A stretch of DNA of 34,161 bases from a virus (lineage: Duplodnaviria > Heunggongvirae > Uroviricota > Caudoviricetes). Of this stretch, positions 1-34,161 are shown piece by piece. The translations under genes were made by a program, and so were the position numbers. The notes below the pieces were generated by a model. It saw only the letters and a program-made list of their open reading frames with translations. It was not told the origin of the DNA and ran no database searches. Positions within the stretch are counted from its first letter, which is position 1. Every line of letters begins with the position of its first letter. Location of the stretch: the IMG/VR virus record IMGVR_UViG_2534681675_000021, one strand, 5' to 3'.

Positions 1-366
1 TTACTCCCCATCCCCGGGCAATAAGGGCGCGTGCGCTATCCACTTTTTTGCCCGTCCATATTCAACGGCTTCTTTGAGGAGTTCATTTTCCATCGTTTTC
101 TTGCCGAGCAGGCGCTGGAGTTCTTTAATCTGCTTCATGGCGGCAGCAAGTTCAGAGGCAGGAACAACCTGTTCTCCGGCGGCGACAGCAGTAAGACTTC
201 CTTCCTGGTATTGCTTACGCCAGAGAAATAACTGGCTGGCTGCTACACCATGTTGCCGGGCAACGAGGGAGACCGTCATCCCCGGTTCAAAGCTCTGCTG
301 AACAATTGCGATCTTTTCCTGTGTGGTACGCCGTCTGCGTTTCTCCGGCCCTAAGACATCAATCAT
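1..366 (-). CDS. insC: IS2 transposase OrfA (InsC), 121 aa
   Basis: Translation [41 protein letters not shown]...PLLPGDGE matches IS2 OrfA from memory. The track ORF extends upstream; the true ATG is at 366. Confidence 0.85.
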
Positions 367-457
367 CTGTTCTCCAATGACTAGTCTAAAAACTAGTATT
401 AAGACTATCACTTATTTAAGTGATACTGGTTGTCTGGAGATTCAGGGGGCCAGTCTA
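1..457 (-). mobile_element. IS2 (IS3 family), partial copy truncated by the window edge; terminal inverted repeat at about 417-457
   Basis: Reverse complement of 361-457 reads the IS2 left end (TAGACTGGCCCCCTGAATCTCCAGACAACCAGTATCACTTAAATAAGTGATAGTC...GTCATTGGAGAACAGATGATTGATGTC). InsC ORF is complete; the downstream orfB lies outside the window. Confidence 0.85.
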
Positions 458-654
458 TCCTCAATGTACGATTCCAATTATATTAAATAATTCCTATGAG
501 GTTATCTGTGATAGGCCTCCATGTCTGTATTTCCTACTTATGTAGGAAATTCTGCACAAAACATTTATTATAATCCTATTCAATAATGACAATGATGTCA
601 TTATTATATTTCAACACTAGAGAGTGTCGTTGGTGTTTAATGGGGGAAGGTGAG

Positions 655-972
655 ATGAAAAAGACAGCTGCTATATCATTAATTAGTGTTTTTCTTATGT
701 CTGGTTGTGCTGTGCATAATGATGAGACAAGTATCGGTAAATTCGGTCTTGCCTATAAAAGTAATATCCAGCGTAAACTCGATAACCAATACTACACTGA
801 AGCCGAAGCATCTTTAGCCAGGGGCAGAATATCTGGTGCGGAAAATATAGTGAAAAATGATGCAGCTAATTTCTGTGTTACTCAGGGCAAAAAAATGCAG
901 ATAGTTAACCTGAAGACTGAAGGGGCAGGATTACATGGCGTCGCGCGTCTGACATTCAAATGTGGAGAGTGA
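655..972 (+). CDS. yegR: Small secreted lipoprotein-like protein, 105 aa, probably host YegR
   Basis: Shine-Dalgarno GGAAGGTGAG before ATG at 655. N-terminus MKKTAAISLISVFLMSGC is a lipoprotein signal with lipobox Cys. The 105-aa length and position next to the cyaR/yegQ att locus fit E. coli yegR; identity is from memory, not searched. Confidence 0.5.
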   Translation: MKKTAAISLISVFLMSGCAVHNDETSIGKFGLAYKSNIQRKLDNQYYTEAEASLARGRISGAENIVKNDAANFCVTQGKKMQIVNLKTEGAGLHGVARLTFKCGE

Positions 973-1312
973 GAATAGATTCAAGACTACCATGGACACA
1001 TCCATTTTTATCTCTGATAAGGTATTCTTCAACACCATTATTGAATGTGAGTAATAATGACAAGCAGATAGATGAAACTACAGCAGAATTTTTATTTTAT
1101 GCGGCTATCAGAAAATGATGGCATAAATATTCCTATGCTTTAGCTTCATTTTTTGTAAGCGTCAAACATGCGCGTTCTGGGTGTGCGTAGCCGGACCCTG
1201 TGCGAGCACGATGCCGTTAAGTGAAAGGCATCGTGCTATGAAGGGGGATTCTATCGATGTGGTCAATGGAAGACGGTCACCTGGGATCAATCCGTCTCTA
1301 TGGTTTATGCAT

Positions 1313-1339
1313 AAAAAATAAGCCCGTGTAAGGGAGATT
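1313..1339. other. attL core (27 bp, AAAAAATAAGCCCGTGTAAGGGAGATT)
   Basis: Exact 27-bp direct repeat of 32629-32655, about 80 bp from the int stop. Matches the P2 att core as I recall it. Confidence 0.85.
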
Positions 1340-1418
1340 TAGGGTGTCACCAGTAGGGGCTTTCAACGGTACAATGCGGGTTTGAGCGGCATAAATTACC
1401 ACTGAAAGCCCTTAAACG

Positions 1419-2432
1419 TTACTCTACTGTGGACACTGTGTGGACACTCTCGACCTCAGTACCACCTCTTAGCGGATTAAGAGAAATGGCGTCCTGAAGG
1501 TACTCTGGCGCAAAATGAGCGTAAACCATAGTTTGCTCAATCCGCGTGTGACCTAGTATCCGTTGTAGCGTGATAATACTTCCTCCATTAATCATGAAAT
1601 GAGTGGCAAAGCTGTGCCTTAGTGCATGTGTAGCTTGCCCCATTGGCAAATCCGGTTTTATTGCTTTCATTGTTCGTCTGAAGCGAGGGTAATCAGCATC
1701 AGGGAATAAAAAACCTCGTTTGTTATCCGCGATCATTTTGGCAACAGCCTCTGAGATCGGGACGGTGCGTGGTTTGTTTGTTTTCGTTTTAACAAACGTG
1801 ACGCGGTTATGGATGATATTTTCTGCTTTCAAACGAGCTGCTTCTCCCCAACGTGCTCCAGTACTCAGGCAAAGAATCGCAATCTTTTTGTTGTCGCCGT
1901 CAAGAGCAGCAAGCAGTAAGGCAATTTCTTCCTGCGTGAGATAGCCTGTGTCTGGTTTTTCCTCCTTAAGCCTTTTTGTCCCTCTGATAGGGTGCTCACC
2001 AAAGAATAACTCCGCTTCAATCAGGGCTGTAAACATGCCGCTAATACATGTTAAATCACGATTGATACTCGAAGGTTTAATACCCTGACTTCTTCGGGTG
2101 GCGCAGTACTGGCTGATAAGCGATTTCGTAATTTGAAATGCGCATGGGTCATTCGTTATTTTTGTGAAGATTTCAATTTTTCCAAGATTAGATTTCCCAT
2201 GCTCTTCGTGTTTACCCTTTAAATCCCACCAGATCTGTGTCAGCTCCGACAGACGTCGCTTGTCTTTTGGTTTTGATAGCCATTCTTTATTGTGGTGGTT
2301 GTACAACGTGTATTTCTCGAAAGCGACAGCTTCGCTTTTCTTATCAAACTTCCTACGGATGCGTTTTCCATTACGTCCAGTAGGGCGGATGTCCACTTCA
2401 TATCGACCATCATCGAGTTTTTTGATTGCCAT
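1419..2432 (-). CDS. int: P2-type tyrosine integrase, 337 aa
   Basis: 337 aa; C-terminal catalytic region with HALRHSFATHFMINGGSIITLQRILGHTRIEQTMVYAHF (R...HxxR...Y tyrosine recombinase signature); adjacent to attL. Confidence 0.95.
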   Translation of the reverse strand: MAIKKLDDGRYEVDIRPTGRNGKRIRRKFDKKSEAVAFEKYTLYNHHNKEWLSKPKDKRRLSELTQIWWDLKGKHEEHGKSNLGKIEIFTKITNDPCAFQITKSLISQYCATRRSQGIKPSSINRDLTCISGMFTALIEAELFFGEHPIRGTKRLKEEKPDTGYLTQEEIALLLAALDGDNKKIAILCLSTGARWGEAARLKAENIIHNRVTFVKTKTNKPRTVPISEAVAKMIADNKRGFLFPDADYPRFRRTMKAIKPDLPMGQATHALRHSFATHFMINGGSIITLQRILGHTRIEQTMVYAHFAPEYLQDAISLNPLRGGTEVESVHTVSTVE

Positions 2433-2547
2433 CAGAAAACCCTCCGAGTGGTGTGTTTTTTTGCGACTACTAATCGCTTTTTTCGTGGTGGCTGAAATTT
2501 AGCCACCAATAGTAGGCACTTGTGATGAATATATTCACGATGAATTG

Positions 2548-2847
2548 TTAACCAGTCTTTTGACCGGAGTGGGGCGACGTTGTTTCGTTTTGCCCAAAGT
2601 GTGCGAGAGCGGGCGCAATTTGCCCGGACTCAGGAGCGATCTGATTGGTCATGAACCATAAAGTGTATTTGGTGAATTGTGGGGTCTGCAGGATGTTCAT
2701 CATGACATCTGTTGGAGGTGTTGAACGACCACTTTCATAGTAACTCAGCGTGCCATACGGAACCCCTGTTAAATCAGCAAGTTGTTGTCTGCTCAAATAC
2801 TCTGATTTTCGCATTAAGACTATCTTCTCGCTTATCGTGTTTGACAT
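2548..2847 (-). CDS. C: Immunity repressor C, 99 aa
   Basis: 99 aa, divergent from cox, helix-turn-helix-like segment LSRQQLADLTGVPYGTLSYYESG; position and length as P2 C. Confidence 0.9.
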   Translation of the reverse strand: MSNTISEKIVLMRKSEYLSRQQLADLTGVPYGTLSYYESGRSTPPTDVMMNILQTPQFTKYTLWFMTNQIAPESGQIAPALAHFGQNETTSPHSGQKTG

Positions 2848-2880
2848 GGTGTTTAGATCTCAATAGTATTTAGTTTAGAT
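2841..2880 (+). promoter_or_regulatory. Early promoter Pe candidate (TTGACA 2841-2846, 17-bp spacer, TAGTAT 2864-2869) with two direct 8-bp repeats GTTTAGAT (2851-2858, 2873-2880) flanking the -10; probable C operator
   Basis: Seen directly in the C-cox intergenic region. The direct-repeat operator flanking the -10 is the known P2 arrangement. Confidence 0.55.
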
Positions 2881-2961
2881 GTAGATTGTTTAGTGCTTGG
2901 ATGTGGGCACTAAAAGGCATTATAAGACATTAAACGCAATTCATGAGGGCTAGAGGACGAC

Positions 2962-3237
2962 ATGAGCAAGCAAGTAACACTCATGACTGATGCGATTCCT
3001 TATCAGGAGTTCGCAAAACTAATAGGAAAATCGACAGGAGCGGTTCGTCGGATGATCGATAAAGGAAAGCTGCCTGTAATTGATATGACCGATCCACAAT
3101 CAGCTTCAGGTCGTGCAGGTGAATATTGGGTATACCTTCCGGCATGGAATAACGGACTAAAACTGGCTTATGAAAGCCGCCCTAAAGAGATTCGTGACGG
3201 CTGGTTGATGTGGTTAGGTCTCGGTGAACCACGTTAA
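2962..3237 (+). CDS. cox: Cox (excisionase and repressor of Pc), 91 aa
   Basis: 91 aa, first gene of the early operator-distal transcript; length and position as P2 Cox. Confidence 0.9.
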   Translation: MSKQVTLMTDAIPYQEFAKLIGKSTGAVRRMIDKGKLPVIDMTDPQSASGRAGEYWVYLPAWNNGLKLAYESRPKEIRDGWLMWLGLGEPR

Positions 3238-3418
3238 GGAGAACCGTATGAATGAGCCTCGTTGTATTGCTCAGTTACTGCGTAACGAAAGCCCCAGGGC
3301 GATTGACTTCACCATCACCCACGGTAAGGGGCGTAAGGGAATCATTATCCGCACCAAAAAACAGAGTCCGTTAAAAAAGGCTCTGACCTTTCTGAAAAGC
3401 CGGAGGGTATGGAAATGA
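3224..3418 (+). CDS. Small early protein (P2 orf78 position), hypothetical
   Basis: ORF between cox and B in the early operon, overlapping the cox stop; start uncertain. Confidence 0.4.
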   Translation: MNHVKENRMNEPRCIAQLLRNESPRAIDFTITHGKGRKGIIIRTKKQSPLKKALTFLKSRRVWK

Positions 3419-3915
3419 CAGTGATGACGCTCAATCTCGTTGAAAAACAGCCAGCAACTATGCGCCGGATAATTGGTAAGCATCTGGCCGTCCCTCGCTG
3501 GCAGGAGACATGCGATTATTATAATCAGATGATGGAACGCGAACGGCTAACGGTTTGCTTTCATGCGCAGTTAAAACAGCGTCACGCAACGATGCGTTTT
3601 GAAGAAATGAACGACGTCGAACGTGAACGACTGGTTTGTGCAATTGATGAATTGCGTGGGGCATTCTCAAAACGCCGTCAGGTTGGCGCAAGTGAGTATG
3701 CATATATTAGTTTTTTAACAGTCAGTCAGCGCCGTACTTTATTTATGCACGCACGACTGACAGAAAAAGAATTTAACCAGCCATACTGGCGAATTAATGA
3801 GGAATCATGTTACTGGCGTGATGCTTTATTCCGTGCATTACGTGAATTATTCAGTCTGTTTGAGTATGCACCGACAATTCTGACATCGGTAAAACCAGAG
3901 CAATATCTGCATTAA
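3415..3915 (+). CDS. B: Replication protein B (helicase-loader-like), 166 aa
   Basis: 166 aa from MTVMTLNLVEKQ; position and length as P2 B. Confidence 0.85.
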   Translation: MTVMTLNLVEKQPATMRRIIGKHLAVPRWQETCDYYNQMMERERLTVCFHAQLKQRHATMRFEEMNDVERERLVCAIDELRGAFSKRRQVGASEYAYISFLTVSQRRTLFMHARLTEKEFNQPYWRINEESCYWRDALFRALRELFSLFEYAPTILTSVKPEQYLH

Positions 3916-3978
3916 GTAATTAACCAGAGTTTTTAACGCACTTAATTGTGCGGGGCTTCTTTTTGCCTGGAGAAAGTC

Positions 3979-4203
3979 ATGCATACAGTTTCTGAAAATG
4001 AGTGCGGTAAATACGCATTACTGCTGCAACAGGCCAGAACCGAAGCACAGGCCGATGCAGCGACGCGCTTTTCTTCTCATCTTGACGCCATGATTCGCCA
4101 CATCACAAAGGCGGAGTTATCCCGCGTGGAGATAGTCGAGCTGCTCAGTCAGGAGTCGGAAAAATTTCACAATATCGGATTGTCTCGCGGGGAGGTGCTT
4201 TGA
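3979..4203 (+). CDS. Early-operon small protein (orf80-like), hypothetical
   Basis: Shine-Dalgarno GGAGAAAG before ATG 3979; compact early-operon gene. Confidence 0.5.
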
Positions 4204-4505
4204 TGTCCTGTTCTCGTTCGGTTGTATTACTGAATAACGCCTTAAAAATCGCCGTTATGAAAAATGGCGATTTATCTCTTATTCAACTTGGTCTTGATAA
4301 AGAAAAACGCGAAATAACTGAGTCTGTTATCGCGATTTATCAGAGCGAATTAAATCTCCTGTCTGATGTGGTCAATTTACTTGTTAAACGCGCTGTATTT
4401 CACAAGCAAATCTCCTCCGTGGATGAACTGACGAAATTAACGACAGAAATTGCCAGCTATTGCGCTGATGAATTTAAAAAACTTAACGACAAAAGGAGCT
4501 GGTAA
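4200..4505 (+). CDS. Early-operon small protein (orf81-like), hypothetical
   Basis: GGAGG Shine-Dalgarno; overlaps the upstream stop, consistent with translational coupling. Confidence 0.5.
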
Positions 4506-4729
4506 TGCCGGACAACGTAGATTTTATTCAGGAACAACAGGCTGAATTACTGGAGCGTCAGATTAACGCGGCAAGGGTAAAACATTGCGGTGCTTCTGCG
4601 CTGGTTTGCGAAGAGTGTTACGCGCCAATACCTGCTGCCCGTCGTGCGGCTTATCCGTCAGCCACGCGTTGTGTTTCCTGTCAGTCAGTCTTTGAAGCAA
4701 AAAACAAACATTACCGGAGAACGGCATGA
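4505..4729 (+). CDS. TraR/DksA-family C4 zinc-finger protein (orf82-like)
   Basis: C-x2-C ... C-x2-C motif (CEECYAPIPAARRAAYPSATRCVSCQ); AGGAG Shine-Dalgarno; ATG overlaps the upstream stop. Confidence 0.6.
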   Translation: MPDNVDFIQEQQAELLERQINAARVKHCGASALVCEECYAPIPAARRAAYPSATRCVSCQSVFEAKNKHYRRTA

Positions 4730-5001
4730 GTATTCGTATTGAAATTGGCGAACGTTATGTCGTTACCAGTGACAGCTTTCAGTTTATTCTCCACGAGAAA
4801 AAGAGAGCGGAAAGCGGTAAAAACGCCGGTCAGGAATGGCTGGCAGTGGTTGGTTATTACCCGAAATTAAGCCAGCTCGTTTCCGGCATGATGCATCACG
4901 ATATTCTGACCGGAAGCGCAAAATCTTTTGCTGATTTAAACGCGCAGGTTGAGCAACTCAGCAAGCGTTGTTCAGAGGCTTTTGGCTCACATGGCCGTTA
5001 A
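4726..5001 (+). CDS. Early-operon small protein (orf83-like), hypothetical
   Basis: ORF immediately upstream of A, overlapping neighbours. Confidence 0.5.
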   Translation: MSIRIEIGERYVVTSDSFQFILHEKKRAESGKNAGQEWLAVVGYYPKLSQLVSGMMHHDILTGSAKSFADLNAQVEQLSKRCSEAFGSHGR

Positions 5002-7276
5002 AGCCTCCGGGCGTTTTGTCCCTCCGTCAGCATTTGCCGCAGGCACCGGTAAGGCGTTTACCGGTGCTTATGCATGGAACGCGCCACGCGAGGCTGTCGG
5101 GCGCGAAAGACCACTTACACGTGACGAGATGCGTCAGGTGCAAGGTGTTTTATCCACGATTAACCGCCTGCCTTACTTTTTGCGCTCGCTGTTTACTTCA
5201 CGCTATGACTACATCCGGCGCAATAAAAGCCCGGTGCACGGGTTTTATTTCCTCACATCCACTTTTCAGCGTCGTTTATGGCCGCGCATTGAGCGTGTGA
5301 ATCAGCGCCATGAAATGAACACCGACGCGTCGTTGCTGTTTCTGGCAGAGCGTGACCACTATGCGCGCCTGCCGGGAATGAATGACAAGGAGCTGAAAAA
5401 GTTTGCCGCCCGTATCTCATCGCAGCTTTTCATGATGTATGAGGAACTCAGCGATGCCTGGGTGGATGCACATGGCGAAAAAGAATCGCTGTTTACGGAT
5501 GAGGCGCAGGCTCACCTCTATGGTCATGTTGCTGGCGCTGCACGTGCTTTCAATATTTCCCCGCTTTACTGGAAAAAATACCGTAAAGGACAGATGACCA
5601 CGAGGCAGGCATATTCTGCCATTGCCCGTCTGTTTAACGATGAGTGGTGGACTCATCAGCTCAAAGGCCAGCGTATGCGCTGGCATGAGGCGTTACTGAT
5701 TGCTGTCGGGGAGGTCAATAAAGACCGTTCTCCTTATGCCAGTAAACATGCCATTCGTGATGTGCGTGCACGCCGCCAGGCAAATCTGGAATTTCTTAAA
5801 TCGTGTGATCTCGAAAACAGGGAAACCGGCGAGCGCATCGACCTTATCAGTAAGGTGATGGGCAGTATTTCTAATCCTGAAATTCGCCGGATGGAGCTGA
5901 TGAACACCATTGCCGGTATTGAGCGTTACGCCGCAGCAGAGGGTGATGTGGGGATGTTTATCACGCTGACCGCGCCGTCAAAGTATCACCCGACACGTCA
6001 GGTTGGAAAAGGCGAAAGTAAAACCGTCCAGCTAAATCACGGCTGGAACGATGAGGCATTTAATCCAAAGGATGCGCAGCGTTATCTCTGCCGTATCTGG
6101 AGCCTGATGCGCACGGCATTCAAGGATAATGATTTACAGGTCTACGGTTTGCGTGTCGTCGAGCCACACCACGACGGAACGCCGCACTGGCATATGATGC
6201 TTTTTTGTAATTCGCGCCAGCGTAACCAGATTATCGAAATCATGCGTCGCTATGCGCTCAAAGAGGATGGCGACGAAAGAGGAGCAGCGCGAAACCGTTT
6301 TCAGGCAAAACACCTTAATCGGGGCGGTGCTGCGGGGTATATCGCGAAATACATCTCAAAAAACATCGACGGCTATGCACTGGATGGTCAGCTCGATAAC
6401 GATACCGGCAGACCTCTGAAAGATACTGCCGCGGCTGTTACTGCATGGGCGTCAACGTGGCGCATCCCGCAATTTAAAACGGTTGGTCTGCCGACAATGG
6501 GGGCTTACCGTGAACTACGCAAATTGCCTCGCGGCGTCAGCATTGCTGATGAGTTTGACGAACGCGTCGAGGCTGCACGCGCTGCCGCAGACAGTGGCGA
6601 TTTTGCGTTGTATATCAGTGCGCAGGGTGGGGCAAATGTTCCGCGCGATTGCCAGACTGTCAGAGTCGCCCGTAGCCCGTCGGATGAAGTTAACGAGTAC
6701 GAGGAAGAAGTCGAGAGAGTGGTCGGCATTTACGCGCCGCATCTCGGCGCGCGTCATATTCATATCACCAGAACGACGGACTGGCGCATTGTGCCGAAAG
6801 TTCCGGTCGTGGAGCCTTTGACTTTAAAAAGCGGCATCGCCGCGCCTCGGAGTCCTGTCAATAACTGTGGAAAGCTCACCGGTGGTGATACTTCGTTACC
6901 GGCTCCCACACCTTCTGAGCACGCCGCAGCAGTGCTAAATCTGGTTGATGACGGTGTTATCGAATGGAATGACCCGGAGGTCGTGAGGACGCTCAGGGGG
7001 GCATTAAAACACGGCCTGAAAACACCAAATCGTCAGCAAAGAAACGGAAGCCCGTTAAAACCACATGAAATAGCACCGTCGGCCAGACTGACCCGGTCGG
7101 AACGATTGCAAATTACCCGTATCCGCGTTGACCTCGCTCAGAACGGTATCAGGCCGCAACGATGGGAGCTTGAGGCGCTGGCGCGTGGCGCGATCGTAAA
7201 TTCTGACGGGAAAAAATTCACGTATCCGGTCGCTGATGAGTGGCCGGGATTCTCAACAGTAATGGAGTGGACATAA
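4991..7276 (+). CDS. A: Replication initiation protein A (rolling-circle nickase), 761 aa
   Basis: 761 aa from ATG 4991 (the track start at 4949 is a TTG). Length and position as P2 A. Confidence 0.85.
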   Translation: MAVKASGRFVPPSAFAAGTGKAFTGAYAWNAPREAVGRERPLTRDEMRQVQGVLSTINRLPYFLRSLFTSRYDYIRRNKSPVHGFYFLTSTFQRRLWPRIERVNQRHEMNTDASLLFLAERDHYARLPGMNDKELKKFAARISSQLFMMYEELSDAWVDAHGEKESLFTDEAQAHLYGHVAGAARAFNISPLYWKKYRKGQMTTRQAYSAIARLFNDEWWTHQLKGQRMRWHEALLIAVGEVNKDRSPYASKHAIRDVRARRQANLEFLKSCDLENRETGERIDLISKVMGSISNPEIRRMELMNTIAGIERYAAAEGDVGMFITLTAPSKYHPTRQVGKGESKTVQLNHGWNDEAFNPKDAQRYLCRIWSLMRTAFKDNDLQVYGLRVVEPHHDGTPHWHMMLFCNSRQRNQIIEIMRRYALKEDGDERGAARNRFQAKHLNRGGAAGYIAKYISKNIDGYALDGQLDNDTGRPLKDTAAAVTAWASTWRIPQFKTVGLPTMGAYRELRKLPRGVSIADEFDERVEAARAAADSGDFALYISAQGGANVPRDCQTVRVARSPSDEVNEYEEEVERVVGIYAPHLGARHIHITRTTDWRIVPKVPVVEPLTLKSGIAAPRSPVNNCGKLTGGDTSLPAPTPSEHAAAVLNLVDDGVIEWNDPEVVRTLRGALKHGLKTPNRQQRNGSPLKPHEIAPSARLTRSERLQITRIRVDLAQNGIRPQRWELEALARGAIVNSDGKKFTYPVADEWPGFSTVMEWT

Positions 7277-7728
7277 TGGCAAAAATTCACGAGTTAAAGC
7301 TGCACGCAAAATATTTCGACCTTGTGCTGGAAGGAAAGAAACGCGCAGAGTTTCGGAAAAATGACCGTAATTATGAGCGCGGGGACACGTTGATTTTGCA
7401 TGAATGGGTGCAGGGTGTGTATACGGGGCGAAAGGTTGAAGCCCGGATAACAGATGTTACTGACCTGTCAGACTGGCTGGAAGATTATGTCTTGCTAAGT
7501 ATTGAGCGGCTTAATACAGGCGCATATGAGATTGTGAACTGGAAAGAACTTAGTGAGCGTGGTCTGGTATTCAGAATTAATCATGAAATTATGCATCAGC
7601 TCGGCCTTGCTGTTATGTATGAATCAGAGACGGGGATGTCTGGCGGGGCAATGGTAGCCACGGATGGAGCATGGAACTATTCAGATGAACAGATGGAGCG
7701 TGCAAAGCAAAACGGGTGGCTTGGATAA
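7276..7728 (+). CDS. ASCH/DUF3850-like protein (P2 orf91 position), 150 aa
   Basis: ATG overlaps the A stop (TAATG). N-terminal KIHELKLHAKYFDLVLEGKKRAEFRKNDRNYERGDTLILHEW resembles the DUF3850/ASCH signature. Confidence 0.6.
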   Translation: MAKIHELKLHAKYFDLVLEGKKRAEFRKNDRNYERGDTLILHEWVQGVYTGRKVEARITDVTDLSDWLEDYVLLSIERLNTGAYEIVNWKELSERGLVFRINHEIMHQLGLAVMYESETGMSGGAMVATDGAWNYSDEQMERAKQNGWLG

Positions 7729-7934
7729 TGCACAGAATACCAGGCGAGATACCGCACCATAAAACTAAAAATATCAAGCTGATGGCTATTGTTCAGCGTT
7801 TACAGCGGATTATGGTCAACGAAAATCTGACGCCCGATGAGCTGGTCGGGTGTGCCGAAATAGTACGGGATAATTACGGGCGGCTTAACTATATCGGTCA
7901 GTCCAGAGTTGCGCCACCACCACGCAGACGATAG
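7716..7934 (+). CDS. Small hypothetical protein, about 70 aa
   Basis: ORF overlapping the end of the previous gene; no recognisable motif; could be non-coding. Confidence 0.3.
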   Translation: MAWIMHRIPGEIPHHKTKNIKLMAIVQRLQRIMVNENLTPDELVGCAEIVRDNYGRLNYIGQSRVAPPPRRR

Positions 7935-8157
7935 AGAACGCCGCCAGTCGTGAAACTTGTTTTCAGGGCTGGCGGGGTTGAACAACGAGCGAAGCGAGAC
8001 GTTAGTTGACAGACATATTTTTACTACGTTGGTGCTGGTTTTTGACGGTTGAAAGGAGTTAGGTTGGAGAGCTAACAACTTACAAATATTCAAAAGTAAG
8101 CATCCTGTTGCTAACATGAGGTTGATTTTTTATGTGGATGATGCAAAAAGGATAGCT

Positions 8158-8889
8158 ATGGATACTATAATCGCTTTTCTATCACTCGCTTTTTTCGTTG
8201 CTTTCTTCATCGGGCTAATCAAGCCATCACTGGTGCGAATGCCAAACCGCAAACGTGCAAGTGCGGTTTATCTCGGAGGAGGTTTTGTATTGAGCATAAT
8301 TGGTTCAATACTCTATCCAACAGAAAAAAGCCAGCCAGTTGCTAAAACTGAAACATCAACCGTTGCAGAACACAAAGTCCAAAAAACATTCGAATATGGT
8401 GAAAAAACACTCAAGGAATATCGGAACGAGTCAAAGAAAACACGACACGATATTGTGAATAGTTACATTGATTTTAAGGAAGTTCCAGCCACCGCGTCAG
8501 ATGCGTTTTATGCCTGCATGAGTGAGTATACATTTACCAAAGATGATGAGTTGAAACTCGGTGATGTTCTTGGGTGGTGCTTTAATGATTATGAAAATGA
8601 CCCGAGTTCACTAAACAATAAAATCAATCTTGATACATTTCAGAGTAATTTTAGTGGTTGGGATGGTTCTTATCGTCCATTGGAAAAACTAATTAAAGAT
8701 AATATGAACGATGATTCATCTTATAAACATGTGTCAACGGTATATCATCTGGTTTTGAATAAAGACCCGCATGCCATTGTGAAAACCACGTTTCGCGGAA
8801 CTAATGCTTATGGCGGAGTGGTGAAACAGACGATTGCTGCGCGTGTCAATGTAGAAACAGGTGAGGTTGTATCAATTATAAGTGAGTGA
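8158..8889 (+). CDS. Cargo protein 1: membrane-anchored protein of unknown function (two predicted N-terminal TM helices, about 180-aa soluble C-terminal domain)
   Basis: AGGA Shine-Dalgarno 7 nt before ATG 8158 (an alternative ATG at 8116 has no SD). Strongly AT-rich relative to the phage backbone. Hydrophobic segments IIAFLSLAFFVAFFIGLI and AVYLGGGFVLSIIGSILY. Occupies the P2 tin/old position. Confidence 0.6.
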   Translation: MDTIIAFLSLAFFVAFFIGLIKPSLVRMPNRKRASAVYLGGGFVLSIIGSILYPTEKSQPVAKTETSTVAEHKVQKTFEYGEKTLKEYRNESKKTRHDIVNSYIDFKEVPATASDAFYACMSEYTFTKDDELKLGDVLGWCFNDYENDPSSLNNKINLDTFQSNFSGWDGSYRPLEKLIKDNMNDDSSYKHVSTVYHLVLNKDPHAIVKTTFRGTNAYGGVVKQTIAARVNVETGEVVSIISE

Positions 8890-8910
8890 ACTGTGCCAGA
8901 ATGATAAAGA

Positions 8911-8930
8911 TGCCAGCATTTATGCTGGCA
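8911..8930. other. Intergenic hairpin (TGCCAGCA-TTTA-TGCTGGCA) between the two cargo genes
   Basis: Perfect 8-bp inverted repeat with a 4-nt loop, seen directly; function unknown. Confidence 0.3.
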
Positions 8931-8987
8931 ATCATAAAAATAGTGACTAGCAAAAATTGGTGTCTGGTTTTAATGTGAGATTAGAAA

Positions 8988-9686
8988 ATGAAGAGATGTA
9001 AATATATTTTAAGAGGTTTGTTGCTGAAGTTTAAAAGTATAAGTTCTATGCATTTGTTATTTGTTTTAATAACGGCTTGTCTATTCTTTTTTATAGGGTG
9101 TTACGTGGGTTATAGTGGTATTGGTTTGAATGGTGACACTAAATACCAATTAATTACAATACCTTTTTTGACCATGTTGGGTACTTGGGTTTCTGGGGTG
9201 GGAGCATTTTCTGCTGTTGCGACATCATTGTTGTTGGCACACCGTTCGCTAAAGGAAAATTCAGAAGAAATTGCTATTCGATATAGCATGGTGTTAATAC
9301 CATCAATGTACTTACCTAGCACTACAGATACAGCAATATCAATAACCATAACAAACAAAAGAAAAGTAAGGAGTAATATTCAATCGGTTGTTTTGCAATT
9401 TTCTAATAATAAAGCAATGAATATATGGGTAAACCCCGGGACGCTTATCTCTGGCAAGTTACCGCATGTTTTAGAAGACTATGGTGATATATTGATGCTT
9501 ATAATTCCAGAGAGCATTACCGCATCAGTAACTGATGAGGGGTTCGTAAAAGAATGTCAGGGGAATACTCTTGGAGAAGGTAGCGTCGTAGTTCACACAA
9601 CGACAAAAACATTTGTAAAAAAATTAACATTACCTCAAGTTAAGCCATTTAATGATAAATTTAAGTCTGTATTGACGAAGCCGTAA
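8988..9686 (+). CDS. Cargo protein 2: membrane-anchored protein of unknown function (two predicted TM helices, about 150-aa soluble C-terminal domain)
   Basis: AT-rich; hydrophobic segments LLFVLITACLFFFIGCYVGY and ITIPFLTMLGTWVSGVGAFSAVATSLLLA; same strand and spacing as cargo gene 1; no recognisable catalytic motif. Confidence 0.6.
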   Translation: MKRCKYILRGLLLKFKSISSMHLLFVLITACLFFFIGCYVGYSGIGLNGDTKYQLITIPFLTMLGTWVSGVGAFSAVATSLLLAHRSLKENSEEIAIRYSMVLIPSMYLPSTTDTAISITITNKRKVRSNIQSVVLQFSNNKAMNIWVNPGTLISGKLPHVLEDYGDILMLIIPESITASVTDEGFVKECQGNTLGEGSVVVHTTTKTFVKKLTLPQVKPFNDKFKSVLTKP

Positions 9687-9811
9687 GAGGTGCGTTGCGT
9701 TGCATTTTTTTGCATCTTCAAGGATTAATTTCTGCATCTTTATTTTGCCAGTACTGATGTGCTTTTAATGGACTCATGCAACTGCATTAAAATCGACCCA
9801 TGAAGCGGGCG

Positions 9812-9830
9812 GGCGAGGCGGGGAAAGCAC
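9812..9830. other. cos site candidate (19-nt cohesive-end sequence GGCGAGGCGGGGAAAGCAC)
   Basis: Matches the P2/186 cohesive-end sequence as I recall it; lies in the GC-rich non-coding region next to portal gene Q, as in P2. Confidence 0.55.
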
Positions 9831-9972
9831 TGCGCGCTGGCGGTGGTGCTGATTTTATTTTTTCAGCGTCTCAGCGCGTCGTAATGGCGTTTAGATTGTG
9901 CGCCGGGGCGCTGGTGTGTCTGCGGGCTGTTTTGTGCGGTGGTGAGTGTGTGAGGGCGTGATGACGGGGTGT

Positions 9973-9994
9973 AAAAAAGCCGCCCGCAGGCGGC
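9973..9994 (-). terminator. Rho-independent terminator downstream of Q (minus strand)
   Basis: On the minus strand, GCCGCC-TGCG-GGCGGC followed by TTTTTT, immediately after the Q stop. Confidence 0.6.
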
Positions 9995-9999
9995 GATGT

Positions 10000-11034
10000 T
10001 CAGCCGTTGTCAGTGTCCAGTGAGTAGTTTTTAAATCGGATGACCTCCTGACCGAGCCAGCCGTTTATCTCGCGGATCCTGTCCTGTAACGGGATAAGCT
10101 CATTGCGGACAAAGACCTTTGCCACTTTTTCAATATCACCCAGCGATCCGACGTTCTCCGGCTTGCCACCCATCAACTGAAAGGGGATGCGGTGCGCGTC
10201 CAGCAGGTCAGCGGCGCTGGCTTTTTTGATATTAAAAAAATCGTCCTTCGTTGCCACTTCACTGAGCGGGATAATTTTAATGCCGTCGGCTTTTCCCTGC
10301 GGGGCATAGAGAAACAGATTTTTAAAGTTGTTGCGGCCTTTCGACTTGACCATGTTTTCGCGAAGCATTTCGATATCGTTGCGATCCTGCACGGCATCAG
10401 TGACGTACATGATGTATCCGGCATGTGCGCCGTTTTCGTAATACTTGCGGCGGAACAGCGTGGCTGACTCATTCAGCCAGGCAGAGTTAAGGGCGCTGAG
10501 ATATTCCGGCAGGCCGTACAGCTCCTGATTAATATCCGGCTCCAGCAGATGAAACACGGAGCCGGGCGCGAAAGGTGTCGGCTCGTTGAAGGACGGCACC
10601 CACCAGTAAACATCCTCCTCCACGCCACGGCGGGTATATTTTGCCGGTGAGGTTTCCAGTCTGATGACCTTACCGGTGGTGCTGTAACGCTTTTCCAGAA
10701 ACGCATTACCGAACACCAGAAAATCCAGCACAAAGCGGCTGAAATCCTGCTGGGAAAGCCACGGATGCGGGATAAATGTCGAGGCCAGAATATTGCGTTT
10801 GACGTAAATCGGGGAGCTGTGATGCACGGCAGCACGCAGGCTTTTTGCCAGACCGGTAAAGCTGACCGGTGGCTCATACCATCTGCCGTTACTGATGCAC
10901 TCGACGTAATCCAGAATGTCACGCCGGTCGAGTACCGGTACCGGCTCACCAAAGGTGAATGCCTCCATTTTCGGGGCGCTGGCGGTCATTGTTTTTGCCG
11001 CAGGTTGCGGTGTTTTCCCTTTTTTCTTGCTCAT
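10000..11034 (-). CDS. Q: Portal protein Q, 344 aa
   Basis: 344 aa; start overlaps the P stop (ATGA); position and length as P2 Q. Confidence 0.95.
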   Translation of the reverse strand: MSKKKGKTPQPAAKTMTASAPKMEAFTFGEPVPVLDRRDILDYVECISNGRWYEPPVSFTGLAKSLRAAVHHSSPIYVKRNILASTFIPHPWLSQQDFSRFVLDFLVFGNAFLEKRYSTTGKVIRLETSPAKYTRRGVEEDVYWWVPSFNEPTPFAPGSVFHLLEPDINQELYGLPEYLSALNSAWLNESATLFRRKYYENGAHAGYIMYVTDAVQDRNDIEMLRENMVKSKGRNNFKNLFLYAPQGKADGIKIIPLSEVATKDDFFNIKKASAADLLDAHRIPFQLMGGKPENVGSLGDIEKVAKVFVRNELIPLQDRIREINGWLGQEVIRFKNYSLDTDNG

Positions 11035-12806
11035 CAGTAAAACTCCAGAATGGTGGATGTCAGCGGGGTGCTGATACCGGCGGTGAGTGGCTCATTTAAC
11101 AGGGCATGCATGGTCGCCCAGGCGAGGTCGGCGTGGCTGGCTTCCTCGCTGCGGCTGGCCTCATAGGTGGCGCTGCGTCCGCTGCTGGTCATGGTCTTGC
11201 GGATAGCCATAAACGAGCTGGTGATGTCGGTGGCGCTGACGTCATATTCCAGACAGCCACGGCGGATAACGTCTTTTGCCTTGAGCACCATTGCGGTTTT
11301 CATTTCCGGCGTGTAGCGGATATCGCGCGCGGCGGGATAGAACGAGCGCACGAGCTGGAACACGCCGACACCGAGGCCGGTGGCATCAATTCCGATGTAT
11401 TCGACGTTGTATTTTTCGGTGAGTTTGCGGATGGATTCAGCCTGGGTGGCAAAGTCCATGCCTTTCCACTGGTGACGCTCAAGTATTCTGAATTTGCCAC
11501 CGGCCACCACCGGCGGTGCCAGCACCACGCATCCGGCGCTGTCGCCACGGTGTGACGGGTCGTAACCAATCCATACCGGGCGGGAGCCGAACGGATTGGC
11601 GGCAAAGGGTGCATAGTCTTCCCATTCTTCCAGCGTGTCGACCATGCAGCGTTGCAGCTCCTCGAACGGGAACACCGATGCCTTGTCGTCAACAAATTCA
11701 CACATGAACAGGTTTTTAAAATCGTCGGCGCTGTTTTCACGTTTGAGCTGCTCAATGTCGAACAGTGTGCAGCCACCTTTCAGGGCGTCCTCAATGGTGA
11801 CAATCTGCCGCCACTGGCCGTCCGCACAGAGAAGACCTCCAGCAAGGGCGTTATGACTGACGTCGATTTCCACGCGTTCGGCGGCGCTGGCGCGTCCCCG
11901 GTTGAACAGTTCACCCGACCAGAACGGGTAGGCGTCATGCGCCAGCGTGGACGGGGTGGAGAAATAGGTCGAGCGCAGGTGACTCTGTGAGGCCATACCT
12001 GATGCCACCTTACGCAGTACCTGAAAATTCGGGATCCAGAAAATCTCATCGACGTACAGGTCGCCGTTATGACTCTGCGCGGTGTTGGAGTTGGTGCCGA
12101 GAAAAATCAGTTTTGCGCCGTTATTGCCCAGGACAATCGGGTCACCGGTCAGGTCAACGTCAACCAGCCGGGCAAAGGCGATGATGTATTCACGGAACAC
12201 ATACGCCTGCGTTTTACTGGCCGACAGAAAAATCTGGTTATGACCGGTTTTCAGGGCGCGCAGCAGCGCCTCGCGGGAAAAATAAAACGTCGCGCCAATC
12301 TGGCGGGATTTCAGGATATCGCGGATGCGGTGCTCAAGCCCGGCGCGATACCAGTGCAACTGATATTCGAAAGACTGCTCAAAGAAAATCTGCTCCAGCT
12401 TTTCGATGGCCTCGTCACTGAAAAAATTCTTTTTCGGTTTGCGACGCCCGCCTTTGTTGCGGTTAGCGACGTTCGGATTAAGGTCTGCCTCGTTGCCGGT
12501 CTGACTGTAACGGTTGATCCGTGCCAGTCGTTCAATCTGGCGTCCGAGCAGGTCAATTTCCTTGAAGTCACCGCCGGTTTTCTGTGGTTTGATGATGAGC
12601 TGGGTCAGCCGCGCTTCCAGACTCATTTCGACACGGCTGATGGGGGCAACGCTGTCCCAGCCGTCGCGCTGTTTCCAGCTCTGCACCGTCGGGCGTTTCA
12701 TCTGCAACATGGCGGCAATCTGCGGCACGGAAAATCCCTGCCAGTACAGCAGCGCCGCCTGACGACGCGGGTCGTGTAAAAGAGTGGTGTCTGTGGTGAT
12801 GGTCAT
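11034..12806 (-). CDS. P: Terminase large subunit P, 590 aa
   Basis: 590 aa from the ATG with GAGG Shine-Dalgarno (MTITTDTT...); divergent from O; length as P2 P. Confidence 0.95.
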   Translation of the reverse strand: MTITTDTTLLHDPRRQAALLYWQGFSVPQIAAMLQMKRPTVQSWKQRDGWDSVAPISRVEMSLEARLTQLIIKPQKTGGDFKEIDLLGRQIERLARINRYSQTGNEADLNPNVANRNKGGRRKPKKNFFSDEAIEKLEQIFFEQSFEYQLHWYRAGLEHRIRDILKSRQIGATFYFSREALLRALKTGHNQIFLSASKTQAYVFREYIIAFARLVDVDLTGDPIVLGNNGAKLIFLGTNSNTAQSHNGDLYVDEIFWIPNFQVLRKVASGMASQSHLRSTYFSTPSTLAHDAYPFWSGELFNRGRASAAERVEIDVSHNALAGGLLCADGQWRQIVTIEDALKGGCTLFDIEQLKRENSADDFKNLFMCEFVDDKASVFPFEELQRCMVDTLEEWEDYAPFAANPFGSRPVWIGYDPSHRGDSAGCVVLAPPVVAGGKFRILERHQWKGMDFATQAESIRKLTEKYNVEYIGIDATGLGVGVFQLVRSFYPAARDIRYTPEMKTAMVLKAKDVIRRGCLEYDVSATDITSSFMAIRKTMTSSGRSATYEASRSEEASHADLAWATMHALLNEPLTAGISTPLTSTILEFY

Positions 12807-12979
12807 GAATACCTCGCCGTGATGAATACACGGCAAGGCTACTGAGTCGCGCCCCGCGATTCGCTAAGGTGCTGTTGTGTCAGTGATAAGCCATCCGGGA
12901 CTGATGGCGGAGGATGCGCATCGTCGGGAAACTGATGCCGACATGTGACTCCTCTAATCACTATTCAGGACTCCTGACA

Positions 12980-13834
12980 ATGGCAAAAAAAGCATCAAAA
13001 TTCTTTCGTATCGGCGTTGAGGGTGACACCTGTGACGGGCGTGTCATCAGTGCGCAGGATATTCAGGAAATGGCCGAAACCTTTGACCCGCGAGTCTATG
13101 GTTGCCGCATTAACCTGGAACATCTGCGCGGCATCCTGCCTGACGGTATTTTTAAGCGTTATGGCGATGTGGTCGAACTGAAGGCCGAAAAGATTGACGA
13201 TGATTCGGCGCTGAAAGGCAAATGGGCGCTGTTTGCGAAAATCACCCCGACCGATGACCTTATCGCGATGAACAAGGCCGCGCAGAAGGTCTACACCTCA
13301 ATGGAAATTCAGCCGAACTTTGCCAACACCGGCAAATGTTATCTGGTGGGGCTGGCCGTCACCGATGACCCGGCAAGCCTCGGCACGGAATACCTGGAAT
13401 TCTGCCGCACGGCAAAACACAACCCTTTGAACCGCTTCAAATTAAGCCCTGAAAACCTGATTTCAGTGGCAACGCCCGTTGAGCTGGAATTTGAAGACCT
13501 GCCTGAAACCGTGTTCACCGCCCTGACCGAAAAGGTGAAATCCATTTTTGGCCGCAAACAGGCCAGCGATGACGCCCGTCTGAATGACGTGCATGAAGCG
13601 GTGACCGCTGTTGCTGAACATGTGCAGGAAAAACTGAGCGCCACTGAGCAGCGCCTCGCTGAGATGGAAACCGCCTTTTCTGCACTTAAGCAGGAGGTGA
13701 CTGACAGGGCGGATGAAACCAGCCAGGCATTCACCCGCCTGAAAAACAGTCTCGACCACACCGAAAGTCTGACCCAGCAGCGCCGCAGCAAGGCCACCGG
13801 TGGTGGCGGTGACGCCCTGATGACGAACTGCTGA
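12980..13834 (+). CDS. O: Capsid scaffold protein O, 284 aa
   Basis: 284 aa from MAKKASKFFRIG; first gene of the rightward late operon. Confidence 0.9.
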   Translation: MAKKASKFFRIGVEGDTCDGRVISAQDIQEMAETFDPRVYGCRINLEHLRGILPDGIFKRYGDVVELKAEKIDDDSALKGKWALFAKITPTDDLIAMNKAAQKVYTSMEIQPNFANTGKCYLVGLAVTDDPASLGTEYLEFCRTAKHNPLNRFKLSPENLISVATPVELEFEDLPETVFTALTEKVKSIFGRKQASDDARLNDVHEAVTAVAEHVQEKLSATEQRLAEMETAFSALKQEVTDRADETSQAFTRLKNSLDHTESLTQQRRSKATGGGGDALMTNC

Positions 13835-13892
13835 CCGGCGTCAGTCAGTCCGGGAAAACCTTCACGATTAACCATTAATTTCAGGAAAAACT

Positions 13893-14966
13893 ATGCGCCA
13901 GGAAACCCGCTTTAAATTTAATGCCTACCTGTCCCGTGTTGCCGAACTGAACGGCATCGACGCCGGTGATGTGTCGAAAAAATTCACCGTTGAACCGTCG
14001 GTCACCCAGACCCTGATGAACACCATGCAGGAGTCCTCTGATTTTCTGACCCGTATCAACATTGTGCCGGTCAGCGAAATGAAAGGGGAAAAAATTGGTA
14101 TCGGTGTCACCGGCTCAATCGCCAGCACCACCGACACTGCCGGTGGCACCGAGCGTCAGCCGAAGGACTTCTCGAAGCTGGCGTCAAACAAGTACGAATG
14201 CGACCAGATTAACTTCGATTTTTATATCCGCTACAAAACGCTTGACCTGTGGGCGCGTTATCAGGATTTCCAGCTCCGTATCCGTAACGCCATTATCAAA
14301 CGCCAGTCCCTTGATTTCATCATGGCCGGTTTTAACGGTGTGAAGCGTGCCGAAACCTCTGACCGCAACAGTAATCCGATGCTGCAGGATGTGGCGGTCG
14401 GCTGGCTGCAGAAATACCGCAATGAAGCCCCGGCGCGCGTGATGAGCAAGGTCACTGACGAGGAAGGGCACACCACCTCTGAGGTTATCCGCGTGGGTAA
14501 GGGCGGTGATTATGTAAGCCTCGACGCACTGGTGATGGATGCGACCAACAACCTGATTGAACCGTGGTATCAGGAAGACCCTGACCTCGTGGTGATTGTG
14601 GGGCGTCAGCTACTGGCGGACAAGTATTTCCCCATCGTTAACAAGGAGCAGGACAACAGCGAAATGCTGGCCGCTGACGTCATCATCAGCCAGAAACGCA
14701 TCGGTAACCTGCCAGCGGTACGCGTCCCGTACTTCCCGGCGGATGCGATGCTCATCACGAAGCTGGAAAACCTGTCCATCTACTACATGGATGACAGCCA
14801 TCGCCGCGTGATTGTGGAAAACCCGAAACTCGACCGCGTGGAGAACTACGAGTCAATGAACATTGATTACGTGGTGGAAGACTACGCCGCCGGTTGTCTG
14901 GTGGAAAAAATCAAGGTCGGTGATTTCTCCACACCGGCTAAGGCGACCGCAGAGCCGGGAGCGTAA
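13893..14966 (+). CDS. N: Major capsid protein N, 357 aa
   Basis: 357 aa; position and length as P2 N. Confidence 0.95.
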   Translation: MRQETRFKFNAYLSRVAELNGIDAGDVSKKFTVEPSVTQTLMNTMQESSDFLTRINIVPVSEMKGEKIGIGVTGSIASTTDTAGGTERQPKDFSKLASNKYECDQINFDFYIRYKTLDLWARYQDFQLRIRNAIIKRQSLDFIMAGFNGVKRAETSDRNSNPMLQDVAVGWLQKYRNEAPARVMSKVTDEEGHTTSEVIRVGKGGDYVSLDALVMDATNNLIEPWYQEDPDLVVIVGRQLLADKYFPIVNKEQDNSEMLAADVIISQKRIGNLPAVRVPYFPADAMLITKLENLSIYYMDDSHRRVIVENPKLDRVENYESMNIDYVVEDYAAGCLVEKIKVGDFSTPAKATAEPGA

Positions 14967-14969
14967 CCG

Positions 14970-15713
14970 ATGACGAGTCCCGCACAGCGCCACATGATGC
15001 GGGTCTCGGCAGCGATGACCGCGCAGCGGGAAGCCGCCCCGCTGCGACATGCAACTGTCTATGAGCAGATGCTGGTCAAGCTGGCCGCAGACCAGCGCAC
15101 ACTGAAAGCGATTTATTCAAAAGAGCTTAAGGCCGCGAAAAAGCGCGAACTGCTGCCGTTCTGGTTGCCGTGGGTGAACGGTGTGCTGGAGCAGGGCAAA
15201 GGTGCACAGGATGACATTCTGATGACGGTCATGCTGTGGCGTCTGGATACCGGCGATATTGCCGGTGCGCTGGAGATTGCCCGTTATGCCCTGAAGTACG
15301 GTCTGACCATGCCGGGTAAACACCGCCGCACCCCGCCGTACATGTTCACCGAGGAGGTCGCACTCGCGGCCATGCGCGCTCACGCTGCCGGTGAATCTGT
15401 GGATATCCGCCTGCTGACGGAGACCCTTGAACTGACCGCCACGGCTGACATGCCTGATGAAGTGCGCGCAAAGCTGCACAAAATCACCGGTCTGTTTCTG
15501 CGTGACGCTGGTGATGCCGCCGGTGCGCTGGCTCACCTGCAACGTGCGACACAGCTCGACTGTCAGGCAGGCGTCAAAAAAGAGATTGAACGACTGGAGC
15601 GGGAGCTGAAACCGAAGCCGGAGCCGCAGCCAAAAGCGGTCACCCGCGCCCCGCGTAAGACCCGGAGCGTGACACCGGCAAAACGTGGACGCCCGAAAAA
15701 GAAAGCCAGTTAA
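14970..15713 (+). CDS. M: Terminase small subunit M, 247 aa
   Basis: 247 aa; basic C-terminal tail (KRGRPKKK); position as P2 M. Confidence 0.9.
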   Translation: MTSPAQRHMMRVSAAMTAQREAAPLRHATVYEQMLVKLAADQRTLKAIYSKELKAAKKRELLPFWLPWVNGVLEQGKGAQDDILMTVMLWRLDTGDIAGALEIARYALKYGLTMPGKHRRTPPYMFTEEVALAAMRAHAAGESVDIRLLTETLELTATADMPDEVRAKLHKITGLFLRDAGDAAGALAHLQRATQLDCQAGVKKEIERLERELKPKPEPQPKAVTRAPRKTRSVTPAKRGRPKKKAS

Positions 15714-15812
15714 CAACCGAATGCGCCCCGCGCCAGGGCGGCACGCCGGTCAGTGAGGGTGAATCACCTGACACTGCACCGGCGTCCACCGCCCGACTTT
15801 TCAGAGGTAGTC

Positions 15813-16322
15813 ATGATGACGCTGATTATTCCGCGAAAGGAGGCTCCCGTGTCCGGTGAGGGTACGGTGGTCATCCCGCAACCGGCAGGCGACGAGCCGG
15901 TGATTAAAAACACGTTCTTTTTTCCCGATATCGACCCGAAGCGCGTCCGGGAACGTATGCGCCTTGAGCAGACCGTCGCCCCCGCCCGTCTGCGTGAGGC
16001 CATCAAGTCAGGCATGGCGGAGACGAATGCGGAGCTGTACGAGTACCGCGAACAGAAAATTGCCGCCGGTTTTACGCGTCTGGCGGACGTTCCGGCGGAC
16101 GACATCGACGGTGAAAGCATCAAAGTTTTTTACTACGAGCGCGCCGTGTGTGCGATGGCGACCGCGTCGCTTTATGAGCGTTATCGCGGCGTGGATGCCA
16201 GTGCGAAAGGCGACAAGAAGGCCGACAGCATTGACAGCACCATTGATGAACTGTGGCGGGATATGCGCTGGGCGGTGGCGCGTATCCAGGACAAGTCGCG
16301 CTGCATCGTGAGTCAAATCTGA
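15813..16322 (+). CDS. L: Head completion protein L, 169 aa
   Basis: 169 aa from MMTLIIPRK; length and position as P2 L. Confidence 0.85.
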   Translation: MMTLIIPRKEAPVSGEGTVVIPQPAGDEPVIKNTFFFPDIDPKRVRERMRLEQTVAPARLREAIKSGMAETNAELYEYREQKIAAGFTRLADVPADDIDGESIKVFYYERAVCAMATASLYERYRGVDASAKGDKKADSIDSTIDELWRDMRWAVARIQDKSRCIVSQI

Positions 16323-16525
16323 TGAAGACCTTTGCGCTACAGGGCGACACGCTCGACGCCATTTGTGTCCGGTATTACGGGCGCACTGAGGGCGTGGTCG
16401 AGACCGTGCTCGCCGCAAATCCGGGACTGGCTGAACTGGGCGCGGTGCTGCCACACGGCACCGCCGTCGAACTGCCCGACGTTCAGACCGCGCCCGTGGC
16501 TGAAACTGTCAATCTGTGGGAGTAA
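16322..16525 (+). CDS. X: Tail protein X, 67 aa
   Basis: 67 aa from MKTFALQGDTLD; ATG overlaps the L stop. Confidence 0.8.
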   Translation: MKTFALQGDTLDAICVRYYGRTEGVVETVLAANPGLAELGAVLPHGTAVELPDVQTAPVAETVNLWE

Positions 16526-16528
16526 CGC

Positions 16529-16810
16529 ATGACAGCAGAAGAAAAAAGCGTCCTGTCGCTTTTCATGATTGGGGTGCTGATTGTTGTCGGCAAGGTGCTT
16601 GCCGGTGGTGAACCCATCACCCCGCGTCTGTTTATCGGGCGCATGTTGCTCGGTGGTTTTGTCTCGATGGTTGCCGGTGTTGTTCTGGTGCAGTTTCCTG
16701 ACCTGTCACTGCCTGCGGTGTGCGGCATCGGCTCCATGCTGGGCATCGCCGGTTATCAGGTGATTGAGATTGCCATTCAGCGCCGTTTTAAGGGCAGGGG
16801 GAAACCGTAA
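16529..16810 (+). CDS. Y: Holin Y, 93 aa
   Basis: 93 aa with hydrophobic TM segments; immediately upstream of the endolysin. Confidence 0.85.
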   Translation: MTAEEKSVLSLFMIGVLIVVGKVLAGGEPITPRLFIGRMLLGGFVSMVAGVVLVQFPDLSLPAVCGIGSMLGIAGYQVIEIAIQRRFKGRGKP

Positions 16811-17307
16811 TGCCGGTAATTAACACGCATCAGAATATCGCCGCCTTTCTCGACATGCTGGCCGTGTCCGAAGGGACGGCGAATCATCCGCTGACGAAAA
16901 ACCGGGGCTATGACGTGATAGTCACCGGACTGGACGGAAAGCCGGAAATTTTCACCGACTACAGTGACCACCCGTTCGCACATGGTCGACCGGCGAAGGT
17001 GTTTAACCGTCGCGGTGAAAAATCCACGGCCTCCGGTCGCTATCAGCAGCTTTACCTGTTCTGGCCGCATTACCGCAAACAGCTTGCCCTGCCGGATTTC
17101 AGTCCGTTGTCACAGGACAGACTCGCCATTCAGTTGATCCGCGAACGCGGTGCACTGGATGACATCCGGGCGGGACGCATTGAGCGCGCCATTTCACGCT
17201 GTCGCAATATCTGGGCGTCCCTGCCGGGTGCCGGTTACGGTCAGCGTGAGCATTCACTGGAAAAACTGGTCACCGTCTGGCGTACCGCTGGCGGCGTACC
17301 GGCTTAA
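16810..17307 (+). CDS. K: Endolysin K (lysozyme), 165 aa
   Basis: 165 aa; position and length as P2 K. Confidence 0.9.
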   Translation: MPVINTHQNIAAFLDMLAVSEGTANHPLTKNRGYDVIVTGLDGKPEIFTDYSDHPFAHGRPAKVFNRRGEKSTASGRYQQLYLFWPHYRKQLALPDFSPLSQDRLAIQLIRERGALDDIRAGRIERAISRCRNIWASLPGAGYGQREHSLEKLVTVWRTAGGVPA

Positions 17308-17321
17308 ACGGAATAAACACC

Positions 17322-17747
17322 ATGAAGAAATTATCTCTTTCACTGATGCTGAACGTGTCGCTGGCGCTGATGCTGGCACTGTCCCTGATTTACCCGCAGA
17401 GCGTGGCCGTCAGTTTTGTCGCCACTTGGGCGATTCTGGCGACGGTTATCTGTGTGGTTGCCGGTGGTGTCGGCGTGTATGCCACAGAGTATGTACTGGA
17501 ACGCTACGGGCGGGAGCTGCCGCCGGAATCGCTGGCCGTGAAGATTGTCACGTCGCTGTTTTTGCAGCCGGTGCCGTGGCGCAGACGGGCGGCGGCTCTG
17601 GTAGTGATGGTGGCGACGTTTATCTCGCTGGTCGCTGCCGGGTGGATTTTTACCGCGCTGATTTATCTCGTGGTATCGGTGTTCTTCCGGTTGATACGTA
17701 CGGCCCGCCGTCAGCGTTTTGAGGGGCGGGAACCATGTCAAAGCTGA
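17322..17747 (+). CDS. lysA: LysA (lysis timing protein, membrane), 141 aa
   Basis: 141 aa, multiple hydrophobic helices; position as P2 lysA. Confidence 0.75.
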   Translation: MKKLSLSLMLNVSLALMLALSLIYPQSVAVSFVATWAILATVICVVAGGVGVYATEYVLERYGRELPPESLAVKIVTSLFLQPVPWRRRAAALVVMVATFISLVAAGWIFTALIYLVVSVFFRLIRTARRQRFEGREPCQS

Positions 17748-18160
17748 TGACTGTGCTGGTTGTGTTGTTATCACTGGCGGTGGCCGGTCTGTTTCTGGTG
17801 AAACATAAAAATGCCAGCCTGCGCGCCTCGCTGGACAGGGCGAACAACGTCGCCAGCGGGCAGCAGGCGACCATCACCATGCTGAAAAATCAGCTTCATG
17901 TTGCCATCACCAGGGCAGACAAAAACGAGCTGGCGCAGGTTGCCCTGCGTCAGGAACTGGAAAACGCCGCGAAGCGTGAAGCACAGCGCGAGAAAACCAT
18001 CACGAGGTTACTCAATGAAAACGAAGATTTTCGCCGCTGGTACGGTGCTGACCTGCCTGATGCTGTGCGCCGGTTGCACCAGCGTCCGGCCTGCACCGAC
18101 GCCAGTGATTGTCGCCAACGCCTGCCCGAAAGTGAGTCTTTGCCCGATGCCGGGCAGTGA
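17735..18160 (+). CDS. lysB: LysB (Rz-like inner-membrane spanin component), 141 aa
   Basis: N-terminal TM segment followed by coiled-coil-like sequence; 141 aa as P2 LysB. Confidence 0.8.
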   Translation: MSKLMTVLVVLLSLAVAGLFLVKHKNASLRASLDRANNVASGQQATITMLKNQLHVAITRADKNELAQVALRQELENAAKREAQREKTITRLLNENEDFRRWYGADLPDAVRRLHQRPACTDASDCRQRLPESESLPDAGQ

Positions 18161-18305
18161 CCCGCAGACGAACGGCGATTTAAGTGCTGATATCAGGCAG
18201 CTTGAGAACGCGCTGGCACGCTGTGCCAGCCAGGTAAAAATGATTAAACACTGTCAGGACGAAAACGATGCTCAAACCCGACAGCCTGCGCAGGGCGCTG
18301 ACTGA
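18015..18305 (+). CDS. lysC: LysC (Rz1-like outer-membrane lipoprotein spanin), 96 aa, embedded out of frame in lysB
   Basis: Lipoprotein signal MKTKIFAAGTVLTCLMLCAGC with lipobox Cys, proline-rich; begins inside lysB in another frame and extends past its stop. Confidence 0.75.
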   Translation: MKTKIFAAGTVLTCLMLCAGCTSVRPAPTPVIVANACPKVSLCPMPGSDPQTNGDLSADIRQLENALARCASQVKMIKHCQDENDAQTRQPAQGAD

Positions 18306-18735
18306 TGCCGTCACGGTGCTGAAAACCAGCCCCGAGATGCTGCGGATATTCGTGGATAACGGGAGTATTGCCTCCACACTGGCGACGTCTCTGTCATTCG
18401 AAAAGCGTTACACGCTCAATGTGATTGTGACCGACTTTACCGGTGATTTTGACCTGCTCATTGTGCCGGTGCTGGCGTGGCTGCGGGAGAATCAGCCCGA
18501 CATCATGACCACCGACGCAGGCCAGAAAAAGGGCTTCACGTTTTATGCAGACATCAACAATGACAGCAGCTTTGATATCAGCATCAGCCTGATGCTGACC
18601 GAGCGCACGCTGGTCAGTGAGGTGGACGGCGCGCTGCATGTGAAGAATATCCCGGAACCTCCGCCGCCGGAGCCGGTCAACCGTCCGATGGAGCTGTATA
18701 TCAATGGCGAACTGGTGAGCAAGTGGGATGAATGA
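18268..18735 (+). CDS. R: Tail completion protein R, 155 aa
   Basis: 155 aa; position and length as P2 R. Confidence 0.85.
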   Translation: MLKPDSLRRALTDAVTVLKTSPEMLRIFVDNGSIASTLATSLSFEKRYTLNVIVTDFTGDFDLLIVPVLAWLRENQPDIMTTDAGQKKGFTFYADINNDSSFDISISLMLTERTLVSEVDGALHVKNIPEPPPPEPVNRPMELYINGELVSKWDE

Positions 18736-19186
18736 GTTTAAGCGTTTTGAAGACCGGCTGGCTGGACTGATTGAATCGCTGTCACCGTCAGGGCGTCGGC
18801 GACTGGCGGTAGATATTGCGAAGAAGCTGCGCCAGCGCCAGCAGCAGCGAATTAAATTACAAAAAGCCCCGGATGGTACGCCGTATGTACCGAGAAAAAA
18901 CCAACCAGTACGAAATAAGAAAGGCCGGATAAAGCGGGAAATGTTTGTGAAATTACGCACTAACCGGTTTATGAAAGCAACAGGTAGCGAGAGTGCGGCG
19001 GTGGTGGCGTTTGCCAGCGGAGTACAACGAATTGCGCGAGTACATCAATTAGGGCTTAGGGATAAGCCGGGGCGTAATAGTGCTGTGGTGGAATATCCTG
19101 TTCGTGAGTTATTTGGTTTTGACAAGGAATCTATACAATTGATAGAAAGGGAGTTATTAGTGATTCTATCGAAAGATGTTATATGA
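18728..19186 (+). CDS. S: Tail completion protein S
   Basis: About 150 aa; position as P2 S. Confidence 0.85.
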   Translation: MNEFKRFEDRLAGLIESLSPSGRRRLAVDIAKKLRQRQQQRIKLQKAPDGTPYVPRKNQPVRNKKGRIKREMFVKLRTNRFMKATGSESAAVVAFASGVQRIARVHQLGLRDKPGRNSAVVEYPVRELFGFDKESIQLIERELLVILSKDVI

Positions 19187-19938
19187 GACGGGTGTTTGTG
19201 GATAAAAAGTTTTCCATTTTGAGAAAAAGAGTAAAGCATTCTCAAAAGAAAGTTATGGATTGTATTATTGCTGACCATAATGCTGATATATGTGTGTTAT
19301 GCGGGAGTTCTGACGATATTACTCGTGAGCACATTATTCCTCAGTGGGCCTTTGAGTCAAATGCTGAAAAATCTTTAATTAATAAAAAGAATAATCAGTC
19401 AACTCATTACATTAAAGCCACTGTACCAGCATGCAGAGTGTGCAATTCTGATTTGCTGGGAGTGTTTGAGTATAACCTGAAGAAATTTCTTACGGAAAAG
19501 AGAGGGGAGGAGTTAACAGATTATGAGTATGATTGCATCATATGGTGGTTGCAATACATGGGTTTTAAGTTGCAATTAATGGATTTGCGGAACCGCTTTC
19601 TCAGGTATAAAGGTGGTGATTATATCCCGTTTCTTGCAAACTTCCCGGTTGCAATGTTTTGGGGGAATGTCGATACGACGCCGGGGGATGTCTTCAGGAT
19701 TATACGAAAATCGCGACGCAATCTGATGTCGAAATGGAAGGATAAAAAACATAATTCTTTGATGGTTTTTGAAACATCAAACAAGAGTTTTCATTTCTTT
19801 CATAAGGTTGATGAATTTATTTTTATTGAAATTCCTCAGGTTAAGAAGGCGTTTTTCTTCTTTTTTAATAAAGAATTTGACAGCCATGATTTAGCTCATG
19901 AGGAGTGTATGAAGATTATAGAGAAGTGCTACAACTAA
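19183..19938 (+). CDS. Cargo protein with N-terminal HNH-nuclease-like motif plus about 160-aa C-terminal domain of unknown function
   Basis: ATG overlaps the S stop (ATGA). Motif CVLCGSSDDITREHIIPQW...ACRVCNS (C-x2-C, HxxP, C-x2-C-N) is HNH-like. AT-rich. Inserted between S and V where P2 carries the moron orf30. Confidence 0.6.
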   Translation: MRRVFVDKKFSILRKRVKHSQKKVMDCIIADHNADICVLCGSSDDITREHIIPQWAFESNAEKSLINKKNNQSTHYIKATVPACRVCNSDLLGVFEYNLKKFLTEKRGEELTDYEYDCIIWWLQYMGFKLQLMDLRNRFLRYKGGDYIPFLANFPVAMFWGNVDTTPGDVFRIIRKSRRNLMSKWKDKKHNSLMVFETSNKSFHFFHKVDEFIFIEIPQVKKAFFFFFNKEFDSHDLAHEECMKIIEKCYN

Positions 19939-20015
19939 TATTTGTTATGTTGTGTCACAGCTGACAGAACCCTCCATGATTGCTGCTGGTATCGTCCAGC
20001 GGCATCCTTCCCGTT

Positions 20016-20651
20016 ATGAACACTCTCGCAAATATTCAGGAACTCGCGCGCGCACTGCGCAATATGATTCGCACCGGCGTTATCGTCGAAACCGACCTTA
20101 ACGCCGGTCGCTGCCGTGTGCAGACCGGCGGCATGTGCACCGACTGGCTTCAGTGGTTGACCCATCGTGCCGGGCGTTCGCGTACATGGTGGGCACCTTC
20201 CGTGGGGGAACAGGTGCTGATTCTGGCCGTGGGCGGTGAACTTGACACGGCGTTTGTTCTGCCGGGGATTTATTCCGGTGATAACCCCGCGCCGTCTGCG
20301 TCGGCGGATGCCCTGCATATCCGTTTCCCTGACGGGGCGGTGATTGAGTATGAACCCGAAACCAGTGCACTCATGGTAAGCGGAATTAAAACGGCCAGCG
20401 TGACGGCTTCTGATTCTGTTACTGCCACGGTGCCGGTGGTCATGGTGAAAGCATCAACCCGCATCACCATGGACGCACCGGAGGTGGTCTGCACCAACAG
20501 GCTGATTACCGACACGCTGGAAGTGCAGAAGGGCGGGACGATGCGCGGCAACATTGAACACACCGGCGGTGAACTCTCATCAAACGGTAAGGTACTGCAT
20601 ACCCATAAACACCCCGGCGACAGCGGCGGCACAACCGGGAGTCCTCTATGA
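20016..20651 (+). CDS. V: Baseplate spike/assembly protein V, 211 aa
   Basis: 211 aa from MNTLANIQEL; position and length as P2 V. Confidence 0.9.
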   Translation: MNTLANIQELARALRNMIRTGVIVETDLNAGRCRVQTGGMCTDWLQWLTHRAGRSRTWWAPSVGEQVLILAVGGELDTAFVLPGIYSGDNPAPSASADALHIRFPDGAVIEYEPETSALMVSGIKTASVTASDSVTATVPVVMVKASTRITMDAPEVVCTNRLITDTLEVQKGGTMRGNIEHTGGELSSNGKVLHTHKHPGDSGGTTGSPL

Positions 20652-20995
20652 CAGCGCGTTATCTCGGAATGAATCGCAGTGATGGCCTGACTGTCACTGA
20701 CCTTGAGCATATCAGCCAGAGTATCGGCGATATCCTGCGCACACCGGTCGGCTCACGGGTGATGCGTCGTGATTACGGCTCGTTGCTGGAGTCAATGATT
20801 GACCAGCCGCAGACCCCGGCGCTTGAGTTGCAGATTAAGGTCGCCTGTTACATGGCCGTGCTGAAATGGGAACCCCGCGTCACCCTGTCATCCGTCACCA
20901 CGGCGCGCAGTTTTGACGGGCGAATGACGGTCACGTTAACCGGCCAGCACAACGACACCGGCCAGCCACTTTCGTTAACCATCCCTGTGAGTTGA
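20648..20995 (+). CDS. W: Baseplate protein W, 115 aa
   Basis: 115 aa; position as P2 W. Confidence 0.9.
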   Translation: MTARYLGMNRSDGLTVTDLEHISQSIGDILRTPVGSRVMRRDYGSLLESMIDQPQTPALELQIKVACYMAVLKWEPRVTLSSVTTARSFDGRMTVTLTGQHNDTGQPLSLTIPVS

Positions 20996-20999
20996 AACC

Positions 21000-21908
21000 A
21001 TGCCGATTATCGACCTGAACCAGCTACCCGCACCGGATGTGGTCGAGGAGCTGGACTTTGAAACCATTCTTGCCGAACGCAAGGCGACACTGATTTCCCT
21101 TTACCCGGAAGACCAGCAGGAGGCGGTCGCCCGTACCCTGACGCTGGAATCTGAGCCTCTCGTCAAACTGCTGGAGGAAAATGCTTATCGTGAGCTTATC
21201 TGGCGTCAGCGTGTGAATGAGGCTGCACGGGCGGTGATGCTGGCCTGTGCCGCCGGTAATGACCTTGATGTAATTGGTGCCAATTACAACACCACACGCC
21301 TGATTATCACCCCGGCAGATGATTCGACCCTCCCGCCGACACCGGCCGTGATGGAATCTGACACCGATTATCGTCTGCGTATTCAGCAGGCGTTTGAAGG
21401 TTTAAGCGTCGCCGGGTCGGTGGGGGCCTATCAGTATCATGGTCGAAGTGCCGACGGGCGTGTCGCAGATATCTCTGTCACCAGTCCTTCTCCGGCCTGC
21501 GTCACCATCTCTGTGCTGTCACGTGAAAATAACGGTGTGGCATCCGAAGACCTGCTGGCGGTGGTGCGCAACGCCCTTAATGGTGAGGACGTCAGACCGG
21601 TGGCCGACCGTGTGACCGTGCAGTCTGCCGTCATCGTTGAATACCAGATAAATGCCACGCTTTACCTTTACCCTGGCCCCGAAAGCGAACCCATTCGCGC
21701 TGCCGCCGTGAAAAAACTGGAAGCGTATATCACGGCACAGCACCGGCTGGGGCGCGACATCCGACTGTCTGCCATTTATGCCGCTTTGCATGTGGAAGGC
21801 GTGCAGCGTGTCGAACTGGCTGCACCGCTGGCCGACATCGTGCTCAACAATACGCAGGCGTCTTTCTGTACCGAATACAGCGTCGTGACCGGAGGCTCGG
21901 ATGAGTGA
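21000..21908 (+). CDS. J: Baseplate protein J, 302 aa
   Basis: 302 aa; position as P2 J. Confidence 0.9.
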   Translation: MPIIDLNQLPAPDVVEELDFETILAERKATLISLYPEDQQEAVARTLTLESEPLVKLLEENAYRELIWRQRVNEAARAVMLACAAGNDLDVIGANYNTTRLIITPADDSTLPPTPAVMESDTDYRLRIQQAFEGLSVAGSVGAYQYHGRSADGRVADISVTSPSPACVTISVLSRENNGVASEDLLAVVRNALNGEDVRPVADRVTVQSAVIVEYQINATLYLYPGPESEPIRAAAVKKLEAYITAQHRLGRDIRLSAIYAALHVEGVQRVELAAPLADIVLNNTQASFCTEYSVVTGGSDE

Positions 21909-22512
21909 TTCGCGACTGCTGCCGACCGGCTCATCACCGCTTGAAGTCGCTGCCGCAAAAGCCTGTGCGGAAATTGAAAAAACGCCGGTCAGTATTCGTG
22001 AGCTGTGGAACCCGGACACCTGCCCGGCAAATCTGCTGCCGTGGCTGGCGTGGTCATTTTCGGTTGACCGCTGGGATGATAAGTGGCCGGAAGCGACAAA
22101 ACGCGCTGTTATCCGCGATGCGTATTTCATTCACTGCCATAAGGGCACTATAGGCGCAATCCGGCGTGTGGTGGAGCCGCTCGGCTATCTGATTGAGGTG
22201 AGGGAGTGGTGGCAGCTCAACGAGGAGCCGGGGACGTTCCGCATCGTTGTTGGCGTGCTTGAGCAGGGTATTACCGAGGAAATGTATCAGGAGCTGGAGC
22301 GCCTCGTTGCTGATGCAAAACCGGCAAGCCGCCATCTGACGGGACTGGCTATCAGTTTAAGTACAACCGGCAACATTTTTGCCGGTGCGGGATGCTATCA
22401 CGGTGACGCCCTGACGGTTTATCCCTACACCCCGGAGGCCATTATTGTCGGAGGGGATTATTTCCCGGCCTCGGCCATTCATTTAATTGATAACCTGAGA
22501 GTAAACGCATGA
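21901..22512 (+). CDS. I: Baseplate protein I
   Basis: Position between J and H; start may lie at an internal ATG. Confidence 0.8.
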   Translation: MSDSRLLPTGSSPLEVAAAKACAEIEKTPVSIRELWNPDTCPANLLPWLAWSFSVDRWDDKWPEATKRAVIRDAYFIHCHKGTIGAIRRVVEPLGYLIEVREWWQLNEEPGTFRIVVGVLEQGITEEMYQELERLVADAKPASRHLTGLAISLSTTGNIFAGAGCYHGDALTVYPYTPEAIIVGGDYFPASAIHLIDNLRVNA

Positions 22513-23816
22513 CAGTGAAATACTACGCCATTCTGACTAATCAGGGCGCAGCACGGCTGGCTAACGCGACGATGCTCGGCAGTAAGCTGAATCTGACGCA
22601 AATGGCCGTTGGTGATGCGAATGGTGTCTTGCCGACACCAGACCCGGCACAGACAAAACTGATTAACCAGAAACGCATCGCGCCGCTGAATCTTCTGAGT
22701 GTTGACCCGAACAACCAGAGCCAGATTATTGCGGAGCAAATCATCCCTGAGAACGAGGGCGGATTCTGGATCCGTGAGATTGGGCTTTATGATGATGAAG
22801 GCGTACTCATTGCGGTGGCGAACTGCCCGGAAACGTACAAACCGCAGTTGCAGGAAGGCAGTGGTCGTACCCAGACTATCCGCATGATTCTGGTTGTCAC
22901 GAATACCGAAGCTATTACGCTGAAAATCGACCCGTCGGTGGTACTGGCGACCCGTAAATACGTGGATGATGAAGTCCTGGAATTAAGGCTGTATGTGGAT
23001 GACCAGATGAGAAACCACATTGCCGCACAGGATCCTCATACCCAGTATGCACAGAAACATAATCCGACATTTACCGGAGAACCAAAAGCGCCGACGCCTG
23101 CCGCAGGGAATAACACCACGCGGATTGCGACCACTGAGTTTGTTCAGGCCGCTATTACCGCTCTGATTAACGGTGCGCCAGCCACGCTGGACACACTGAA
23201 AGAAATTGCCGCAGCCATTAACAATGACCCGAAATTCAGTACCACCATTAACAATGCGCTGTCAGGTAAGCAGCCACTGGATGAGACGCTGACTCATTTG
23301 AGTGGAAAGGATGTTGCCGGTCTTCTCGCATACCTTGGTTTGGGAGAAGGCTCTGCATTACCTGTTGGTGTGCCTGTTCCATGGCCTTCAGCCACACCGC
23401 CAACAGGCTGGCTGAAATGCAACGGTGCGGCTTTTTCTGCTGAAGAATACCCGGAACTGGCAAAGGCTTATCCGACAAATAAATTGCCTGATTTACGTGG
23501 TGAGTTTATTCGTGGCTGGGATGACGGGCGCGGTATTGATGCAGGACGTGTTTTATTGAGCATTCAGACAGGGATGCTGGAAAAACACCGCCATATTGTT
23601 GTTGCCAATGATGGTTACGACACAAAAGATGAATGGGAACTGGCTACGATTTTCAAAAAGACATACACACAAGGACGGGGACTTGATGCCGCAAATACAG
23701 GAGGGAGTCTGATCCCATCACCGACACTTCATTCACGAGGGAGTATCGGTAATACTGGCGGGAGTGAAACCCGTCCACGAAATATTGCATTTAACTATAT
23801 CGTGAGGGCTGCATAA
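22509..23816 (+). CDS. H: Tail fibre protein H (constant N-terminal part plus currently expressed variable C-terminal part), 435 aa
   Basis: Position as P2 H; the C-terminal third lies inside the invertible segment, downstream of the crossover site at 23323-23348. Confidence 0.85.
   Translation: MTVKYYAILTNQGAARLANATMLGSKLNLTQMAVGDANGVLPTPDPAQTKLINQKRIAPLNLLSVDPNNQSQIIAEQIIPENEGGFWIREIGLYDDEGVLIAVANCPETYKPQLQEGSGRTQTIRMILVVTNTEAITLKIDPSVVLATRKYVDDEVLELRLYVDDQMRNHIAAQDPHTQYAQKHNPTFTGEPKAPTPAAGNNTTRIATTEFVQAAITALINGAPATLDTLKEIAAAINNDPKFSTTINNALSGKQPLDETLTHLSGKDVAGLLAYLGLGEGSALPVGVPVPWPSATPPTGWLKCNGAAFSAEEYPELAKAYPTNKLPDLRGEFIRGWDDGRGIDAGRVLLSIQTGMLEKHRHIVVANDGYDTKDEWELATIFKKTYTQGRGLDAANTGGSLIPSPTLHSRGSIGNTGGSETRPRNIAFNYIVRAA
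23323..23348. other. Left recombination (crossover) site of the tail-fibre invertible segment, inside H
   Basis: 26-bp sequence TTCTCGCATACCTTGGTTTGGGAGAA is 21/26 identical, in inverted orientation, to 25191-25216, including a shared GGTTTGGGAGAA half-site that encodes G-L-G-E in both fibre reading frames. Confidence 0.6.
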
Positions 23817-24418
23817 TGGATAACGCCGTATTAAATAGCGAGCTTATTGCCACGAAGGCGGGGAATATTACCGTCTATAACTATGATGGTAAAACTCGGG
23901 AATATATTTCTACTTCAAATGAATATCTTGCCATTGGTGTCGGTATCCCTGCATATTCCTGTCTGGATGAACCTGGTATACATAAGGCGGGTTATGCTAT
24001 CTGCCGTTCGATGGATTTAAACTCATGGGAATATGTGCCAGACCATCGCGGTGAAATCGTCTATAACACCGAAACGGGAGACGCCAAAGAAATCACAGCT
24101 CCGGGTGATTATCCTGAAAATACAACCACTATCGCCCCGTTAACGCCATTCGATAAATGGGATGGTAAGAAATGGGTGACCGATACTGAGGCACAGCATA
24201 GCGCCGCAGTAGACGCGGCAGAAGCACAGCGTCAGTCACTGATTGATACTGCAATGGCTTCCATCAGTCTGATTCAACTGAAATTGCAGGCCGGGCGGAA
24301 GCTGACGCAGGCAGAAACCACCCGACTTAACGCTGTGCTGGATTACATTGACGCGGTGACGGCAACAGATACGAGCACCGCGCCGGATGTCATCTGGCCT
24401 GAACTGCCGGAGGCGTAG
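23816..24418 (+). CDS. G: Tail fibre assembly chaperone G, 200 aa
   Basis: ATG overlaps the H stop; position as P2 G. Confidence 0.8.
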   Translation: MDNAVLNSELIATKAGNITVYNYDGKTREYISTSNEYLAIGVGIPAYSCLDEPGIHKAGYAICRSMDLNSWEYVPDHRGEIVYNTETGDAKEITAPGDYPENTTTIAPLTPFDKWDGKKWVTDTEAQHSAAVDAAEAQRQSLIDTAMASISLIQLKLQAGRKLTQAETTRLNAVLDYIDAVTATDTSTAPDVIWPELPEA

Positions 24419-24830
24419 GCCATTCAATATCTGGCGCACCGGAAGTATCGACCAGTTCCAGTGCGTCCAGGTAATCCAGCCACAAATTATATTGCGCCAG
24501 TTCGTCACCTTTCAGACGACCAATAGCCGCTTTACCAGGCCATTGTTTACTGTTCATATAATCGTTGGCCTGATTAATCAATTGCTGCTTCTCCAGTTCG
24601 GCTGCAGCAATTTGTTCCTCATGTGTTGGTGGTGGAATTTCGGACCATGCAGGAAAACCATTTTCTCCAGCGATACGGATTTTTCCTTTCGGCGGTAATC
24701 CGGAAAACTCAATATACACTTGCTCATCAACTTCAACAGCATCATCTGGCCATGAGTCAGCTTGAGTGTAATCCTCTTTCATCTCCAGCGGATAGAAAGA
24801 GTTTGTAGTCGCGGAATATATGTAATTCAT
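24390..24830 (-). CDS. Alternative tail fibre assembly chaperone (G'), 146 aa, inverted orientation
   Basis: Convergent with G and overlapping its 3' end; C-terminus (...WLDYLDALELVDTSGAPDIEWPTPPA) parallels the G C-terminus (...VLDYIDAVTATDTSTAPDVIWPELPEA). Confidence 0.7.
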   Translation of the reverse strand: MNYIYSATTNSFYPLEMKEDYTQADSWPDDAVEVDEQVYIEFSGLPPKGKIRIAGENGFPAWSEIPPPTHEEQIAAAELEKQQLINQANDYMNSKQWPGKAAIGRLKGDELAQYNLWLDYLDALELVDTSGAPDIEWPTPPAVQAR

Positions 24831-24851
24831 TTTTCACTCCATATAGCTAAA

Positions 24852-25244
24852 TTAACAGCCTAACGCTAAAAATGAAGCGCCGAGGCCAGGAGTACTGGCT
24901 CTGGATATAAATTTAACCGGGTCGGGACTAAAACCTGCACAGGCAATATAACCAACAGCCCCGCTATCTGGTGTATAGTCTTGTGAGACCAAAACACGCA
25001 GACATCTGTTTGGAAATGCAATTGGGAAATGGGTTACTACATCCTGTGCAATGCCTGGAGCGCCGATTGAGCCCCACTGAAGAATAAAACCTGATGGTAA
25101 TTTTTGATATCCAGTACCTGAAACAGAAAGCGTGAAGCTACCCATATCAGGTATCTGATTCGCCCCTGTCCCTACATTCCTTTTAGCCGCTTCTCCCAAA
25201 CCAACGTTTATGAAAATGCAGAGATAACGGGCAACTGGCATCAT
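24852..25244 (-). CDS. Alternative tail fibre variable C-terminal segment (Hv'), silent in this orientation
   Basis: Minus-strand ORF directly upstream of G'. It contains the shared G-L-G-E junction encoded at the right crossover site; it would fuse to the constant part of H after inversion. The annotated Met is probably not a real start. Confidence 0.6.
25191..25216. other. Right recombination (crossover) site of the invertible segment
   Basis: TTCTCCCAAACCAACGTTTATGAAAA, an imperfect palindrome resembling hix/gix-type sites and an inverted repeat of 23323-23348; lies just upstream of the invertase gene. Confidence 0.6.
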
Positions 25245-25265
25245 CTCCGGTTTTTATTCAGGGGG

Positions 25266-25865
25266 ATGCTCATGCTTATTGGCTATGTACGCGTGTCAAC
25301 AAATGACCAGAACACGGAATTGCAGCGTAACGCGCTGGAGTGCGCAGGATGCGAGCGGATTTTTGAGGATAAAATCAGCGGCACGAAGTCCGACCGACCG
25401 GGACTGAAAAAACTGCTCAGAACATTATCAGCAGGTGACACTCTGGTAGTCTGGAAGCTGGACCGGCTGGGGCGTAGTATGCGGCATCTGGTCATTCTGG
25501 TTGAGGAGCTGCGCGAACGCGGCGTTAATTTTCGCAGCCTGACAGATGCTATTGATACCAGCACGCCGATGGGGCGTTTTTTCTTTCATGTGATGGGTGC
25601 CCTGGCTGAAATGGAGCGAGAACTCATTGTCGAGCGGACACGCGCTGGACTGGAAGCGGCCAGAGCCAAAGGGCGTATTGGTGGCAGACGTCCGAAGCTC
25701 ACCGCGAGTGAGTGGGAGCAGGCCGGGCGGTTGCTGGCTGCGGGGGAATCTCGTCAACGTGTGGCGCTGATTTTTGATATTGGCCTGTCCACGCTCTATA
25801 AAAAATTCCCCTCATCAGCGACAAAGAATAAATTGTGTCATCCCTTAGCCAACCGGGACAAATAG
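25266..25865 (+). CDS. Serine DNA invertase of the Hin/Gin/Cin/Pin family, 199 aa
   Basis: N-terminal MLIGYVRVSTNDQNTELQRNAL (catalytic Ser in YVRVST) and overall strong resemblance to e14 Pin as I recall it; C-terminal helix-turn-helix; adjacent to the invertible fibre segment. Confidence 0.9.
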   Translation: MLMLIGYVRVSTNDQNTELQRNALECAGCERIFEDKISGTKSDRPGLKKLLRTLSAGDTLVVWKLDRLGRSMRHLVILVEELRERGVNFRSLTDAIDTSTPMGRFFFHVMGALAEMERELIVERTRAGLEAARAKGRIGGRRPKLTASEWEQAGRLLAAGESRQRVALIFDIGLSTLYKKFPSSATKNKLCHPLANRDK

Positions 25866-25924
25866 CCTGACATCTCCGGCACAACTGAAAATACCACTCA
25901 CCCATTAACCACGGAGTTAAACGG

Positions 25925-27115
25925 ATGAGTGACTATCATCACGGCGTGCAGGTGCTGGAGATTAACGACGGCACCCGCGTCATTTCCACCGTATCCACTG
26001 CCATTGTCGGCATGGTCTGCACGGCCAGCGATGCGGATGCGGAAACCTTCCCCCTCAATAAACCTGTGCTGATTACCAATGTGCAGAGCGCAATTGCAAA
26101 GGCCGGTAAAAAAGGCACGCTGGCAGCATCGTTGCAGGCCATCGCTGACCAGTCAAAACCGGTCACCGTTGTCGTGCGTGTGGAAGACGGCACCGGCGAC
26201 GACGAAGAAACGAAACTCGCGCAGACCGTTTCCAATATCATCGGCACCACCGACGAAAACGGTCAGTACACCGGACTGAAAGCCCTGCTGGCGGCGGAGT
26301 CGGTTACCGGTGTTAAACCGCGTATTCTTGGTGTGCCGGGACTGGACACCAAAGAGGTGGCGGTTGCACTGGCATCCGTCTGTCAGAAGCTGCGCGCTTT
26401 CGGGTATATCAGCGCATGGGGCTGTAAAACCATTTCCGAGGTGAAAGCCTACCGCCAGAATTTCAGCCAGCGTGAGCTGATGGTCATCTGGCCGGATTTC
26501 CTCGCATGGGATACGGTCACCAGTACCACCGCCACCGCGTATGCCACCGCCCGTGCGCTGGGTCTGCGTGCCAAAATCGACCAGGAGCAGGGCTGGCATA
26601 AAACGCTGTCCAACGTCGGGGTGAACGGTGTTACCGGCATCAGCGCATCTGTATTCTGGGATTTGCAGGAGTCCGGCACCGATGCTGACCTGCTTAACGA
26701 GTCAGGCGTCACAACGCTGATTCGCCGTGACGGTTTCCGCTTCTGGGGTAACCGTACCTGCTCTGATGACCCGCTGTTCCTCTTTGAAAACTACACCCGC
26801 ACCGCGCAGGTGCTGGCCGACACGATGGCTGAGGCGCATATGTGGGCGGTGGACAAGCCTATCACCGCAACGCTGATTCGCGACATCGTTGACGGCATCA
26901 ATGCCAAATTCCGTGAGCTGAAAACAAACGGCTATATCGTGGATGCGACCTGCTGGTTCAGCGAAGAATCCAACGATGCGGAAACCCTTAAGGCCGGAAA
27001 ACTGTATATCGACTACGACTATACCCCGGTGCCTCCTCTTGAAAACCTGACCCTGCGCCAGCGTATTACCGATAAATACCTGGCAAATCTGGTCACCTCG
27101 GTTAACAGCAATTAA
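25925..27115 (+). CDS. FI: Tail sheath protein FI, 396 aa
   Basis: 396 aa; position and length as P2 FI. Confidence 0.95.
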   Translation: MSDYHHGVQVLEINDGTRVISTVSTAIVGMVCTASDADAETFPLNKPVLITNVQSAIAKAGKKGTLAASLQAIADQSKPVTVVVRVEDGTGDDEETKLAQTVSNIIGTTDENGQYTGLKALLAAESVTGVKPRILGVPGLDTKEVAVALASVCQKLRAFGYISAWGCKTISEVKAYRQNFSQRELMVIWPDFLAWDTVTSTTATAYATARALGLRAKIDQEQGWHKTLSNVGVNGVTGISASVFWDLQESGTDADLLNESGVTTLIRRDGFRFWGNRTCSDDPLFLFENYTRTAQVLADTMAEAHMWAVDKPITATLIRDIVDGINAKFRELKTNGYIVDATCWFSEESNDAETLKAGKLYIDYDYTPVPPLENLTLRQRITDKYLANLVTSVNSN

Positions 27116-27127
27116 GGAGCCTGACCG

Positions 27128-27646
27128 ATGGCAATGCCGCGCAAACTCAAGTTAATGAACGTCTTTCTGAACGGCTACAGCTATCAGGGCGTTGCAAAGT
27201 CCGTCACGCTGCCAAAACTGACCCGTAAGCTCGAAAACTATCGCGGTGCGGGGATGAACGGCAGCGCACCGGTAGACCTCGGCCTTGATGACGATGCGCT
27301 GTCAATGGAGTGGTCGCTCGGGGGCTTCCCGGATTCGGTTATCTGGGAGCTTTACGCCGCAACCGGCGTGGATGCCGTGCCGATTCGTTTTGCAGGCTCT
27401 TACCAGCGCGACGATACCGGCGAAACGGTGGCCGTCGAAGTGGTCATGCGTGGACGTCAGAAAGAAATCGACACCGGCGAGGGCAAACAGGGAGAAGACA
27501 CCGAGTCGAAAATCTCCGTGGTCTGCACCTATTTCCGGCTGACGATGGACGGTAAGGAGCTGGTCGAAATTGACACCATCAACATGATTGAAAAGGTGAA
27601 CGGCGTCGACCGGCTGGAGCAACACCGCCGCAATATCGGCCTGTGA
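27128..27646 (+). CDS. FII: Tail tube protein FII, 172 aa
   Basis: 172 aa; position and length as P2 FII. Confidence 0.95.
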   Translation: MAMPRKLKLMNVFLNGYSYQGVAKSVTLPKLTRKLENYRGAGMNGSAPVDLGLDDDALSMEWSLGGFPDSVIWELYAATGVDAVPIRFAGSYQRDDTGETVAVEVVMRGRQKEIDTGEGKQGEDTESKISVVCTYFRLTMDGKELVEIDTINMIEKVNGVDRLEQHRRNIGL

Positions 27647-27702
27647 TTTTCATCCGGTCAGCCTGGCTGGCCGGTTAACCCTGATTCAGAAGTGAGAAAA
27701 CC

Positions 27703-27978
27703 ATGAACAAAGAAAATGTCATTACCCTGGACAATCCGGTCAAACGTGGTGAGCAGGTTATCGAACAGGTCACGCTGATGAAACCCAATGCCGGGACGCT
27801 ACGCGGTGTCAGTCTGGCTGCGGTTGCAAACTCCGAAGTCGATGCACTGATTAAGGTGCTGCCGCGCATGACGGCACCGATGCTGACAGAGCAGGAAGTC
27901 GCCGCGCTGGAACTGCCTGACCTTGTGGCGCTGGCCGGTAAGGTGGTCGGTTTTTTGTCGCCGAACTCGGTGCAGTGA
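27703..27978 (+). CDS. E: Tail assembly chaperone E, 91 aa
   Basis: 91 aa; ends just after a TTTTTTG slippery heptamer. Confidence 0.85.
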   Translation: MNKENVITLDNPVKRGEQVIEQVTLMKPNAGTLRGVSLAAVANSEVDALIKVLPRMTAPMLTEQEVAALELPDLVALAGKVVGFLSPNSVQ

Positions 27979-28130
27979 CGTTTCCAAAAAATCTCTCGGT
28001 CGATGACCTGATGGCGGATGTGGCAGTGATATTTCACTGGCCGCCATCAGAACTGTATCCCATGAGCCTGACCGAACTCATCACATGGCGCGAAAAGGCG
28101 CTCCGGCGAAGCGGAAACACGAATGAGTAA
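27703..28130 (+). CDS. E+E' tail assembly chaperone fusion produced by programmed -1 frameshift at TTTTTTG (27951-27957)
   Basis: The -1 frame is open from the slippery site to a stop at 28128-28130 and encodes ...ELITWREKALRRSGNTNE; analogous to P2 E/E' and lambda G/GT. Confidence 0.75.
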
Positions 28131-30570
28131 CAATGTAAAATTACAGGTATTGCTCAGGGCTGTTGACCAGGCATCCCGCCCGTTTAAATCCATCCGCACA
28201 GCGAGTAAGTCGCTGTCGGGGGATATCCGGGAAACACAAAAATCACTGCGCGAGCTGAACGGTCACGCATCCCGTATTGAGGGATTCCGCAAGACCAGTG
28301 CACAGCTCGCCGTGACTGGTCATGCACTTGAAAAGGCACGGCAGGAGGCCGAAGCCCTTGCCACACAGTTTAAAAACACCGAACGTCCGACCCGTGCTCA
28401 GGCGAAAGTGCTGGAATCAGCAAAGCGAGCGGCGGAGGACTTACAGGCGAAATATAACCGCCTGACGGATTCCGTTAAACGCCAGCAGCGGGAACTGGCC
28501 GCTGTGGGAATTAATACCCGCAATCTTGCACATGATGAGCAGGGGCTGAAAAACCGTATCAGTGAAACCACCGCACAGCTTAATCGTCAGCGCGACGCAC
28601 TGGCGCGTGTCAGTGCGCAACAGGCAAAACTTAACGCAGTAAAACAGCGTTATCAGGCCGGAAAGGAACTGGCCGGAAATATGGCCTCAGTGGGCGCTGC
28701 CGGTGTGGGGATTGCGGCGGCGGGAACGATGGCCGGAGTTAAGCTGCTGATGCCCGGTTATGAGTTTGCGCAGAAAAACTCAGAATTGCAGGCCGTGCTA
28801 GGAGTGGCAAAAGACTCCGCCGAAATGACCGCACTCCGCAAGCAGGCGCGCCAGCTCGGCGACAATACCGCAGCCTCGGCAGATGATGCAGCCGGTGCAC
28901 AGATTATCATCGCGAAAGCGGGTGGGGATGTTGATGCCATTCAGGCGGCAACGCCGGTCACGCTGAATATGGCGCTGGCGAACCGCCGCACGATGGAAGA
29001 AAACGCCGCCCTGCTGATGGGGATGAAATCCGCCTTTCAGCTTTCAAACGATAAGGTCGCTCATATCGGGGATGTTCTCTCCATGACGATGAACAAAACC
29101 GCCGCCGATTTTGACGGCATGAGCGATGCGCTGACCTATGCCGCACCTGTGGCAAAAAATGCCGGTGTCAGCATTGAAGAAACCGCCGCAATGGTCGGGG
29201 CGCTGCATGATGCAAAAATCACAGGCTCAATGGCGGGGACGGGAAGCCGTGCCGTGTTAAGCCGCCTGCAGGCACCGACGGGAAAAGCATGGGATGCACT
29301 CAAAGAGCTTGGCGTGAAAACCTCAGACAGCAAGGGAAACACCCGGCCAATATTTACCATTCTGAAAGAAATGCAGGCCAGTTTTGAGAAAAACCGGCTC
29401 GGTACTGCCCAGCAGGCTGAATACATGAAAACTATTTTCGGGGAGGAGGCCAGCTCAGCCGCCGCCGTGCTGATGACTGCCGCCTCAACCGGAAAGCTGG
29501 ACAAACTGACCGCTGCGTTTAAAGCCTCAGACGGGAAGACTGCCGAGCTGGTAAATATCATGCAGGACAACCTCGGCGGTGACTTTAAGGAGTTTCAGTC
29601 CGCTTATGAGGCGGTGGGGACAGACCTGTTTGACCAGCAGGAAGGCGCACTGCGTAAGCTCACGCAGACGGCCACAAAGTATGTGTTAAAACTCGACGGC
29701 TGGATCCAGAAAAACAAATCACTGGCGTCAACCATCGGCCTCATTGTCGGTGGCGCGCTGGCGCTTATTGGCATCATCGGTGCCATTGGTCTTGTAGCCT
29801 GGCCGGTTATCACTGGCATCAATGCCATCATCGCGGCAGCAGGCGCAATGGGGGCAGTCTTCACGACGGTTGGCAGTGCTGTTATGACCGCCATCGGGGC
29901 GATTAGCTGGCCGGTTGTGGCCGTGGTGGCCGCCATTGTCGCCGGGGCGTTGCTTATCCGTAAATACTGGGAGCCTGTCAGCGCATTCTTTGGCGGTGTG
30001 GTGGAAGGGCTGAAAGCGGCATTTGCGCCGGTGGGGGAACTGTTCACGCCACTTAAGCCGGTGTTCGACTGGCTGGGCGAAAAGTTACAGGCCGCGTGGC
30101 AGTGGTTTAAAAACCTGATTGCCCCGGTCAAAGCCACTCAGGACACCCTGAACAGTTGCCGTGACACGGGGGTCATGTTCGGGCAGGCACTGGCTGACGC
30201 GCTGATGCTGCCGCTTAATGCGTTCAACAAACTGCGCAGCGGTATTGACTGGGTACTGGAAAAACTCGGTGTTATCAACAAAGAGTCAGACACACTTGAC
30301 CAGACCGCCGCCAGAACTCAAGCCGCCACGTATGGCAGCGGTGGTTATATTCCGGCGACCAGCTCTTATGCAGGCTATCAGGCTTATCAGCCGGTCACGG
30401 CACCGGCTGGCCGCTCTTATGTAGACCAGAGTAAAAACGAATATCACATCAGCCTGACGGGTGGTACTGCGCCGGGGACACAGCTTGACCGCCAGTTACA
30501 GGATGCGCTCGAAAAATACGAGCGGGATAAACGTGCGCGCGCCCGTGCCAGCATGATGCATGACGGTTAA
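28123..30570 (+). CDS. T: Tail tape measure protein T, 815 aa
   Basis: 815 aa with coiled-coil N-terminal half and Gly/Ala-rich hydrophobic segment; length as P2 T. Confidence 0.9.
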   Translation: MSNNVKLQVLLRAVDQASRPFKSIRTASKSLSGDIRETQKSLRELNGHASRIEGFRKTSAQLAVTGHALEKARQEAEALATQFKNTERPTRAQAKVLESAKRAAEDLQAKYNRLTDSVKRQQRELAAVGINTRNLAHDEQGLKNRISETTAQLNRQRDALARVSAQQAKLNAVKQRYQAGKELAGNMASVGAAGVGIAAAGTMAGVKLLMPGYEFAQKNSELQAVLGVAKDSAEMTALRKQARQLGDNTAASADDAAGAQIIIAKAGGDVDAIQAATPVTLNMALANRRTMEENAALLMGMKSAFQLSNDKVAHIGDVLSMTMNKTAADFDGMSDALTYAAPVAKNAGVSIEETAAMVGALHDAKITGSMAGTGSRAVLSRLQAPTGKAWDALKELGVKTSDSKGNTRPIFTILKEMQASFEKNRLGTAQQAEYMKTIFGEEASSAAAVLMTAASTGKLDKLTAAFKASDGKTAELVNIMQDNLGGDFKEFQSAYEAVGTDLFDQQEGALRKLTQTATKYVLKLDGWIQKNKSLASTIGLIVGGALALIGIIGAIGLVAWPVITGINAIIAAAGAMGAVFTTVGSAVMTAIGAISWPVVAVVAAIVAGALLIRKYWEPVSAFFGGVVEGLKAAFAPVGELFTPLKPVFDWLGEKLQAAWQWFKNLIAPVKATQDTLNSCRDTGVMFGQALADALMLPLNAFNKLRSGIDWVLEKLGVINKESDTLDQTAARTQAATYGSGGYIPATSSYAGYQAYQPVTAPAGRSYVDQSKNEYHISLTGGTAPGTQLDRQLQDALEKYERDKRARARASMMHDG

Positions 30571-30584
30571 GGAGGTGACGAAAA

Positions 30585-31064
30585 ATGATGCTCGCGTTAG
30601 GTATGTTTGTTTTTATGCGCCAGACGCTGCCACACCAGACCATGCAGCGTGAATCAGATTATCGCTGGCCGTCAAATTCCCGTTTCGGTAAACGGGATGC
30701 CTACCAGTTTCTCGGTGTGGGTGAGGAAAACATGACGCTTGCCGGTGTGCTTTATCCTGAACTGACCGGCGGAAAGCTGACGGTGACCACGCTCAGACTG
30801 ATGGCAGAGGAAGGCCGGGCGTGGCCGTTGCTGGATGGCACCGGCATGATTTACGGCATGTATGTCATCAGCAGGGTGAGTGAAACAGGGAGTATTTTCT
30901 TTGCAGACGGCACACCCCGGAAAATTGATTTTACGCTGTCGCTCACCCGCGTTGATGAATCACTGGCCGCGCTTTATGGCGATATCGGTAAACAGGCGGA
31001 ATCGCTCATCGGTAAGGCTGGCAGTATGGCGACCAGATTCACGGGTATGACGGGGGCGGGATAA
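30585..31064 (+). CDS. U: Tail protein U, 159 aa
   Basis: Position and length as P2 U. Confidence 0.9.
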   Translation: MMLALGMFVFMRQTLPHQTMQRESDYRWPSNSRFGKRDAYQFLGVGEENMTLAGVLYPELTGGKLTVTTLRLMAEEGRAWPLLDGTGMIYGMYVISRVSETGSIFFADGTPRKIDFTLSLTRVDESLAALYGDIGKQAESLIGKAGSMATRFTGMTGAG

Positions 31065-32227
31065 TGCTGGATGCGCTGACATTTGATGCAGGCAGTACAC
31101 TGACGCCGGATTATATGCTGATGCTCGACAGCAGGGATATTACCGGCAATATCAGCGACCGTCTGATGAGCATGACCCTGACGGATAACCGGGGCTTTGA
31201 GGCTGACCAGCTTGATATTGAACTGAATGATGCCGACGGGCAGGTCGGGCTGCCGGTTCGTGGCGCTGTCCTGACGGTGTATATCGGCTGGAAAGGTTTT
31301 GCCCTGGTATGCAAAGGGAAATTTACCGTTGATGAGGTCGAACACCGGGGCGCGCCGGATGTGGTCACCATCCGCGCCCGGAGTGCAGATTTTCGCGGGA
31401 CGCTCAATTCCCGCCGTGAAGGCTCCTGGCATGACACCACGCTCGGTGCGATTGTTGAGGCGATAGCCTCCCGTAACAGGCTGGAAGCCAGTGTCGCGCC
31501 GTCACTGGCAGGAATTAAAATCCCGCACATCGACCAGTCGCAGGAGTCCGACGCGAAATTCCTGACCCGTCTTGCAGAACGCAACGGCGGTGAGGTGTCG
31601 GTAAAAATGGGAAAACTGTTGTTTCTCAAAGCGGGGCAGGGGGTGACGGCCAGTGGTAAAAAAATCCCGCAGGTCACCATCACTCGTAGCGACGGCGACC
31701 GCCATCATTTTGCGATTGCTGACCGTGGAGCCTATACCGGCGTAACGGCAAAGTGGTTACACACCAAAGACCCGAAGCCGCAAAAGCAGAAGGTAAAACT
31801 GAAACGCAAAAAGAAAGAGAAACACCTGCGCGCACTGGAGCACCCGAAAGCGAAACCGGTCAGGCAGAAGAAAGCGCCTAAAGTACCGGAAGCGCGCGAA
31901 GGTGAATACATGGCCGGTGAGGCTGACAACGTTTTTGCCCTGACCACGGTATATGCCACAAAAGCGCAGGCCATGCGCGCCGCTCAGGCGAAGTGGGATA
32001 AACTGCAACGGGGCGTTGCGGAGTTCTCCATCAGCCTGGCTACCGGTCGGGCAGATATTTACACGGAAACACCGGTCAAAGTGTCTGGCTTTAAGCGCGT
32101 CATAGACGAGCAGGACTGGACAATCACTAAGGTGACACACTTTCTGAATAATTCCGGCTTCACGACGTCCTTAGAGCTTGAGGTCAGGCTTTCTGATGTG
32201 GAGTACGAAACAGAAGATGATGAGTGA
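31064..32227 (+). CDS. D: Tail protein D, 387 aa
   Basis: Position and length as P2 D. Confidence 0.9.
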   Translation: MLDALTFDAGSTLTPDYMLMLDSRDITGNISDRLMSMTLTDNRGFEADQLDIELNDADGQVGLPVRGAVLTVYIGWKGFALVCKGKFTVDEVEHRGAPDVVTIRARSADFRGTLNSRREGSWHDTTLGAIVEAIASRNRLEASVAPSLAGIKIPHIDQSQESDAKFLTRLAERNGGEVSVKMGKLLFLKAGQGVTASGKKIPQVTITRSDGDRHHFAIADRGAYTGVTAKWLHTKDPKPQKQKVKLKRKKKEKHLRALEHPKAKPVRQKKAPKVPEAREGEYMAGEADNVFALTTVYATKAQAMRAAQAKWDKLQRGVAEFSISLATGRADIYTETPVKVSGFKRVIDEQDWTITKVTHFLNNSGFTTSLELEVRLSDVEYETEDDE

Positions 32228-32308
32228 TGTTTTTATTTTATCTGTTTGTTTTATAAGGATAAATTAACTAAAATGGCACCATCAACAAAACCGGAAGAGG
32301 TGCTCGCG

Positions 32309-32527
32309 ATGTTTCATTGTCCTTTATGCCAGCATGCCGCACATGCGCGTACAAGTCGCTATATCACTGACACGACAAAAGAGCGTTATCACCAGTGCCA
32401 GAACGTGAATTGCAGCGCCACGTTCATCACTTATGAGTCGGTACAGCGATACATCGTGAAGCCGGGAGAAGTCCACGCCGTAAGACCGCACCCGTTGCCG
32501 TCAGGGCAGCAAATTATGTGGATGTAA
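32309..32527 (+). CDS. ogr: Ogr late-gene transcriptional activator (zinc finger), 72 aa
   Basis: 72 aa from MFHCPLCQHAAHARTSRY; C-x2-C ... C-x4-C zinc-binding motif; GGAAGAGG Shine-Dalgarno; last gene before att. Confidence 0.9.
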   Translation: MFHCPLCQHAAHARTSRYITDTTKERYHQCQNVNCSATFITYESVQRYIVKPGEVHAVRPHPLPSGQQIMWM

Positions 32528-32540
32528 TTACAAACAGGAA

Positions 32541-32564
32541 GCCCCTCAGTCGAGGGGCTTTTTT
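32541..32564 (+). terminator. Rho-independent terminator after ogr
   Basis: GCCCCTC-AGTC-GAGGGGC perfect 7-bp stem followed by TTTTTT. Confidence 0.7.
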
Positions 32565-32628
32565 GTCGATGTGGTCAATGTGTGGACGTGACCAGAAATA
32601 AATCCTTTTATTTCATTGTATTACGCGT

Positions 32629-32655
32629 AAAAAATAAGCCCGTGTAAGGGAGATT
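32629..32655. other. attR core (27 bp), identical to attL core
   Basis: Exact repeat of 1313-1339; lies within the 3' end of cyaR. Confidence 0.85.
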
Positions 32656-32715
32656 ACACAGGCTAAGGAGGTGGTTCCTGGTACAGCTAGCATTTTATGG
32701 GTTATGTTTTTCAGC
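32629..32715 (-). ncRNA. cyaR: CyaR (RyeE) small regulatory RNA, about 87 nt
   Basis: Minus-strand sequence GCTGAAAAACATAACCCATAAAATGCTAGCTGTACCAGGAACCACCTCCTTAGCCTGTGTAATCTCCCTTACACGGGCTTATTTTTT matches CyaR as I recall it, with terminator hairpin and U-run; located next to yegQ as in E. coli. Confidence 0.8.
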
Positions 32716-32799
32716 GAAACGGATGATAACCTTAATAAATGCAGCTGTATGTGATCGGTTTCTAAGAATTTTCCATCCGGGAAAAATAATCGAAATTAA

Positions 32800-34161
32800 T
32801 CACTTACCGTGGGGGTTACGCGTGGTTTCCCCGGAGAAATTTCGCATCAGCAGCGCGTAATTTAGCTCAAGATCCTGCGGGACCGGGATCCACACAGTAT
32901 AACCATCGCCAGGTGCGACCGGCATTGCTTCGCCTTTGGCGTTTTCCATATGCTCAAGGGTAAAGTTAATGTTCCCTTGCGGCGTCATCAGCTCAAGGCT
33001 GTCGCCAACGGAGAATTTATTTTTCACCGCTACCGCCGCGAGGTCGCCCTTGCGCTCACCGGTAAACTCACCAACAAACTGCTGGCGGTCAGAAACTGAA
33101 TAACCGTATTCGTAGTTCTGATAATCGTCGTGAGTATGACGACGCAGGAAACCTTCGGTATAGCCACGATGCGCCAGACCTTCCAGAGTTTCCAGCAGGC
33201 TGGTATCGAATGGTTTTCCCGCAGCTGCGTCATCGATAGCTTTACGGTAAACCTGCGCGGTGCGTGCGCAATAGTAGAAAGATTTTGTACGACCTTCGAT
33301 TTTCAGCGAATGCACGCCCATTTTGGTCAGGCGTTCAACGTGGGCGATAGCGCGCAGATCTTTCGAGTTCATGATGTAAGTGCCGTGCTCATCTTCAAAC
33401 GCGGTCATATACTCGCCCGGACGCTGAGCTTCTTCGATCATAAACACTTTGTCGGTTGGCGCGCCGATACCCAGCGTCGGCTCAACATTTTGCACCGGAA
33501 TCGGCTCGTACTTGTGCACGATGTTGCCAACGTCATCTTCTTTCCCTTCCTGGACGTTGTACTCCCAGCGGCAGGCGTTGGTGCAGGTGCCCTGGTTCGG
33601 GTCGCGCTTGTTGATATAGCCAGAGAGCAGGCAGCGACCGGAGTAGGCCATGCACAGCGCGCCGTGAACGAAGATCTCTACCTCCATATCCGGCACCTGA
33701 TTGCGGATCTCTTCAATCTCTTCCAGCGACAGCTCGCGAGAGAGGATCACGCGGGTCAGGCCCATTTGCTGCCAGAATTTCACCGTCGCCCAGTTCACGG
33801 CGTTAGCCTGTACCGAGAGATGGATCGGCATTTCAGGGAAGTGCTCACGCACCAGCATAATCAGCCCTGGATCGGACATTATTAGCGCATCCGGCCCCAT
33901 TTCCACCACCGGTTTCAGGTCACGGATAAAGGTTTTCAGCTTGGCGTTGTGCGGTGCAATGTTGACCACAACATAAAACTTTTTCCCCAGCGCGTGGGCT
34001 TCATTAATGCCGAGCTGAAGATTTTCGTGGTTGAATTCGTTGTTGCGCACACGCAGGGAGTAACGCGGCTGGCCCGCATAAACAGCATCTGCGCCATAAG
34101 CGAAAGCGTAACGCATATTTTTCAGCGTTCCCGCCGGGGAAAGGAGTTCCGGTTTAAACAT
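32800..34161 (-). CDS. yegQ: U32-family peptidase-like protein YegQ (TrhP, tRNA hydroxylation protein), 453 aa, host gene
   Basis: Complete 453-aa ORF (MFKPELLSPAGTLKNMRYAFAYGADAVYAGQPRYSLR...); U32 family features; higher GC and host-like codon usage; adjacent to cyaR. Confidence 0.85.
   Translation of the reverse strand: MFKPELLSPAGTLKNMRYAFAYGADAVYAGQPRYSLRVRNNEFNHENLQLGINEAHALGKKFYVVVNIAPHNAKLKTFIRDLKPVVEMGPDALIMSDPGLIMLVREHFPEMPIHLSVQANAVNWATVKFWQQMGLTRVILSRELSLEEIEEIRNQVPDMEVEIFVHGALCMAYSGRCLLSGYINKRDPNQGTCTNACRWEYNVQEGKEDDVGNIVHKYEPIPVQNVEPTLGIGAPTDKVFMIEEAQRPGEYMTAFEDEHGTYIMNSKDLRAIAHVERLTKMGVHSLKIEGRTKSFYYCARTAQVYRKAIDDAAAGKPFDTSLLETLEGLAHRGYTEGFLRRHTHDDYQNYEYGYSVSDRQQFVGEFTGERKGDLAAVAVKNKFSVGDSLELMTPQGNINFTLEHMENAKGEAMPVAPGDGYTVWIPVPQDLELNYALLMRNFSGETTRNPHGK

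Follow-up and report, generated by a model that had tools for sequence, protein, structure and literature searches.

Both the P2 attachment site at the sRNA gene cyaR and the ogr-D' remnant that E. coli K-12 carries there are already known (PMC3032704; genome annotation). This remnant, PR-X, consists of ogrK and the D' fragment yegZ, spans 629 bp beside cyaR and is annotated in NC_000913; it is a deletion remnant of a P2-like prophage that retained attR, and it shares its locus and att core with the DNA described here. P2-type integrases bind pairs of direct arm repeats with the consensus tgTGGaCa, located on both sides of the core (PMC3448106), and the repeats of the P2 P arm have a period of 11 bp. 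Reuse of one RNA-gene 3' end is seen in decayed ('grounded') prophages and in stacked degenerate att repeats at tRNA and sRNA hot spots. In the literature searched, we found nothing linking yegR, or the flank of the P2 attB 'locI', with an older P2-type relic; an earlier notice of extended similarity between locI and attP is possible in a 1992 paper on P2 attachment sites.

Here we analysed a window of 34,161 nt, meaning the whole stretch of DNA under study, which contains one complete P2-like prophage together with both host junctions. The original prediction, made from the letters of this window, was that the host-side flank of attL is a diverged P arm left by an earlier P2-like integration. 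Our analysis supports this and suggests, with a probability that we put at roughly 85%, that an old element with a P2-type integration module left its right attachment junction, a degenerate P arm joined to an intact core, at window 1252-1339. The features on which the argument draws are given below; L004 denotes the prophage-free locus of E. coli MFDS1022581 and L001 the K-12 locus.

1..456, minus strand: partial IS2; the window begins within this element, and an IS3-like element IS2 family transposase is annotated in matching E. coli records
457..654, no strand: AT-rich relic interior 5' of yegR, 100% identical to L004 3003-3200
655..972, plus strand: yegR (annotation), a small lipoprotein ORFan inside the relic
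973..1148, no strand: segment of ~176 bp, present in the alleles of the window, MFDS1022581 and UPEC957C and deleted in K-12 and E. coli C
1205..1237, no strand: hairpin with an 11-bp stem, located where the ogr terminator stands in P2-type P arms
1252..1312, plus strand: degenerate P arm (P*), probably of an older element; 44/59 bases as in the resident P arm
1313..1339, plus strand: att core, which is the attL core of the resident prophage, the probable right-hand (attR) core of the old relic and P2 attB 'locI'; identical to 32629-32655
1340..1450, plus strand: P' arm of the resident prophage, the reference used to recognise the P'* arm of the relic
1419..2432, minus strand: int of the resident prophage (ORF, 337 aa)
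32309..32527, plus strand: ogr of the resident prophage (translation), with a terminator hairpin at 32540-32559 and a T run downstream
32566..32628, plus strand: genuine P arm of the resident prophage; its arm-type repeats are TGTGGTCA at 32570-32577 and TGTGGACG at 32581-32588
32629..32655, plus strand: attR core, equal to the 3' half of the cyaR terminator
32632..32717, minus strand: cyaR sRNA gene (Rfam RF00112, 100.7 bits, E 7.7e-21)
32800..34161, minus strand: yegQ/trhP, the host gene beyond cyaR (annotation of L004 and L001)

Results

P-arm-like sequence on the bacterial side of attL

The resident prophage has a GC content of 52%, and over its int-to-A region it shares 98% identity with Peduovirus P22H4 and phage 9W and 97.9% with P2. 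Its P' arm repeats read TGTGGACA, at 1428-1435 and 1439-1446, and its 27-bp att core, AAAAAATAAGCCCGTGTAAGGGAGATT, is the same at both junctions. Upstream of each core stands a copy of the 15-mer TCGATGTGGTCAATG, at 1254-1268 on the left and 32566-32580 on the right, with 44 nt and 48 nt respectively between the end of the 15-mer and the core. These are the only copies in the window with two or fewer mismatches, against a chance expectation of 0.11 matches, and two copies were obtained in 0 of 100 shuffles. All coordinates originally given for the hairpin, the 15-mer copies and the cores proved exact.

When 1199-1339 was aligned with the right end of the prophage, the stretch from the 15-mer through to the core could be aligned, the flank and the resident P arm sharing 44 bases over these 59 nt. 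Considered separately, the 44 nt between the 15-mer and the left core gave 30 identities over 43 positions in alignment with the phage P arm, a score equalled in only 5 of 2000 shuffles. Comparison with the cyaR-ogrK junction of K-12 gave a concordant result, with the genuine K-12 P arm and core matching window 1254-1339 at 79% identity over 91 nt (E 5e-13). Between the flank and the phage right end, no similarity was found 5' of the 15-mer, and none between B' and P' beyond the cores. The similarity is thus confined to one side, keeps its register and orientation and adjoins the core, which matches the expectation for a P arm.

Two arm repeats are found in the genuine P arm, and their fates in the flank differ. 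The first, TGTGGTCA, is contained in the flank 15-mer and is intact at 1258-1265, where it constitutes an arm-type site by sequence. The second is destroyed, reading GAAGACGG at 1269-1276 with 2 of 8 matches to the resident TGTGGACG; a degenerate second repeat would be as expected of a relic. We also compared the flank with a panel of P arms, taken from cyaR-integrated prophages of Citrobacter, Enterobacter, Buttiauxella and others that a scan of one genome per species had yielded. All follow one common plan, namely a terminator hairpin, (T)ATCGATGTGGTCAATGTGTGGACA, the AT-rich block GAAATAAATCCTTTTATTTCA and the core, and the relic flank fits this plan. A 17-mer, TATCGATGTGGTCAATG (1252-1268), is common to the flank and to the P arms of Citrobacter and Enterobacter prophages, whilst the closest match to the flank in the panel is the E. 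coli-type P arm.

The hairpin 5' of the left 15-mer has the arms AGCACGATGCC (1205-1215) and GGCATCGTGCT (1227-1237), separated by an 11-nt loop. Its folding energy is -28.4 kcal/mol (z = -5.5; equally stable shuffles, 0 of 200), and the hairpin is kept in all E. coli alleles examined. The two ends of the prophage had been described as sharing the same arrangement, and this stands as far as the geometry is concerned, the ogr terminator hairpin lying directly 5' of the right 15-mer copy. The gap from hairpin to 15-mer is, however, 16 nt on the left and ~6 nt on the right, and we found no sequence similarity between the left hairpin and the ogr terminator; terminator sequences do differ among the P2-type phages of the panel. 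With a GC-rich stem but no U tract (there is no T run on either strand, and a terminator scan of 900-1450 found no site), the left hairpin was rejected as an intrinsic terminator, and its proposed equivalence to the ogr terminator is not supported. Ogr or D coding remnants were not found in 972-1253. The one Rfam hit in the flank, to the purD motif at 1187-1286 and overlapping the hairpin, reached 26.2 bits (gathering score 41; E 0.017) and was judged to be a chance match.

A 28-nt block, TCTATCGATGTGGTCAATGGAAGACGGT, around the preserved arm site is invariant in 8 of 8 E. coli alleles compared. The same eight alleles otherwise differ at about 1 site in 8-10, with several deletions, and given this level of variation elsewhere in the flank the invariance of the block is weakly unusual.

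A second, degenerate core lies between yegS and yegR

If the flank is one end of an older element, its other end may be sought beyond yegR. The IS2 element cuts the relic, so that this end falls outside the window, and we therefore turned to the prophage-free strain MFDS1022581, whose flank is that of the window. Between yegS and yegR, L004 2799-2919 matches window 1311-1433, that is, the attL core and the P' arm, at 94 of 124 positions (blastn E 2.6e-16), with a local score of 91 as compared to 17.2 +/- 2.1 for shuffles. The segment comprises a degenerate core (core*), AAAAAATCAGTTCAAGGATGGGGAATT, which agrees with the intact core at 18 of 27 positions by direct count, followed by a degenerate P' arm (P'*) in which two arm repeats are still recognisable (ACTGTGGATTCAGCGTGGCAGC vs ACTGTGGACACTGTGTGGACAC). 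Both arms of a P2-type attachment site are hence represented by homologous sequence, core* and P'* being located ~1.06 kb to the left of the intact core.

In the least-deleted allele, the relic spans 1083 bp (L004 2801-3883), in the order core*, P'*, yegR, hairpin, P*, intact core, and its GC content is 39%, compared to 50-54% in neighbouring genes. All five aligned alleles retain core* together with the first ~20 nt of P'*. Most alleles, including those of K-12, C, UPEC957C and FDAARGOS_1077, have lost ~75 bp of P'*, the long form being kept in only 23 genomes. Similarly, 16 nt of the P-arm relic are deleted in most alleles, and that of the window is the least deleted.

The site is empty in many relatives

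To compare the locus across relatives, 185,579 species-representative genomes were scanned with a cyaR pattern, which yielded at least 120 Enterobacterales loci. Among the loci listed, YegQ is conserved beside cyaR in nearly all, the distance from the yegS start to the cyaR terminator is ~90-370 nt in most, and yegR is present only in E. coli. The spacer between yegS and cyaR is recognisably conserved in Enterobacteriaceae.

A close outgroup was Escherichia sp. E1V33, one of two other Escherichia species sampled, whose YegQ and YegS are 100% and 94% identical to those of E. coli and which has no yegR. Its yegS start and core are separated by 86 nt; the corresponding distances in E. coli are 84 nt to core* and 1140 nt to the intact core. 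In the sequence that follows the intact core on the right, E. coli and E1V33 agree at 172 of 177 positions. As the yegS-core* spacing in E. coli is close to the yegS-core spacing in E1V33, core* occupies the ancestral core position. The 1083 bp thus form an insertion between two direct repeats of the att core, its left end being a P' arm and its right end a P arm, a layout that is the signature of an integrated P2-type element. The emptiness of E1V33 does not tell precise loss apart from primary absence; because many genera are empty, ancestral emptiness is the economical reading.

Several further observations were made on these loci. The E. coli core reads GCCCGTGT (1324-1329 and 32640-32645), and E1V33, E. 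albertii and most genera listed read GCCTGCGT. In E. coli, the cyaR terminator therefore has the P2-type core variant in its 3' half, and the stem contains one G-U pair; this fits a terminator half supplied by a phage. At cyaR, E. albertii NBRC 107761 (L109) has a strongly decayed P2-like remnant of its own in the 3 kb to the left, comprising a P-arm-like flank that lacks the 15-mer and scattered fragments matching the resident int, early region and other parts. In Salmonella enterica subsp. diarizonae (L102), where yegS and cyaR are 2.9 kb apart, the core is preceded by P-arm-like sequence (TTAATGTGGTCAATAT...), possibly another relic, and the yegS-cyaR interval had no tblastx similarity to the resident prophage. 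Intervals of 0.65-4.4 kb between yegS and cyaR occur in Enterobacter (L018, L094, L095), Kluyvera (L029, L039), Raoultella (L087, L096) and loci L021, L058 and L074, most loci having ~100 nt. Across Enterobacteriaceae, elements seem generally prone to insert at the 3' end of cyaR, which would make it a hot spot.

The interior of the relic

The ~880-bp interior of the relic revealed no phage gene by blastx against the resident prophage or by blastn against 50,697 phage records. A 12-codon trace on the reverse strand, LESYIEDAIALL (L004 2986-3021), resembles APEYLQDAISLN of the resident Int C-terminus and is collinear within 24 nt, a resemblance that is not statistically significant. In the window, IS2 is inserted at the equivalent of L004 3002/3003 and splits this trace; window 457 corresponds to L004 3003, and window 457-475 completes the 12 codons. 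IS2 stands directly beside yegR in a comparable manner in only 1 of 5,426 genomes, that of strain DXMF6-3R.

The GC content of yegR is 40%, against 50-54% in the flanking genes, and YegR matches only Pfam PF27694 (YegR) and phrog_21109. Its homologues are almost confined to E. coli and Shigella. Two distant homologues were found, one (52% identity) in Enterobacter sp. BIDMC 29 (L128/L129), among IS elements beside an omptin gene, and the other (48% identity) as an isolated gene beside mug in a metagenomic enterobacterium (L130/L131). We considered yegR as a recognisable P2 cargo gene and rejected this, since phage-borne homologues occur only in records that include host flank and the distant homologues stand in non-P2 contexts. 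The gene behaves as a mobile ORFan and is presumed to be either cargo of the old element or a later arrival; from its position and composition alone, we infer that it may have come with the old element.

The relic is found throughout E. coli and underlies younger P2-like elements

Amongst 5426 complete E. coli genomes, the flank was found in 5418 and the yegS-core* segment in 5419, so that about 5,420 carry the relic. The window and MFDS1022581, which has no prophage and in which yegS, yegR, flank, core, cyaR and yegQ follow one another, have flanks that are 100% identical; in other prophage-free strains (L003, L127) the flank alleles are ~10% different. The original prediction had counted conservation of the flank in strains without a prophage against an earlier integration. 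Such conservation is indeed what we observed, but it does not discriminate, because the conserved flank may itself be the remnant; the outgroup empty site is the valid test and supports the reading.

The relic allele of the window (457-1339) is rare, with at least 95% identity in only 25 of ~5,420 genomes and 80-95% in the rest. So much divergence greatly exceeds the level normally seen in E. coli core DNA and would suit either a fossil drifting neutrally or deep allelic lineages. In E. coli FDAARGOS_1077 (L127), most of yegR is deleted, from the signal-peptide region to just 5' of the hairpin, whilst the hairpin, P* arm and core are kept.

The K-12 locus displays the layering directly. It reads full flank, first 19 nt of the attL core, D' fragment yegZ, ogrK, genuine P arm, core and cyaR, and its D'-ogrK-P arm block is 98% identical to the right end of the resident prophage. 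The original prediction pointed to a relic of this kind in K-12, but PR-X is not the older element: it lies between the older flank and cyaR and is therefore a younger, second event there, as is the resident prophage. The attL core of K-12 ends after AAAAAAATAAGCCCGTGTA and is fused to an internal site of gene D (yegZ), which gives the exact endpoints of the PR-X deletion; the annotated PR-X interval excludes the older flank.

In IMG/VR, the relic-type arm occurs in 116 contigs, with Int downstream in 115, YegR upstream in 107 and Ogr upstream in 0. This gene order indicates that the relic-type arm is always the host-side flank of attL and never the P arm of an extant phage, and many independent P2-like prophages adjoin the fossil. 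An extant phage with a relic-type P arm was sought by blastn against the 50,697 phage records and rejected, only records including host flank being matched. In four IMG/VR contigs, the phage-type TTACGCGT replaces TTATGCAT just left of the core in a flank that is otherwise relic-type; the substitution suggests that the fossil arm has exchanged sequence locally with genuine P arms. A junction query gave 6608 places in 5424 genomes, a figure that is not a clean count of occupancy, since the relic arm is matched by genuine P arms as well; roughly a fifth of genomes would carry an extra copy of the junction.

Discussion

Taken together, these observations could be explained by a succession of insertions at one RNA gene. 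An ancestor of E. coli would have acquired, at the 3' end of cyaR, an element with a P2-type int and att, which internal deletions would then have shrunk to the 1083 bp of the least-deleted allele. Its right-hand core, doubling as the 3' half of the cyaR terminator, would have been kept intact and so would still be available as P2 attB 'locI', whereas the left-hand core, having no such role, would have decayed to 18/27. Because only the inner core would remain a good Int substrate, later insertions would take place at the right-hand core, and P2-like phages would always land between the fossil and cyaR. Such stacking of younger elements inside older ones would produce an attL whose 'bacterial' arm resembles a worn P arm. 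The element was plausibly a complete phage, and it was presumably selection on cyaR that preserved the right-hand core.

The same sequences have to be weighed under other explanations. Chance, or an ordinary host regulatory element such as the yegR terminator region, would draw on the strong conservation of the hairpin 3' of yegR and on the sub-threshold purD match at 1187-1286. For 1252-1339 such an origin is already refuted by the shuffle statistics, by a similarity restricted to one side and one orientation and by the outgroup empty site, the purD score itself being below threshold. A P-arm-like stretch could also have been formed with no earlier integration, through homologous exchange or gene conversion with successive resident P arms or through imprecise excision, given that the flank and genuine P arms are similar enough to recombine and that the four TTACGCGT contigs suggest local exchange. 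We consider this highly improbable, as it leaves unexplained both the presence of core* and P'* 1.06 kb away, exactly at the ancestral core position, and the absence of the whole intervening segment from outgroups; nor is P'* confined to the rare long allele, its first ~20 nt and core* being found in all aligned alleles.

A further question is what kind of element was inserted. The relic might derive from a small integrative island or satellite that delivered yegR by means of a P2-type integrase and att arms, with no full P2-like prophage involved. P2-like features are limited to the att arms and perhaps 12 integrase codons, with an interior that lacks phage homology, as such an island would have it, and relatives of yegR are found elsewhere among IS elements and as isolated ORFans. 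However, every characterised element at this core, in E. coli and in other genera, is a P2-like prophage or its decay product, and the layout of the P arm, with arm repeats after a hairpin, is the one that P2-type phages show at their ogr-proximal end, so that we regard an island as unlikely. We therefore retain the right junction of an old element with a P2-type integration module as our preferred reading. As an object it is of an ordinary kind, a decayed integrative element at a hot spot, and the segment is best read as a molecular fossil with no demonstrated present function. It is doubtful that the fossil P arm is anything other than inert, although its arm site and hairpin could make locI an arm-assisted attB, or alter excision from an attL of the form P*-core-P'; if true, an arm-assisted attB would help to explain the strong preference of P2 for locI.

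On the preferred reading, the P2 site favoured in E. coli would be the surviving inner junction of an older P2-type element, with yegR inside it, and not pristine host DNA. The locus would thereby illustrate how layers build up at an sRNA-gene hot spot, where the core that completes the cyaR terminator stays in place and captures phages whilst the outer copy decays. In practice, prophage-boundary callers and definitions of attB at cyaR should expect a phage-like arm on the 'host' side, and the K-12 PR-X annotation should be taken to cover the youngest layer only.

Comparison with described systems places the fossil as follows. PR-X is 98% identical to the resident D-ogr-P arm and is young; the fossil is older, is present in essentially all E. 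coli, keeps both of its degenerate ends and no phage gene, and is not annotated as a prophage in any record examined. As compared to P2 attP/attR, with their 27-bp core and pairs of arm repeats (PMC3448106), the fossil has an identical core, an identical first P-arm repeat TGTGGTCA within the shared 15- to 17-mer and a similar spacing to the core (44 nt against 48 nt), and its P'* holds two recognisable repeats; it differs in its destroyed second P-arm repeat, an AT-rich block that is only partly kept and the lack of an adjacent ogr or int. As in grounded prophages at tRNA and sRNA genes, older elements are pushed away from the RNA gene and the outer att copy decays, with further cyaR remnants in E. 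albertii and other genera. Unlike these, the fossil is fixed species-wide, and what textbooks give as the 'bacterial' attachment site of a model phage is the inner junction of this fossil.

Follow-up and report, generated by a model that had tools for sequence, protein, structure and literature searches.

Bacteriophage P2 is reportedly the classical temperate, non-inducible phage, as Bertani and Bertani are said to have described it in 1970. SOS-inducible phages such as 186 are set against non-inducible ones (PMC7708051), and a P4-type antirepressor can derepress (PMC2995052). In E. coli W, K-12 and B, the sRNA gene cyaR is listed as a site of the P2 type, and K-12 carries beside it the ogrK-yegZ (ogr-D′) relic (PMC3032704). 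Invertible systems, i.e. Pin of e14, Gin of Mu, Cin of P1 and Hin, place a serine invertase beside a segment bounded by inverted sites; those acting on fibres carry two alternative fibre C-termini with chaperones between inverted 26-bp sites, and P2-like genomes with such a switch are Salmonella phage MET_P1_103_31 and the O157:H43 T22 P2-like prophage (KC618326).

The window analysed here, namely the whole 34,161-nucleotide stretch of DNA, contains a P2-type (Peduovirus) prophage of 31,316 bp flanked by exact copies of the P2 att core, a size inside the range of isolated relatives (29.2-34.8 kb) and compared with 33.6 kb in the P2 record (NC_001895 / AF063097). Judged from its sequence, it is, with a probability of about 0.85, a genetically complete member of Peduovirus that shares immunity and integration specificity with P2 and resides as a prophage at the classical site of that phage, i.e. 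the cyaR 3′ end between yegQ/trhP and yegR. The element is of a known kind, apparently an ordinary, complete P2 copy at the textbook chromosomal site, and its departures from the reference P2 are modular, namely swappable accessory genes and a tail-fibre inversion switch that is itself already known. The modules were all found in isolated phages at 90-99% DNA identity.

An earlier note on this DNA had claimed that all canonical P2 genes were present at their expected sizes, and had proposed a whole-genome comparison with P2 and an alignment to reference proteins as checks. The genome comparison yielded four blocks with 94.5-97.6% DNA identity, and the tblastn and blastn blocks displayed the colinear P2 gene order, comprising int-C and the cox-B-A early operon, cos, the divergent QP and ONML...RS operons, the VWJIHG operon, the FI-FII-E-T-U-D operon and ogr. 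The 42 annotated P2 proteins were run by tblastn against the window and then compared residue by residue, which revealed no frameshifts or premature stops in essential genes. The same ATG start and an ungapped, full-length match with 94-100% amino acid identity were determined for int, C, cox, orf78, B, orf80-83, A, Q, P, O, N, M, L, X, Y, K, lysA, lysB, lysC, R, V, W, J, FI, FII, E, T, U, D and ogr, with C, Cox, Ogr, X, Y, K, FII and orf78 being 100% identical to P2. S, I and H were present though divergent, whereas P2 G had no tblastn match in the window and a 200-aa Caudo_TAP protein lies in its place; the size claim therefore held for the essential genes other than H, G and I of the tail fibre, and failed for the P2 genes that are not essential. 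By the same search, old, tin, orf30 and fun(Z) were absent. These four P2 genes are replaced, and three accessory slots hold other, uncharacterised genes; the earlier claim had overlooked these losses, the invertase switch and the allele replacement at H, G, I and S. P2 and the prophage have in common the 27-bp att core, cos, ori, the operators and the E/E′ frameshift.

The features of integration and excision are as follows.
1313-1339, plus strand: attL core, the 27-bp P2 core; the exact repeat reaches 1 nt further, to 1312
1356-1429, plus strand: Cox-binding region, identical to P2
1419-2432, minus strand: int, tyrosine integrase of 337 aa, 99.1% identical to P2 Int, with T56K, E161D and A327V
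1427-1453, plus strand: Int P′ arm, two TGTGGACA repeats, both intact
2962-3237, plus strand: cox, 100% identical to P2
32566-32593, plus strand: Int P-arm binding region, identical to P2
32629-32655, plus strand: attR core; the exact repeat begins at 32628
32632-32717, minus strand: host sRNA gene cyaR, in whose terminator fold the att core supplies the loop, the 3′ arm and the U tract

A repeat search of the window detected a direct repeat at 1305-1339 and 32621-32655, and reading of the sequence delimited an exact repeat of 28 bp, T followed by AAAAAATAAGCCCGTGTAAGGGAGATT, at 1312-1339 and 32628-32655, so that the 27-bp core duplication claimed earlier was upheld and extended by one position. 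This repeat holds the annotated 27-bp P2 attP core with 0 mismatches to P2 24356-24383, and the chance expectation for repeated exact 28-mers in 34 kb is ∼1e-8, from (34161^2/2)/4^28. The CyaR model scored 100.7 bits, with the CyaR end falling inside the attR core. The flanks, when joined, make an uninterrupted empty site found with 100% identity in E. coli strain MFDS1022581 (NZ_CP169399.1), and this empty-site query was covered by at least 80% in 4,565 of 5,426 genomes. Integration would have proceeded by Int recombining the 27-bp attP core and its identical counterpart in the CyaR terminator; as read from the sequence, the core was duplicated and cyaR left intact. In K-12-type strains the yegQ-yegR interval contains ogrK and a D fragment only, a relic at the same site and in the same orientation beside cyaR (PMC3032704), whereas the window has the full 31.3-kb phage with full-length essential genes; a cryptic remnant of the ogrK-yegZ type, which the earlier note had likewise rejected, is thereby ruled out.

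As in P2, integration relies on a tyrosine Int, the 27-bp core, arm repeats of the TGTGGACA type (consensus from PMC3448106) and exact Cox sites, with a variant IHF region. The catalytic motifs of Int are intact, its substitutions lying outside the R-H-R-Y region, and T56K and A327V are absent from both P2 and phage 9W. In the annotated IHF region, the 12 nt adjoining the attR core on its left show 5 mismatches to P2 but only 1 nt difference from 9W. With Int motifs, Cox, Cox boxes, arms and cores all intact, all excision requirements are present in cis and in trans, in line with the earlier prediction of excision competence. By near-identity to P2, Cox would shut Pc, and Cox, Int and IHF would then excise a 31.3-kb circle from attL and attR.

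The early and replication genes and the cargo between A and cos were located as below.
3248-5001, plus strand: early operon of orf78, B (3415-3915), orf80, orf81, orf82 and orf83, 96.7-100% identical to P2
4991-7276, plus strand: A, rolling-circle replication initiator, 761 aa, 98.2% identical to P2
6829-6869, plus strand: ori nick region inside A, 41 bp identical to P2
7273-7728, plus strand: orf91-like gene, 151 aa, DUF3850/ASCH and DUF7415
7716-9686, plus strand: A-to-cos hotspot cargo replacing tin/old, three ORFs
7716-7934, plus strand: 72-aa cargo ORF
8116 or 8158 to 8889, plus strand: membrane-anchored cargo protein, 257 or 243 aa
8988-9686, plus strand: membrane cargo protein, 232 aa

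The A initiator carries ori inside its own gene and would nick it there, leading to rolling-circle replication. The orf91-like protein matches P2 over its first 75 aa only, the P2 version having 109 aa. No Pfam, NCBIfam or PADLOC family was assigned to the A-to-cos cargo, nor any Pfam, NCBIfam or PADLOC match to the 246/251-aa protein in the orf30 slot, and none of the six cargo ORFs searched matched a known anti-phage defence model in PADLOC-DB v2 at E ≤ 0.01. The orf30-slot protein carries an HNH-like CxxC...EH...N...CxxCN motif. Tentatively, the accessory genes replacing old/tin and orf30 might be undescribed phage-exclusion or superinfection-exclusion determinants, with this HNH-motif protein as one of two main candidates, a proposal that we ourselves regard as doubtful.

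The packaging, late and lysis features comprise the following.
9812-9830, plus strand: cos, 19-nt cohesive-end sequence GGCGAGGCGGGGAAAGCAC, exact
10000-11034, minus strand: Q portal, 99.4% identical to P2
11034-12806, minus strand: P large terminase, 99.7% identical to P2
12870-12900, unstranded: Ogr activator site of the divergent pP/pO late promoters, identical to P2
12980-19186, plus strand: O operon, i.e. O, N, M, L, X, Y, K, lysA, lysB, lysC, R and S
18015-18305, plus strand: nested lysC, 96 aa, lipobox LCAGC, 95.8% identical to P2 LysC
18728-19186, plus strand: S, 152 aa, an allele 54.7% identical to P2 and 97.4% to phage R18C
19183-19938, plus strand: orf30-slot cargo protein, 251 aa (probably 246 aa), GC 38%
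20016-22512, plus strand: baseplate genes V, W, J and I, the I allele as in phage MET_P1_103_31
25925-32227, plus strand: F operon, i.e. FI, FII, E, E+E′, T, U and D
27703-27978, plus strand: E
27703-28130, plus strand: E+E′ via a -1 frameshift at the slippery GTTTTTTG, ∼27952-27959
32309-32527, plus strand: ogr late activator, 72 aa, 100% identical to P2

Alongside the exact cos 19-mer, 45 of 48 positions of its upstream flank are identical to P2; the E/E′ slippery site is identical as well and E+E′ has 142 aa as in P2. Identity and alignment to P2 thus confirmed the E/E′ frameshift, nested lysC, cos, int and ogr as intact, as had been claimed. The I protein is 82% identical to that of P2 and longer (203 versus 176 aa), and the T protein has 12 substitutions against P2 and the A protein 14, any of which, like Int T56K/A327V, could in principle be deleterious. 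By sequence comparison, Ogr and the pO/pP activator site are identical to P2, and pF retains TTGTG...TTAGCCAACC, identical to MET_P1_103_31; the region upstream of pV is unlike P2 and equals R18C, its validation coming from R18C identity alone. Ogr would switch on four late operons, the terminase would then cut at cos, and lysis would be brought about by Y, K and LysABC.

Comparison with isolated phages displayed the mosaic. Escherichia phage 9W (OM475431), with the same Int specificity as the prophage, matches 1305-9950 at 98.4%, i.e. from attP through int, the early operon, A, the orf91-like gene and the cargo to cos, but differs in having a P2-type long H/G fibre and a P2-like S allele, and in lacking the invertase and the orf30-slot gene. 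Peduovirus P22H4 (LR595869 / NC_049385) has the same A-to-cos cargo at 99.1%. Bacteriophage R18C (NC_049461) matches 9812-22331 at 97.1%, including the S allele, the pV region and the 251-aa orf30-slot gene (98.4% identical), whereas its Int and C are only 50% and 43% identical, a Fic-family cargo occupies its cos hotspot and its fibre is of the P2 type. MET_P1_103_31 matches 19979-23540 (97.1%), 23766-24653 (90.1%) and 25120-32616 (95.0%), including pF and the invertase, the latter 98.5% identical.

Two further features concern immunity.
2548-2847, minus strand: C immunity repressor, 99 aa, 100% identical to P2
2841-2944, unstranded: face-to-face promoters Pe/Pc and operators O1/O2, 104-bp region identical to P2

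The switch is of the P2 type, with unchanged direct-repeat operators O1/O2 between identical C and Cox, and lysogeny would be kept by C repressing Pe at these operators. Because C is the P2 allele, outside SOS control, the prophage should ignore DNA damage, and since P2 immunity is classically non-inducible, induction by stress is not expected; the earlier suggestion that the element is likely inducible, with a search for excision after stress, was therefore not sustained. Exit from lysogeny would be spontaneous or via inactivation of C by a P4-type antirepressor and by nothing else, so a low spontaneous or P4-triggered release is likely all that occurs.

An SOS-inducible prophage of the 186 type would need either an antirepressor under LexA control (Tum) or a repressor that RecA can cleave. 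Between 2962 and 7276 the early ORFs correspond to those of P2 without any extra gene, so that Tum and CI of the 186 type are lacking; the repressor is the 99-aa C of P2 with P2 operators, and no evidence favouring SOS induction emerged from the sequence comparisons. P2 itself is described as non-inducible. Given also that 186-like inducible phages are separated from non-inducible ones (PMC7708051), we consider this reading very improbable. That the prophage only looks intact and is silently defective, i.e. 'grounded' by a missense or regulatory change or a module incompatibility that blocks excision or morphogenesis, is unlikely as well: it would fit the private Int substitutions T56K/A327V, the five mismatches in the annotated IHF region at attR and the exact mosaic, which was not found as one piece in any of 5,426 complete E. 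coli genomes (top coverage 87%), but the Int changes spare the catalytic region, each module junction is also seen in some isolated phage, and zero frameshifts, stops, truncations or IS insertions were found in essential genes. Among public contigs, 57 encode exactly this Int, 46 this A and 22 this H, which for Int suggests a circulating allele.

Hardly credible is domestication, in which the host would retain the element for its cargo or as a tailocin and the viral function would have been lost. The three accessory slots with conserved genes of unknown function would agree with it, whereas capsid, portal, both terminase subunits, cos and the replication and integration modules are kept at 94-100%, which is not expected under host-only selection, and the K-12 relic displays decay at the same site.

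The complete P2-type prophage also carries the inversion switch, whose invertase and 1.87-kb invertible segment occupy the fun(Z) slot.
22509-23816, plus strand: H tail fibre in the present orientation, 435 aa (P2 H, 669 aa)
23323-23348, plus strand: left 26-bp crossover site inside H, TTCTCGCATACC-TT-GGTTTGGGAGAA
23816-24418, plus strand: tail-fibre assembly protein (Caudo_TAP) in the present orientation, 200 aa
24390-25203, minus strand: silent alternative set, i.e. assembly protein (24390-24830, likewise Caudo_TAP) and fibre C-terminus
24852-25203, minus strand: alternative fibre C-terminus, Gp53-like_C
25191-25216, plus strand: right 26-bp crossover site, inverted relative to the left, centre AA versus TT
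25266-25865, plus strand: Pin/Hin-family serine DNA invertase, Resolvase and HTH_7, probable start 25272, 197 aa

H consists of a constant part up to 23335 and a variable part (23336-23816), and only its N-terminal part resembles P2 H (∼42%). The invertase adjoins the invertible segment, matched Pfam Resolvase and HTH_7 with E-values of 8e-53 and 1e-12, and the exact protein is labelled 'DNA invertase Pin-like' by one source. As in Hin, Gin, Cin and Pin systems, the two inverted 26-bp sites have a matching central dinucleotide (TT/AA), and part of the segment is ∼96.5% identical to the pinE/tfaE regions of e14. The variable fibre ends differ from known invertible systems, the active one sharing 82.6% identity with the closest of the isolated phages compared and the silent one having no counterpart among the four phages compared. 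The Pin-like invertase would flip the 1.87 kb between the 26-bp sites, joining the constant H N-terminus to either C-terminus, each with its own assembly chaperone behind it, and this alternation would confer two receptor specificities. On in-silico inversion H stayed in frame, and both orientations give a whole fibre ORF plus chaperone, i.e. the 435-aa H with the 200-aa protein versus a 392-aa H followed by a 146-aa chaperone. Both forms exist in public genomes, strain GPEC1209 carrying that of the window and GPEC1210, colinearly, the inverted one, each with 99.9% identity over 3,001 bp in one piece.

Both the prophage, of P2 type, and its site are textbook cases, and the modular variation is of known kinds. 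The window contains only one long-range direct repeat detected by the repeat finder (1305-1339 and 32621-32655), and reading of the sequence at both sites set the exact match at 28 bp (T-AAAAAATAAGCCCGTGTAAGGGAGATT; 1312-1339 and 32628-32655), the last 27 bases of which match the annotated P2 attP core with 0 mismatches. As arithmetic predicts only ~1e-8 such repeats by chance in 34 kb, the 28-bp repeat is real. The earlier note had placed an apparently intact prophage with identical att cores at 1313-32655, an interval that runs from the start of the left core to the end of the right one; both cores are exact. A single unit measures 31,316 bp, and this 31.3-kb size is inside the 29.2-34.8 kb range of isolated relatives.

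The following host features were identified around the element:
1-456, IS2 end with the minus-strand InsC/TnpA ORF (NCBIfam 'IS2 repressor TnpA', 4e-83)
586-972, left flank, yegR-like ORF of 128 aa at the yegR position (no NCBIfam match)
32632-32717, minus strand, CyaR (Rfam, 100.7 bits versus a gathering score of 47)
32800-34161, right flank, yegQ/trhP (NCBIfam equivalog)

CyaR is the single RNA gene that Rfam identifies in the window, and the fold of its strand displayed a terminator hairpin, GCCUGUGUAAU/CUCCCU/UACACGGGC, followed by UUAUUUUUU; from the final bases of the 5′ arm onwards, through loop and 3′ arm to the U tract, this terminator lies in the att core, so integration regenerates the sRNA gene cyaR. 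Phages that target tRNAs likewise regenerate their target gene on integration, the target here being cyaR; a tRNA-targeted integration was ruled out, as no tRNA gene is present in the window and the target is the cyaR terminator. A published table (PMC3032704) gives cyaR among the sites used for P2-type integration in E. coli W, K-12 (ogr-D′) and B. By joining the two flanks across one core, the empty site was reconstructed and searched against 5,426 complete E. coli genomes, which yielded a 100% identical match over all 1,227 bp in strain MFDS1022581 and coverage of at least 80% of the query in 4,565 of the 5,426 genomes. In K-12-type strains the same interval holds ogrK and a 'late control D' fragment, whereas a whole P2-type prophage is present here, in agreement with the earlier note's view that this is not a cryptic remnant of the ogrK-yegZ type.

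The host flank left of the attL core (1240-1311) is similar to the P arm of the phage (TCGATGTGGTCAATG...GAC.GT.ACC...AATCC), with a local alignment score of 24 versus 7.6 ± 1.5 for shuffles, 0 of 2,000 of which reached 24, and other strains have this stretch within their empty site. Given both observations, the 'attB' here looks like a degraded attR of an older P2-like prophage, comparable to the ogrK-D′ relic of K-12 but shorter. The IS2 terminal inverted repeat (...GGAGATTCAGGGGGCCAGTCTA) stops at 456, and host-flank matches in other E. coli start at 457; no complete genome covering this flank by at least 80% has the IS2 in this position. The 586-972 ORF, a variable allele adjoining the att site, is called 'hypothetical protein' in the closest genomes, while most E. 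coli are only ~94-95% identical and gapped over this interval and annotated as yegR.

To compare the gene content with the reference phage, the 42 annotated P2 CDS were translated and searched against the window. Full-length, ungapped matches with 94-100% identity were obtained for int, C, cox, orf78, B, orf80-83, A, Q, P, O, N, M, L, X, Y, K, lysA, lysB, lysC, R, V, W, J, FI, FII, E, T, U, D and ogr, among which C, Cox, Ogr, orf78, X, Y, K and FII are 100% identical to P2. Residue-by-residue comparison of 21 of these genes revealed equal lengths, the same ATG starts and 0-14 substitutions each. Int differs from P2 by T56K, E161D and A327V, with the HALRH...LGH...VYAHF catalytic region unchanged, and the exact Int, A and H proteins occur in 57, 46 and 22 public contigs, respectively. 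The E/E′ frameshift, nested lysC, cos, int and ogr are intact, as had been noted earlier: the slippery GTTTTTTG gives the same 142-aa E+E′ as in P2, LysC has 96 aa with an LCAGC lipobox, and cos is exact. Alignment to P2, which the earlier note had proposed as a check on its claim that all canonical genes are full length, bore this out for the essential core other than the tail-fibre genes H, G and I, while tin and old are replaced, the S, I, H and G alleles differ, and the homology breaks at three places.

The cis-acting sites are similarly conserved. The cos 19-mer, tQ terminator, pO/pP activator site, E frameshift region, P arm, core, Cox boxes, Pe/O1/O2/Pc block, B terminator and ori nick region are identical to those of P2; the ogr promoter, ogr terminator and P′ arm are one base off each, that of the P′ arm falling outside both TGTGGACA repeats. 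The annotated IHF region has 5 mismatches to P2, all in the 12 nt left of the core, where phage 9W, recovered from lysogens, is one base off the window. The region upstream of pV is unlike that of P2 and only 2 bases off that of phage R18C, and the pF region retains TTGTG...TTAGCCAACC, there identical to phage MET_P1_103_31. As the TGT-N12-ACA spacing could not be fitted unambiguously by eye at pV and pF, the case for their viability is made from identity to viable phages.

The C repressor and switch are base-for-base those of P2. P2 is the classical non-inducible temperate phage, and was reportedly treated as such by Bertani and Bertani in 1970; the P4 PLL promoter and P4 E respond to the P2 alleles of C and Cox. 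The early operon consists of P2 ORFs only, so neither a 186-type CI nor Tum is possible, and none was found. SOS-inducible and non-inducible phages have been contrasted (PMC7708051), spontaneous phage release from P2 lysogens has been described, with Cox needed for it (PMC3936717), and the P4 E protein binds C and derepresses P2 (PMC2995052). From the P2-type C and switch and an early operon lacking CI and Tum, low spontaneous excision would be expected, DNA damage should be without effect, and a P4-type satellite would cause strong derepression. The earlier interpretation, an intact and likely inducible or excision-competent prophage, was hence only partly supported: the observation itself was confirmed and excision competence appears well supported in silico, but induction after stress is not supported, the switch being of the non-inducible P2 type. 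For annotation, the host can be recorded as a lysogen with P2 immunity that could serve P4-like satellites as a helper.

The three breaks in P2 homology are as follows:
7497-9811, A-to-cos hotspot, in which tin and old are replaced by a longer orf91 and 72-aa, 257-aa and 232-aa ORFs
~18806-20015, S and the orf30 slot, with an S allele 54.7% identical to P2 and then a 251-aa gene
22338-25844, end of I to the pF promoter, with a new I C-terminus, H and G alleles and an invertase

Phages 9W and P22H4 share the A-to-cos block at 98.9-99.1% identity, and R18C shares the S/orf30-slot block at 98.4%; every block and its junctions to the P2 backbone were found again in an isolated phage. The exact mosaic in one piece is absent from the 5,426 complete RefSeq E. 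coli genomes, with a best coverage of 87%.

DNA identity of window intervals to related phages
1305-9950, 9W, 98.4%
9812-22331, R18C, 97.1%
19979-23540, MET_P1_103_31, 97.1%
23766-24653, MET_P1_103_31, 90.1%
25120-32616, MET_P1_103_31, 95.0%

The cargo genes comprise:
7273-7728, orf91 homologue, 151 aa, DUF3850/ASCH and DUF7415
7716-7934, plus strand, 72-aa ORF
7800-8117, minus strand, 105-aa ORF
8116-8889, membrane-anchored protein, 257 aa, more likely 243 aa with its start at 8158
8988-9686, predicted membrane protein, 232 aa
19183-19938, HNH-motif protein, 251 aa, in the same direction as S, whose stop codon it overlaps, GC 38%

P2 Orf91 has 109 aa, and P2 homology of the 151-aa version stops after residue 75, whereas 9W carries the same two-domain form. 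The two oppositely oriented, overlapping ORFs match different unknown-function PHROGs (4e-39 for 7716-7934 and 9e-44 for 7800-8117), and the 9W annotation includes the plus-strand one only. The 72-aa, 257-aa and 232-aa ORFs are without Pfam, NCBIfam or PADLOC assignment; searches of PADLOC, Pfam, NCBIfam and PHROGs assigned no functional family to the hotspot cargo as a whole, the matches being to unknown-function PHROGs only, and a sequence search of the PDB gave no match. The 243-aa protein has 180 'hypothetical' family members across Enterobacterales, with C120 and C141 invariant, and its AF2 model (mean pLDDT 79) displays two N-terminal TM helices, a disordered linker, a helical domain and a 4-stranded sheet, which may weakly resemble an HdeA/Rap1a/Tai4-like fold. 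The family is found repeatedly in P2-like elements, such as in Serratia, directly after gpA of a P2-like prophage with different downstream genes, and in Photorhabdus, adjoining ogr/D of a P2-like element. A search of 5.8 billion clustered proteins gave just 14 homologues of the 232-aa protein, each from E. coli and at least 84% identical. An obligate pair of the two was rejected on these 180 homologues with varied neighbours versus 14 E. coli-only matches, and the 232-aa gene is an orphan moron, no obligate partner of the gene upstream. The 251-aa protein has only 44 homologues, whose start corresponds to the GTG at 19201, and invariant HNH-like CxxC...EH..P.W...N...CxxCN residues; a fold search yielded no informative match. 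Since the A-to-Q interval of P2-like phages is a documented hotspot of anti-phage systems, for which anti-phage screens have been reported (PMC9122126), an exclusion function would be a reasonable guess for the cargo, and three conserved P2-associated accessory genes lacking a functional assignment are reasonable candidates for such a screen (cf. PMC9122126).

The third break contains an invertible tail-fibre segment, in which H (435 aa, Pfam Phage_tail_fib and Collar domains) is accompanied by these Pfam-assigned features:
23816-24418, plus strand, Caudo_TAP chaperone
24390-24830, minus strand, Caudo_TAP chaperone
24852-25244, minus strand, Gp53-like_C fibre end
25266-25865, invertase, Resolvase and HTH_7

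Among inverted repeats in this part of the window, the best consists of two 26-bp sites, 23323-23348 (within H) and 25191-25216, with central dinucleotides TT and AA at the crossover sites, as inversion requires, and after an in-silico flip of 23336-25203 H stays in frame (392 aa) and is followed by a 146-aa chaperone. As a test, both orientations were searched against E. coli genomes: the window orientation was 100% identical in PE144 and 99.9% in GPEC1209, and the inverted one was colinear and 99.9% identical in GPEC1210, with at least seven more genomes at ≥99.1%. Parts of the segment are ~96.5% identical to pinE/tfaE-annotated loci, and an invertase is already present in P2-like records, namely as 'hin' in MET_P1_103_31 and in the O157:H43 T22 P2-like prophage. 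With both orientations in natural genomes and such records in existence, the tail-fibre switch is real, active in nature and already known. The discovery value is small, because P2 prophages at cyaR, the variable cos-proximal hotspot and invertible fibres are all documented and the modules recur in isolated phages; for annotation, two alternative receptor specificities are predicted and can be flagged. GPEC1209 (NZ_CM142785.1) and GPEC1210 (NZ_CM142786.1), chicken isolates whose names are alike and whose chromosomal coordinates nearly coincide, carry opposite fibre orientations, both at 99.9% identity over window 22900-25900, a pair that captures the flipping of the switch in nature.

Follow-up and report, generated by a model that had tools for sequence, protein, structure and literature searches.

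The region between the replication gene A and the portal gene Q of P2-like phages, where P2 carries tin and old, is a known hotspot of variable cargo. The window analyzed here, a 34,161-nt stretch of DNA from a virus of the class Caudoviricetes (IMG/VR record IMGVR_UViG_2534681675_000021), carries two genes at this position, referred to as gene 1 and gene 2. In a preliminary description made from the sequence, these genes were taken as one candidate two-component membrane system for abortive infection or superinfection exclusion. The locus raises the question of whether the two genes form a single system and, if not, what each of them may do. We tentatively favor, at somewhat less than even confidence, the reading that the island at 7935–9773 consists of two independent single-gene cargo modules ("morons"), of which gene 1 would encode an exclusion factor and gene 2 a sensor/effector.

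Composition and boundaries of the island

Gene context supported the assignment of the cargo to the P2 gpA–gpQ variability hotspot, and gene calls, Pfam matches, and matches to P2 Orf91 and cos bore out its described placement between A and an orf91-like gene on one side and cos and Q on the other (Table 1). The first 75 amino acid residues of the DUF3850/ASCH protein were 95% identical to P2 Orf91, and positions 9783–9830 matched the terminal 48 nt of P2 (the cosR end) at 94% identity. The sequence from about 9774 onward was kept in all P2-like loci, irrespective of their cargo.

The two genes were co-oriented and AT-rich, as had been described, with GC contents of 0.391 for gene 1, 0.349 for gene 2, and 0.371 for the whole island, compared with 0.534 for A and 0.554 for Q and P (a backbone of about 54%). 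The ORF of gene 1 can be opened at 8116 or 8158, and the latter start agrees with phrog_3403, PGAP, and all homologues. The spacing between the two genes is 98 bp. Both genes are considered real because many diverged protein homologues keep their length and architecture, and they encode uncharacterized inner membrane proteins at the tin/old position.

Table 1. Coordinates of the island and its flanking features in the window
Feature	Position	Strand	Remarks
A (replication endonuclease)	4949–7276		
DUF3850/ASCH protein, P2 Orf91-like	7240–7728	+	Left conserved boundary; Pfam DUF3850 1.9e-18, ASCH 2.3e-11
72-aa ORF, function unknown	7716–7934	+	phrog_11386 at 4.1e-39
Junction element, conserved, ~70 bp	7937–8005		Inverted repeat with 19-nt arms, 7937–7955/7961–7979
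Gene 1 (243 aa)	8158–8889	+	Inner membrane protein with two transmembrane (TM) helices
Gene 2 (232 aa)	8988–9686	+	Two TM helices and Ig-like sandwich
cos-proximal non-coding region	9774–9999		Right conserved boundary; conserved from ~9774 on
Portal Q	10000–11034	−	
Terminase P	11034–12836	−	

The perfect hairpin noticed earlier between the two genes was confirmed at 8911–8919/8922–8930, with 9-nt arms of 100% complementarity. It begins 22 nt past the stop codon of gene 1 and is not followed by a T-tract on the plus strand. In almost all of the loci examined, the stop codon of gene 1 is followed by a stable hairpin, whose stem sequence differs. Copies of the junction element with 83–90% identity lie directly 3′ of gene 1 in eight loci and 3′ of the homologue of the 72-aa ORF in Salmonella phage PHB48 and an Enterobacter locus. 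In these last two loci, the homologue is itself located downstream of gene 1, and its position relative to gene 1 is thus shifted. A promoter scan of the island gave 8 sites versus 6.0 ± 2.4 in shuffled sequences, with no convincing promoter, and an Rfam scan of the island found no RNA family.

Predicted architecture of the two proteins

The two N-terminal TM helices ascribed to each product were recovered in the AlphaFold2 (AF2) models, at residues 2–21 and 31–52 in gene 1 and at residues 20–44 and 52–90 in gene 2. For gene 1, the charge rules predict an N-out/C-out topology with the conserved domain in the periplasm; the loop between the helices contains three to five K/R and no acidic residues in 21 of the 21 aligned members. 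The C-terminal domain of about 165 residues was modeled as a helical bundle with a four-stranded sheet. Homologues present this domain in other ways: behind a lipoprotein signal peptide with an LAGC lipobox in Oxalobacter, and, in Xenorhabdus, behind a single TM helix preceded by a Cys-rich tail at the N-terminus (CxxC...CxxC, resembling a zinc ribbon by eye). Cys120 and Cys141 are invariant and located on adjacent helices, and the periplasmic domain is probably stabilized by a disulfide.

Gene 2 consists of a K/R-rich N-terminal tail, the two TM helices, an Ig-like β-sandwich, and a C-terminal helix. Its predicted topology, again from charge rules, is N-in/C-in with the sandwich in the cytoplasm: the tail carries 6–10 K/R, and relatives with one TM helix have an acidic tail and a K/R-rich stretch past the helix, which fits N-out/C-in. 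An external β-sandwich of the type IV pilin or archaellin kind, with a class III signal peptide and N-in/C-out orientation, was rejected on topology. TM2 contains an invariant MLGxWVSG motif and has a mean pairwise identity of 64%, versus 35% for the sandwich. Where the adjoining gene 1 is 78–95% identical, gene 2 alleles are only 23–50% identical. The sandwich is a fast-diverging, non-enzymatic domain, and the small-residue motif of TM2 is suited to helix packing or oligomerization. A 185-aa ORF with one TM helix in a Rahnella locus was considered as a relative of gene 2 and was supported neither by BLASTP (E 0.02) nor by the family HMM.

Searches against known families agreed with the earlier remarks that the proteins have no assignable motif and are undescribed. 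Neither protein reached the curated cut-offs of Pfam, and neither gave any match at E ≤ 1 in NCBIfam or among the 5027 models of PADLOC-DB v2.0.0. When both proteins, 57 distant relatives of gene 2, and alternative partners of gene 1 were searched against Pfam, NCBIfam, PADLOC, and PHROGs, the families recovered were, apart from the PADLOC match of one partner described below, PHROGs of unknown function; a single Cas4 match in one of the 57 relatives (PADLOC, E ≤ 0.01) is probably spurious. Neither family significantly matched PDB sequence profiles, and neither protein has an enzyme fold. The stated absence of Old- and Tin-like proteins also held, with E > 1 in BLASTP of both products against P2 Tin and Old: for Old, E values were ≥6, the Pfam matches at E ≤ 1 included neither an ATPase nor a Toprim family, and PADLOC gave no match; for Tin (253 aa), E was ≥4.5 for gene 1, with no match for gene 2. 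By Pfam, NCBIfam, PADLOC, and BLASTP, neither gene belongs to a described defense or exclusion family, and a literature search by accession or PHROG id returned no papers on either gene.

Distribution of gene 1 and gene 2

Gene 1 is widespread in P2-like prophages of Enterobacterales, where it stands by itself or is followed by one of at least five unrelated genes. In Kluyvera and Erwinia it is the sole cargo of the A–Q interval, and it also stands alone in 10 of the 80 IMG/VR gene 1 loci. The alternative neighbors occur in E. coli and in other genera, some on the opposite strand.

Gene 1 is already catalogued as an unnamed single-gene entry. Table S5B of Rousset et al. 2022 (Cell Host Microbe, PMC9122126) lists the gene 1 family as system #12, which consists of one protein marked "2 TM", has 210 occurrences and no name or Pfam family, and ranks 12th in frequency in the E. 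coli P2 hotspot catalogue. The equivalence was established by matching shared peptides: the system #12 protein belongs to the 243-aa family of gene 1 as a close variant, with 56 identical N-terminal residues and scattered differences thereafter. The supplement also contains an alternative partner of gene 1 from APEC O78 as system #68, with 62 occurrences, and, in the part covered here, does not include gene 1 among the cloned or tested systems.

The gene 2 family was found without gene 1 in seven P2-hotspot loci, including those of Citrobacter, Serratia, and Enterobacter. In addition, 22 of the 34 IMG/VR gene 2 loci lacked homologues of P2 A and Q. Among the non-P2 loci inspected, gene 2 lay in a low-GC insert in five of five and had a portal-like ORF nearby in four of five. 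The gene 2 family is thus a low-GC insert in unrelated GC-rich phages as well.

These distributions bear on the original proposal of one obligate two-component membrane system for abortive infection or exclusion. The two genes are adjacent, co-oriented, closely spaced, and both low in GC; window-type gene 2 stands beside gene 1 in all six E. coli complete genomes that carry it; and diverged gene 2 alleles follow gene 1 in E. coli, Salmonella, and phage PHB48. However, members of either family are found without the other in a number of independent lineages and phage types, and conservation as a pair was largely lacking among related prophages. Gene 1 is present in 84 of 5426 E. coli genomes, compared with 6 for the pair of the window, and the 16 gene 1 loci from species-representative genomes all lack a gene 2 relative. 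The island of the window is also carried by phages 9W and P22H4. A hairpin separates the two genes in the window, an ORF and the junction hairpin separate them in PHB48, and an ORF and the junction element likewise part them in locus L035. Together with the variety of neighbors of gene 1, these results do not support the two-gene cassette, and an obligate pair is improbable.

Gene 2 relatives were present in 40 of the 84 E. coli genomes with gene 1 and in 21 of the 80 IMG/VR gene 1 loci. Co-occurrence is therefore enriched, at about 26–48% of gene 1 loci versus a few percent expected, which leaves room for an optional functional link between the two genes. Either function or the history of recombination could account for the enrichment.

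In a related reading, gene 1 would be a conserved platform in the membrane that faces the periplasm, and the downstream slot would be a site of interchangeable, gene 1-dependent partners of a modular exclusion system. Three partner types, namely two diverged types of gene 2 and an unrelated protein with one TM helix, were searched in E. coli complete genomes and seen only downstream of gene 1 (29, 5, and 6 genomes, respectively), to which the six of six genomes with window-type gene 2 are added; moreover, the sequence at the 3′ end of gene 1 varies along with the downstream partner. This pattern is explained equally well by homologous recombination anchored on gene 1 and the cos region, and rapid cargo swapping has been reported for P2-like hotspots, consistent with that explanation. 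Furthermore, gene 1 is commonly alone, the gene 2 family occurs in contexts without gene 1, including non-P2 phages, and one of the alternative partners matches PDC-S64, a stand-alone single-gene candidate in PADLOC, at 3.6e-17. We regard gene 1-dependent partners as very improbable. The partners in such a slot would comprise hypervariable Ig-like gene 2 alleles, the 1-TM protein, and the PDC-S64-like protein, diversified by cassette swapping beside cos.

Possible functions and relation to known systems

Under the favored reading of two independent modules, an anti-phage role of gene 1 and gene 2 is plausible. The majority of characterized cargo at the P2 gpA–gpQ hotspot is anti-phage. Partition systems and other non-defense cargo occupy about a quarter of the hotspot loci, and a cytolethal distending toxin is present in about 2%; because part of the cargo is non-defense, the position alone is no proof of defense. 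We infer that both genes are expressed in the prophage and act along the lines given below.

A gene 1 domain displayed in the periplasm, as predicted, would fit the superinfection-exclusion class. Since a periplasmic domain cannot sense the cytoplasm, and in view of its conservation across genera, gene 1 is expected to act at the envelope. The 2-TM hairpin would display the domain in the periplasm, and the protein would most likely act in superinfection exclusion, by hindering genome entry or by disturbing a conserved component of the host envelope on which phages rely. In gene 2, TM2 would hold the Ig-like sandwich at the cytoplasmic side of the membrane, and the protein may serve as a stand-alone, membrane-tethered, phage-sensing effector, acting either in abortive infection through membrane perturbation or as a block where the injection path exits into the cytoplasm.

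The gene 1 domain also suggests a different function. The nearest solved folds to its helical subdomain are those of the periplasmic acid-stress chaperones HdeA and HdeB, and its mean pairwise identity of 62–68% between genera is unlike that of a typical arms-race protein. Both genes might accordingly be lysogenic-conversion or host-fitness envelope proteins without an anti-phage role, gene 1 being, for example, a chaperone-like or stress-protection factor tethered to the membrane and located in the periplasm, and the toxins and partition systems at the hotspot provide precedents for such cargo. However, the likeness to HdeA is at the fold level only, with 5% identity, and the cysteines are 21 residues apart in gene 1 and about 48 residues apart in HdeA. 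Gene 1 did not qualify as a member of the HdeA/HdeB chaperones (Pfam HdeA), which are small, dimeric, soluble proteins. The rapid allele divergence of gene 2 and its spread as a moron across phage groups suggest phage–phage conflict, and the characterized cargo at the locus is mostly anti-phage. A host-fitness role of both genes is rather unlikely.

Should either protein block phage infection, the few known envelope-level exclusion or membrane-effector proteins would gain a new sequence family. The function of gene 1, once known, would annotate hundreds of prophages across many Enterobacterales. Gene 2, with its invariant TM motif, fast-evolving Ig-like domain, and moron spread, lends itself to study as a candidate minimal sensor/effector made of a single protein. 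Guilt-by-association pipelines should not take gene 1 and gene 2 as a unit; the genes should be considered singly.

Among known systems, P2 tin and old are cargo of the same gpA–gpQ locus beside cos, but they are unrelated in sequence to gene 1 and gene 2 and lie on the opposite strand. The Cap15 or S-2TMβ-type CBASS effectors (Duncan-Lowey 2021, as cited in PMC9122126) resemble the predicted gene 2 protein in having two N-terminal TM helices and a small, all-β, non-enzymatic cytoplasmic domain. This architecture suits ligand- or protein-triggered oligomerization in the membrane. Membership in the CBASS S-2TMβ/Cap15 effectors was rejected: Pfam S_2TMBeta matched neither gene 2 (E ≤ 1) nor the 57 family members (E ≤ 0.01), and no cyclase or other signal-generating gene lies nearby. 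The 2TM + 1TM + TIR system of the P2-like phage AC1 (Rousset 2022; Rst_2TM_1TM_TIR in DefenseFinder) shares the hotspot and the use of 2-TM and 1-TM membrane proteins. It requires a TIR protein as the third gene, and the window has only two cargo genes and no Pfam TIR domain; assignment to this system was also rejected. The first AC1 protein, as judged by eye from the cloned sequence, begins MGKQGKGKGKGNK and is unlike gene 1 and gene 2.

T4 Imm and Sp, HK97 gp15, and lactococcal Sie2009 and TP-J34 Ltp are envelope-level superinfection-exclusion proteins. P22 SieA is another (PMC10883804). Gene 1 and gene 2 differ from them in having no sequence match to an annotated PHROG, Pfam, or PADLOC family. 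These exclusion proteins are small, phage- or prophage-encoded, non-enzymatic, and anchored in or at the inner membrane with a periplasm-facing domain, and they act alone; by prediction, gene 1 resembles them in these respects.

Gene content of the cargo island

The window was a P2-like (Peduovirus) prophage. The preliminary description had placed two genes, AT-rich amid a GC-rich backbone and separated by a perfect hairpin, between the replication genes (A, orf91-like) and cos/Q. Base composition and matches to P2 bore this out (table below). The island was 99% identical throughout to the isolated Escherichia phage 9W and Peduovirus P22H4, indicating that it is carried by viable phages.

Coordinates and properties of the prophage features
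Feature	Position	Strand	GC	Remarks
A, replication endonuclease	4949-7276		0.534	
DUF3850/ASCH protein	7240-7728			first 75 residues 95% identical to P2 Orf91
orf72, 72-aa ORF	7716-7934			
43-nt hairpin	7937-7979			5′ of gene 1, immediately after orf72
Junction element	7937-8005			contains the 43-nt hairpin
Gene 1	8158-8889	+	0.391	243 aa
Hairpin	8911-8930			perfect, 9-nt arms
Gene 2	8988-9686	+	0.349	232 aa
cosR-end match	9783-9830			94% to last 48 nt of P2
Q, portal	10000-11034	-	0.554 (Q+P)	
P, terminase	11034-12836	-	0.554 (Q+P)	
251-aa ORF	19183-19938	+	0.362	among tail genes, between ORFs 18728-19186 and 19980-20651
CyaR/RyeE sRNA gene	32632-32717	-		Rfam RF00112, 100.7 bits

Neither protein attained any Pfam cut-off or matched NCBIfam or PADLOC, in agreement with the earlier statement that no motif could be assigned. 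In PHROGs, gene 1 matched phrog_3403 (1e-145) and gene 2 matched phrog_23429 and phrog_16957, all of unknown function. BLASTP of both proteins against P2 Tin and Old yielded nothing (E > 1), and the reported lack of an Old or Tin product was thus upheld.

The 251-aa ORF, a second low-GC island, contained CxxC…H and CxxC motifs; it matched Pfam HNH_5 only marginally, short of the cut-off (E 0.0099), and had no PADLOC match. It is probably cargo of the second P2 hotspot, which lies in the tail genes. The CyaR/RyeE sRNA gene lay close to the window's right end and probably indicates flanking host DNA there.

Distribution of the two gene families

Gene 1 homologues formed 159 clusters (53–95% identity) in Escherichia, Klebsiella, Raoultella, Cronobacter, Citrobacter, Salmonella, Enterobacter, Serratia, Yersinia, Photorhabdus, Pectobacterium, Erwinia, and other genera. 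Gene 1 was present in 84 of 5426 E. coli complete genomes and the gene 2 of the window in six, adjoining gene 1 in all six. The other E. coli loci had a different second gene, which encoded a 260-aa protein with one C-terminal TM helix (APEC O78), a 311-aa soluble protein (E. coli GN04171, L029 1456-2391) matching the single-gene PADLOC candidate PDC-S64 (3.6e-17), a 224-aa soluble protein, or a diverged gene 2 relative (23–29% identity). By eye, the 311-aa protein has an RNDIEH motif (Rx4H, HEPN-like) and C-terminal Cys clusters.

Sixteen gene 1 loci were found in a scan of species-representative genomes, none of which had a gene 2 relative by the family HMM. In Kluyvera and Erwinia tracheiphila, gene 1 stood alone, followed by about 500 bp of cos-proximal DNA and Q; the remaining loci had unrelated genes downstream, some on the opposite strand, and 2 of the 16 adjoined an integrase outside the A–Q interval. 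Among the best 80 IMG/VR gene 1 loci, 10 had gene 1 alone, 21 (26%) had a gene 2 relative, and the rest had something else. In Rousset et al. 2022 (PMC9122126), a close gene 1 variant appears as single-protein system #12 (243-aa family, no Pfam, '2 TM', 210 occurrences), the APEC O78 partner is entered separately as #68, and neither is among the cloned systems of the supplement.

A plain search for gene 2 returned only 14 clusters, all near-identical and from E. coli; a profile search enlarged the family to 38 clusters, and an exhaustive HMMER search to 263 representative clusters. P2 hotspots with a gene 2 relative and no gene 1 were found in Citrobacter (A, gene 2-like, 139 aa, Q), Serratia (A, gene 2-like, Q), and Enterobacter (A, 85 aa, gene 2-like, Q). 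In two metagenomic P2-like contigs without gene 1 (L033 and L034, ~2894-4645), a SocA/Panacea protein and a 191-aa ORF, likely a toxin-antitoxin pair, lay directly 5′ of the gene 2 relative. In IMG/VR, 22 of 34 gene 2 family loci were without P2 A and Q homologues, many on larger contigs of up to ~60 kb. In five such contigs inspected (L125, L132, L135, L143, and L150; 53–60 kb, 58–62% GC), distant members were low-GC single-gene inserts (GC 0.46–0.53), with a portal-like ORF nearby in four. These low-GC inserts in GC-rich non-P2 contigs show that the gene 2 family is a moron common to different phage groups.

Co-occurrence of the two families was clearly enriched: gene 2 relatives lay 3′ of gene 1 in 40 of the 84 E. 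coli genomes (6 + 29 + 5), and none of the three partner types searched in E. coli complete genomes was seen without gene 1. Given the many loci in which the families occur apart, an obligate pair is improbable. The 3′ end of gene 1 co-varied with partner type, as might be expected if gene 1 were a platform with swappable partners, and equally from recombination; given the loci with gene 1 alone and those with gene 2 alone, the platform explanation is slightly less probable still. Rapid swapping at these P2 hotspots is documented in the literature, and the enrichment is attributed mainly to recombination anchored by homology in gene 1 and in the cos region, with an optional functional link that may exist. 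The genes are thus mostly not a pair, and are probably separable modules; the two-component system proposed in the preliminary description dissolves on comparison.

Hairpins and the junction element

A stable stem-loop occurred within ~25 nt past the gene 1 stop codon in nearly every locus, with differing stem sequences, ΔG of -10 to -29 kcal/mol, and few T-tracts. The hairpin between the genes in the window is at best a weak terminator, because no T-run follows on the + strand. The commonest post-gene 1 hairpin (43 nt, near-perfect, AACGCCGCCGGTGCTGAAAC…TTTCAGTGCTGGCGGGGTT) lay 5′ of gene 1 in the window. It belongs to a junction element of ~70 bp, 83–90% identical across genera of P2-like phages, with no T-tract and no Rfam match. 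Copies were located after orf72 or after gene 1, at cargo-module boundaries (L004-L006, L009, L017, and L024-26, ~6741-6809 or 4908-4976; L007, 7864-7933; L020, 3286-3354). In Salmonella phage PHB48 (L020), both genes were present, parted by an orf72 homologue and the junction hairpin. The hairpins mark module boundaries and may be terminators, RNA-stability elements, or recombination sites; the junction element might serve to anchor recombination or act as the 3′ end element of an RNA.

Predicted architecture and proposed functions

The two N-terminal TM helices described for each product were recovered in the gene 1 family alignment and the gene 2 AF2 model. The 21 aligned gene 1 members shared the order TM1, inter-TM loop, TM2, linker, and 165-aa domain. 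The loop (consensus KPSLVRMPNRKRSS) had 3–5 K/R and zero acidic residues in all 21, from which the positive-inside rule predicts a cytoplasmic loop and a periplasmic domain. The linker was poorly conserved (25% mean pairwise identity) and the domain well conserved (62–68%), with Cys120 and Cys141 invariant. The AF2 model (mean pLDDT 80; domain mostly 83–95 per 10-residue block, one block 72) comprised a helical bundle (85–183) against a four-stranded sheet (190–242), with the two cysteines on neighbouring helices. The domain followed a lipoprotein signal peptide (…LAGC) in an Oxalobacter MAG (L019 5938-6522). In Xenorhabdus indica (L018 5755-6429), in a copy that may be truncated, it followed one TM preceded by an N-terminal Cys-rich tail that by eye resembles a zinc ribbon. 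Both variants agree with periplasmic placement.

The gene 2 model (pLDDT 81) showed an amphipathic N-tail, TM1 (20–44), a long TM2/stalk helix (52–90), and a beta-sandwich (95–212) followed by a helix. The K/R-rich N-tail (6 in the window protein, up to 10 in the closest clade) suggests an N-in/C-in topology; many relatives with one TM have a short acidic N-tail and 3–6 K/R right after the TM, suggesting N-out/C-in. Either topology predicts a cytoplasmic sandwich, contrary to a pilin-like reading. The TM2 motif M-L-G-x-W-V-S-G…A-V…S was invariant across the family, and mean pairwise identity was 64% in TM2 and 35% in the sandwich. The PGAP call (NZ_CP010176.1 RG51_RS25515; 193 aa from GTG at ~9105) is probably too short, because it removes the family-conserved TM1 (window 8988-9107); other records give lengths of 212 or 232 aa, and a start at 8988, possibly 9048, agrees with the family.

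Gene 1 would be an inner-membrane protein of the prophage with a conserved, periplasm-facing domain that is probably disulfide-bonded. Envelope-level superinfection exclusion is favoured, because such a domain could not sense cytoplasmic events and its conservation resembles that of a binder of a conserved target; gene 1 would interfere with genome entry or with a component of the host envelope that serves entry. Gene 2 would be a stand-alone protein whose cytoplasmic Ig-like domain is tethered to the membrane, with a TM2 packing motif and fast-diverging alleles, and a phage-sensing membrane effector or a cytoplasmic-side block is favoured. Our tentative reading, at a little under an even chance, is that both genes act against phages in broadly these ways. 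The main rival is non-defence lysogenic conversion, for instance by a chaperone-like envelope factor, which we regard as unlikely.

Earlier publications already cover the locus, the hotspot, and the frequent occurrence of gene 1 as cargo; a function for either family is unpublished. T4 Sp/Imm and HK97 gp15 are superinfection-exclusion proteins to which the proposed manner of gene 1 is likened. By analogy, gene 1 might interfere with entry in the manner of P22 SieA (PMC10883804). Nothing in the two genes is structurally or mechanistically startling; if active, they would add new sequence families to known kinds, namely Sie or Abi-type single membrane proteins.

What the first reader, a model, noticed from the sequence alone, without database searches (positions are those of the whole stretch)
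19183..19938. HNH-motif cargo gene inserted between tail completion gene S and baseplate gene V
A 251-aa AT-rich ORF, translationally coupled to S (ATGA overlap), interrupts the otherwise contiguous late tail operon at the position where P2 carries the moron orf30. Its N-terminus has an HNH-like signature (CVLCG...EHIIPQW...CRVCNS), followed by a C-terminal domain of unknown function. A stand-alone HNH nuclease moron expressed with late genes could be a defence or anti-competitor nuclease, or a homing-type endonuclease.
Basis: partly seen in the sequence, partly recalled or inferred. Interest (0 to 1): 0.7.

Follow-up and report, generated by a model that had tools for sequence, protein, structure and literature searches.

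The report
Uncharacterised HNH nuclease in P2 late operon
A P2-like prophage of E. coli carries, tucked directly behind its tail gene S, a conserved stand-alone gene for a probable DNA-cutting (HNH) enzyme of an unstudied family that also travels as an integron cassette and sits in bacterial defence islands, so it is most likely a weapon in conflicts between mobile elements, but nobody has tested it.

Summary
The ORF is real (19183-19938, 36% GC against 57-58% flanks). It lies between S and V of a P2-like prophage. Its family conserves a full His-Me/HNH set from E. coli to Bacteroidota: four Zn cysteines, E49-H50, N70, N88. Pfam HNH_5 is the recurrent but sub-threshold hit (27 of 32 members). 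The rest of the protein matches no solved fold and no PADLOC or NCBIfam model.

- S-V is an inter-operon boundary, not mid-operon.
- P2 Orf30 is antisense and unrelated.
- The conserved start is GTG 19198, not the ATG at 19183.

New findings:
- X comes with a divergent S allele.
- It keeps R-S-X-V-W synteny in 46 viral contigs and has co-diverged with the backbone under purifying selection.
- It is the only sense-strand cargo seen in this slot, with no promoter or terminator of its own.
- Outside P2-like phages it is a single gene without a partner: an attC-flanked integron cassette in Aliivibrio, and a neighbour of AbiE, ABC-3C and TIR genes elsewhere.

Best reading (about 0.45): an autonomous conflict or defence nuclease expressed with late genes. 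Homing endonuclease and lytic-cycle helper remain rivals. Its function is untested.

The parts
18728..19186 (+). Gene S* (tail completion / virion morphogenesis). It is a divergent allele linked to X. It is identical to P2 and L-413C S for about the first 78 nt and diverges from about 18806 to the end. GC3 falls to 0.31 in its last third.
   Evidence: Pfam Phage_tail_S E=4e-29. DNA alignment A3. S* is 54% identical to P2 S but 62-72% identical to S of X-bearing phages of other genera. The 3' part of S* is present full length in 79 E. coli genomes, against 77 with X. GC3 by thirds.
19183..19938 (+). Maximal ORF of gene X (251 aa). The ATG at 19183 overlaps the S stop codon (ATGA).
   Evidence: PHROG 10503 E=1.6e-181 over the full length.
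19198..19938 (+). X from the family-conserved start (GTG here, ATG in R18C; 246 aa). This is the likely true coding region.
   Evidence: The R18C annotation starts here. All homologues start at this position. Junction sequences are shown.
19291..19470 (+). His-Me finger (HNH_5-like) core, aa 37-96. It contains Zn ligands C37, C40, C84 and C87, then E49-H50 (metal ligand and general base), N70 (structural Asn), N88 (metal ligand) and the invariant E96. A conserved but low-confidence loop spans aa 55-78.
   Evidence: Pfam HNH_5 E=0.0099, 16.2 bits against a cut-off of 27.5. HNH_5 hits 27 of 32 family members, best E=2.5e-5. Family-wide invariant residues. AlphaFold2 beta-beta-alpha elements. The roles of individual residues are inferred by analogy with the Cas9 HNH motif 'DHIVPQS', which I recall from memory.
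19675..19935 (+). C-terminal alpha-beta4-alpha domain, about aa 165-251. Invariant residues are R175, K186, S192, N200, F203, F205, H207, A223, F227, A238 and Y250. Its fold is unassigned. It is the presumed substrate-recognition or regulatory part.
19939..20015 (+). Intact P_V late-promoter block directly after the X stop codon. It has an invariant GTTGT at 19949-19953 that aligns with P2's annotated activator-binding site. It has a hairpin with arms at 19982-19989 and 19996-20003. The same block follows the S stop directly in empty-site phages.
   Evidence: P2 annotation. Alignment A5. The X-to-V spacing is a constant ~81 nt in 40 of 46 viral contigs. No terminator was called between X and V.
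20016..20651 (+). Gene V (baseplate spike), the first gene of the V operon. It marks the right-hand homology boundary of the module.
   Evidence: Pfam Phage_base_V, Phage_spike and Apex. Alignments.

Best explanation
X is an autonomous, single-polypeptide nuclease of about 246 aa. It has a zinc-stabilised His-Me finger (HNH_5-type, H50-N70-N88) set in a helical scaffold, followed by a small alpha/beta C-terminal domain. It belongs to an uncharacterised, AT-rich, horizontally mobile family that works without a partner gene.

The family behaves as cargo of mobile elements. It is found as an integron cassette, as a defence-island gene and in prophage cargo clusters. I infer that it acts in conflicts between mobile elements, cutting foreign (phage or satellite) nucleic acid. 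I also infer that self/non-self discrimination is built into the non-catalytic parts of the same protein, as in modification- or structure-dependent type IV-like nucleases.

In a sublineage of P2-like phages X became fixed as the last gene of the late O operon. It sits exactly between the S stop codon and the intact P_V promoter block, and it moved into E. coli P2-like phages together with its own S allele by recombination within S and near V. With no promoter of its own, it would be made when late promoters fire. That happens during the phage's own lytic cycle, or when an Ogr/delta-type activator is supplied in trans.

Shown: the anatomy, conservation, synteny, selection and genomic contexts. 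Inferred: nuclease activity, the target, the timing of expression and the defensive role.
For: - Catalytic set: it is invariant from E. coli to Bacteroidota and CPR bacteria. HNH_5 is the recurrent hit. AlphaFold2 predicts a beta-beta-alpha element.
- Selection: dN/dS is 0.18, equal to that of essential S. Between genera pN is about 0.2 while synonymous sites are saturated. X is full length in 77 of 77 E. coli genomes, with one possibly split copy.
- Autonomy: there is no conserved neighbour in 26 non-P2 loci.
- Mobility and conflict contexts:
  - In Aliivibrio X is an attC-flanked integron cassette. The identical protein is the first cassette beside the integrase in another strain.
  - In Niabella it sits in an island with AbiEii and an ABC-3C system.
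  - In viral contig L100 it sits with ThsB-TIR, DUF4062, 8xMP and T5orf172 genes beside the portal gene.
  - Neighbours elsewhere include Mrr, a type IV REase, GajB, Mokosh and PDC candidates.
  - X is up to 31 GC points below its flanks.
- A superfamily relative hits the PADLOC candidate PDC-M01B.
- The S-V slot hosts other candidate defence cargo (PDC-S59).
- P2-like phages are known reservoirs of defence genes at hotspots (PMC9122126, PMC13586616).
- Late-operon placement: X abuts S, no sigma70 site or terminator was found, and the P_V block is intact.
- The viable phage R18C carries X.
Against: - There is no experimental datum of any kind.
- There is no hit in PADLOC, NCBIfam or PDB.
- The window protein's HNH_5 score is below Pfam's cut-off (16.2 against 27.5 bits).
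- No recognisable sensor domain was found.
- If X is expressed only late, it cannot protect a lysogen in the usual way. All other cargos seen in this slot are antisense, with room for their own promoter.
- Deep co-divergence with the phage backbone is unlike the rapid swapping described for P2 defence hotspots (PMC13586616).
- Many neighbourhoods outside phages are plain housekeeping genes.
- The defence-context association was not tested statistically.
Confidence: 0.45

Rival explanations
1. X is a free-standing HNH homing endonuclease. It would cut the S-V junction, or the S gene, of P2-like phages that lack it. It would then spread by recombinational repair during co-infection or in polylysogens, dragging the flanking S* allele with it by co-conversion.
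For: - X has an HNH core.
- It is inserted in the sense orientation, abutting or overlapping an essential gene, without disturbing downstream signals. This is typical of phage free-standing homing genes.
- Its distribution among E. coli P2-like prophages is sporadic, at about 5%, and most sites are empty.
- It is tightly linked to a divergent allele of the adjacent gene. Mosaic S alleles also exist.
- E. coli genomes hold up to 4 P2-like copies of this region.
Against: - X has co-diverged with R, S, V and W over 55-100% identity, with constant synteny and spacing. It is under purifying selection as strong as S. About 44 of 46 viral copies and 76-77 of 77 genomic copies are intact. That is not the gain-decay-loss cycle expected of homing genes.
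- The same family is an attC-bounded integron cassette and a chromosomal defence-island gene in non-phage contexts, where its spread does not depend on its own cleavage.
- No NUMOD, AP2 or HTH-type DNA-binding module was found.
- The hit is to HNH_5 rather than to the phage homing HNH_3 type.
Confidence: 0.17
2. X is a lytic-cycle helper of this P2-like sublineage. It would be a late-expressed nuclease serving the phage's own DNA metabolism or host takeover, for example host or competitor DNA degradation, or processing of replication or packaging intermediates. It would not be a defence gene for the lysogen.
For: - X is the terminal gene of the late O operon and has no promoter of its own.
- It is stably inherited with the backbone across genera.
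- It is linked to and co-diverged with S*.
- It is carried by the viable, lytically growing phage R18C.
Against: - It is dispensable. P2, L-413C and about 95% of E. coli P2-like prophages lack it.
- It is not next to the terminase or portal genes, as packaging-associated HNH proteins are.
- Family members function as isolated cassettes in bacterial chromosomes with no phage around them.
Confidence: 0.15
3. X is a degenerate or non-nucleolytic His-Me finger protein. It could be a DNA-binding regulator or a toxin-like growth inhibitor, carried as neutral or selfish cargo.
For: - The Pfam score is sub-threshold and no structural match to a solved HNH enzyme was found.
- A long, low-confidence insertion (aa 55-78) splits the beta-hairpin.
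Against: - Every catalytic and zinc ligand is invariant across phyla, including N70 within the insertion.
- Purifying selection is strong.
- No antitoxin-like partner is conserved.
- In one Aliivibrio strain X is the first cassette next to the integrase, which I take to be the expressed position. This argues against overt toxicity.
Confidence: 0.08

Closest known systems
Pfam HNH_5 (PF14279) His-Me finger nucleases
   Same: The pattern CxxC...EH...N...CxxCN with two zinc-binding cysteine pairs. It is the consistent best Pfam hit for the family (27 of 32 members). About 800 distant relatives of 300-360 aa share the same N-terminal 100 residues.
   Different: The window protein is below the gathering threshold (16.2 against 27.5 bits). 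Only the first strand region aligns, and about 25 residues are inserted in the hairpin. The flanking helical scaffold and the C-terminal alpha/beta domain are not covered by any Pfam model.
Single-chain modification-dependent (type IV) restriction nucleases, such as the prophage e14-encoded McrA and the EVE-HNH or SRA-HNH enzymes (framework summarised in PMC12191111)
   Same: A stand-alone nuclease with no methyltransferase, no antitoxin and no partner, carried by mobile elements. The architecture is a nuclease plus a non-catalytic domain. Some family members lie next to Mrr or type IV enzymes.
   Different: No known modification-reader fold (SRA, EVE, YTH, ASCH, winged helix, iEndoIII) was detected. 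There is no sequence similarity to any PDB chain. The HNH domain is N-terminal. Modification dependence is pure inference.
P2 accessory ('moron') genes old, tin, fun(Z) and orf30, and the P2/P4 defence hotspots (PMC9122126, PMC13586616, PMC6823313)
   Same: X occupies one of the three classical variable slots of P2-like phages. It is AT-rich, dispensable and sporadically distributed. The R18C paper already lists this ORF (its ORF16) as replacing orf30 with unknown function.
   Different: X is unrelated to Orf30 (E=0.47). It is the only sense-strand cargo seen in the slot. It has no promoter or terminator of its own and is embedded in the late O operon. It has co-diverged with the backbone rather than being swapped.
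Free-standing phage HNH homing endonucleases (T4 Mob and I-HmuI type)
   Same: An HNH catalytic core. Intergenic, sense-oriented insertion next to an essential gene. Linkage to a variant allele of the neighbouring gene.
   Different: There are no NUMOD or AP2-type DNA-binding modules. X is retained long term under purifying selection. The family also occurs as integron cassettes and in defence islands.
PADLOC candidate PDC-M01B
   Same: A 315-aa superfamily relative (P0160) matches it at E=9.7e-6, and X itself matches at E=0.033.
   Different: The match is weak and partial. PDC-M01 is a two-gene, unvalidated candidate, whereas X has no partner gene.

Membership tests
HNH / His-Me finger nuclease superfamily (Pfam HNH_5, PF14279) | Catalytic His at the end of strand 1, a structural Asn, and a metal-binding Asn or His on the helix | tested here: met
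   E49-H50, N70 and N88 are invariant in 22 sequences at 37-100% identity and in A1.
HNH / His-Me finger nuclease superfamily (Pfam HNH_5, PF14279) | Two CxxC pairs forming the structural zinc site | tested here: met
   C37, C40, C84 and C87 are invariant.
HNH / His-Me finger nuclease superfamily (Pfam HNH_5, PF14279) | Score above Pfam's gathering threshold | tested here: not met
   16.2 bits against a cut-off of 27.5, E=0.0099, aligned over aa 37-54 only. However, 27 of 32 members hit HNH_5 at E<=0.01, best 2.5e-5. Two members carry a precomputed PF14279 hit.
HNH / His-Me finger nuclease superfamily (Pfam HNH_5, PF14279) | Beta-beta-alpha-metal fold superposable on a solved HNH enzyme | tested here: inconclusive
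HNH / His-Me finger nuclease superfamily (Pfam HNH_5, PF14279) | Metal-dependent nuclease activity | not testable with these tools
   This needs a biochemical assay.
Free-standing HNH homing endonuclease | Sequence-tolerant DNA-binding modules (NUMOD, IENR1, AP2, HTH) attached to the HNH domain | tested here: not met
   There are no such Pfam hits. The C-terminal domain has no DNA-binding-module match.
Free-standing HNH homing endonuclease | Sporadic presence at one site among close relatives, with a gain-decay-loss pattern | tested here: inconclusive
   The distribution in E. coli is sporadic, at about 5% of P2-like prophages. However, X is stably co-diverged and intact across 46 viral contigs and under purifying selection.
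Free-standing HNH homing endonuclease | Cleaves the endonuclease-less allele near its insertion site and is over-inherited in crosses | not testable with these tools
   This needs cleavage assays on the P2 or L-413C S-V junction and mixed infections.
Type IV (modification-dependent) restriction nuclease | Nuclease without a cognate methyltransferase or other partner | tested here: met
   No gene is conserved next to X in 26 non-P2 loci. X is a single-gene integron cassette in Aliivibrio.
Type IV (modification-dependent) restriction nuclease | Recognisable modified-base reader domain | tested here: not met
Known or candidate anti-phage defence systems (PADLOC-DB v2) | Significant match to a system component model | tested here: not met
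   The best hits are PDC-M01B at E=0.033 and Cas8c at E=0.036, both noise-level.
P2 Orf30 family | Sequence similarity and the same orientation in the S-V slot | tested here: not met
   BLASTP E=0.47. P2 orf30 is 261 aa on the minus strand.
Classic phage 'moron' (an autonomous transcription unit inside a late operon region) | Own promoter and terminator flanking the cargo gene | tested here: not met
   No plus-strand sigma70-like site lies upstream and no terminator lies downstream. No positionally conserved promoter was found in 21 loci. The X stop runs straight into the P_V block. These are consensus scans only, so weak promoters are not excluded.
Integron gene cassette (applies to family members, not to the window copy) | A single ORF bounded by attC recombination sites, in an array next to an integron integrase | tested here: met
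   In L051, X lies at 7001-7765 between ~122-nt repeats at 6850-6971 and 7762-7883, in an array of at least 13 repeats. In L052 the same protein is the first ORF after a divergently oriented integrase.

The most novel reading that the evidence does not exclude
X is an activator-gated weapon of the helper phage. It would be silent in the lysogen because it has no promoter of its own. It would be switched on only when the P2 late promoter P_O fires. That includes transactivation of the resident prophage by the Ogr/delta-type activator of an incoming P4-like satellite or a heteroimmune P2-like phage. X would then cut the intruder's DNA. This would be a transcriptionally triggered, immunity-protein-free nuclease defence, and possibly the first anti-satellite factor described for P2-like helper phages. 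The cross-activation of P2 late promoters by P4 delta and by other Ogr homologues is established knowledge that I recall from memory. Nothing here tests its link to X.
Probability: 0.08. Interest if true: 0.8.

Novelty: new member of a known kind. Interest (0 to 1): 0.5.

Why it matters
If the inference holds, this is an unrecognised single-gene nuclease family. It has about 130 full-length clusters, and a superfamily of about 880 representatives shares its HNH module. The family moves between integrons, defence islands and prophages. It is missing from the two defence and annotation libraries I could search here (PADLOC-DB v2 and NCBIfam).

Its placement in P2-like phages is unusual for accessory cargo. 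It is sense-oriented, has no promoter of its own, is welded to a tail gene and has been retained through genus-level divergence. That raises a testable question: can a temperate phage use its late-gene switch, rather than an antitoxin or a methylase, to keep a nuclease safe until it is needed, and against whom is it used (competing phages or P4-type satellites)?

It also adds the S-V junction to the P2 slots worth screening. It provides a compact (246 aa) HNH scaffold with an unassigned recognition domain.

If X turns out to be a homing endonuclease or a dispensable helper, the finding is of routine interest.

Tried and rejected
- **Sequence libraries.** PADLOC, NCBIfam, and PDB by both single sequence and profile gave nothing.
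- **Whole-model fold searches.**
  - Foldseek against PDB returned nothing at E<1.
  - The afdb50 library was not available.
- **Relation to P2 Orf30.** Rejected.
- **Two-gene system or toxin-antitoxin pair.** Rejected, because no neighbour is conserved. The antisense 216-aa gene next to X in Klebsiella is not conserved elsewhere.
- **Own promoter.**
  - The consensus scan found none upstream on the plus strand.
  - A by-eye candidate (TTGACA at 19119-19124 with TG-n-TAGAAA) is weak.
  - No promoter-like site is positionally conserved across 21 loci.
- **AT-rich 3' end of S as a feature specific to X.** Rejected, because the S allele next to a different cargo (ATP-binding protein) shows the same GC3 drop.
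- **Plasmid carriage.** None was found.
- **Literature.**
  - I found no paper characterising the family.
  - The Brenes & Laub 2025 prophage-defence screen is not in the searchable library, so I could not check it.
- **Context of the 300-360-aa superfamily relatives.** The one relative I tried (P0122) had no encoding gene on record in the collection, so I have no neighbourhoods for this group.
- **Spacing of the TGT...ACA dyad in P_V.** My by-eye counts differed between phages (10-11 nt). I therefore rely only on the alignment to P2's annotated site.
Full report
**1. The observation**

GC falls to 0.36-0.40 over the ORF, against 0.57-0.60 on both sides. The fall begins inside the 3' part of the upstream gene.

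The neighbouring genes are:
- R, P2_Phage_GpR, E=1.3e-44
- S, Phage_tail_S, E=4e-29
- V, Phage_base_V plus spike plus apex

The S stop codon overlaps the ATG at 19183.

The window is a P2-like prophage in an E. coli chromosome. Identity to many E. coli genomes is 99-100%. An integrase lies at 1419-2432 and a chromosomal peptidase U32 gene lies at the right end.

**2. The ORF is a real gene**

- PHROG 10503 (unknown function) matches end to end at E=1.6e-181.
- Phage R18C carries the gene at 98.4% identity, annotated as hypothetical.
- Two homologue searches returned about 44 and 95 clusters.
- An exhaustive profile search found 35 representatives at E<1e-30 and 880 at E<1e-3.
- Against R18C, dN/dS is 0.18 (5 synonymous and 4 non-synonymous differences). 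The adjacent essential S gene gives the same value (0.17).
- Between genera, synonymous sites are saturated (pS 0.8-0.9) while pN is about 0.2.
- X is present in 77 of 5,426 complete E. coli genomes, always at full length and 96-100% identity. One genome has a possibly split copy.

**3. Corrections to the description**

(a) Start codon.
- Every homologue begins at the position of window GTG 19198 (M-D/E-K-K-F...).
- R18C has ATG there and is annotated from it.
- Other genera have the S stop, an 11-25 nt spacer with a Shine-Dalgarno-like run, and then ATG.
- The ATGA overlap therefore exists but is a five-codon option specific to this lineage.

(b) Operon structure.
- In the annotated P2 genome, S is followed by the putative terminator of the O operon.
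- Next comes orf30, which is 786 bp (261 aa) on the minus strand.
- Next come the activator-binding site of P_V and then V, which opens the V operon.
- The S-V junction is therefore an inter-operon boundary, not the middle of an operon.

(c) Relation to Orf30. X is unrelated to it (BLASTP E=0.47).

**4. Anatomy of the insertion**

Left boundary:
- Against P2 and the empty-site phage L-413C, the window's S gene is identical for about 78 nt and then diverges to its end.
- The S* protein is 54% identical to P2 S. It is 62-72% identical to S of X-bearing P2-like phages from Klebsiella, Kluyvera and other genera.
- In E. coli the S* allele and X co-occur: 79 genomes against 77. About 18 further genomes hold mosaic S alleles.

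Right boundary:
- The X stop codon runs directly into a block that is conserved in all P2-like phages examined.
- This block contains an invariant GTTGT at 19949-19953, aligned with P2's annotated activator site. It also contains a GC hairpin and the run GGCATCCTT before the V ATG at 20016.
- In L-413C the same block follows the S stop directly.

No terminator was called between X and V. No plus-strand sigma70-like site was called upstream. A scan of 21 loci found no positionally conserved promoter.

X is therefore inserted precisely between the S stop and the P_V block, as the last cistron of the late O operon.

**5. The slot in E. coli**

A spread sample of 60 of the 1,598 matching records shows:
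- an empty site in roughly 55-60% (span 1,732 bp)
- the P2-orf30-type insert in about a quarter (span 2,606 bp)
- X in 76 genomes
- rare other cargos

The other cargos examined were P2 Orf30, a 414-aa ATP-binding protein and a 347-aa hypothetical protein. All three are antisense and lie about 70-100 nt beyond S. The ATP-binding protein matches the PADLOC candidate PDC-S59 at E=2.8e-31. X is the only sense-oriented cargo seen.

**6. History within P2-like phages**

In IMG/VR, all 46 contigs that carry X at 55-100% identity keep the order R-S-X-V-W, with X abutting S.
- The X-to-V spacing is about 81 nt in 40 of them.
- Four have an extra insert of about 1 kb.
- Two look truncated.

X identity (55-72%) tracks that of R (54-79%), S (60-74%) and V (59-85%). 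X is thus an old resident of a P2-like sublineage. It entered E. coli peduoviruses as an S*-X module by recombination inside S and at the P_V/V region. R18C, a viable phage, carries it.

**7. The protein**

Residues invariant across 22 sequences at 37-100% identity:
- N-terminal half: R14, H32, C37, C40, G41, E49, H50, P53, W55, N70, Y76, P82, C84, C87, N88, L92, E96
- C-terminal half: W122, L123, K129, P155, F171, R175, K186, S192, N200, F203, F205, H207 and others

This is a complete His-Me set:
- a four-cysteine zinc site
- E49-H50 on strand 1, whose local sequence EHIIPQW resembles the Cas9 HNH motif DHIVPQS (recalled from memory)
- N70
- N88 at the start of the helix

Pfam evidence:
- The window protein scores only 16.2 bits on HNH_5, against a cut-off of 27.5.
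- HNH_5 is nevertheless hit by 27 of 32 family members.
- It is also hit by the 300-360-aa superfamily relatives.

Structure prediction:
- AlphaFold2 (pLDDT 77, pTM 0.80) gives an N-terminal helical hairpin, beta46-50, a conserved but low-confidence loop at 55-78, beta80-84 and helix 85-105.
- It continues with helix 113-138, a disordered stretch at 140-163 and an alpha-beta4-alpha unit at 167-250.

Fold searches:
- No PDB chain is similar by sequence or by profile.

**8. Contexts outside P2-like phages**

Full-length relatives at about 37-41% identity occur in Vibrio, Photobacterium, Shewanella, Psychromonas, Halomonas, Paraglaciecola, Pseudomonas, Bacteroidota, Desulfobacterota and a Gracilibacteria genome. 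No neighbouring gene is conserved. The gene is AT-rich wherever it is found, up to 31 GC points below its flanks.

Informative cases:
- **Aliivibrio fischeri.** The gene is a cassette bounded by ~122-nt attC-type repeats, in an array of at least 13 repeats that also holds a HigB/HTH pair. In another strain the identical protein is the first ORF beside the divergently oriented integrase.
- **Niabella.** The gene lies in an island with AbiEii and an ABC-3C system (CTD10, MC6/7, DUF2326).
- **Pseudomonas syringae.** It lies at the edge of a P2-like tail and lysis cluster.
- **Viral contig L100.** It lies beside the portal gene among ThsB-like TIR, DUF4062, two 8xMP and T5orf172 genes.
- **The other 26 loci.** Neighbours include four integrases, two Mrr-type and one type IV restriction enzyme, GajB, Mokosh components and several PADLOC candidates. 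Many neighbours are housekeeping genes.
- **Plasmids.** No plasmid copy was found.

**9. Interpretation**

The shown facts point to an autonomous, selected, horizontally mobile nuclease gene. They are:
- an intact catalytic set
- strong purifying selection
- single-gene mobility as an integron cassette
- repeated placement among defence genes and in prophage cargo clusters

The most economical function is attack on foreign nucleic acid in conflicts between mobile elements. A lone nuclease with no methylase, antitoxin or partner must carry its own discrimination. The known precedent is the modular nuclease-plus-sensor design of modification-dependent enzymes (PMC12191111). No known sensor fold was found here, so that part is inference.

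The P2 arrangement adds a twist. X has no promoter of its own and sits at the end of the O operon. It should therefore be made when late promoters fire.
- That fits a weapon used during lytic growth.
- It could also fit one switched on by an incoming activator. This is the novel case, and it is untested.
- It argues against ordinary constitutive lysogen protection.

Homing remains possible:
- In its favour are the HNH core, the sense-oriented insertion next to an essential gene, the linked S allele and the sporadic distribution in E. coli.
- Against it are the deep co-divergence, the intactness of the copies, the integron and defence-island contexts, and the lack of homing-type DNA-binding modules.

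A purely phage-internal helper role is weakened by the gene's dispensability and by its life outside phages.

**10. Novelty**

- The R18C paper already noted this ORF as replacing orf30, with unknown function and no PSI-BLAST lead (PMC6823313).
- Automated names such as 'HNH endonuclease' exist for a few members.
- I found no paper that characterises the family. One relevant screen (Brenes & Laub 2025) could not be read.
- I file X as a new, uncharacterised member of a known kind: a stand-alone His-Me nuclease carried by mobile elements. Its unusual feature is late-operon embedding.
- I set interest at 0.5. The gene is a solid, testable candidate and is not yet a surprise.

Noticed in passing
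window 7240-7728 (+): A 162-aa ORF just after the replication gene region carries DUF3850/ASCH plus DUF7415 domains (E=1.9e-18, 2.3e-11, 1.3e-13). ASCH is a PUA-like fold that often reads modified bases or RNA. An ASCH cassette also lies two cassettes after X in the Aliivibrio integron (L052 8406-8870).
   Followed up: partly
window 7800-9686 (ORFs 7800-8117 minus strand, 8116-8889 plus, 8988-9686 plus): The classical old/tin hotspot, between the replication region and the minus-strand ORF at 10000-11034, holds three ORFs with no Pfam or PADLOC hit. These are untested candidate defence cargo of this prophage.
   Followed up: partly
window 24390-25865: At the Z/fun slot there is a DNA invertase (25266-25865, Resolvase plus HTH_7, E=8e-53). 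Next to it, on the minus strand, are a tail-fibre C-terminal fragment (24852-24244 region, Gp53-like_C) and a tail-fibre assembly gene (24390-24830). This looks like an invertible host-range segment of the Gin/Cin type.
   Followed up: partly
L047 (P2 NC_001895) 1440-2225, compared with PMC6823313: The R18C paper describes P2 ORF30 as '261-bp-long'. The P2 record annotates it as 786 bp (261 aa) on the minus strand. The paper seems to have confused residues with base pairs.
   Followed up: yes
L002-L004 6926-7576 (-), and L081, L084, L085, L090: In Klebsiella-type P2-like phages the slot holds X plus a second, antisense gene of 216 aa with no Pfam hit, placed between X and the P_V block. Four IMG/VR contigs likewise have about 1 kb extra between X and V. 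The slot can therefore stack cargos.
   Followed up: partly
L048 1079-2323 (-) (E. coli strain B2): An alternative S-V cargo is a 414-aa ATP-binding protein that matches the PADLOC single-gene candidate PDC-S59 (E=2.8e-31). Its neighbouring S gene is a mosaic: it carries the S* allele for about the first 100 residues and then diverges.
   Followed up: partly
window 18728-19186 and the S genes of L001, L002, L006-L008, L048: The last third of S has depressed third-position GC next to AT-rich cargo, whichever cargo it is (0.30-0.56, against 0.55-0.59 in P2 and L-413C). This suggests recombination tracts or composition spill-over from the cargo donor. It remains unexplained.
   Followed up: partly
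L051 and L052 (Aliivibrio fischeri): The identical 254-aa protein sits mid-array in one strain and as the first cassette beside the integrase in another. This is direct evidence of recent cassette shuffling. The array also carries a HigB-like toxin with an HTH_3 antitoxin and a DUF2971 gene.
   Followed up: partly
window 19982-20003, and the homologous positions in L045, L006, L007, L072, L096: A GC-rich hairpin (GCYGCYGG-N6-CCRGCGGC) followed by ATCCTT lies immediately upstream of the V start codon. It is conserved in all P2-like phages aligned, with or without cargo. Its role is unclear (end of the O transcript, or a structure in the V leader).
   Followed up: no
search result, (P0118-P0192): About 800 representative proteins of 300-360 aa share only the N-terminal ~100 residues of X (HNH plus two helices) and then have different C-terminal parts. 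This suggests a larger modular superfamily with swapped recognition domains. One of them, P0160, weakly matches PADLOC PDC-M01B. Their contexts could not be retrieved.
   Followed up: partly

Follow-up and report, generated by a model that had tools for sequence, protein, structure and literature searches.

The window (the whole 34,161-nucleotide stretch of DNA that we analysed) is, judging by its sequence, a whole and apparently complete P2-like prophage of Escherichia coli, and its tail-fibre operon very probably contains a working two-state inversion switch of the Din family (the Gin/Cin/Pin/Hin type). Two convergent sets of genes lie on opposite strands, each with a fibre tip and its own Caudo_TAP chaperone, and the invertase is encoded outside them (Table 1). 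A sequence-only reading of this DNA had proposed such a segment, and both of its orientations are found in nature.

Table 1. Coordinates of the tail-fibre switch and its neighbourhood in the window.
Feature	Position	Strand	Remarks
H, tail-fibre gene	22509-23816	+	435 aa; Pfam Phage_tail_fib N-terminal domain (residues 1-150) and Collar
Constant N-terminal part of H, both switch states	22509-23334	+	Same in GPEC1209 and GPEC1210
Left crossover site	23323-23348	+	26 bp, inside H; TT centre 23335-23336; in-frame L-L-A-Y-L-G-L-G-E
Variable tip A of H, StfE-like, expressed orientation	23337-23816	+	Pfam Collar; phrog_523 tail collar fibre
Chaperone A (G / TfaE-like, tail fibre assembly)	23816-24418	+	200 aa; Pfam Caudo_TAP, 3.9e-33
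Chaperone B (alternative tail fibre assembly protein), silent as oriented here	24390-24830	-	146 aa; Pfam Caudo_TAP, 1.5e-37
Variable tip B, promoterless fibre tip	24852-25202	-	Pfam Gp53-like_C
Right crossover site	25191-25216	-	26 bp; centre 25203-25204; 0 mismatches to consensus
Serine DNA invertase, outside invertible segment	25272-25865	+	197 aa; Pfam Resolvase 8e-53 and HTH_7 1e-12
Putative recombinational enhancer (inferred)	25290-25361	+	Invertase nt 19-90; counterpart of cin enhancer
Equivalent of P2 PF late-promoter activator-binding region	25828-25856	+	Aligned to P2 17555-17583; right cassette edge

We have two kinds of evidence that the segment inverts. First, GPEC1209 and GPEC1210, which are sister strains from chickens, are identical across 11 kb of this region except that the DNA corresponding to 23350-25189 of the window is reverse-complemented, with no mismatches. 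The breakpoints fall inside the predicted crossover sites and can be placed only to within the 15 bp that are common to both sites. Because the two strains differ by the inversion alone over 11 kb, the flip must be very recent. Second, among complete E. coli genomes with matches that cover at least 80% of the sequence, 48 carry the orientation of the window and 42 the flipped orientation. Among copies at 99% identity or above, the counts are 3 and 8. (After we flipped the 3-kb sequence in silico, 8 genomes matched it over a single collinear piece, at 99.1-99.9% identity.) So near-identical natural prophages carry the segment both ways around, with the exchange within the predicted sites, and we infer from these relatives that the copy in the window flips as well.

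We then examined the crossover sites. The left site (L) is TTCTCGCATACC TT GGTTTGGGAGAA, and the reverse complement of the right site, rc(R), is TTTTCATAAACG TT GGTTTGGGAGAA. These two imperfectly dyad-symmetric sites are the same at 21 of 26 positions, including the central TT and the entire inner half. Together, 23323-23349 and 25190-25216 form the top-ranked inverted repeat in 21000-27500, with 27-nt arms that are 81% complementary. A degenerate consensus, whose sources were solely Mu gixL/R, P1 cixL/R, and the two e14 sites, matches the 34-kb window exactly twice, once on each strand, with one mismatch at the left site and none at the right. The chance expectation is 0.01, and none of 100 shuffles had two or more matches. 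(When we tested the length of the longest perfect inverted repeat within 21000-27500 by shuffling, self-palindromes were counted too, and these reached 14-18 nt in the shuffles; the consensus search was used instead.) The consensus search found no third site in the 34-kb window, as a multi-state shufflon would have. Thus the two inverted 26-bp sites of the sequence-only reading are borne out, both as the top inverted repeat and as the sole consensus matches. They also align with gixL/R column by column, and the right one agrees with the pinE-proximal e14 site at 26 of 26 positions. The same inner half-sites occur in e14 and in the Mu-like and P2-like elements of enteropathogenic E. coli (EPEC). 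The earlier estimate of about 1.87 kb for the segment fits the distance between the site centres (1868 bp) but not the DNA that is changed by inversion, which is 23350-25189, or 1840 bp.

The adjacent gene encodes an intact, full-length Din-family invertase of the Pin/Gin/Cin type. The earlier reading had put a serine invertase immediately outside the segment, and this holds, as does its placement in the family: the protein has both Resolvase and HTH_7 domains, and its amino acid identity is 86% to e14 Pin, 78% to Cin, and 77% to Gin. Translation probably begins at the second ATG (25272), as in RefSeq, and not at 25266. The E value is 1e-94 against the sequence of the Gin crystal structure (3uj3) and 4e-33 against gamma-delta resolvase. 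A resolvase or a transposon-associated recombinase is rejected, as identity to Gin and Pin is far higher and invertase-specific residues are present. The motif YVRVSTNDQ contains the catalytic nucleophile Ser9 (Ser10 in Hin), and R42 is kept. H106 and M114, which we take to be the positions of Fis-independent Gin mutants, are wild type, so nothing predicts that this invertase is independent of Fis. Certain residues are conserved only in Fis/enhancer-dependent invertases (in Hin, K47, R/K48, R/K51, Q151, R154, and L155; PMC3798978), and the corresponding residues are all present here (K46, K47, R50, Q150, R153, and L154 in Gin numbering). The C-terminus is 13 residues longer than that of e14 Pin and runs into P2 PF promoter DNA. 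Between the right site and the start of the gene, there is a weak hairpin with a T-run (25233-25252).

Din-family inversion depends on Fis and on negative supercoiling, and by homology the switch here would depend on Fis and on a putative enhancer. In the P1 record, the cin enhancer is annotated at nt 19-90 of cin, and this stretch of the invertase gene is 78% identical. It contains two candidate Fis cores (25293-25307 and 25342-25356) with 13-14 matches out of 15 to cin and pin. The centre of the first core lies about 96 bp from the centre of the right site. The second core, GCGCAGGATGCGAGC, has a G/C-rich centre, yet it is nearly as in cin and pin. At positions where the amino acid is invariant across the window's invertase, cin, gin, and pinE, codon identity is 0.55 inside the enhancer stretch and 0.46 outside, which is a slight difference in a small sample, and conservation of the stretch is inseparable from coding constraint.

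On the model of the homologous Gin and Hin, dimers of the invertase on both sites would form a synapse with a Fis-bound enhancer, which would lie within the first ~90 nt of the invertase's own gene. The invertase would then cleave at the central TT, and rotation by 180 degrees and religation would follow. Because the TT centre is not palindromic, religation would occur only in the inversion alignment.

Given a full-length invertase with all of its key residues and two intact crossover sites, it is quite improbable that this copy is a frozen relic, which was once invertible but no longer flips, and that the two orientations are old states that were inherited separately. Some relatives do have damaged invertases (in KC618326, divergence sets in after about residue 129, and the protein has just 164 amino acids), and a simple scan for sigma-70-like promoters found no convincing site for the invertase. 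But a relic does not fit with the very recent flip between GPEC1209 and GPEC1210, or with the presence of both orientations (3 versus 8) among copies that are at least 99% identical.

Another issue is which invertase acts. Gin, Cin, Pin, and Hin can substitute for one another, and the window's right site has the same sequence as e14's, with inner half-sites that are shared across e14 and the EPEC elements. Also, three places in the best-matching genome match parts of our query. An e14-like or Mu-like element in the same cell might therefore provide a same-family invertase that does most of the inversion in trans. We consider this very improbable, as the adjacent invertase is intact, in the canonical position, and has a putative enhancer in cis. 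Inversion in trans would in any case be compatible with a two-state switch and would leave the identity of the element unchanged. Finally, breakpoints that are resolved only to the 15 bp common to both sites do not by themselves tell the mechanisms apart, but RecA-dependent homologous recombination between short repeats, or an assembly artefact, is hardly credible: the perfect match between the sites is just 15 bp, a length over which RecA-dependent exchange is not efficient, the repeats are genuine gix/cix-type sites beside a dedicated invertase, and the same inversion is seen in dozens of independent complete genomes.

We now turn to what the two-state switch would express. The first ~275 codons of H are constant. 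By analogy with P2, H would be transcribed within the late V-W-J-I-H-G operon. In the present orientation, this would yield H with the Collar tip (435 amino acids), followed by the TfaE-like chaperone. After inversion, it would yield H with an unrelated Gp53-like tip (392 amino acids), followed by a different chaperone. In the current orientation, tip B has neither its own fibre N-terminal part nor an upstream operon, but inversion in silico fuses it to H in frame, giving the 392-amino-acid fibre, and this form is annotated as a phage tail protein in the flipped genomes. As the sequence-only reading had it, the G-L-G-E junction is common to both fibre versions, each of which reads ...AYLGLGE... 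through the crossover site. That reading also assigned an alternative fibre C-terminus and chaperone to the opposite strand, and the ORFs there do match Gp53-like_C and Caudo_TAP. We found no significant similarity between tip A and tip B, and the similarity of the two chaperones is confined to their C-terminal ~70 amino acids (38%). Tips A and B probably recognise different receptors.

The proposed Mu G / P1 C / e14 P architecture matches the annotated segments of all three elements. The P region of e14, a cryptic prophage of E. coli K-12, has the same gene order as the window (stfP-tfaP / tfaE-stfE / pinE): a tip and its chaperone, a convergent chaperone and tip, and the invertase outside. 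Across the site and pinE, the two DNA sequences are 84.6% identical, and they share the inner half-site and the central TT. e14's stfE and tfaE are 88-92% identical to tip A and chaperone A at the nucleotide level. (The DNA of tip A, at 23332-23567, is 92% identical to stfE and also to the EPEC cassette; chaperone A is 88% identical to tfaE, and tfaE is the name in the RefSeq annotation of relatives.) Tip B has no nucleotide match in the e14 locus, and the second chaperone gene matches only at its 3' end. Also, e14 is a defective lambdoid element whose fibre gene is a remnant, whereas the cassette in the window is attached to H of an apparently complete P2-like prophage.

In the G segment of Mu, a gix site within the reading frame links a constant Sc to either Sv or Sv', with the junction N-L-G-L-Q-E instead of the window's Y-L-G-L-G-E. 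Mu also has two chaperones (U and U'), and gin lies outside and adjoins the distal site, with a site-to-gene spacing like the window's. However, the Mu segment is 3 kb long, its central dinucleotide is TC rather than TT, and beyond the invertase gene it has no nucleotide similarity to the window, and the tips are therefore distinct in DNA sequence. Mu itself is a transposable phage, not a P2-like one. The C segment of P1 has a central TT as here, and its inner half-site, GGTTTAAGAGAA, resembles the window's GGTTTGGGAGAA. But with respect to S, cin is found on the other side, the segment measures 4.2 kb, and the P1 crossover sites sit within much longer inverted repeats.

An experimental precedent comes from a P2-like remnant in EPEC E2348/69, where whole-genome sequencing of clonal cultures detected a homologous cassette both ways around (Goldberg et al. 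2014, PMC4272514, Table S1). This locus (NC_011601 2977580-2979467) is collinear with 23333-25998 of the window, at 86-92% nucleotide identity, and the window's two tips, two chaperones, recombinase, and downstream sheath gene all recur in it. But a deletion has removed H's constant part and all that lay upstream of it, an integrase fragment remains, and the invertase is more divergent. Another P2-like locus in EPEC has three repeats and four states, while the window has two sites only (PMC4272514). Invertases in the Z/fun hotspot were also noted in a comparative survey (2024 preprint, bioRxiv 10.1101/2024.10.15.618418). The system is thus already known: Mu G, P1 C, and e14 P are textbook members of its class, and it is annotated in public records.

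The rest of the window is close to P2 (NC_001895): four blocks, which span int to orf91, cos to S, V to I, and FI to attP, are 94-98% identical to it at the nucleotide level. The gene order is that of P2, and the high identity extends over the replication, head, lysis, and tail modules. A 28-bp direct repeat, at 1312-1339 and 32628-32655, provides att core repeats at both ends, and the closest phage records are from Peduovirus. Scans with PADLOC, Pfam, and NCBIfam gave no function for the prophage's other cargo ORFs. The homology to P2 stops at 22337 and restarts at about 25833-25845, at the PF promoter. Judged from this alignment, the invertible cassette stands in place of P2's own H tip, G, and Z/fun. 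Prototype P2 shares the late-operon layout, but its H is fixed (669 amino acids) and is followed by a single G; next, ahead of PF, comes fun(Z), which is encoded on the opposite strand. P2 lacks both an invertase and an alternative tip. The sequence-only reading was therefore right that the cassette sits at the Z/fun position and is absent from prototype P2, where fun(Z) lies between G and FI. Because the 3' end of the invertase ORF overlaps the equivalent of the PF region, and ends inside the activator-binding region, expression of the invertase or read-through could be coupled to late transcription.

The homology to e14 begins at the crossover site (23332) and continues, with gaps, to 25702 in the invertase gene, while the flanks are pure P2. 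Given these boundaries and the right site's 26/26 match, exchange by Din invertases could move modules. Rare intermolecular or enhancer-independent exchange at L-G-L-x-E might carry tip, chaperone, and invertase modules between e14-, Mu-, and P2-type elements. That the crossover site doubles as a portable junction, which swaps receptor-binding cassettes between unrelated phages, nevertheless seems unlikely to us.

An invertible tail-fibre cassette in this prophage raises no new question; its value lies in correct annotation. The minus-strand "gp53-like" fragment and the second chaperone would be the alternative state of H, and not pseudogenes. With a two-state switch, a population of lysogens and the phage that it releases would therefore be a mix of two receptor specificities, and any prediction of this prophage's host range should count two receptor-binding proteins.

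Between 22509 and 25865, the phage has two complete alternative tip-plus-chaperone sets, crossover sites that are in frame with the fibre gene, and an intact invertase, and inversion at the sites has occurred in nature. A sequence-only reading had proposed two inverted sites, two convergent tip-chaperone sets, and a serine invertase gene just outside them, and we see all of these. The minus-strand assembly gene and tip (set B) converge with the plus-strand H and its assembly gene (set A), and the two tips belong to unrelated families (Collar vs. Gp53-like_C). The start of the invertase gene is most likely 25272, the one that RefSeq gives for an almost identical copy; this is a small correction. 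The convergent chaperone genes share a 29-nt overlap (24390-24418). Also, an inverted repeat (24337-24354 and 24463-24480) falls on the similar C-terminal ends of the two chaperones, both of which have the motif LDY(I/L)DA there; we read the repeat as a probable reflection of this common motif.

Features of the invertible cassette and of the cargo at the old/tin hotspot
Feature	Coordinates	Strand	Domains or remarks
Cargo ORF	7800-8117	-
Cargo ORF	8116-8889
Cargo ORF	8988-9686
H, tail fibre, 435 aa	22509-23816	+	Phage_tail_fib (Pfam) N-terminal domain and Collar domain
Left crossover site	23323-23348		26 bp, within H
Tail-fibre assembly gene, 200 aa	23816-24418	+	Caudo_TAP
Second assembly gene	24390-24830	-	Caudo_TAP
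Fibre tip without its own fibre N-terminal part	24852-25202 (fibre frame)	-	Gp53-like_C
Right crossover site	25191-25216		26 bp
Serine recombinase (invertase)	25272-25865	+	Resolvase and HTH_7
FI, sheath gene (P2)	from 25925		next gene after the invertase

The top inverted repeat in 21000-27500 has its arms at 23323-23349 and 25190-25216. The left 26-mer is TTCTCGCATACC-TT-GGTTTGGGAGAA and the right 26-mer, as its reverse complement, is TTTTCATAAACG-TT-GGTTTGGGAGAA; the two share the central TT and all of the inner half. As further small corrections, the distance between the site centres is 1868 bp, and inversion alters the DNA at 23350-25189. If 23335-25204 is inverted in silico, the result is an uninterrupted fibre of 392 amino acids (H'), and ...L-A-Y-L-G-L-G-E spans the site in both fibre versions. 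The earlier observation, with its shared G-L-G-E junction, thus holds. (The junction in Mu, N-L-G-L-Q-E, is similar to Y-L-G-L-G-E.)

These sites also resemble known crossover sites. We built a degenerate 26-mer from six sites (Mu gixL/R, P1 cixL/R, and those of e14), leaving out the window's own sites and placing the centres of cixL/R where the P1 record annotates the crossover. Allowing up to 3 mismatches, this pattern has exactly two matches in the 34-kb window, namely the two proposed sites, on opposite strands and with 1 and 0 mismatches. (By chance, 0.01 would be expected, and 0 of 100 shuffled sequences had two matches.) Both sites give gap-free alignments with gixL and gixR, and the right site is identical to the pinE-proximal e14 site at 26/26 positions. 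The site search found no third crossover site in the window, so this is a two-state switch.

We have several pieces of evidence for inversion in nature. First, we searched both versions of 22900-25900 (as in the window and flipped in silico) against complete E. coli genomes. At 80% coverage or more, the window's orientation is found in 48 genomes and the flipped construct in 42. The window's orientation is present at 100% identity in strain PE144 (NZ_OZ287278, around 3065240-3068240), and eight genomes contain the flipped construct as one collinear piece at 99.1-99.9% identity.

Second, GPEC1209 and GPEC1210, which are chicken isolates from one series, have the prophage at a common location, flanked by proteins with matching accessions. 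Across 11,001 bp, their sole difference is that 1840 bp (window 23350-25189) is reverse-complemented, with no mismatch. The exchange must therefore be very recent and lie within the 15 bp that the two sites have in common, which is too short for ordinary homologous recombination.

Third, there is direct experimental support in the literature: in clonal cultures of EPEC E2348/69, whole-genome sequencing found both orientations of the tail-fibre segments of two P2-like prophages (Goldberg et al. 2014, PMC4272514). One of the two, NC_011601 2977580-2979467, aligns collinearly with window 23333-25998 (86-92% identity) and shares its gene order. This cassette (2744-5613 of L011, which is NC_011601 2974500-2982500) lies in a prophage remnant, in which an integrase fragment takes the place of H's constant part and of all upstream sequence. 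Even so, both orientations were detected (Goldberg et al., PMC4272514).

The recombinase is indeed of the Pin/Cin family, as had been suggested: its identity to e14 Pin is 86%, to Cin 78%, and to Gin 77%, with E = 1e-94 against the crystallised Gin sequence and 4e-33 against gamma-delta resolvase. The catalytic Ser9 and Arg42 are present. Certain basic helix-B and DBD helix-1 positions are kept only among Fis/enhancer-dependent invertases (McLean et al., PMC3798978), and this protein has both groups (K46, K47, and R50; Q150, R153, and L154). Its C-terminus is 13 residues longer than that of Pin.

The 5' region of the invertase gene has a candidate for the enhancer. The cin enhancer is annotated at cin nt 19-90 in the P1 record, and its counterpart, a putative enhancer at 25290-25361, is 78% identical. 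It includes two candidate Fis cores, the G...C-bounded 15-mers GTGTCAACAAATGAC and GCGCAGGATGCGAGC (25293-25307 and 25342-25356), which agree with cin and pin at 13-14 positions out of 15. The first is about 96 bp from the centre of the right site, close to the figure of about 100 bp given for hin. A caveat is that the most conserved part of the enzyme is encoded here too, and conservation of the sequence therefore proves little by itself; codon conservation is 0.55 inside vs. 0.46 outside, which does not separate an enhancer from coding constraint. Under the Gin/Hin paradigm, invertase dimers on both sites would synapse with the Fis-bound enhancer, cut at the central TT, rotate subunits by 180 degrees, and religate; the asymmetric centre would impose inversion. 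Apart from the putative enhancer, a predicted dependence on Fis, and a predicted difference in host range, the element has all the hallmarks of a Din-family inversion system and of a fibre switch like that of Mu G.

The window contains a complete P2-like prophage, bounded by a 28-bp direct repeat (the att core; 1312-1339 and 32628-32655). Four blocks are 94-98% identical to P2 (int to orf91, cos to S, V to I, and FI to attP). In P2, H is fixed (669 aa) and is followed by G, by fun(Z) on the other strand, and by the PF promoter. Here, P2 homology ends at 22337, where gene I ends, and restarts within the PF activator-binding region, at about 25833-25845. The cassette thus fills the space of the H tip, G, and Z/fun, which agrees with the Z/fun position assigned earlier. 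The last 11 or so codons and the stop of the invertase gene (25828-25865) lie in DNA homologous to that activator-binding region, so the right edge of the cassette abuts the promoter.

Elsewhere, the old/tin hotspot of P2 (window 7730-9700) holds different, visibly A+T-rich cargo ORFs. These had no match in Pfam, NCBIfam, or PADLOC, and the PHROGs that they matched are all of unknown function; they may represent exclusion or defence genes that are still uncharacterised. P2 homology is also broken at 18952-20016, where P2 has orf30. This gap holds a plus-strand ORF (19183-19938, 251 aa; phrog_10503, of unknown function) with only a sub-threshold match to HNH_5. The left flank (1-411) has a partial IS-type transposase OrfA (HTH_Tnp_1), and trhP (yegQ) is in the right flank (32800-34161).

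By sequence similarity, the cassette is related to the e14 P region: identity is 92% between window 23332-23567 and stfE, 88% between 23766-24567 and tfaE plus the end of tfaP, and 85% between 25190-25702 and the site with pinE. An invertible cassette here is not new; the sequence-only reading was correct and sound, but the finding is ordinary. The layout is already annotated in phage records such as KC618326, pro483, and OQ383618 (which has a gene named hin), RefSeq annotation covers both switch states, and a published study has shown a homologous cassette to flip (PMC4272514). Similarly, a survey of P2-like phages reported that the Z/fun hotspot often has a DNA invertase and inverted adjacent genes (bioRxiv 10.1101/2024.10.15.618418).

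A relative from E. coli O157:H43 T22, phage KC618326, has an invertase (4604-5098) of only 164 amino acids, which departs from the others past residue 129 or so. A frameshift is the probable cause, and the switch may thus be locked in some relatives. If Mu and P1 are a guide, particles assembled in the two states should adsorb to different receptors.

Follow-up and report, generated by a model that had tools for sequence, protein, structure and literature searches.

Can the gene for a small regulatory RNA remain whole when a prophage of more than thirty kilobases is inserted into its 3' end? This question is raised by a stretch of viral DNA of 34,161 nucleotides (hereafter the window), in which an earlier note had placed the right attachment core of a prophage within the terminator of the minus-strand gene for the sRNA CyaR. 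In this regard, we asked where the gene ends, what the attachment cores are and what is left of the gene on either side of the prophage. A scan of the whole window against Rfam returned CyaR_RyeE (RF00112) at 32632-32717 on the minus strand with 100.7 bits (E = 3e-19), far above the gathering score of 47 and covering model positions 1-85 of 85, and no other Rfam family was matched anywhere in the window at the gathering threshold. The cyaR (ryeE) gene of E. coli K-12 MG1655 (b4438, annotated at 2167114-2167200, 87 nt) maps to window positions 32715 to 32629, which places the attR core at 32629-32655 on the last 27 nt of the gene, as claimed, and inside the annotated 87-nt gene rather than outside it. 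The identity with K-12 is base for base and extends over the gene body, the terminator and at least 45 nt of the upstream promoter region (32716-32760, minus strand). The earlier note had proposed an alignment with cyaR from a prophage-free strain as a check; the alignment of the window gene with such an empty site revealed no differences.

The surroundings of the gene are those of the host chromosome. The gene lies downstream of yegQ/trhP (32800-34161, minus strand, placed by the RefSeq annotation of the matching empty site and by K-12), so the synteny typical of CyaR/RyeE is kept, and its promoter is identical to that of the characterised K-12 gene, which the literature indicates to be CRP-dependent. 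A CRP-cAMP-dependent RNA of about 87 nt, which characterises CyaR/RyeE, would be expected in this lysogen. Among complete E. coli genomes, 5424 of 5426 carry cyaR, with a median of one place per genome that carries it.

Comparison of the two ends of the prophage revealed two exact copies of the 27-mer AAAAAATAAGCCCGTGTAAGGGAGATT, one at 1313-1339 (the attL core, B-O-P') and one at 32629-32655 (the attR core, P-O-B'), and no third copy was found in the window even when three mismatches were allowed. The identity of the two copies extends by one T to the left and by nothing to the right, and an independent repeat finder reported the same pair. Such a repeat could in principle be fortuitous, or belong to something unrelated such as transposon ends, for which only the existence of a repeat speaks. 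However, none of 100 dinucleotide-preserving shuffles contained a match and none was expected by chance, all 27 positions agree with the attP core that the P2 record AF063097 gives at 24356-24382, host sequence gives way to P2 sequence precisely at the boundaries of the repeat, and an empty site exists. We rejected a chance or unrelated repeat, whose probability we consider negligible.

The DNA on the inner side of both cores also matches P2. The flanks align without gaps and nearly identically to the annotated P arm, IHF, Cox and P' arm sites of P2, and by this alignment predicted arm-type Int sites (repeats resembling TGTGGACA, the consensus given in PMC3448106), an IHF site and Cox sites flank the core. 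Transfer of positions from P2 features 24399-24496 places the predicted Cox-binding region and the Int P' arm sites at 1356-1453 beside attL, and transfer from features 24293-24357 places the predicted Int P arm sites at 32566-32593 and the predicted IHF site at 32597-32630 (together 32566-32630) beside attR. The arms, the repeats identical to the attP core and the joined flanks, which equal a natural empty site, all bear out the claim that the sRNA terminator serves as attB.

For the empty site, we rebuilt attB in silico from 300 bp to the left of attL, one copy of the core and 300 bp to the right of attR. Of the 5426 complete E. coli genomes, 882 contain the rebuilt sequence without interruption, two of these in fully identical form (100%), and the gene order there is yegS-yegR-[site]-yegQ/trhP-yegP-baeR. 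The occupied form was represented by the junction at attR, in which the ogr terminator, P arm, core and cyaR follow one another as in the window, and was found in 1166 of the same 5426 genomes. We take this attB to be locI, the preferred P2 site of E. coli C; the integration of P2 at this preferred E. coli site was reportedly described by Barreiro and Haggard-Ljungquist in 1992. The window prophage shares with P2 at locI the 27-bp core, the integrase (99%), the layout of P arm, IHF, Cox and P' arm sites, and the chromosomal position between yegQ/trhP-cyaR and yegR. It differs in its cargo, with tin/old, orf30 and Z/fun replaced, and in the C-terminal part of its tail fibre, which is different and apparently invertible.

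Termination of CyaR and its binding by Hfq require the terminator hairpin and the U-tract. In the predicted fold, the 3' part of CyaR forms an 11-bp stem closed by a loop of 6 nt, and UAUUUUUU follows; this 3' part of 52 nt folds at -18.9 kcal/mol (z = -5.2), and a terminator scan located the same hairpin at 32664-32637 on the minus strand. The U-tract behind the 11-bp stem is at least 6 nt long, as expected of an Hfq-binding 3' end. The earlier note had named loss of this hairpin, or departure from the canonical 3' end, as what would speak against an intact gene; at attR the sequence is canonical, identical to both K-12 and prophage-free cyaR, and hairpin and U-tract are predicted to be intact. 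In RNA sense, the core starts 2 nt before the end of the 5' stem arm and runs through the 6-nt loop and the entire 11-nt 3' arm to the end of the 8-nt tail UAUUUUUU. The terminator (32637-32664) thus straddles the core boundary, because the other 9 of the 11 nt of the 5' stem arm sit outside the core in host-only DNA.

This partition bears on how much of the 3' end the phage contributes. The core reads as an imperfect inverted repeat, AATAAGCCC and GGGAGATT, around a central GTGTAA, and an imperfect inverted repeat around a centre is the usual layout of a tyrosine-recombinase core. Within the core, the 3' stem arm is therefore the probable place of the crossover, and at attR the U-tract would come from the phage. 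The earlier note had the phage supply the whole core. This part needs refinement, since strand exchange would fall inside the core and only its phage-proximal portion would physically be phage DNA, namely the U-tract and, probably, part of the 3' stem arm. We also considered that the terminator as such had been donated to CyaR by a phage. This was rejected: the consensus of the Rfam family retains the loop with a varying stem, and the exact core ends the cyaR gene of Kluyvera, where the downstream DNA is unrelated.

The left copy of the core has no such context. In RNA sense, no cyaR body precedes it, as the earlier note had described; the phage P' arm and int stand there instead. A permissive Rfam scan found no CyaR match around attL even at E <= 10, the terminator scan found no terminator-like site there, and the attL core together with the preceding P' arm forms no stable hairpin (z = -0.5). 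The expectation of a single functional cyaR in this lysogen agrees with these results and with the median of one place per genome noted above.

Based on these results, we propose that a P2-type temperate phage entered the classical preferred site of P2 by site-specific recombination dependent on Int and IHF. The partners would be the attP core of the phage and an attB of the same 27 bp, with which the host sRNA gene cyaR ends. As attP has these 27 bp without a change, the crossover would duplicate the core. The attR copy would remain fused to the body and promoter of cyaR and for this reason still encode the complete terminator hairpin and U-tract, while the attL copy, fused to the P' arm and int, would be a non-functional fragment. 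With one intact copy at attR and only this fragment at attL, the lysogen would retain exactly one wild-type cyaR, and excision by Int, Cox and IHF would rebuild the empty site precisely. The sequence identities, the gene content, the empty site and the intact predicted RNA structure are direct observations; the recombination steps are inferred from the biology of P2, the 99-100% identity of Int and Cox and the nearly identical arm sites, and the crossover position and the expression of CyaR are inferences as well. We found no sequence evidence against P2-type integration at cyaR with preservation of the gene, and we regard this explanation as almost certain.

The element between the cores is a P2-type prophage (Peduovirus) of 31.3 kb, occupying 1340-32628 on the plus strand, as indicated by nucleotide identity and by the full-length essential P2 proteins that it encodes. 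By megablast, its early region is 98% identical to Peduovirus P22H4 and to phage 9W, and 97-98% identical to P2. The P2-type lysis-lysogeny set adjoins attL. It consists of the tyrosine integrase gene int (1419-2432, minus strand; Pfam Int_N and Phage_integrase; 334 of 337 residues identical to P2 Int by BLASTP, 99%), the immunity repressor gene C (2548-2847, minus strand; 100% identical to P2 C; Pfam HTH_3) and cox, encoding the excisionase and Pc repressor (2962-3237, plus strand; 100% identical to P2 Cox; Pfam Phage_Cox). At the other end, the late-gene activator gene ogr (32309-32527, plus strand) encodes a protein 100% identical to P2 Ogr (Pfam Ogr_Delta) and is followed by a terminator hairpin at 32539-32560, which scores as terminator-like on the minus strand too.

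An alternative is an immobile remnant, fixed at the site as in K-12, and there is some ground for considering it: the K-12 site holds such a remnant, and empty sites carry an older relic. The content of the prophage argues for an active element instead. In a tblastn search with P2 proteins, Q, P, O, N, M, L, X, Y, K, R, S, V, W, J, I, FI, FII, E, T, U, D, ogr, int, C, cox, B and A were all matched over their full length, a set that covers the structural, replication and lysis functions of P2, and the identity of the essential proteins was mostly 94-100%, with S (55%) and I (82%) as exceptions. H was matched only over its N-terminal part, its C-terminal part being different, and no match to P2 G was found in the window by the same search. 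Int, Cox, C, both att cores and the P2 cos sequence (9812-9830) are intact, and the relatives P22H4 and 9W, at 98% identity, were sequenced as phages. Given this gene set, a fixed immobile remnant seems unlikely, and a dead one likewise.

The prophage differs from P2 in the three known variable regions, and the att system is unchanged. In the first, 7497-9811 stands in place of P2 orf91', tin and old. An ORF at 7240-7728 has DUF3850/ASCH and DUF7415 domains, and the ORFs at 7800-8117 (minus strand), 8116-8889 and 8988-9686 had neither a PADLOC match nor a Pfam match above the curated cut-off, one of these cargo ORFs giving a weak, sub-threshold match to Pfam EpuA. In the second, 18953-20015 replaces P2 orf30 with unrelated sequence, and its ORFs at 19183-19938 (plus strand) and 19935-20318 (minus strand) gave no Pfam or PADLOC matches. 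A known defence system among the ORFs that replace tin/old and orf30 is thus not supported, with zero PADLOC matches; the cargo of the tin/old hotspot (7497-9811) could be uncharacterised anti-phage genes. In the third, 22338-25844 stands in place of the C-terminal part of P2 H, G and Z/fun, and H in the window is a 435-aa protein. Tail-fibre C-terminal and assembly cassettes lie inverted at 24390-25244 on the minus strand, a serine invertase (Pfam Resolvase and HTH_7) is encoded at 25266-25865, and 27-bp inverted repeats occur at 23323-23349 and 25190-25216. Since these three features occur together, the region 22338-25865 looks like a Gin/Cin-type invertible host-range segment that has replaced Z/fun of P2.

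The cryptic prophage PR-X of K-12 (ogrK-yegZ, the "ogr-D' remnant") offers a direct comparison at the same site. On its attR side, it is base-identical to the window across ogr, the terminator, the P arm, the core and cyaR, and the K-12 annotation lets PR-X overlap the last 18 nt of cyaR. Only about 630 bp of it are left (2167183-2167811), whereas the window holds the full 31.3-kb prophage. By BLAST, PR-X has a partial attL core of about 18 bp, to which the last 210 bp or so of gene D are directly fused; ogrK, the P arm, the core and cyaR come next. Loss of one internal segment from a full prophage would account for this arrangement.

Preservation of the sequence of CyaR does not by itself fix its behaviour, and integration might alter the RNA through the phage DNA newly placed downstream of it. 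The DNA just past the U-tract reads ACGCGTAAT... in occupied sites and ATGCATAAA... in empty sites, and because of this difference termination efficiency could differ slightly between the two. Leakiness of the terminator has also been reported: read-through was about 41% when it was assayed in an hfq mutant on a double-terminator plasmid (PMC9765468), and on this ground transcripts starting at the CRP-dependent promoter of cyaR might extend into the prophage. However, neither the hairpin nor the U-tract is altered; 70 nt further downstream, the reverse of the ogr terminator (32560-32539) provides another terminator-like hairpin on that strand, which could act as a back-stop for read-through past the CyaR terminator; and K-12, in which CyaR was characterised, already has the same phage-derived DNA downstream. 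We therefore judge it improbable that integration changes termination of CyaR or lets the promoter read antisense across the P arm of attR and ogr, and the specific case of CRP-cAMP-driven transcription running across the P arm and IHF sites of attR and antisense to ogr appears more improbable still. If it were true, P2 excision or late-gene control would be coupled to the carbon status of the host.

The host side of attL pointed to an older history of the site. The arm at 1205-1312 and the ogr terminator and P arm of P2 (compare 32538-32628) are collinear, and the arm resembles a fossil attR. It contains, in order, a hairpin, the exact 15-mer TCGATGTGGTCAATG (1254-1268, compare 32566-32580), a stretch of the form G.GACC...AT.AATCC, the motif TTAYGCRT and the core; the part between the 15-mer and the core would correspond to a degenerate second Int arm repeat and the IHF region. 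The local alignment of this relic arm with the phage arm scored 33, against 15.7 +/- 2.1 for shuffled sequences (maximum 24). A purD motif match at 1187-1286 on the plus strand, over the relic hairpin, reached 26 bits against a gathering score of 41 and was set aside as probably due to chance. The relic arm was present in all prophage-free Escherichia and Shigella sites examined, including O104:H4 and O157:H7, and it is best kept, and more P2-like, in Escherichia sp. MOD1-EC7003. As the host arm is collinear with the P2 P arm and occurs in prophage-free sites, the "empty" attB appears to be what a far earlier P2-type integration left behind. If the arm is such a fossil, the CyaR terminator may have been a landing pad for P2-type phages since before Escherichia diversified.

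The core itself is not confined to E. coli. Among bacteria sampled at one genome per species, Escherichia, Shigella and Kluyvera carry the exact core, as do two genomes with the label Enterobacter hormaechei, and at least 120 stretches of viral contigs in IMG/VR contain it too. In 16 of the 17 loci scanned, a CyaR gene ends with this core; the remaining locus is attL in a lysogen of E. ruysiae. The DNA downstream of the core in Kluyvera is quite unlike the relic arm of Escherichia. The DNA directly beyond the core varies widely among Kluyvera strains, and some of it resembles coding sequence. A different P2-like P arm follows the core in K. intermedia and in E. coli ECDA1023. Since the DNA after the core differs from strain to strain in Kluyvera, several distinct mobile elements appear to share the 27-bp core.

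The use of this site has been recorded before. In the list of Archer et al. (2011), the P2-type elements of strains W (Wphi2), K-12 (ogr-D') and B (P2*B) have "cyaR RNA" as their insertion site (PMC3032704, Table 2), and Bobay, Rocha and Touchon (2013) referred to E. coli ryeE as "previously known to be targeted by phages", citing Wassarman et al. 2001 (PMC3603311). A P2 prophage at the cyaR terminator is therefore already known, being annotated in K-12 and present in published prophage tables, and it is common, with about one fifth of complete E. coli genomes occupied; as such, the locus adds no new biology. Phages are also found at the 3' ends of other small RNA genes, namely tRNA genes (186, HP1), the tmRNA gene ssrA (Fels-2, SopE-phi) and the Salmonella sRNA gene ryeB/sdsR (PMC3448106, PMC3603311, PMC3333887). 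In all of these, as here, integration regenerates the gene from a copy of its 3' end that the phage brings along; compared with the phages that target tRNA and tmRNA genes, the target here is the terminator of an Hfq-dependent sRNA, and the identity segment is short, at 27 bp. For annotation, this means that a 27-bp overlap of cyaR with the prophage boundary is legitimate and that such a lysogen should be scored as cyaR+. More broadly, the locus is a clean case of the rule that temperate phages target the conserved, hairpin-containing 3' ends of RNA genes and supply a replacement copy, and the host gene survives integration because the phage brings that copy of the targeted 3' end.
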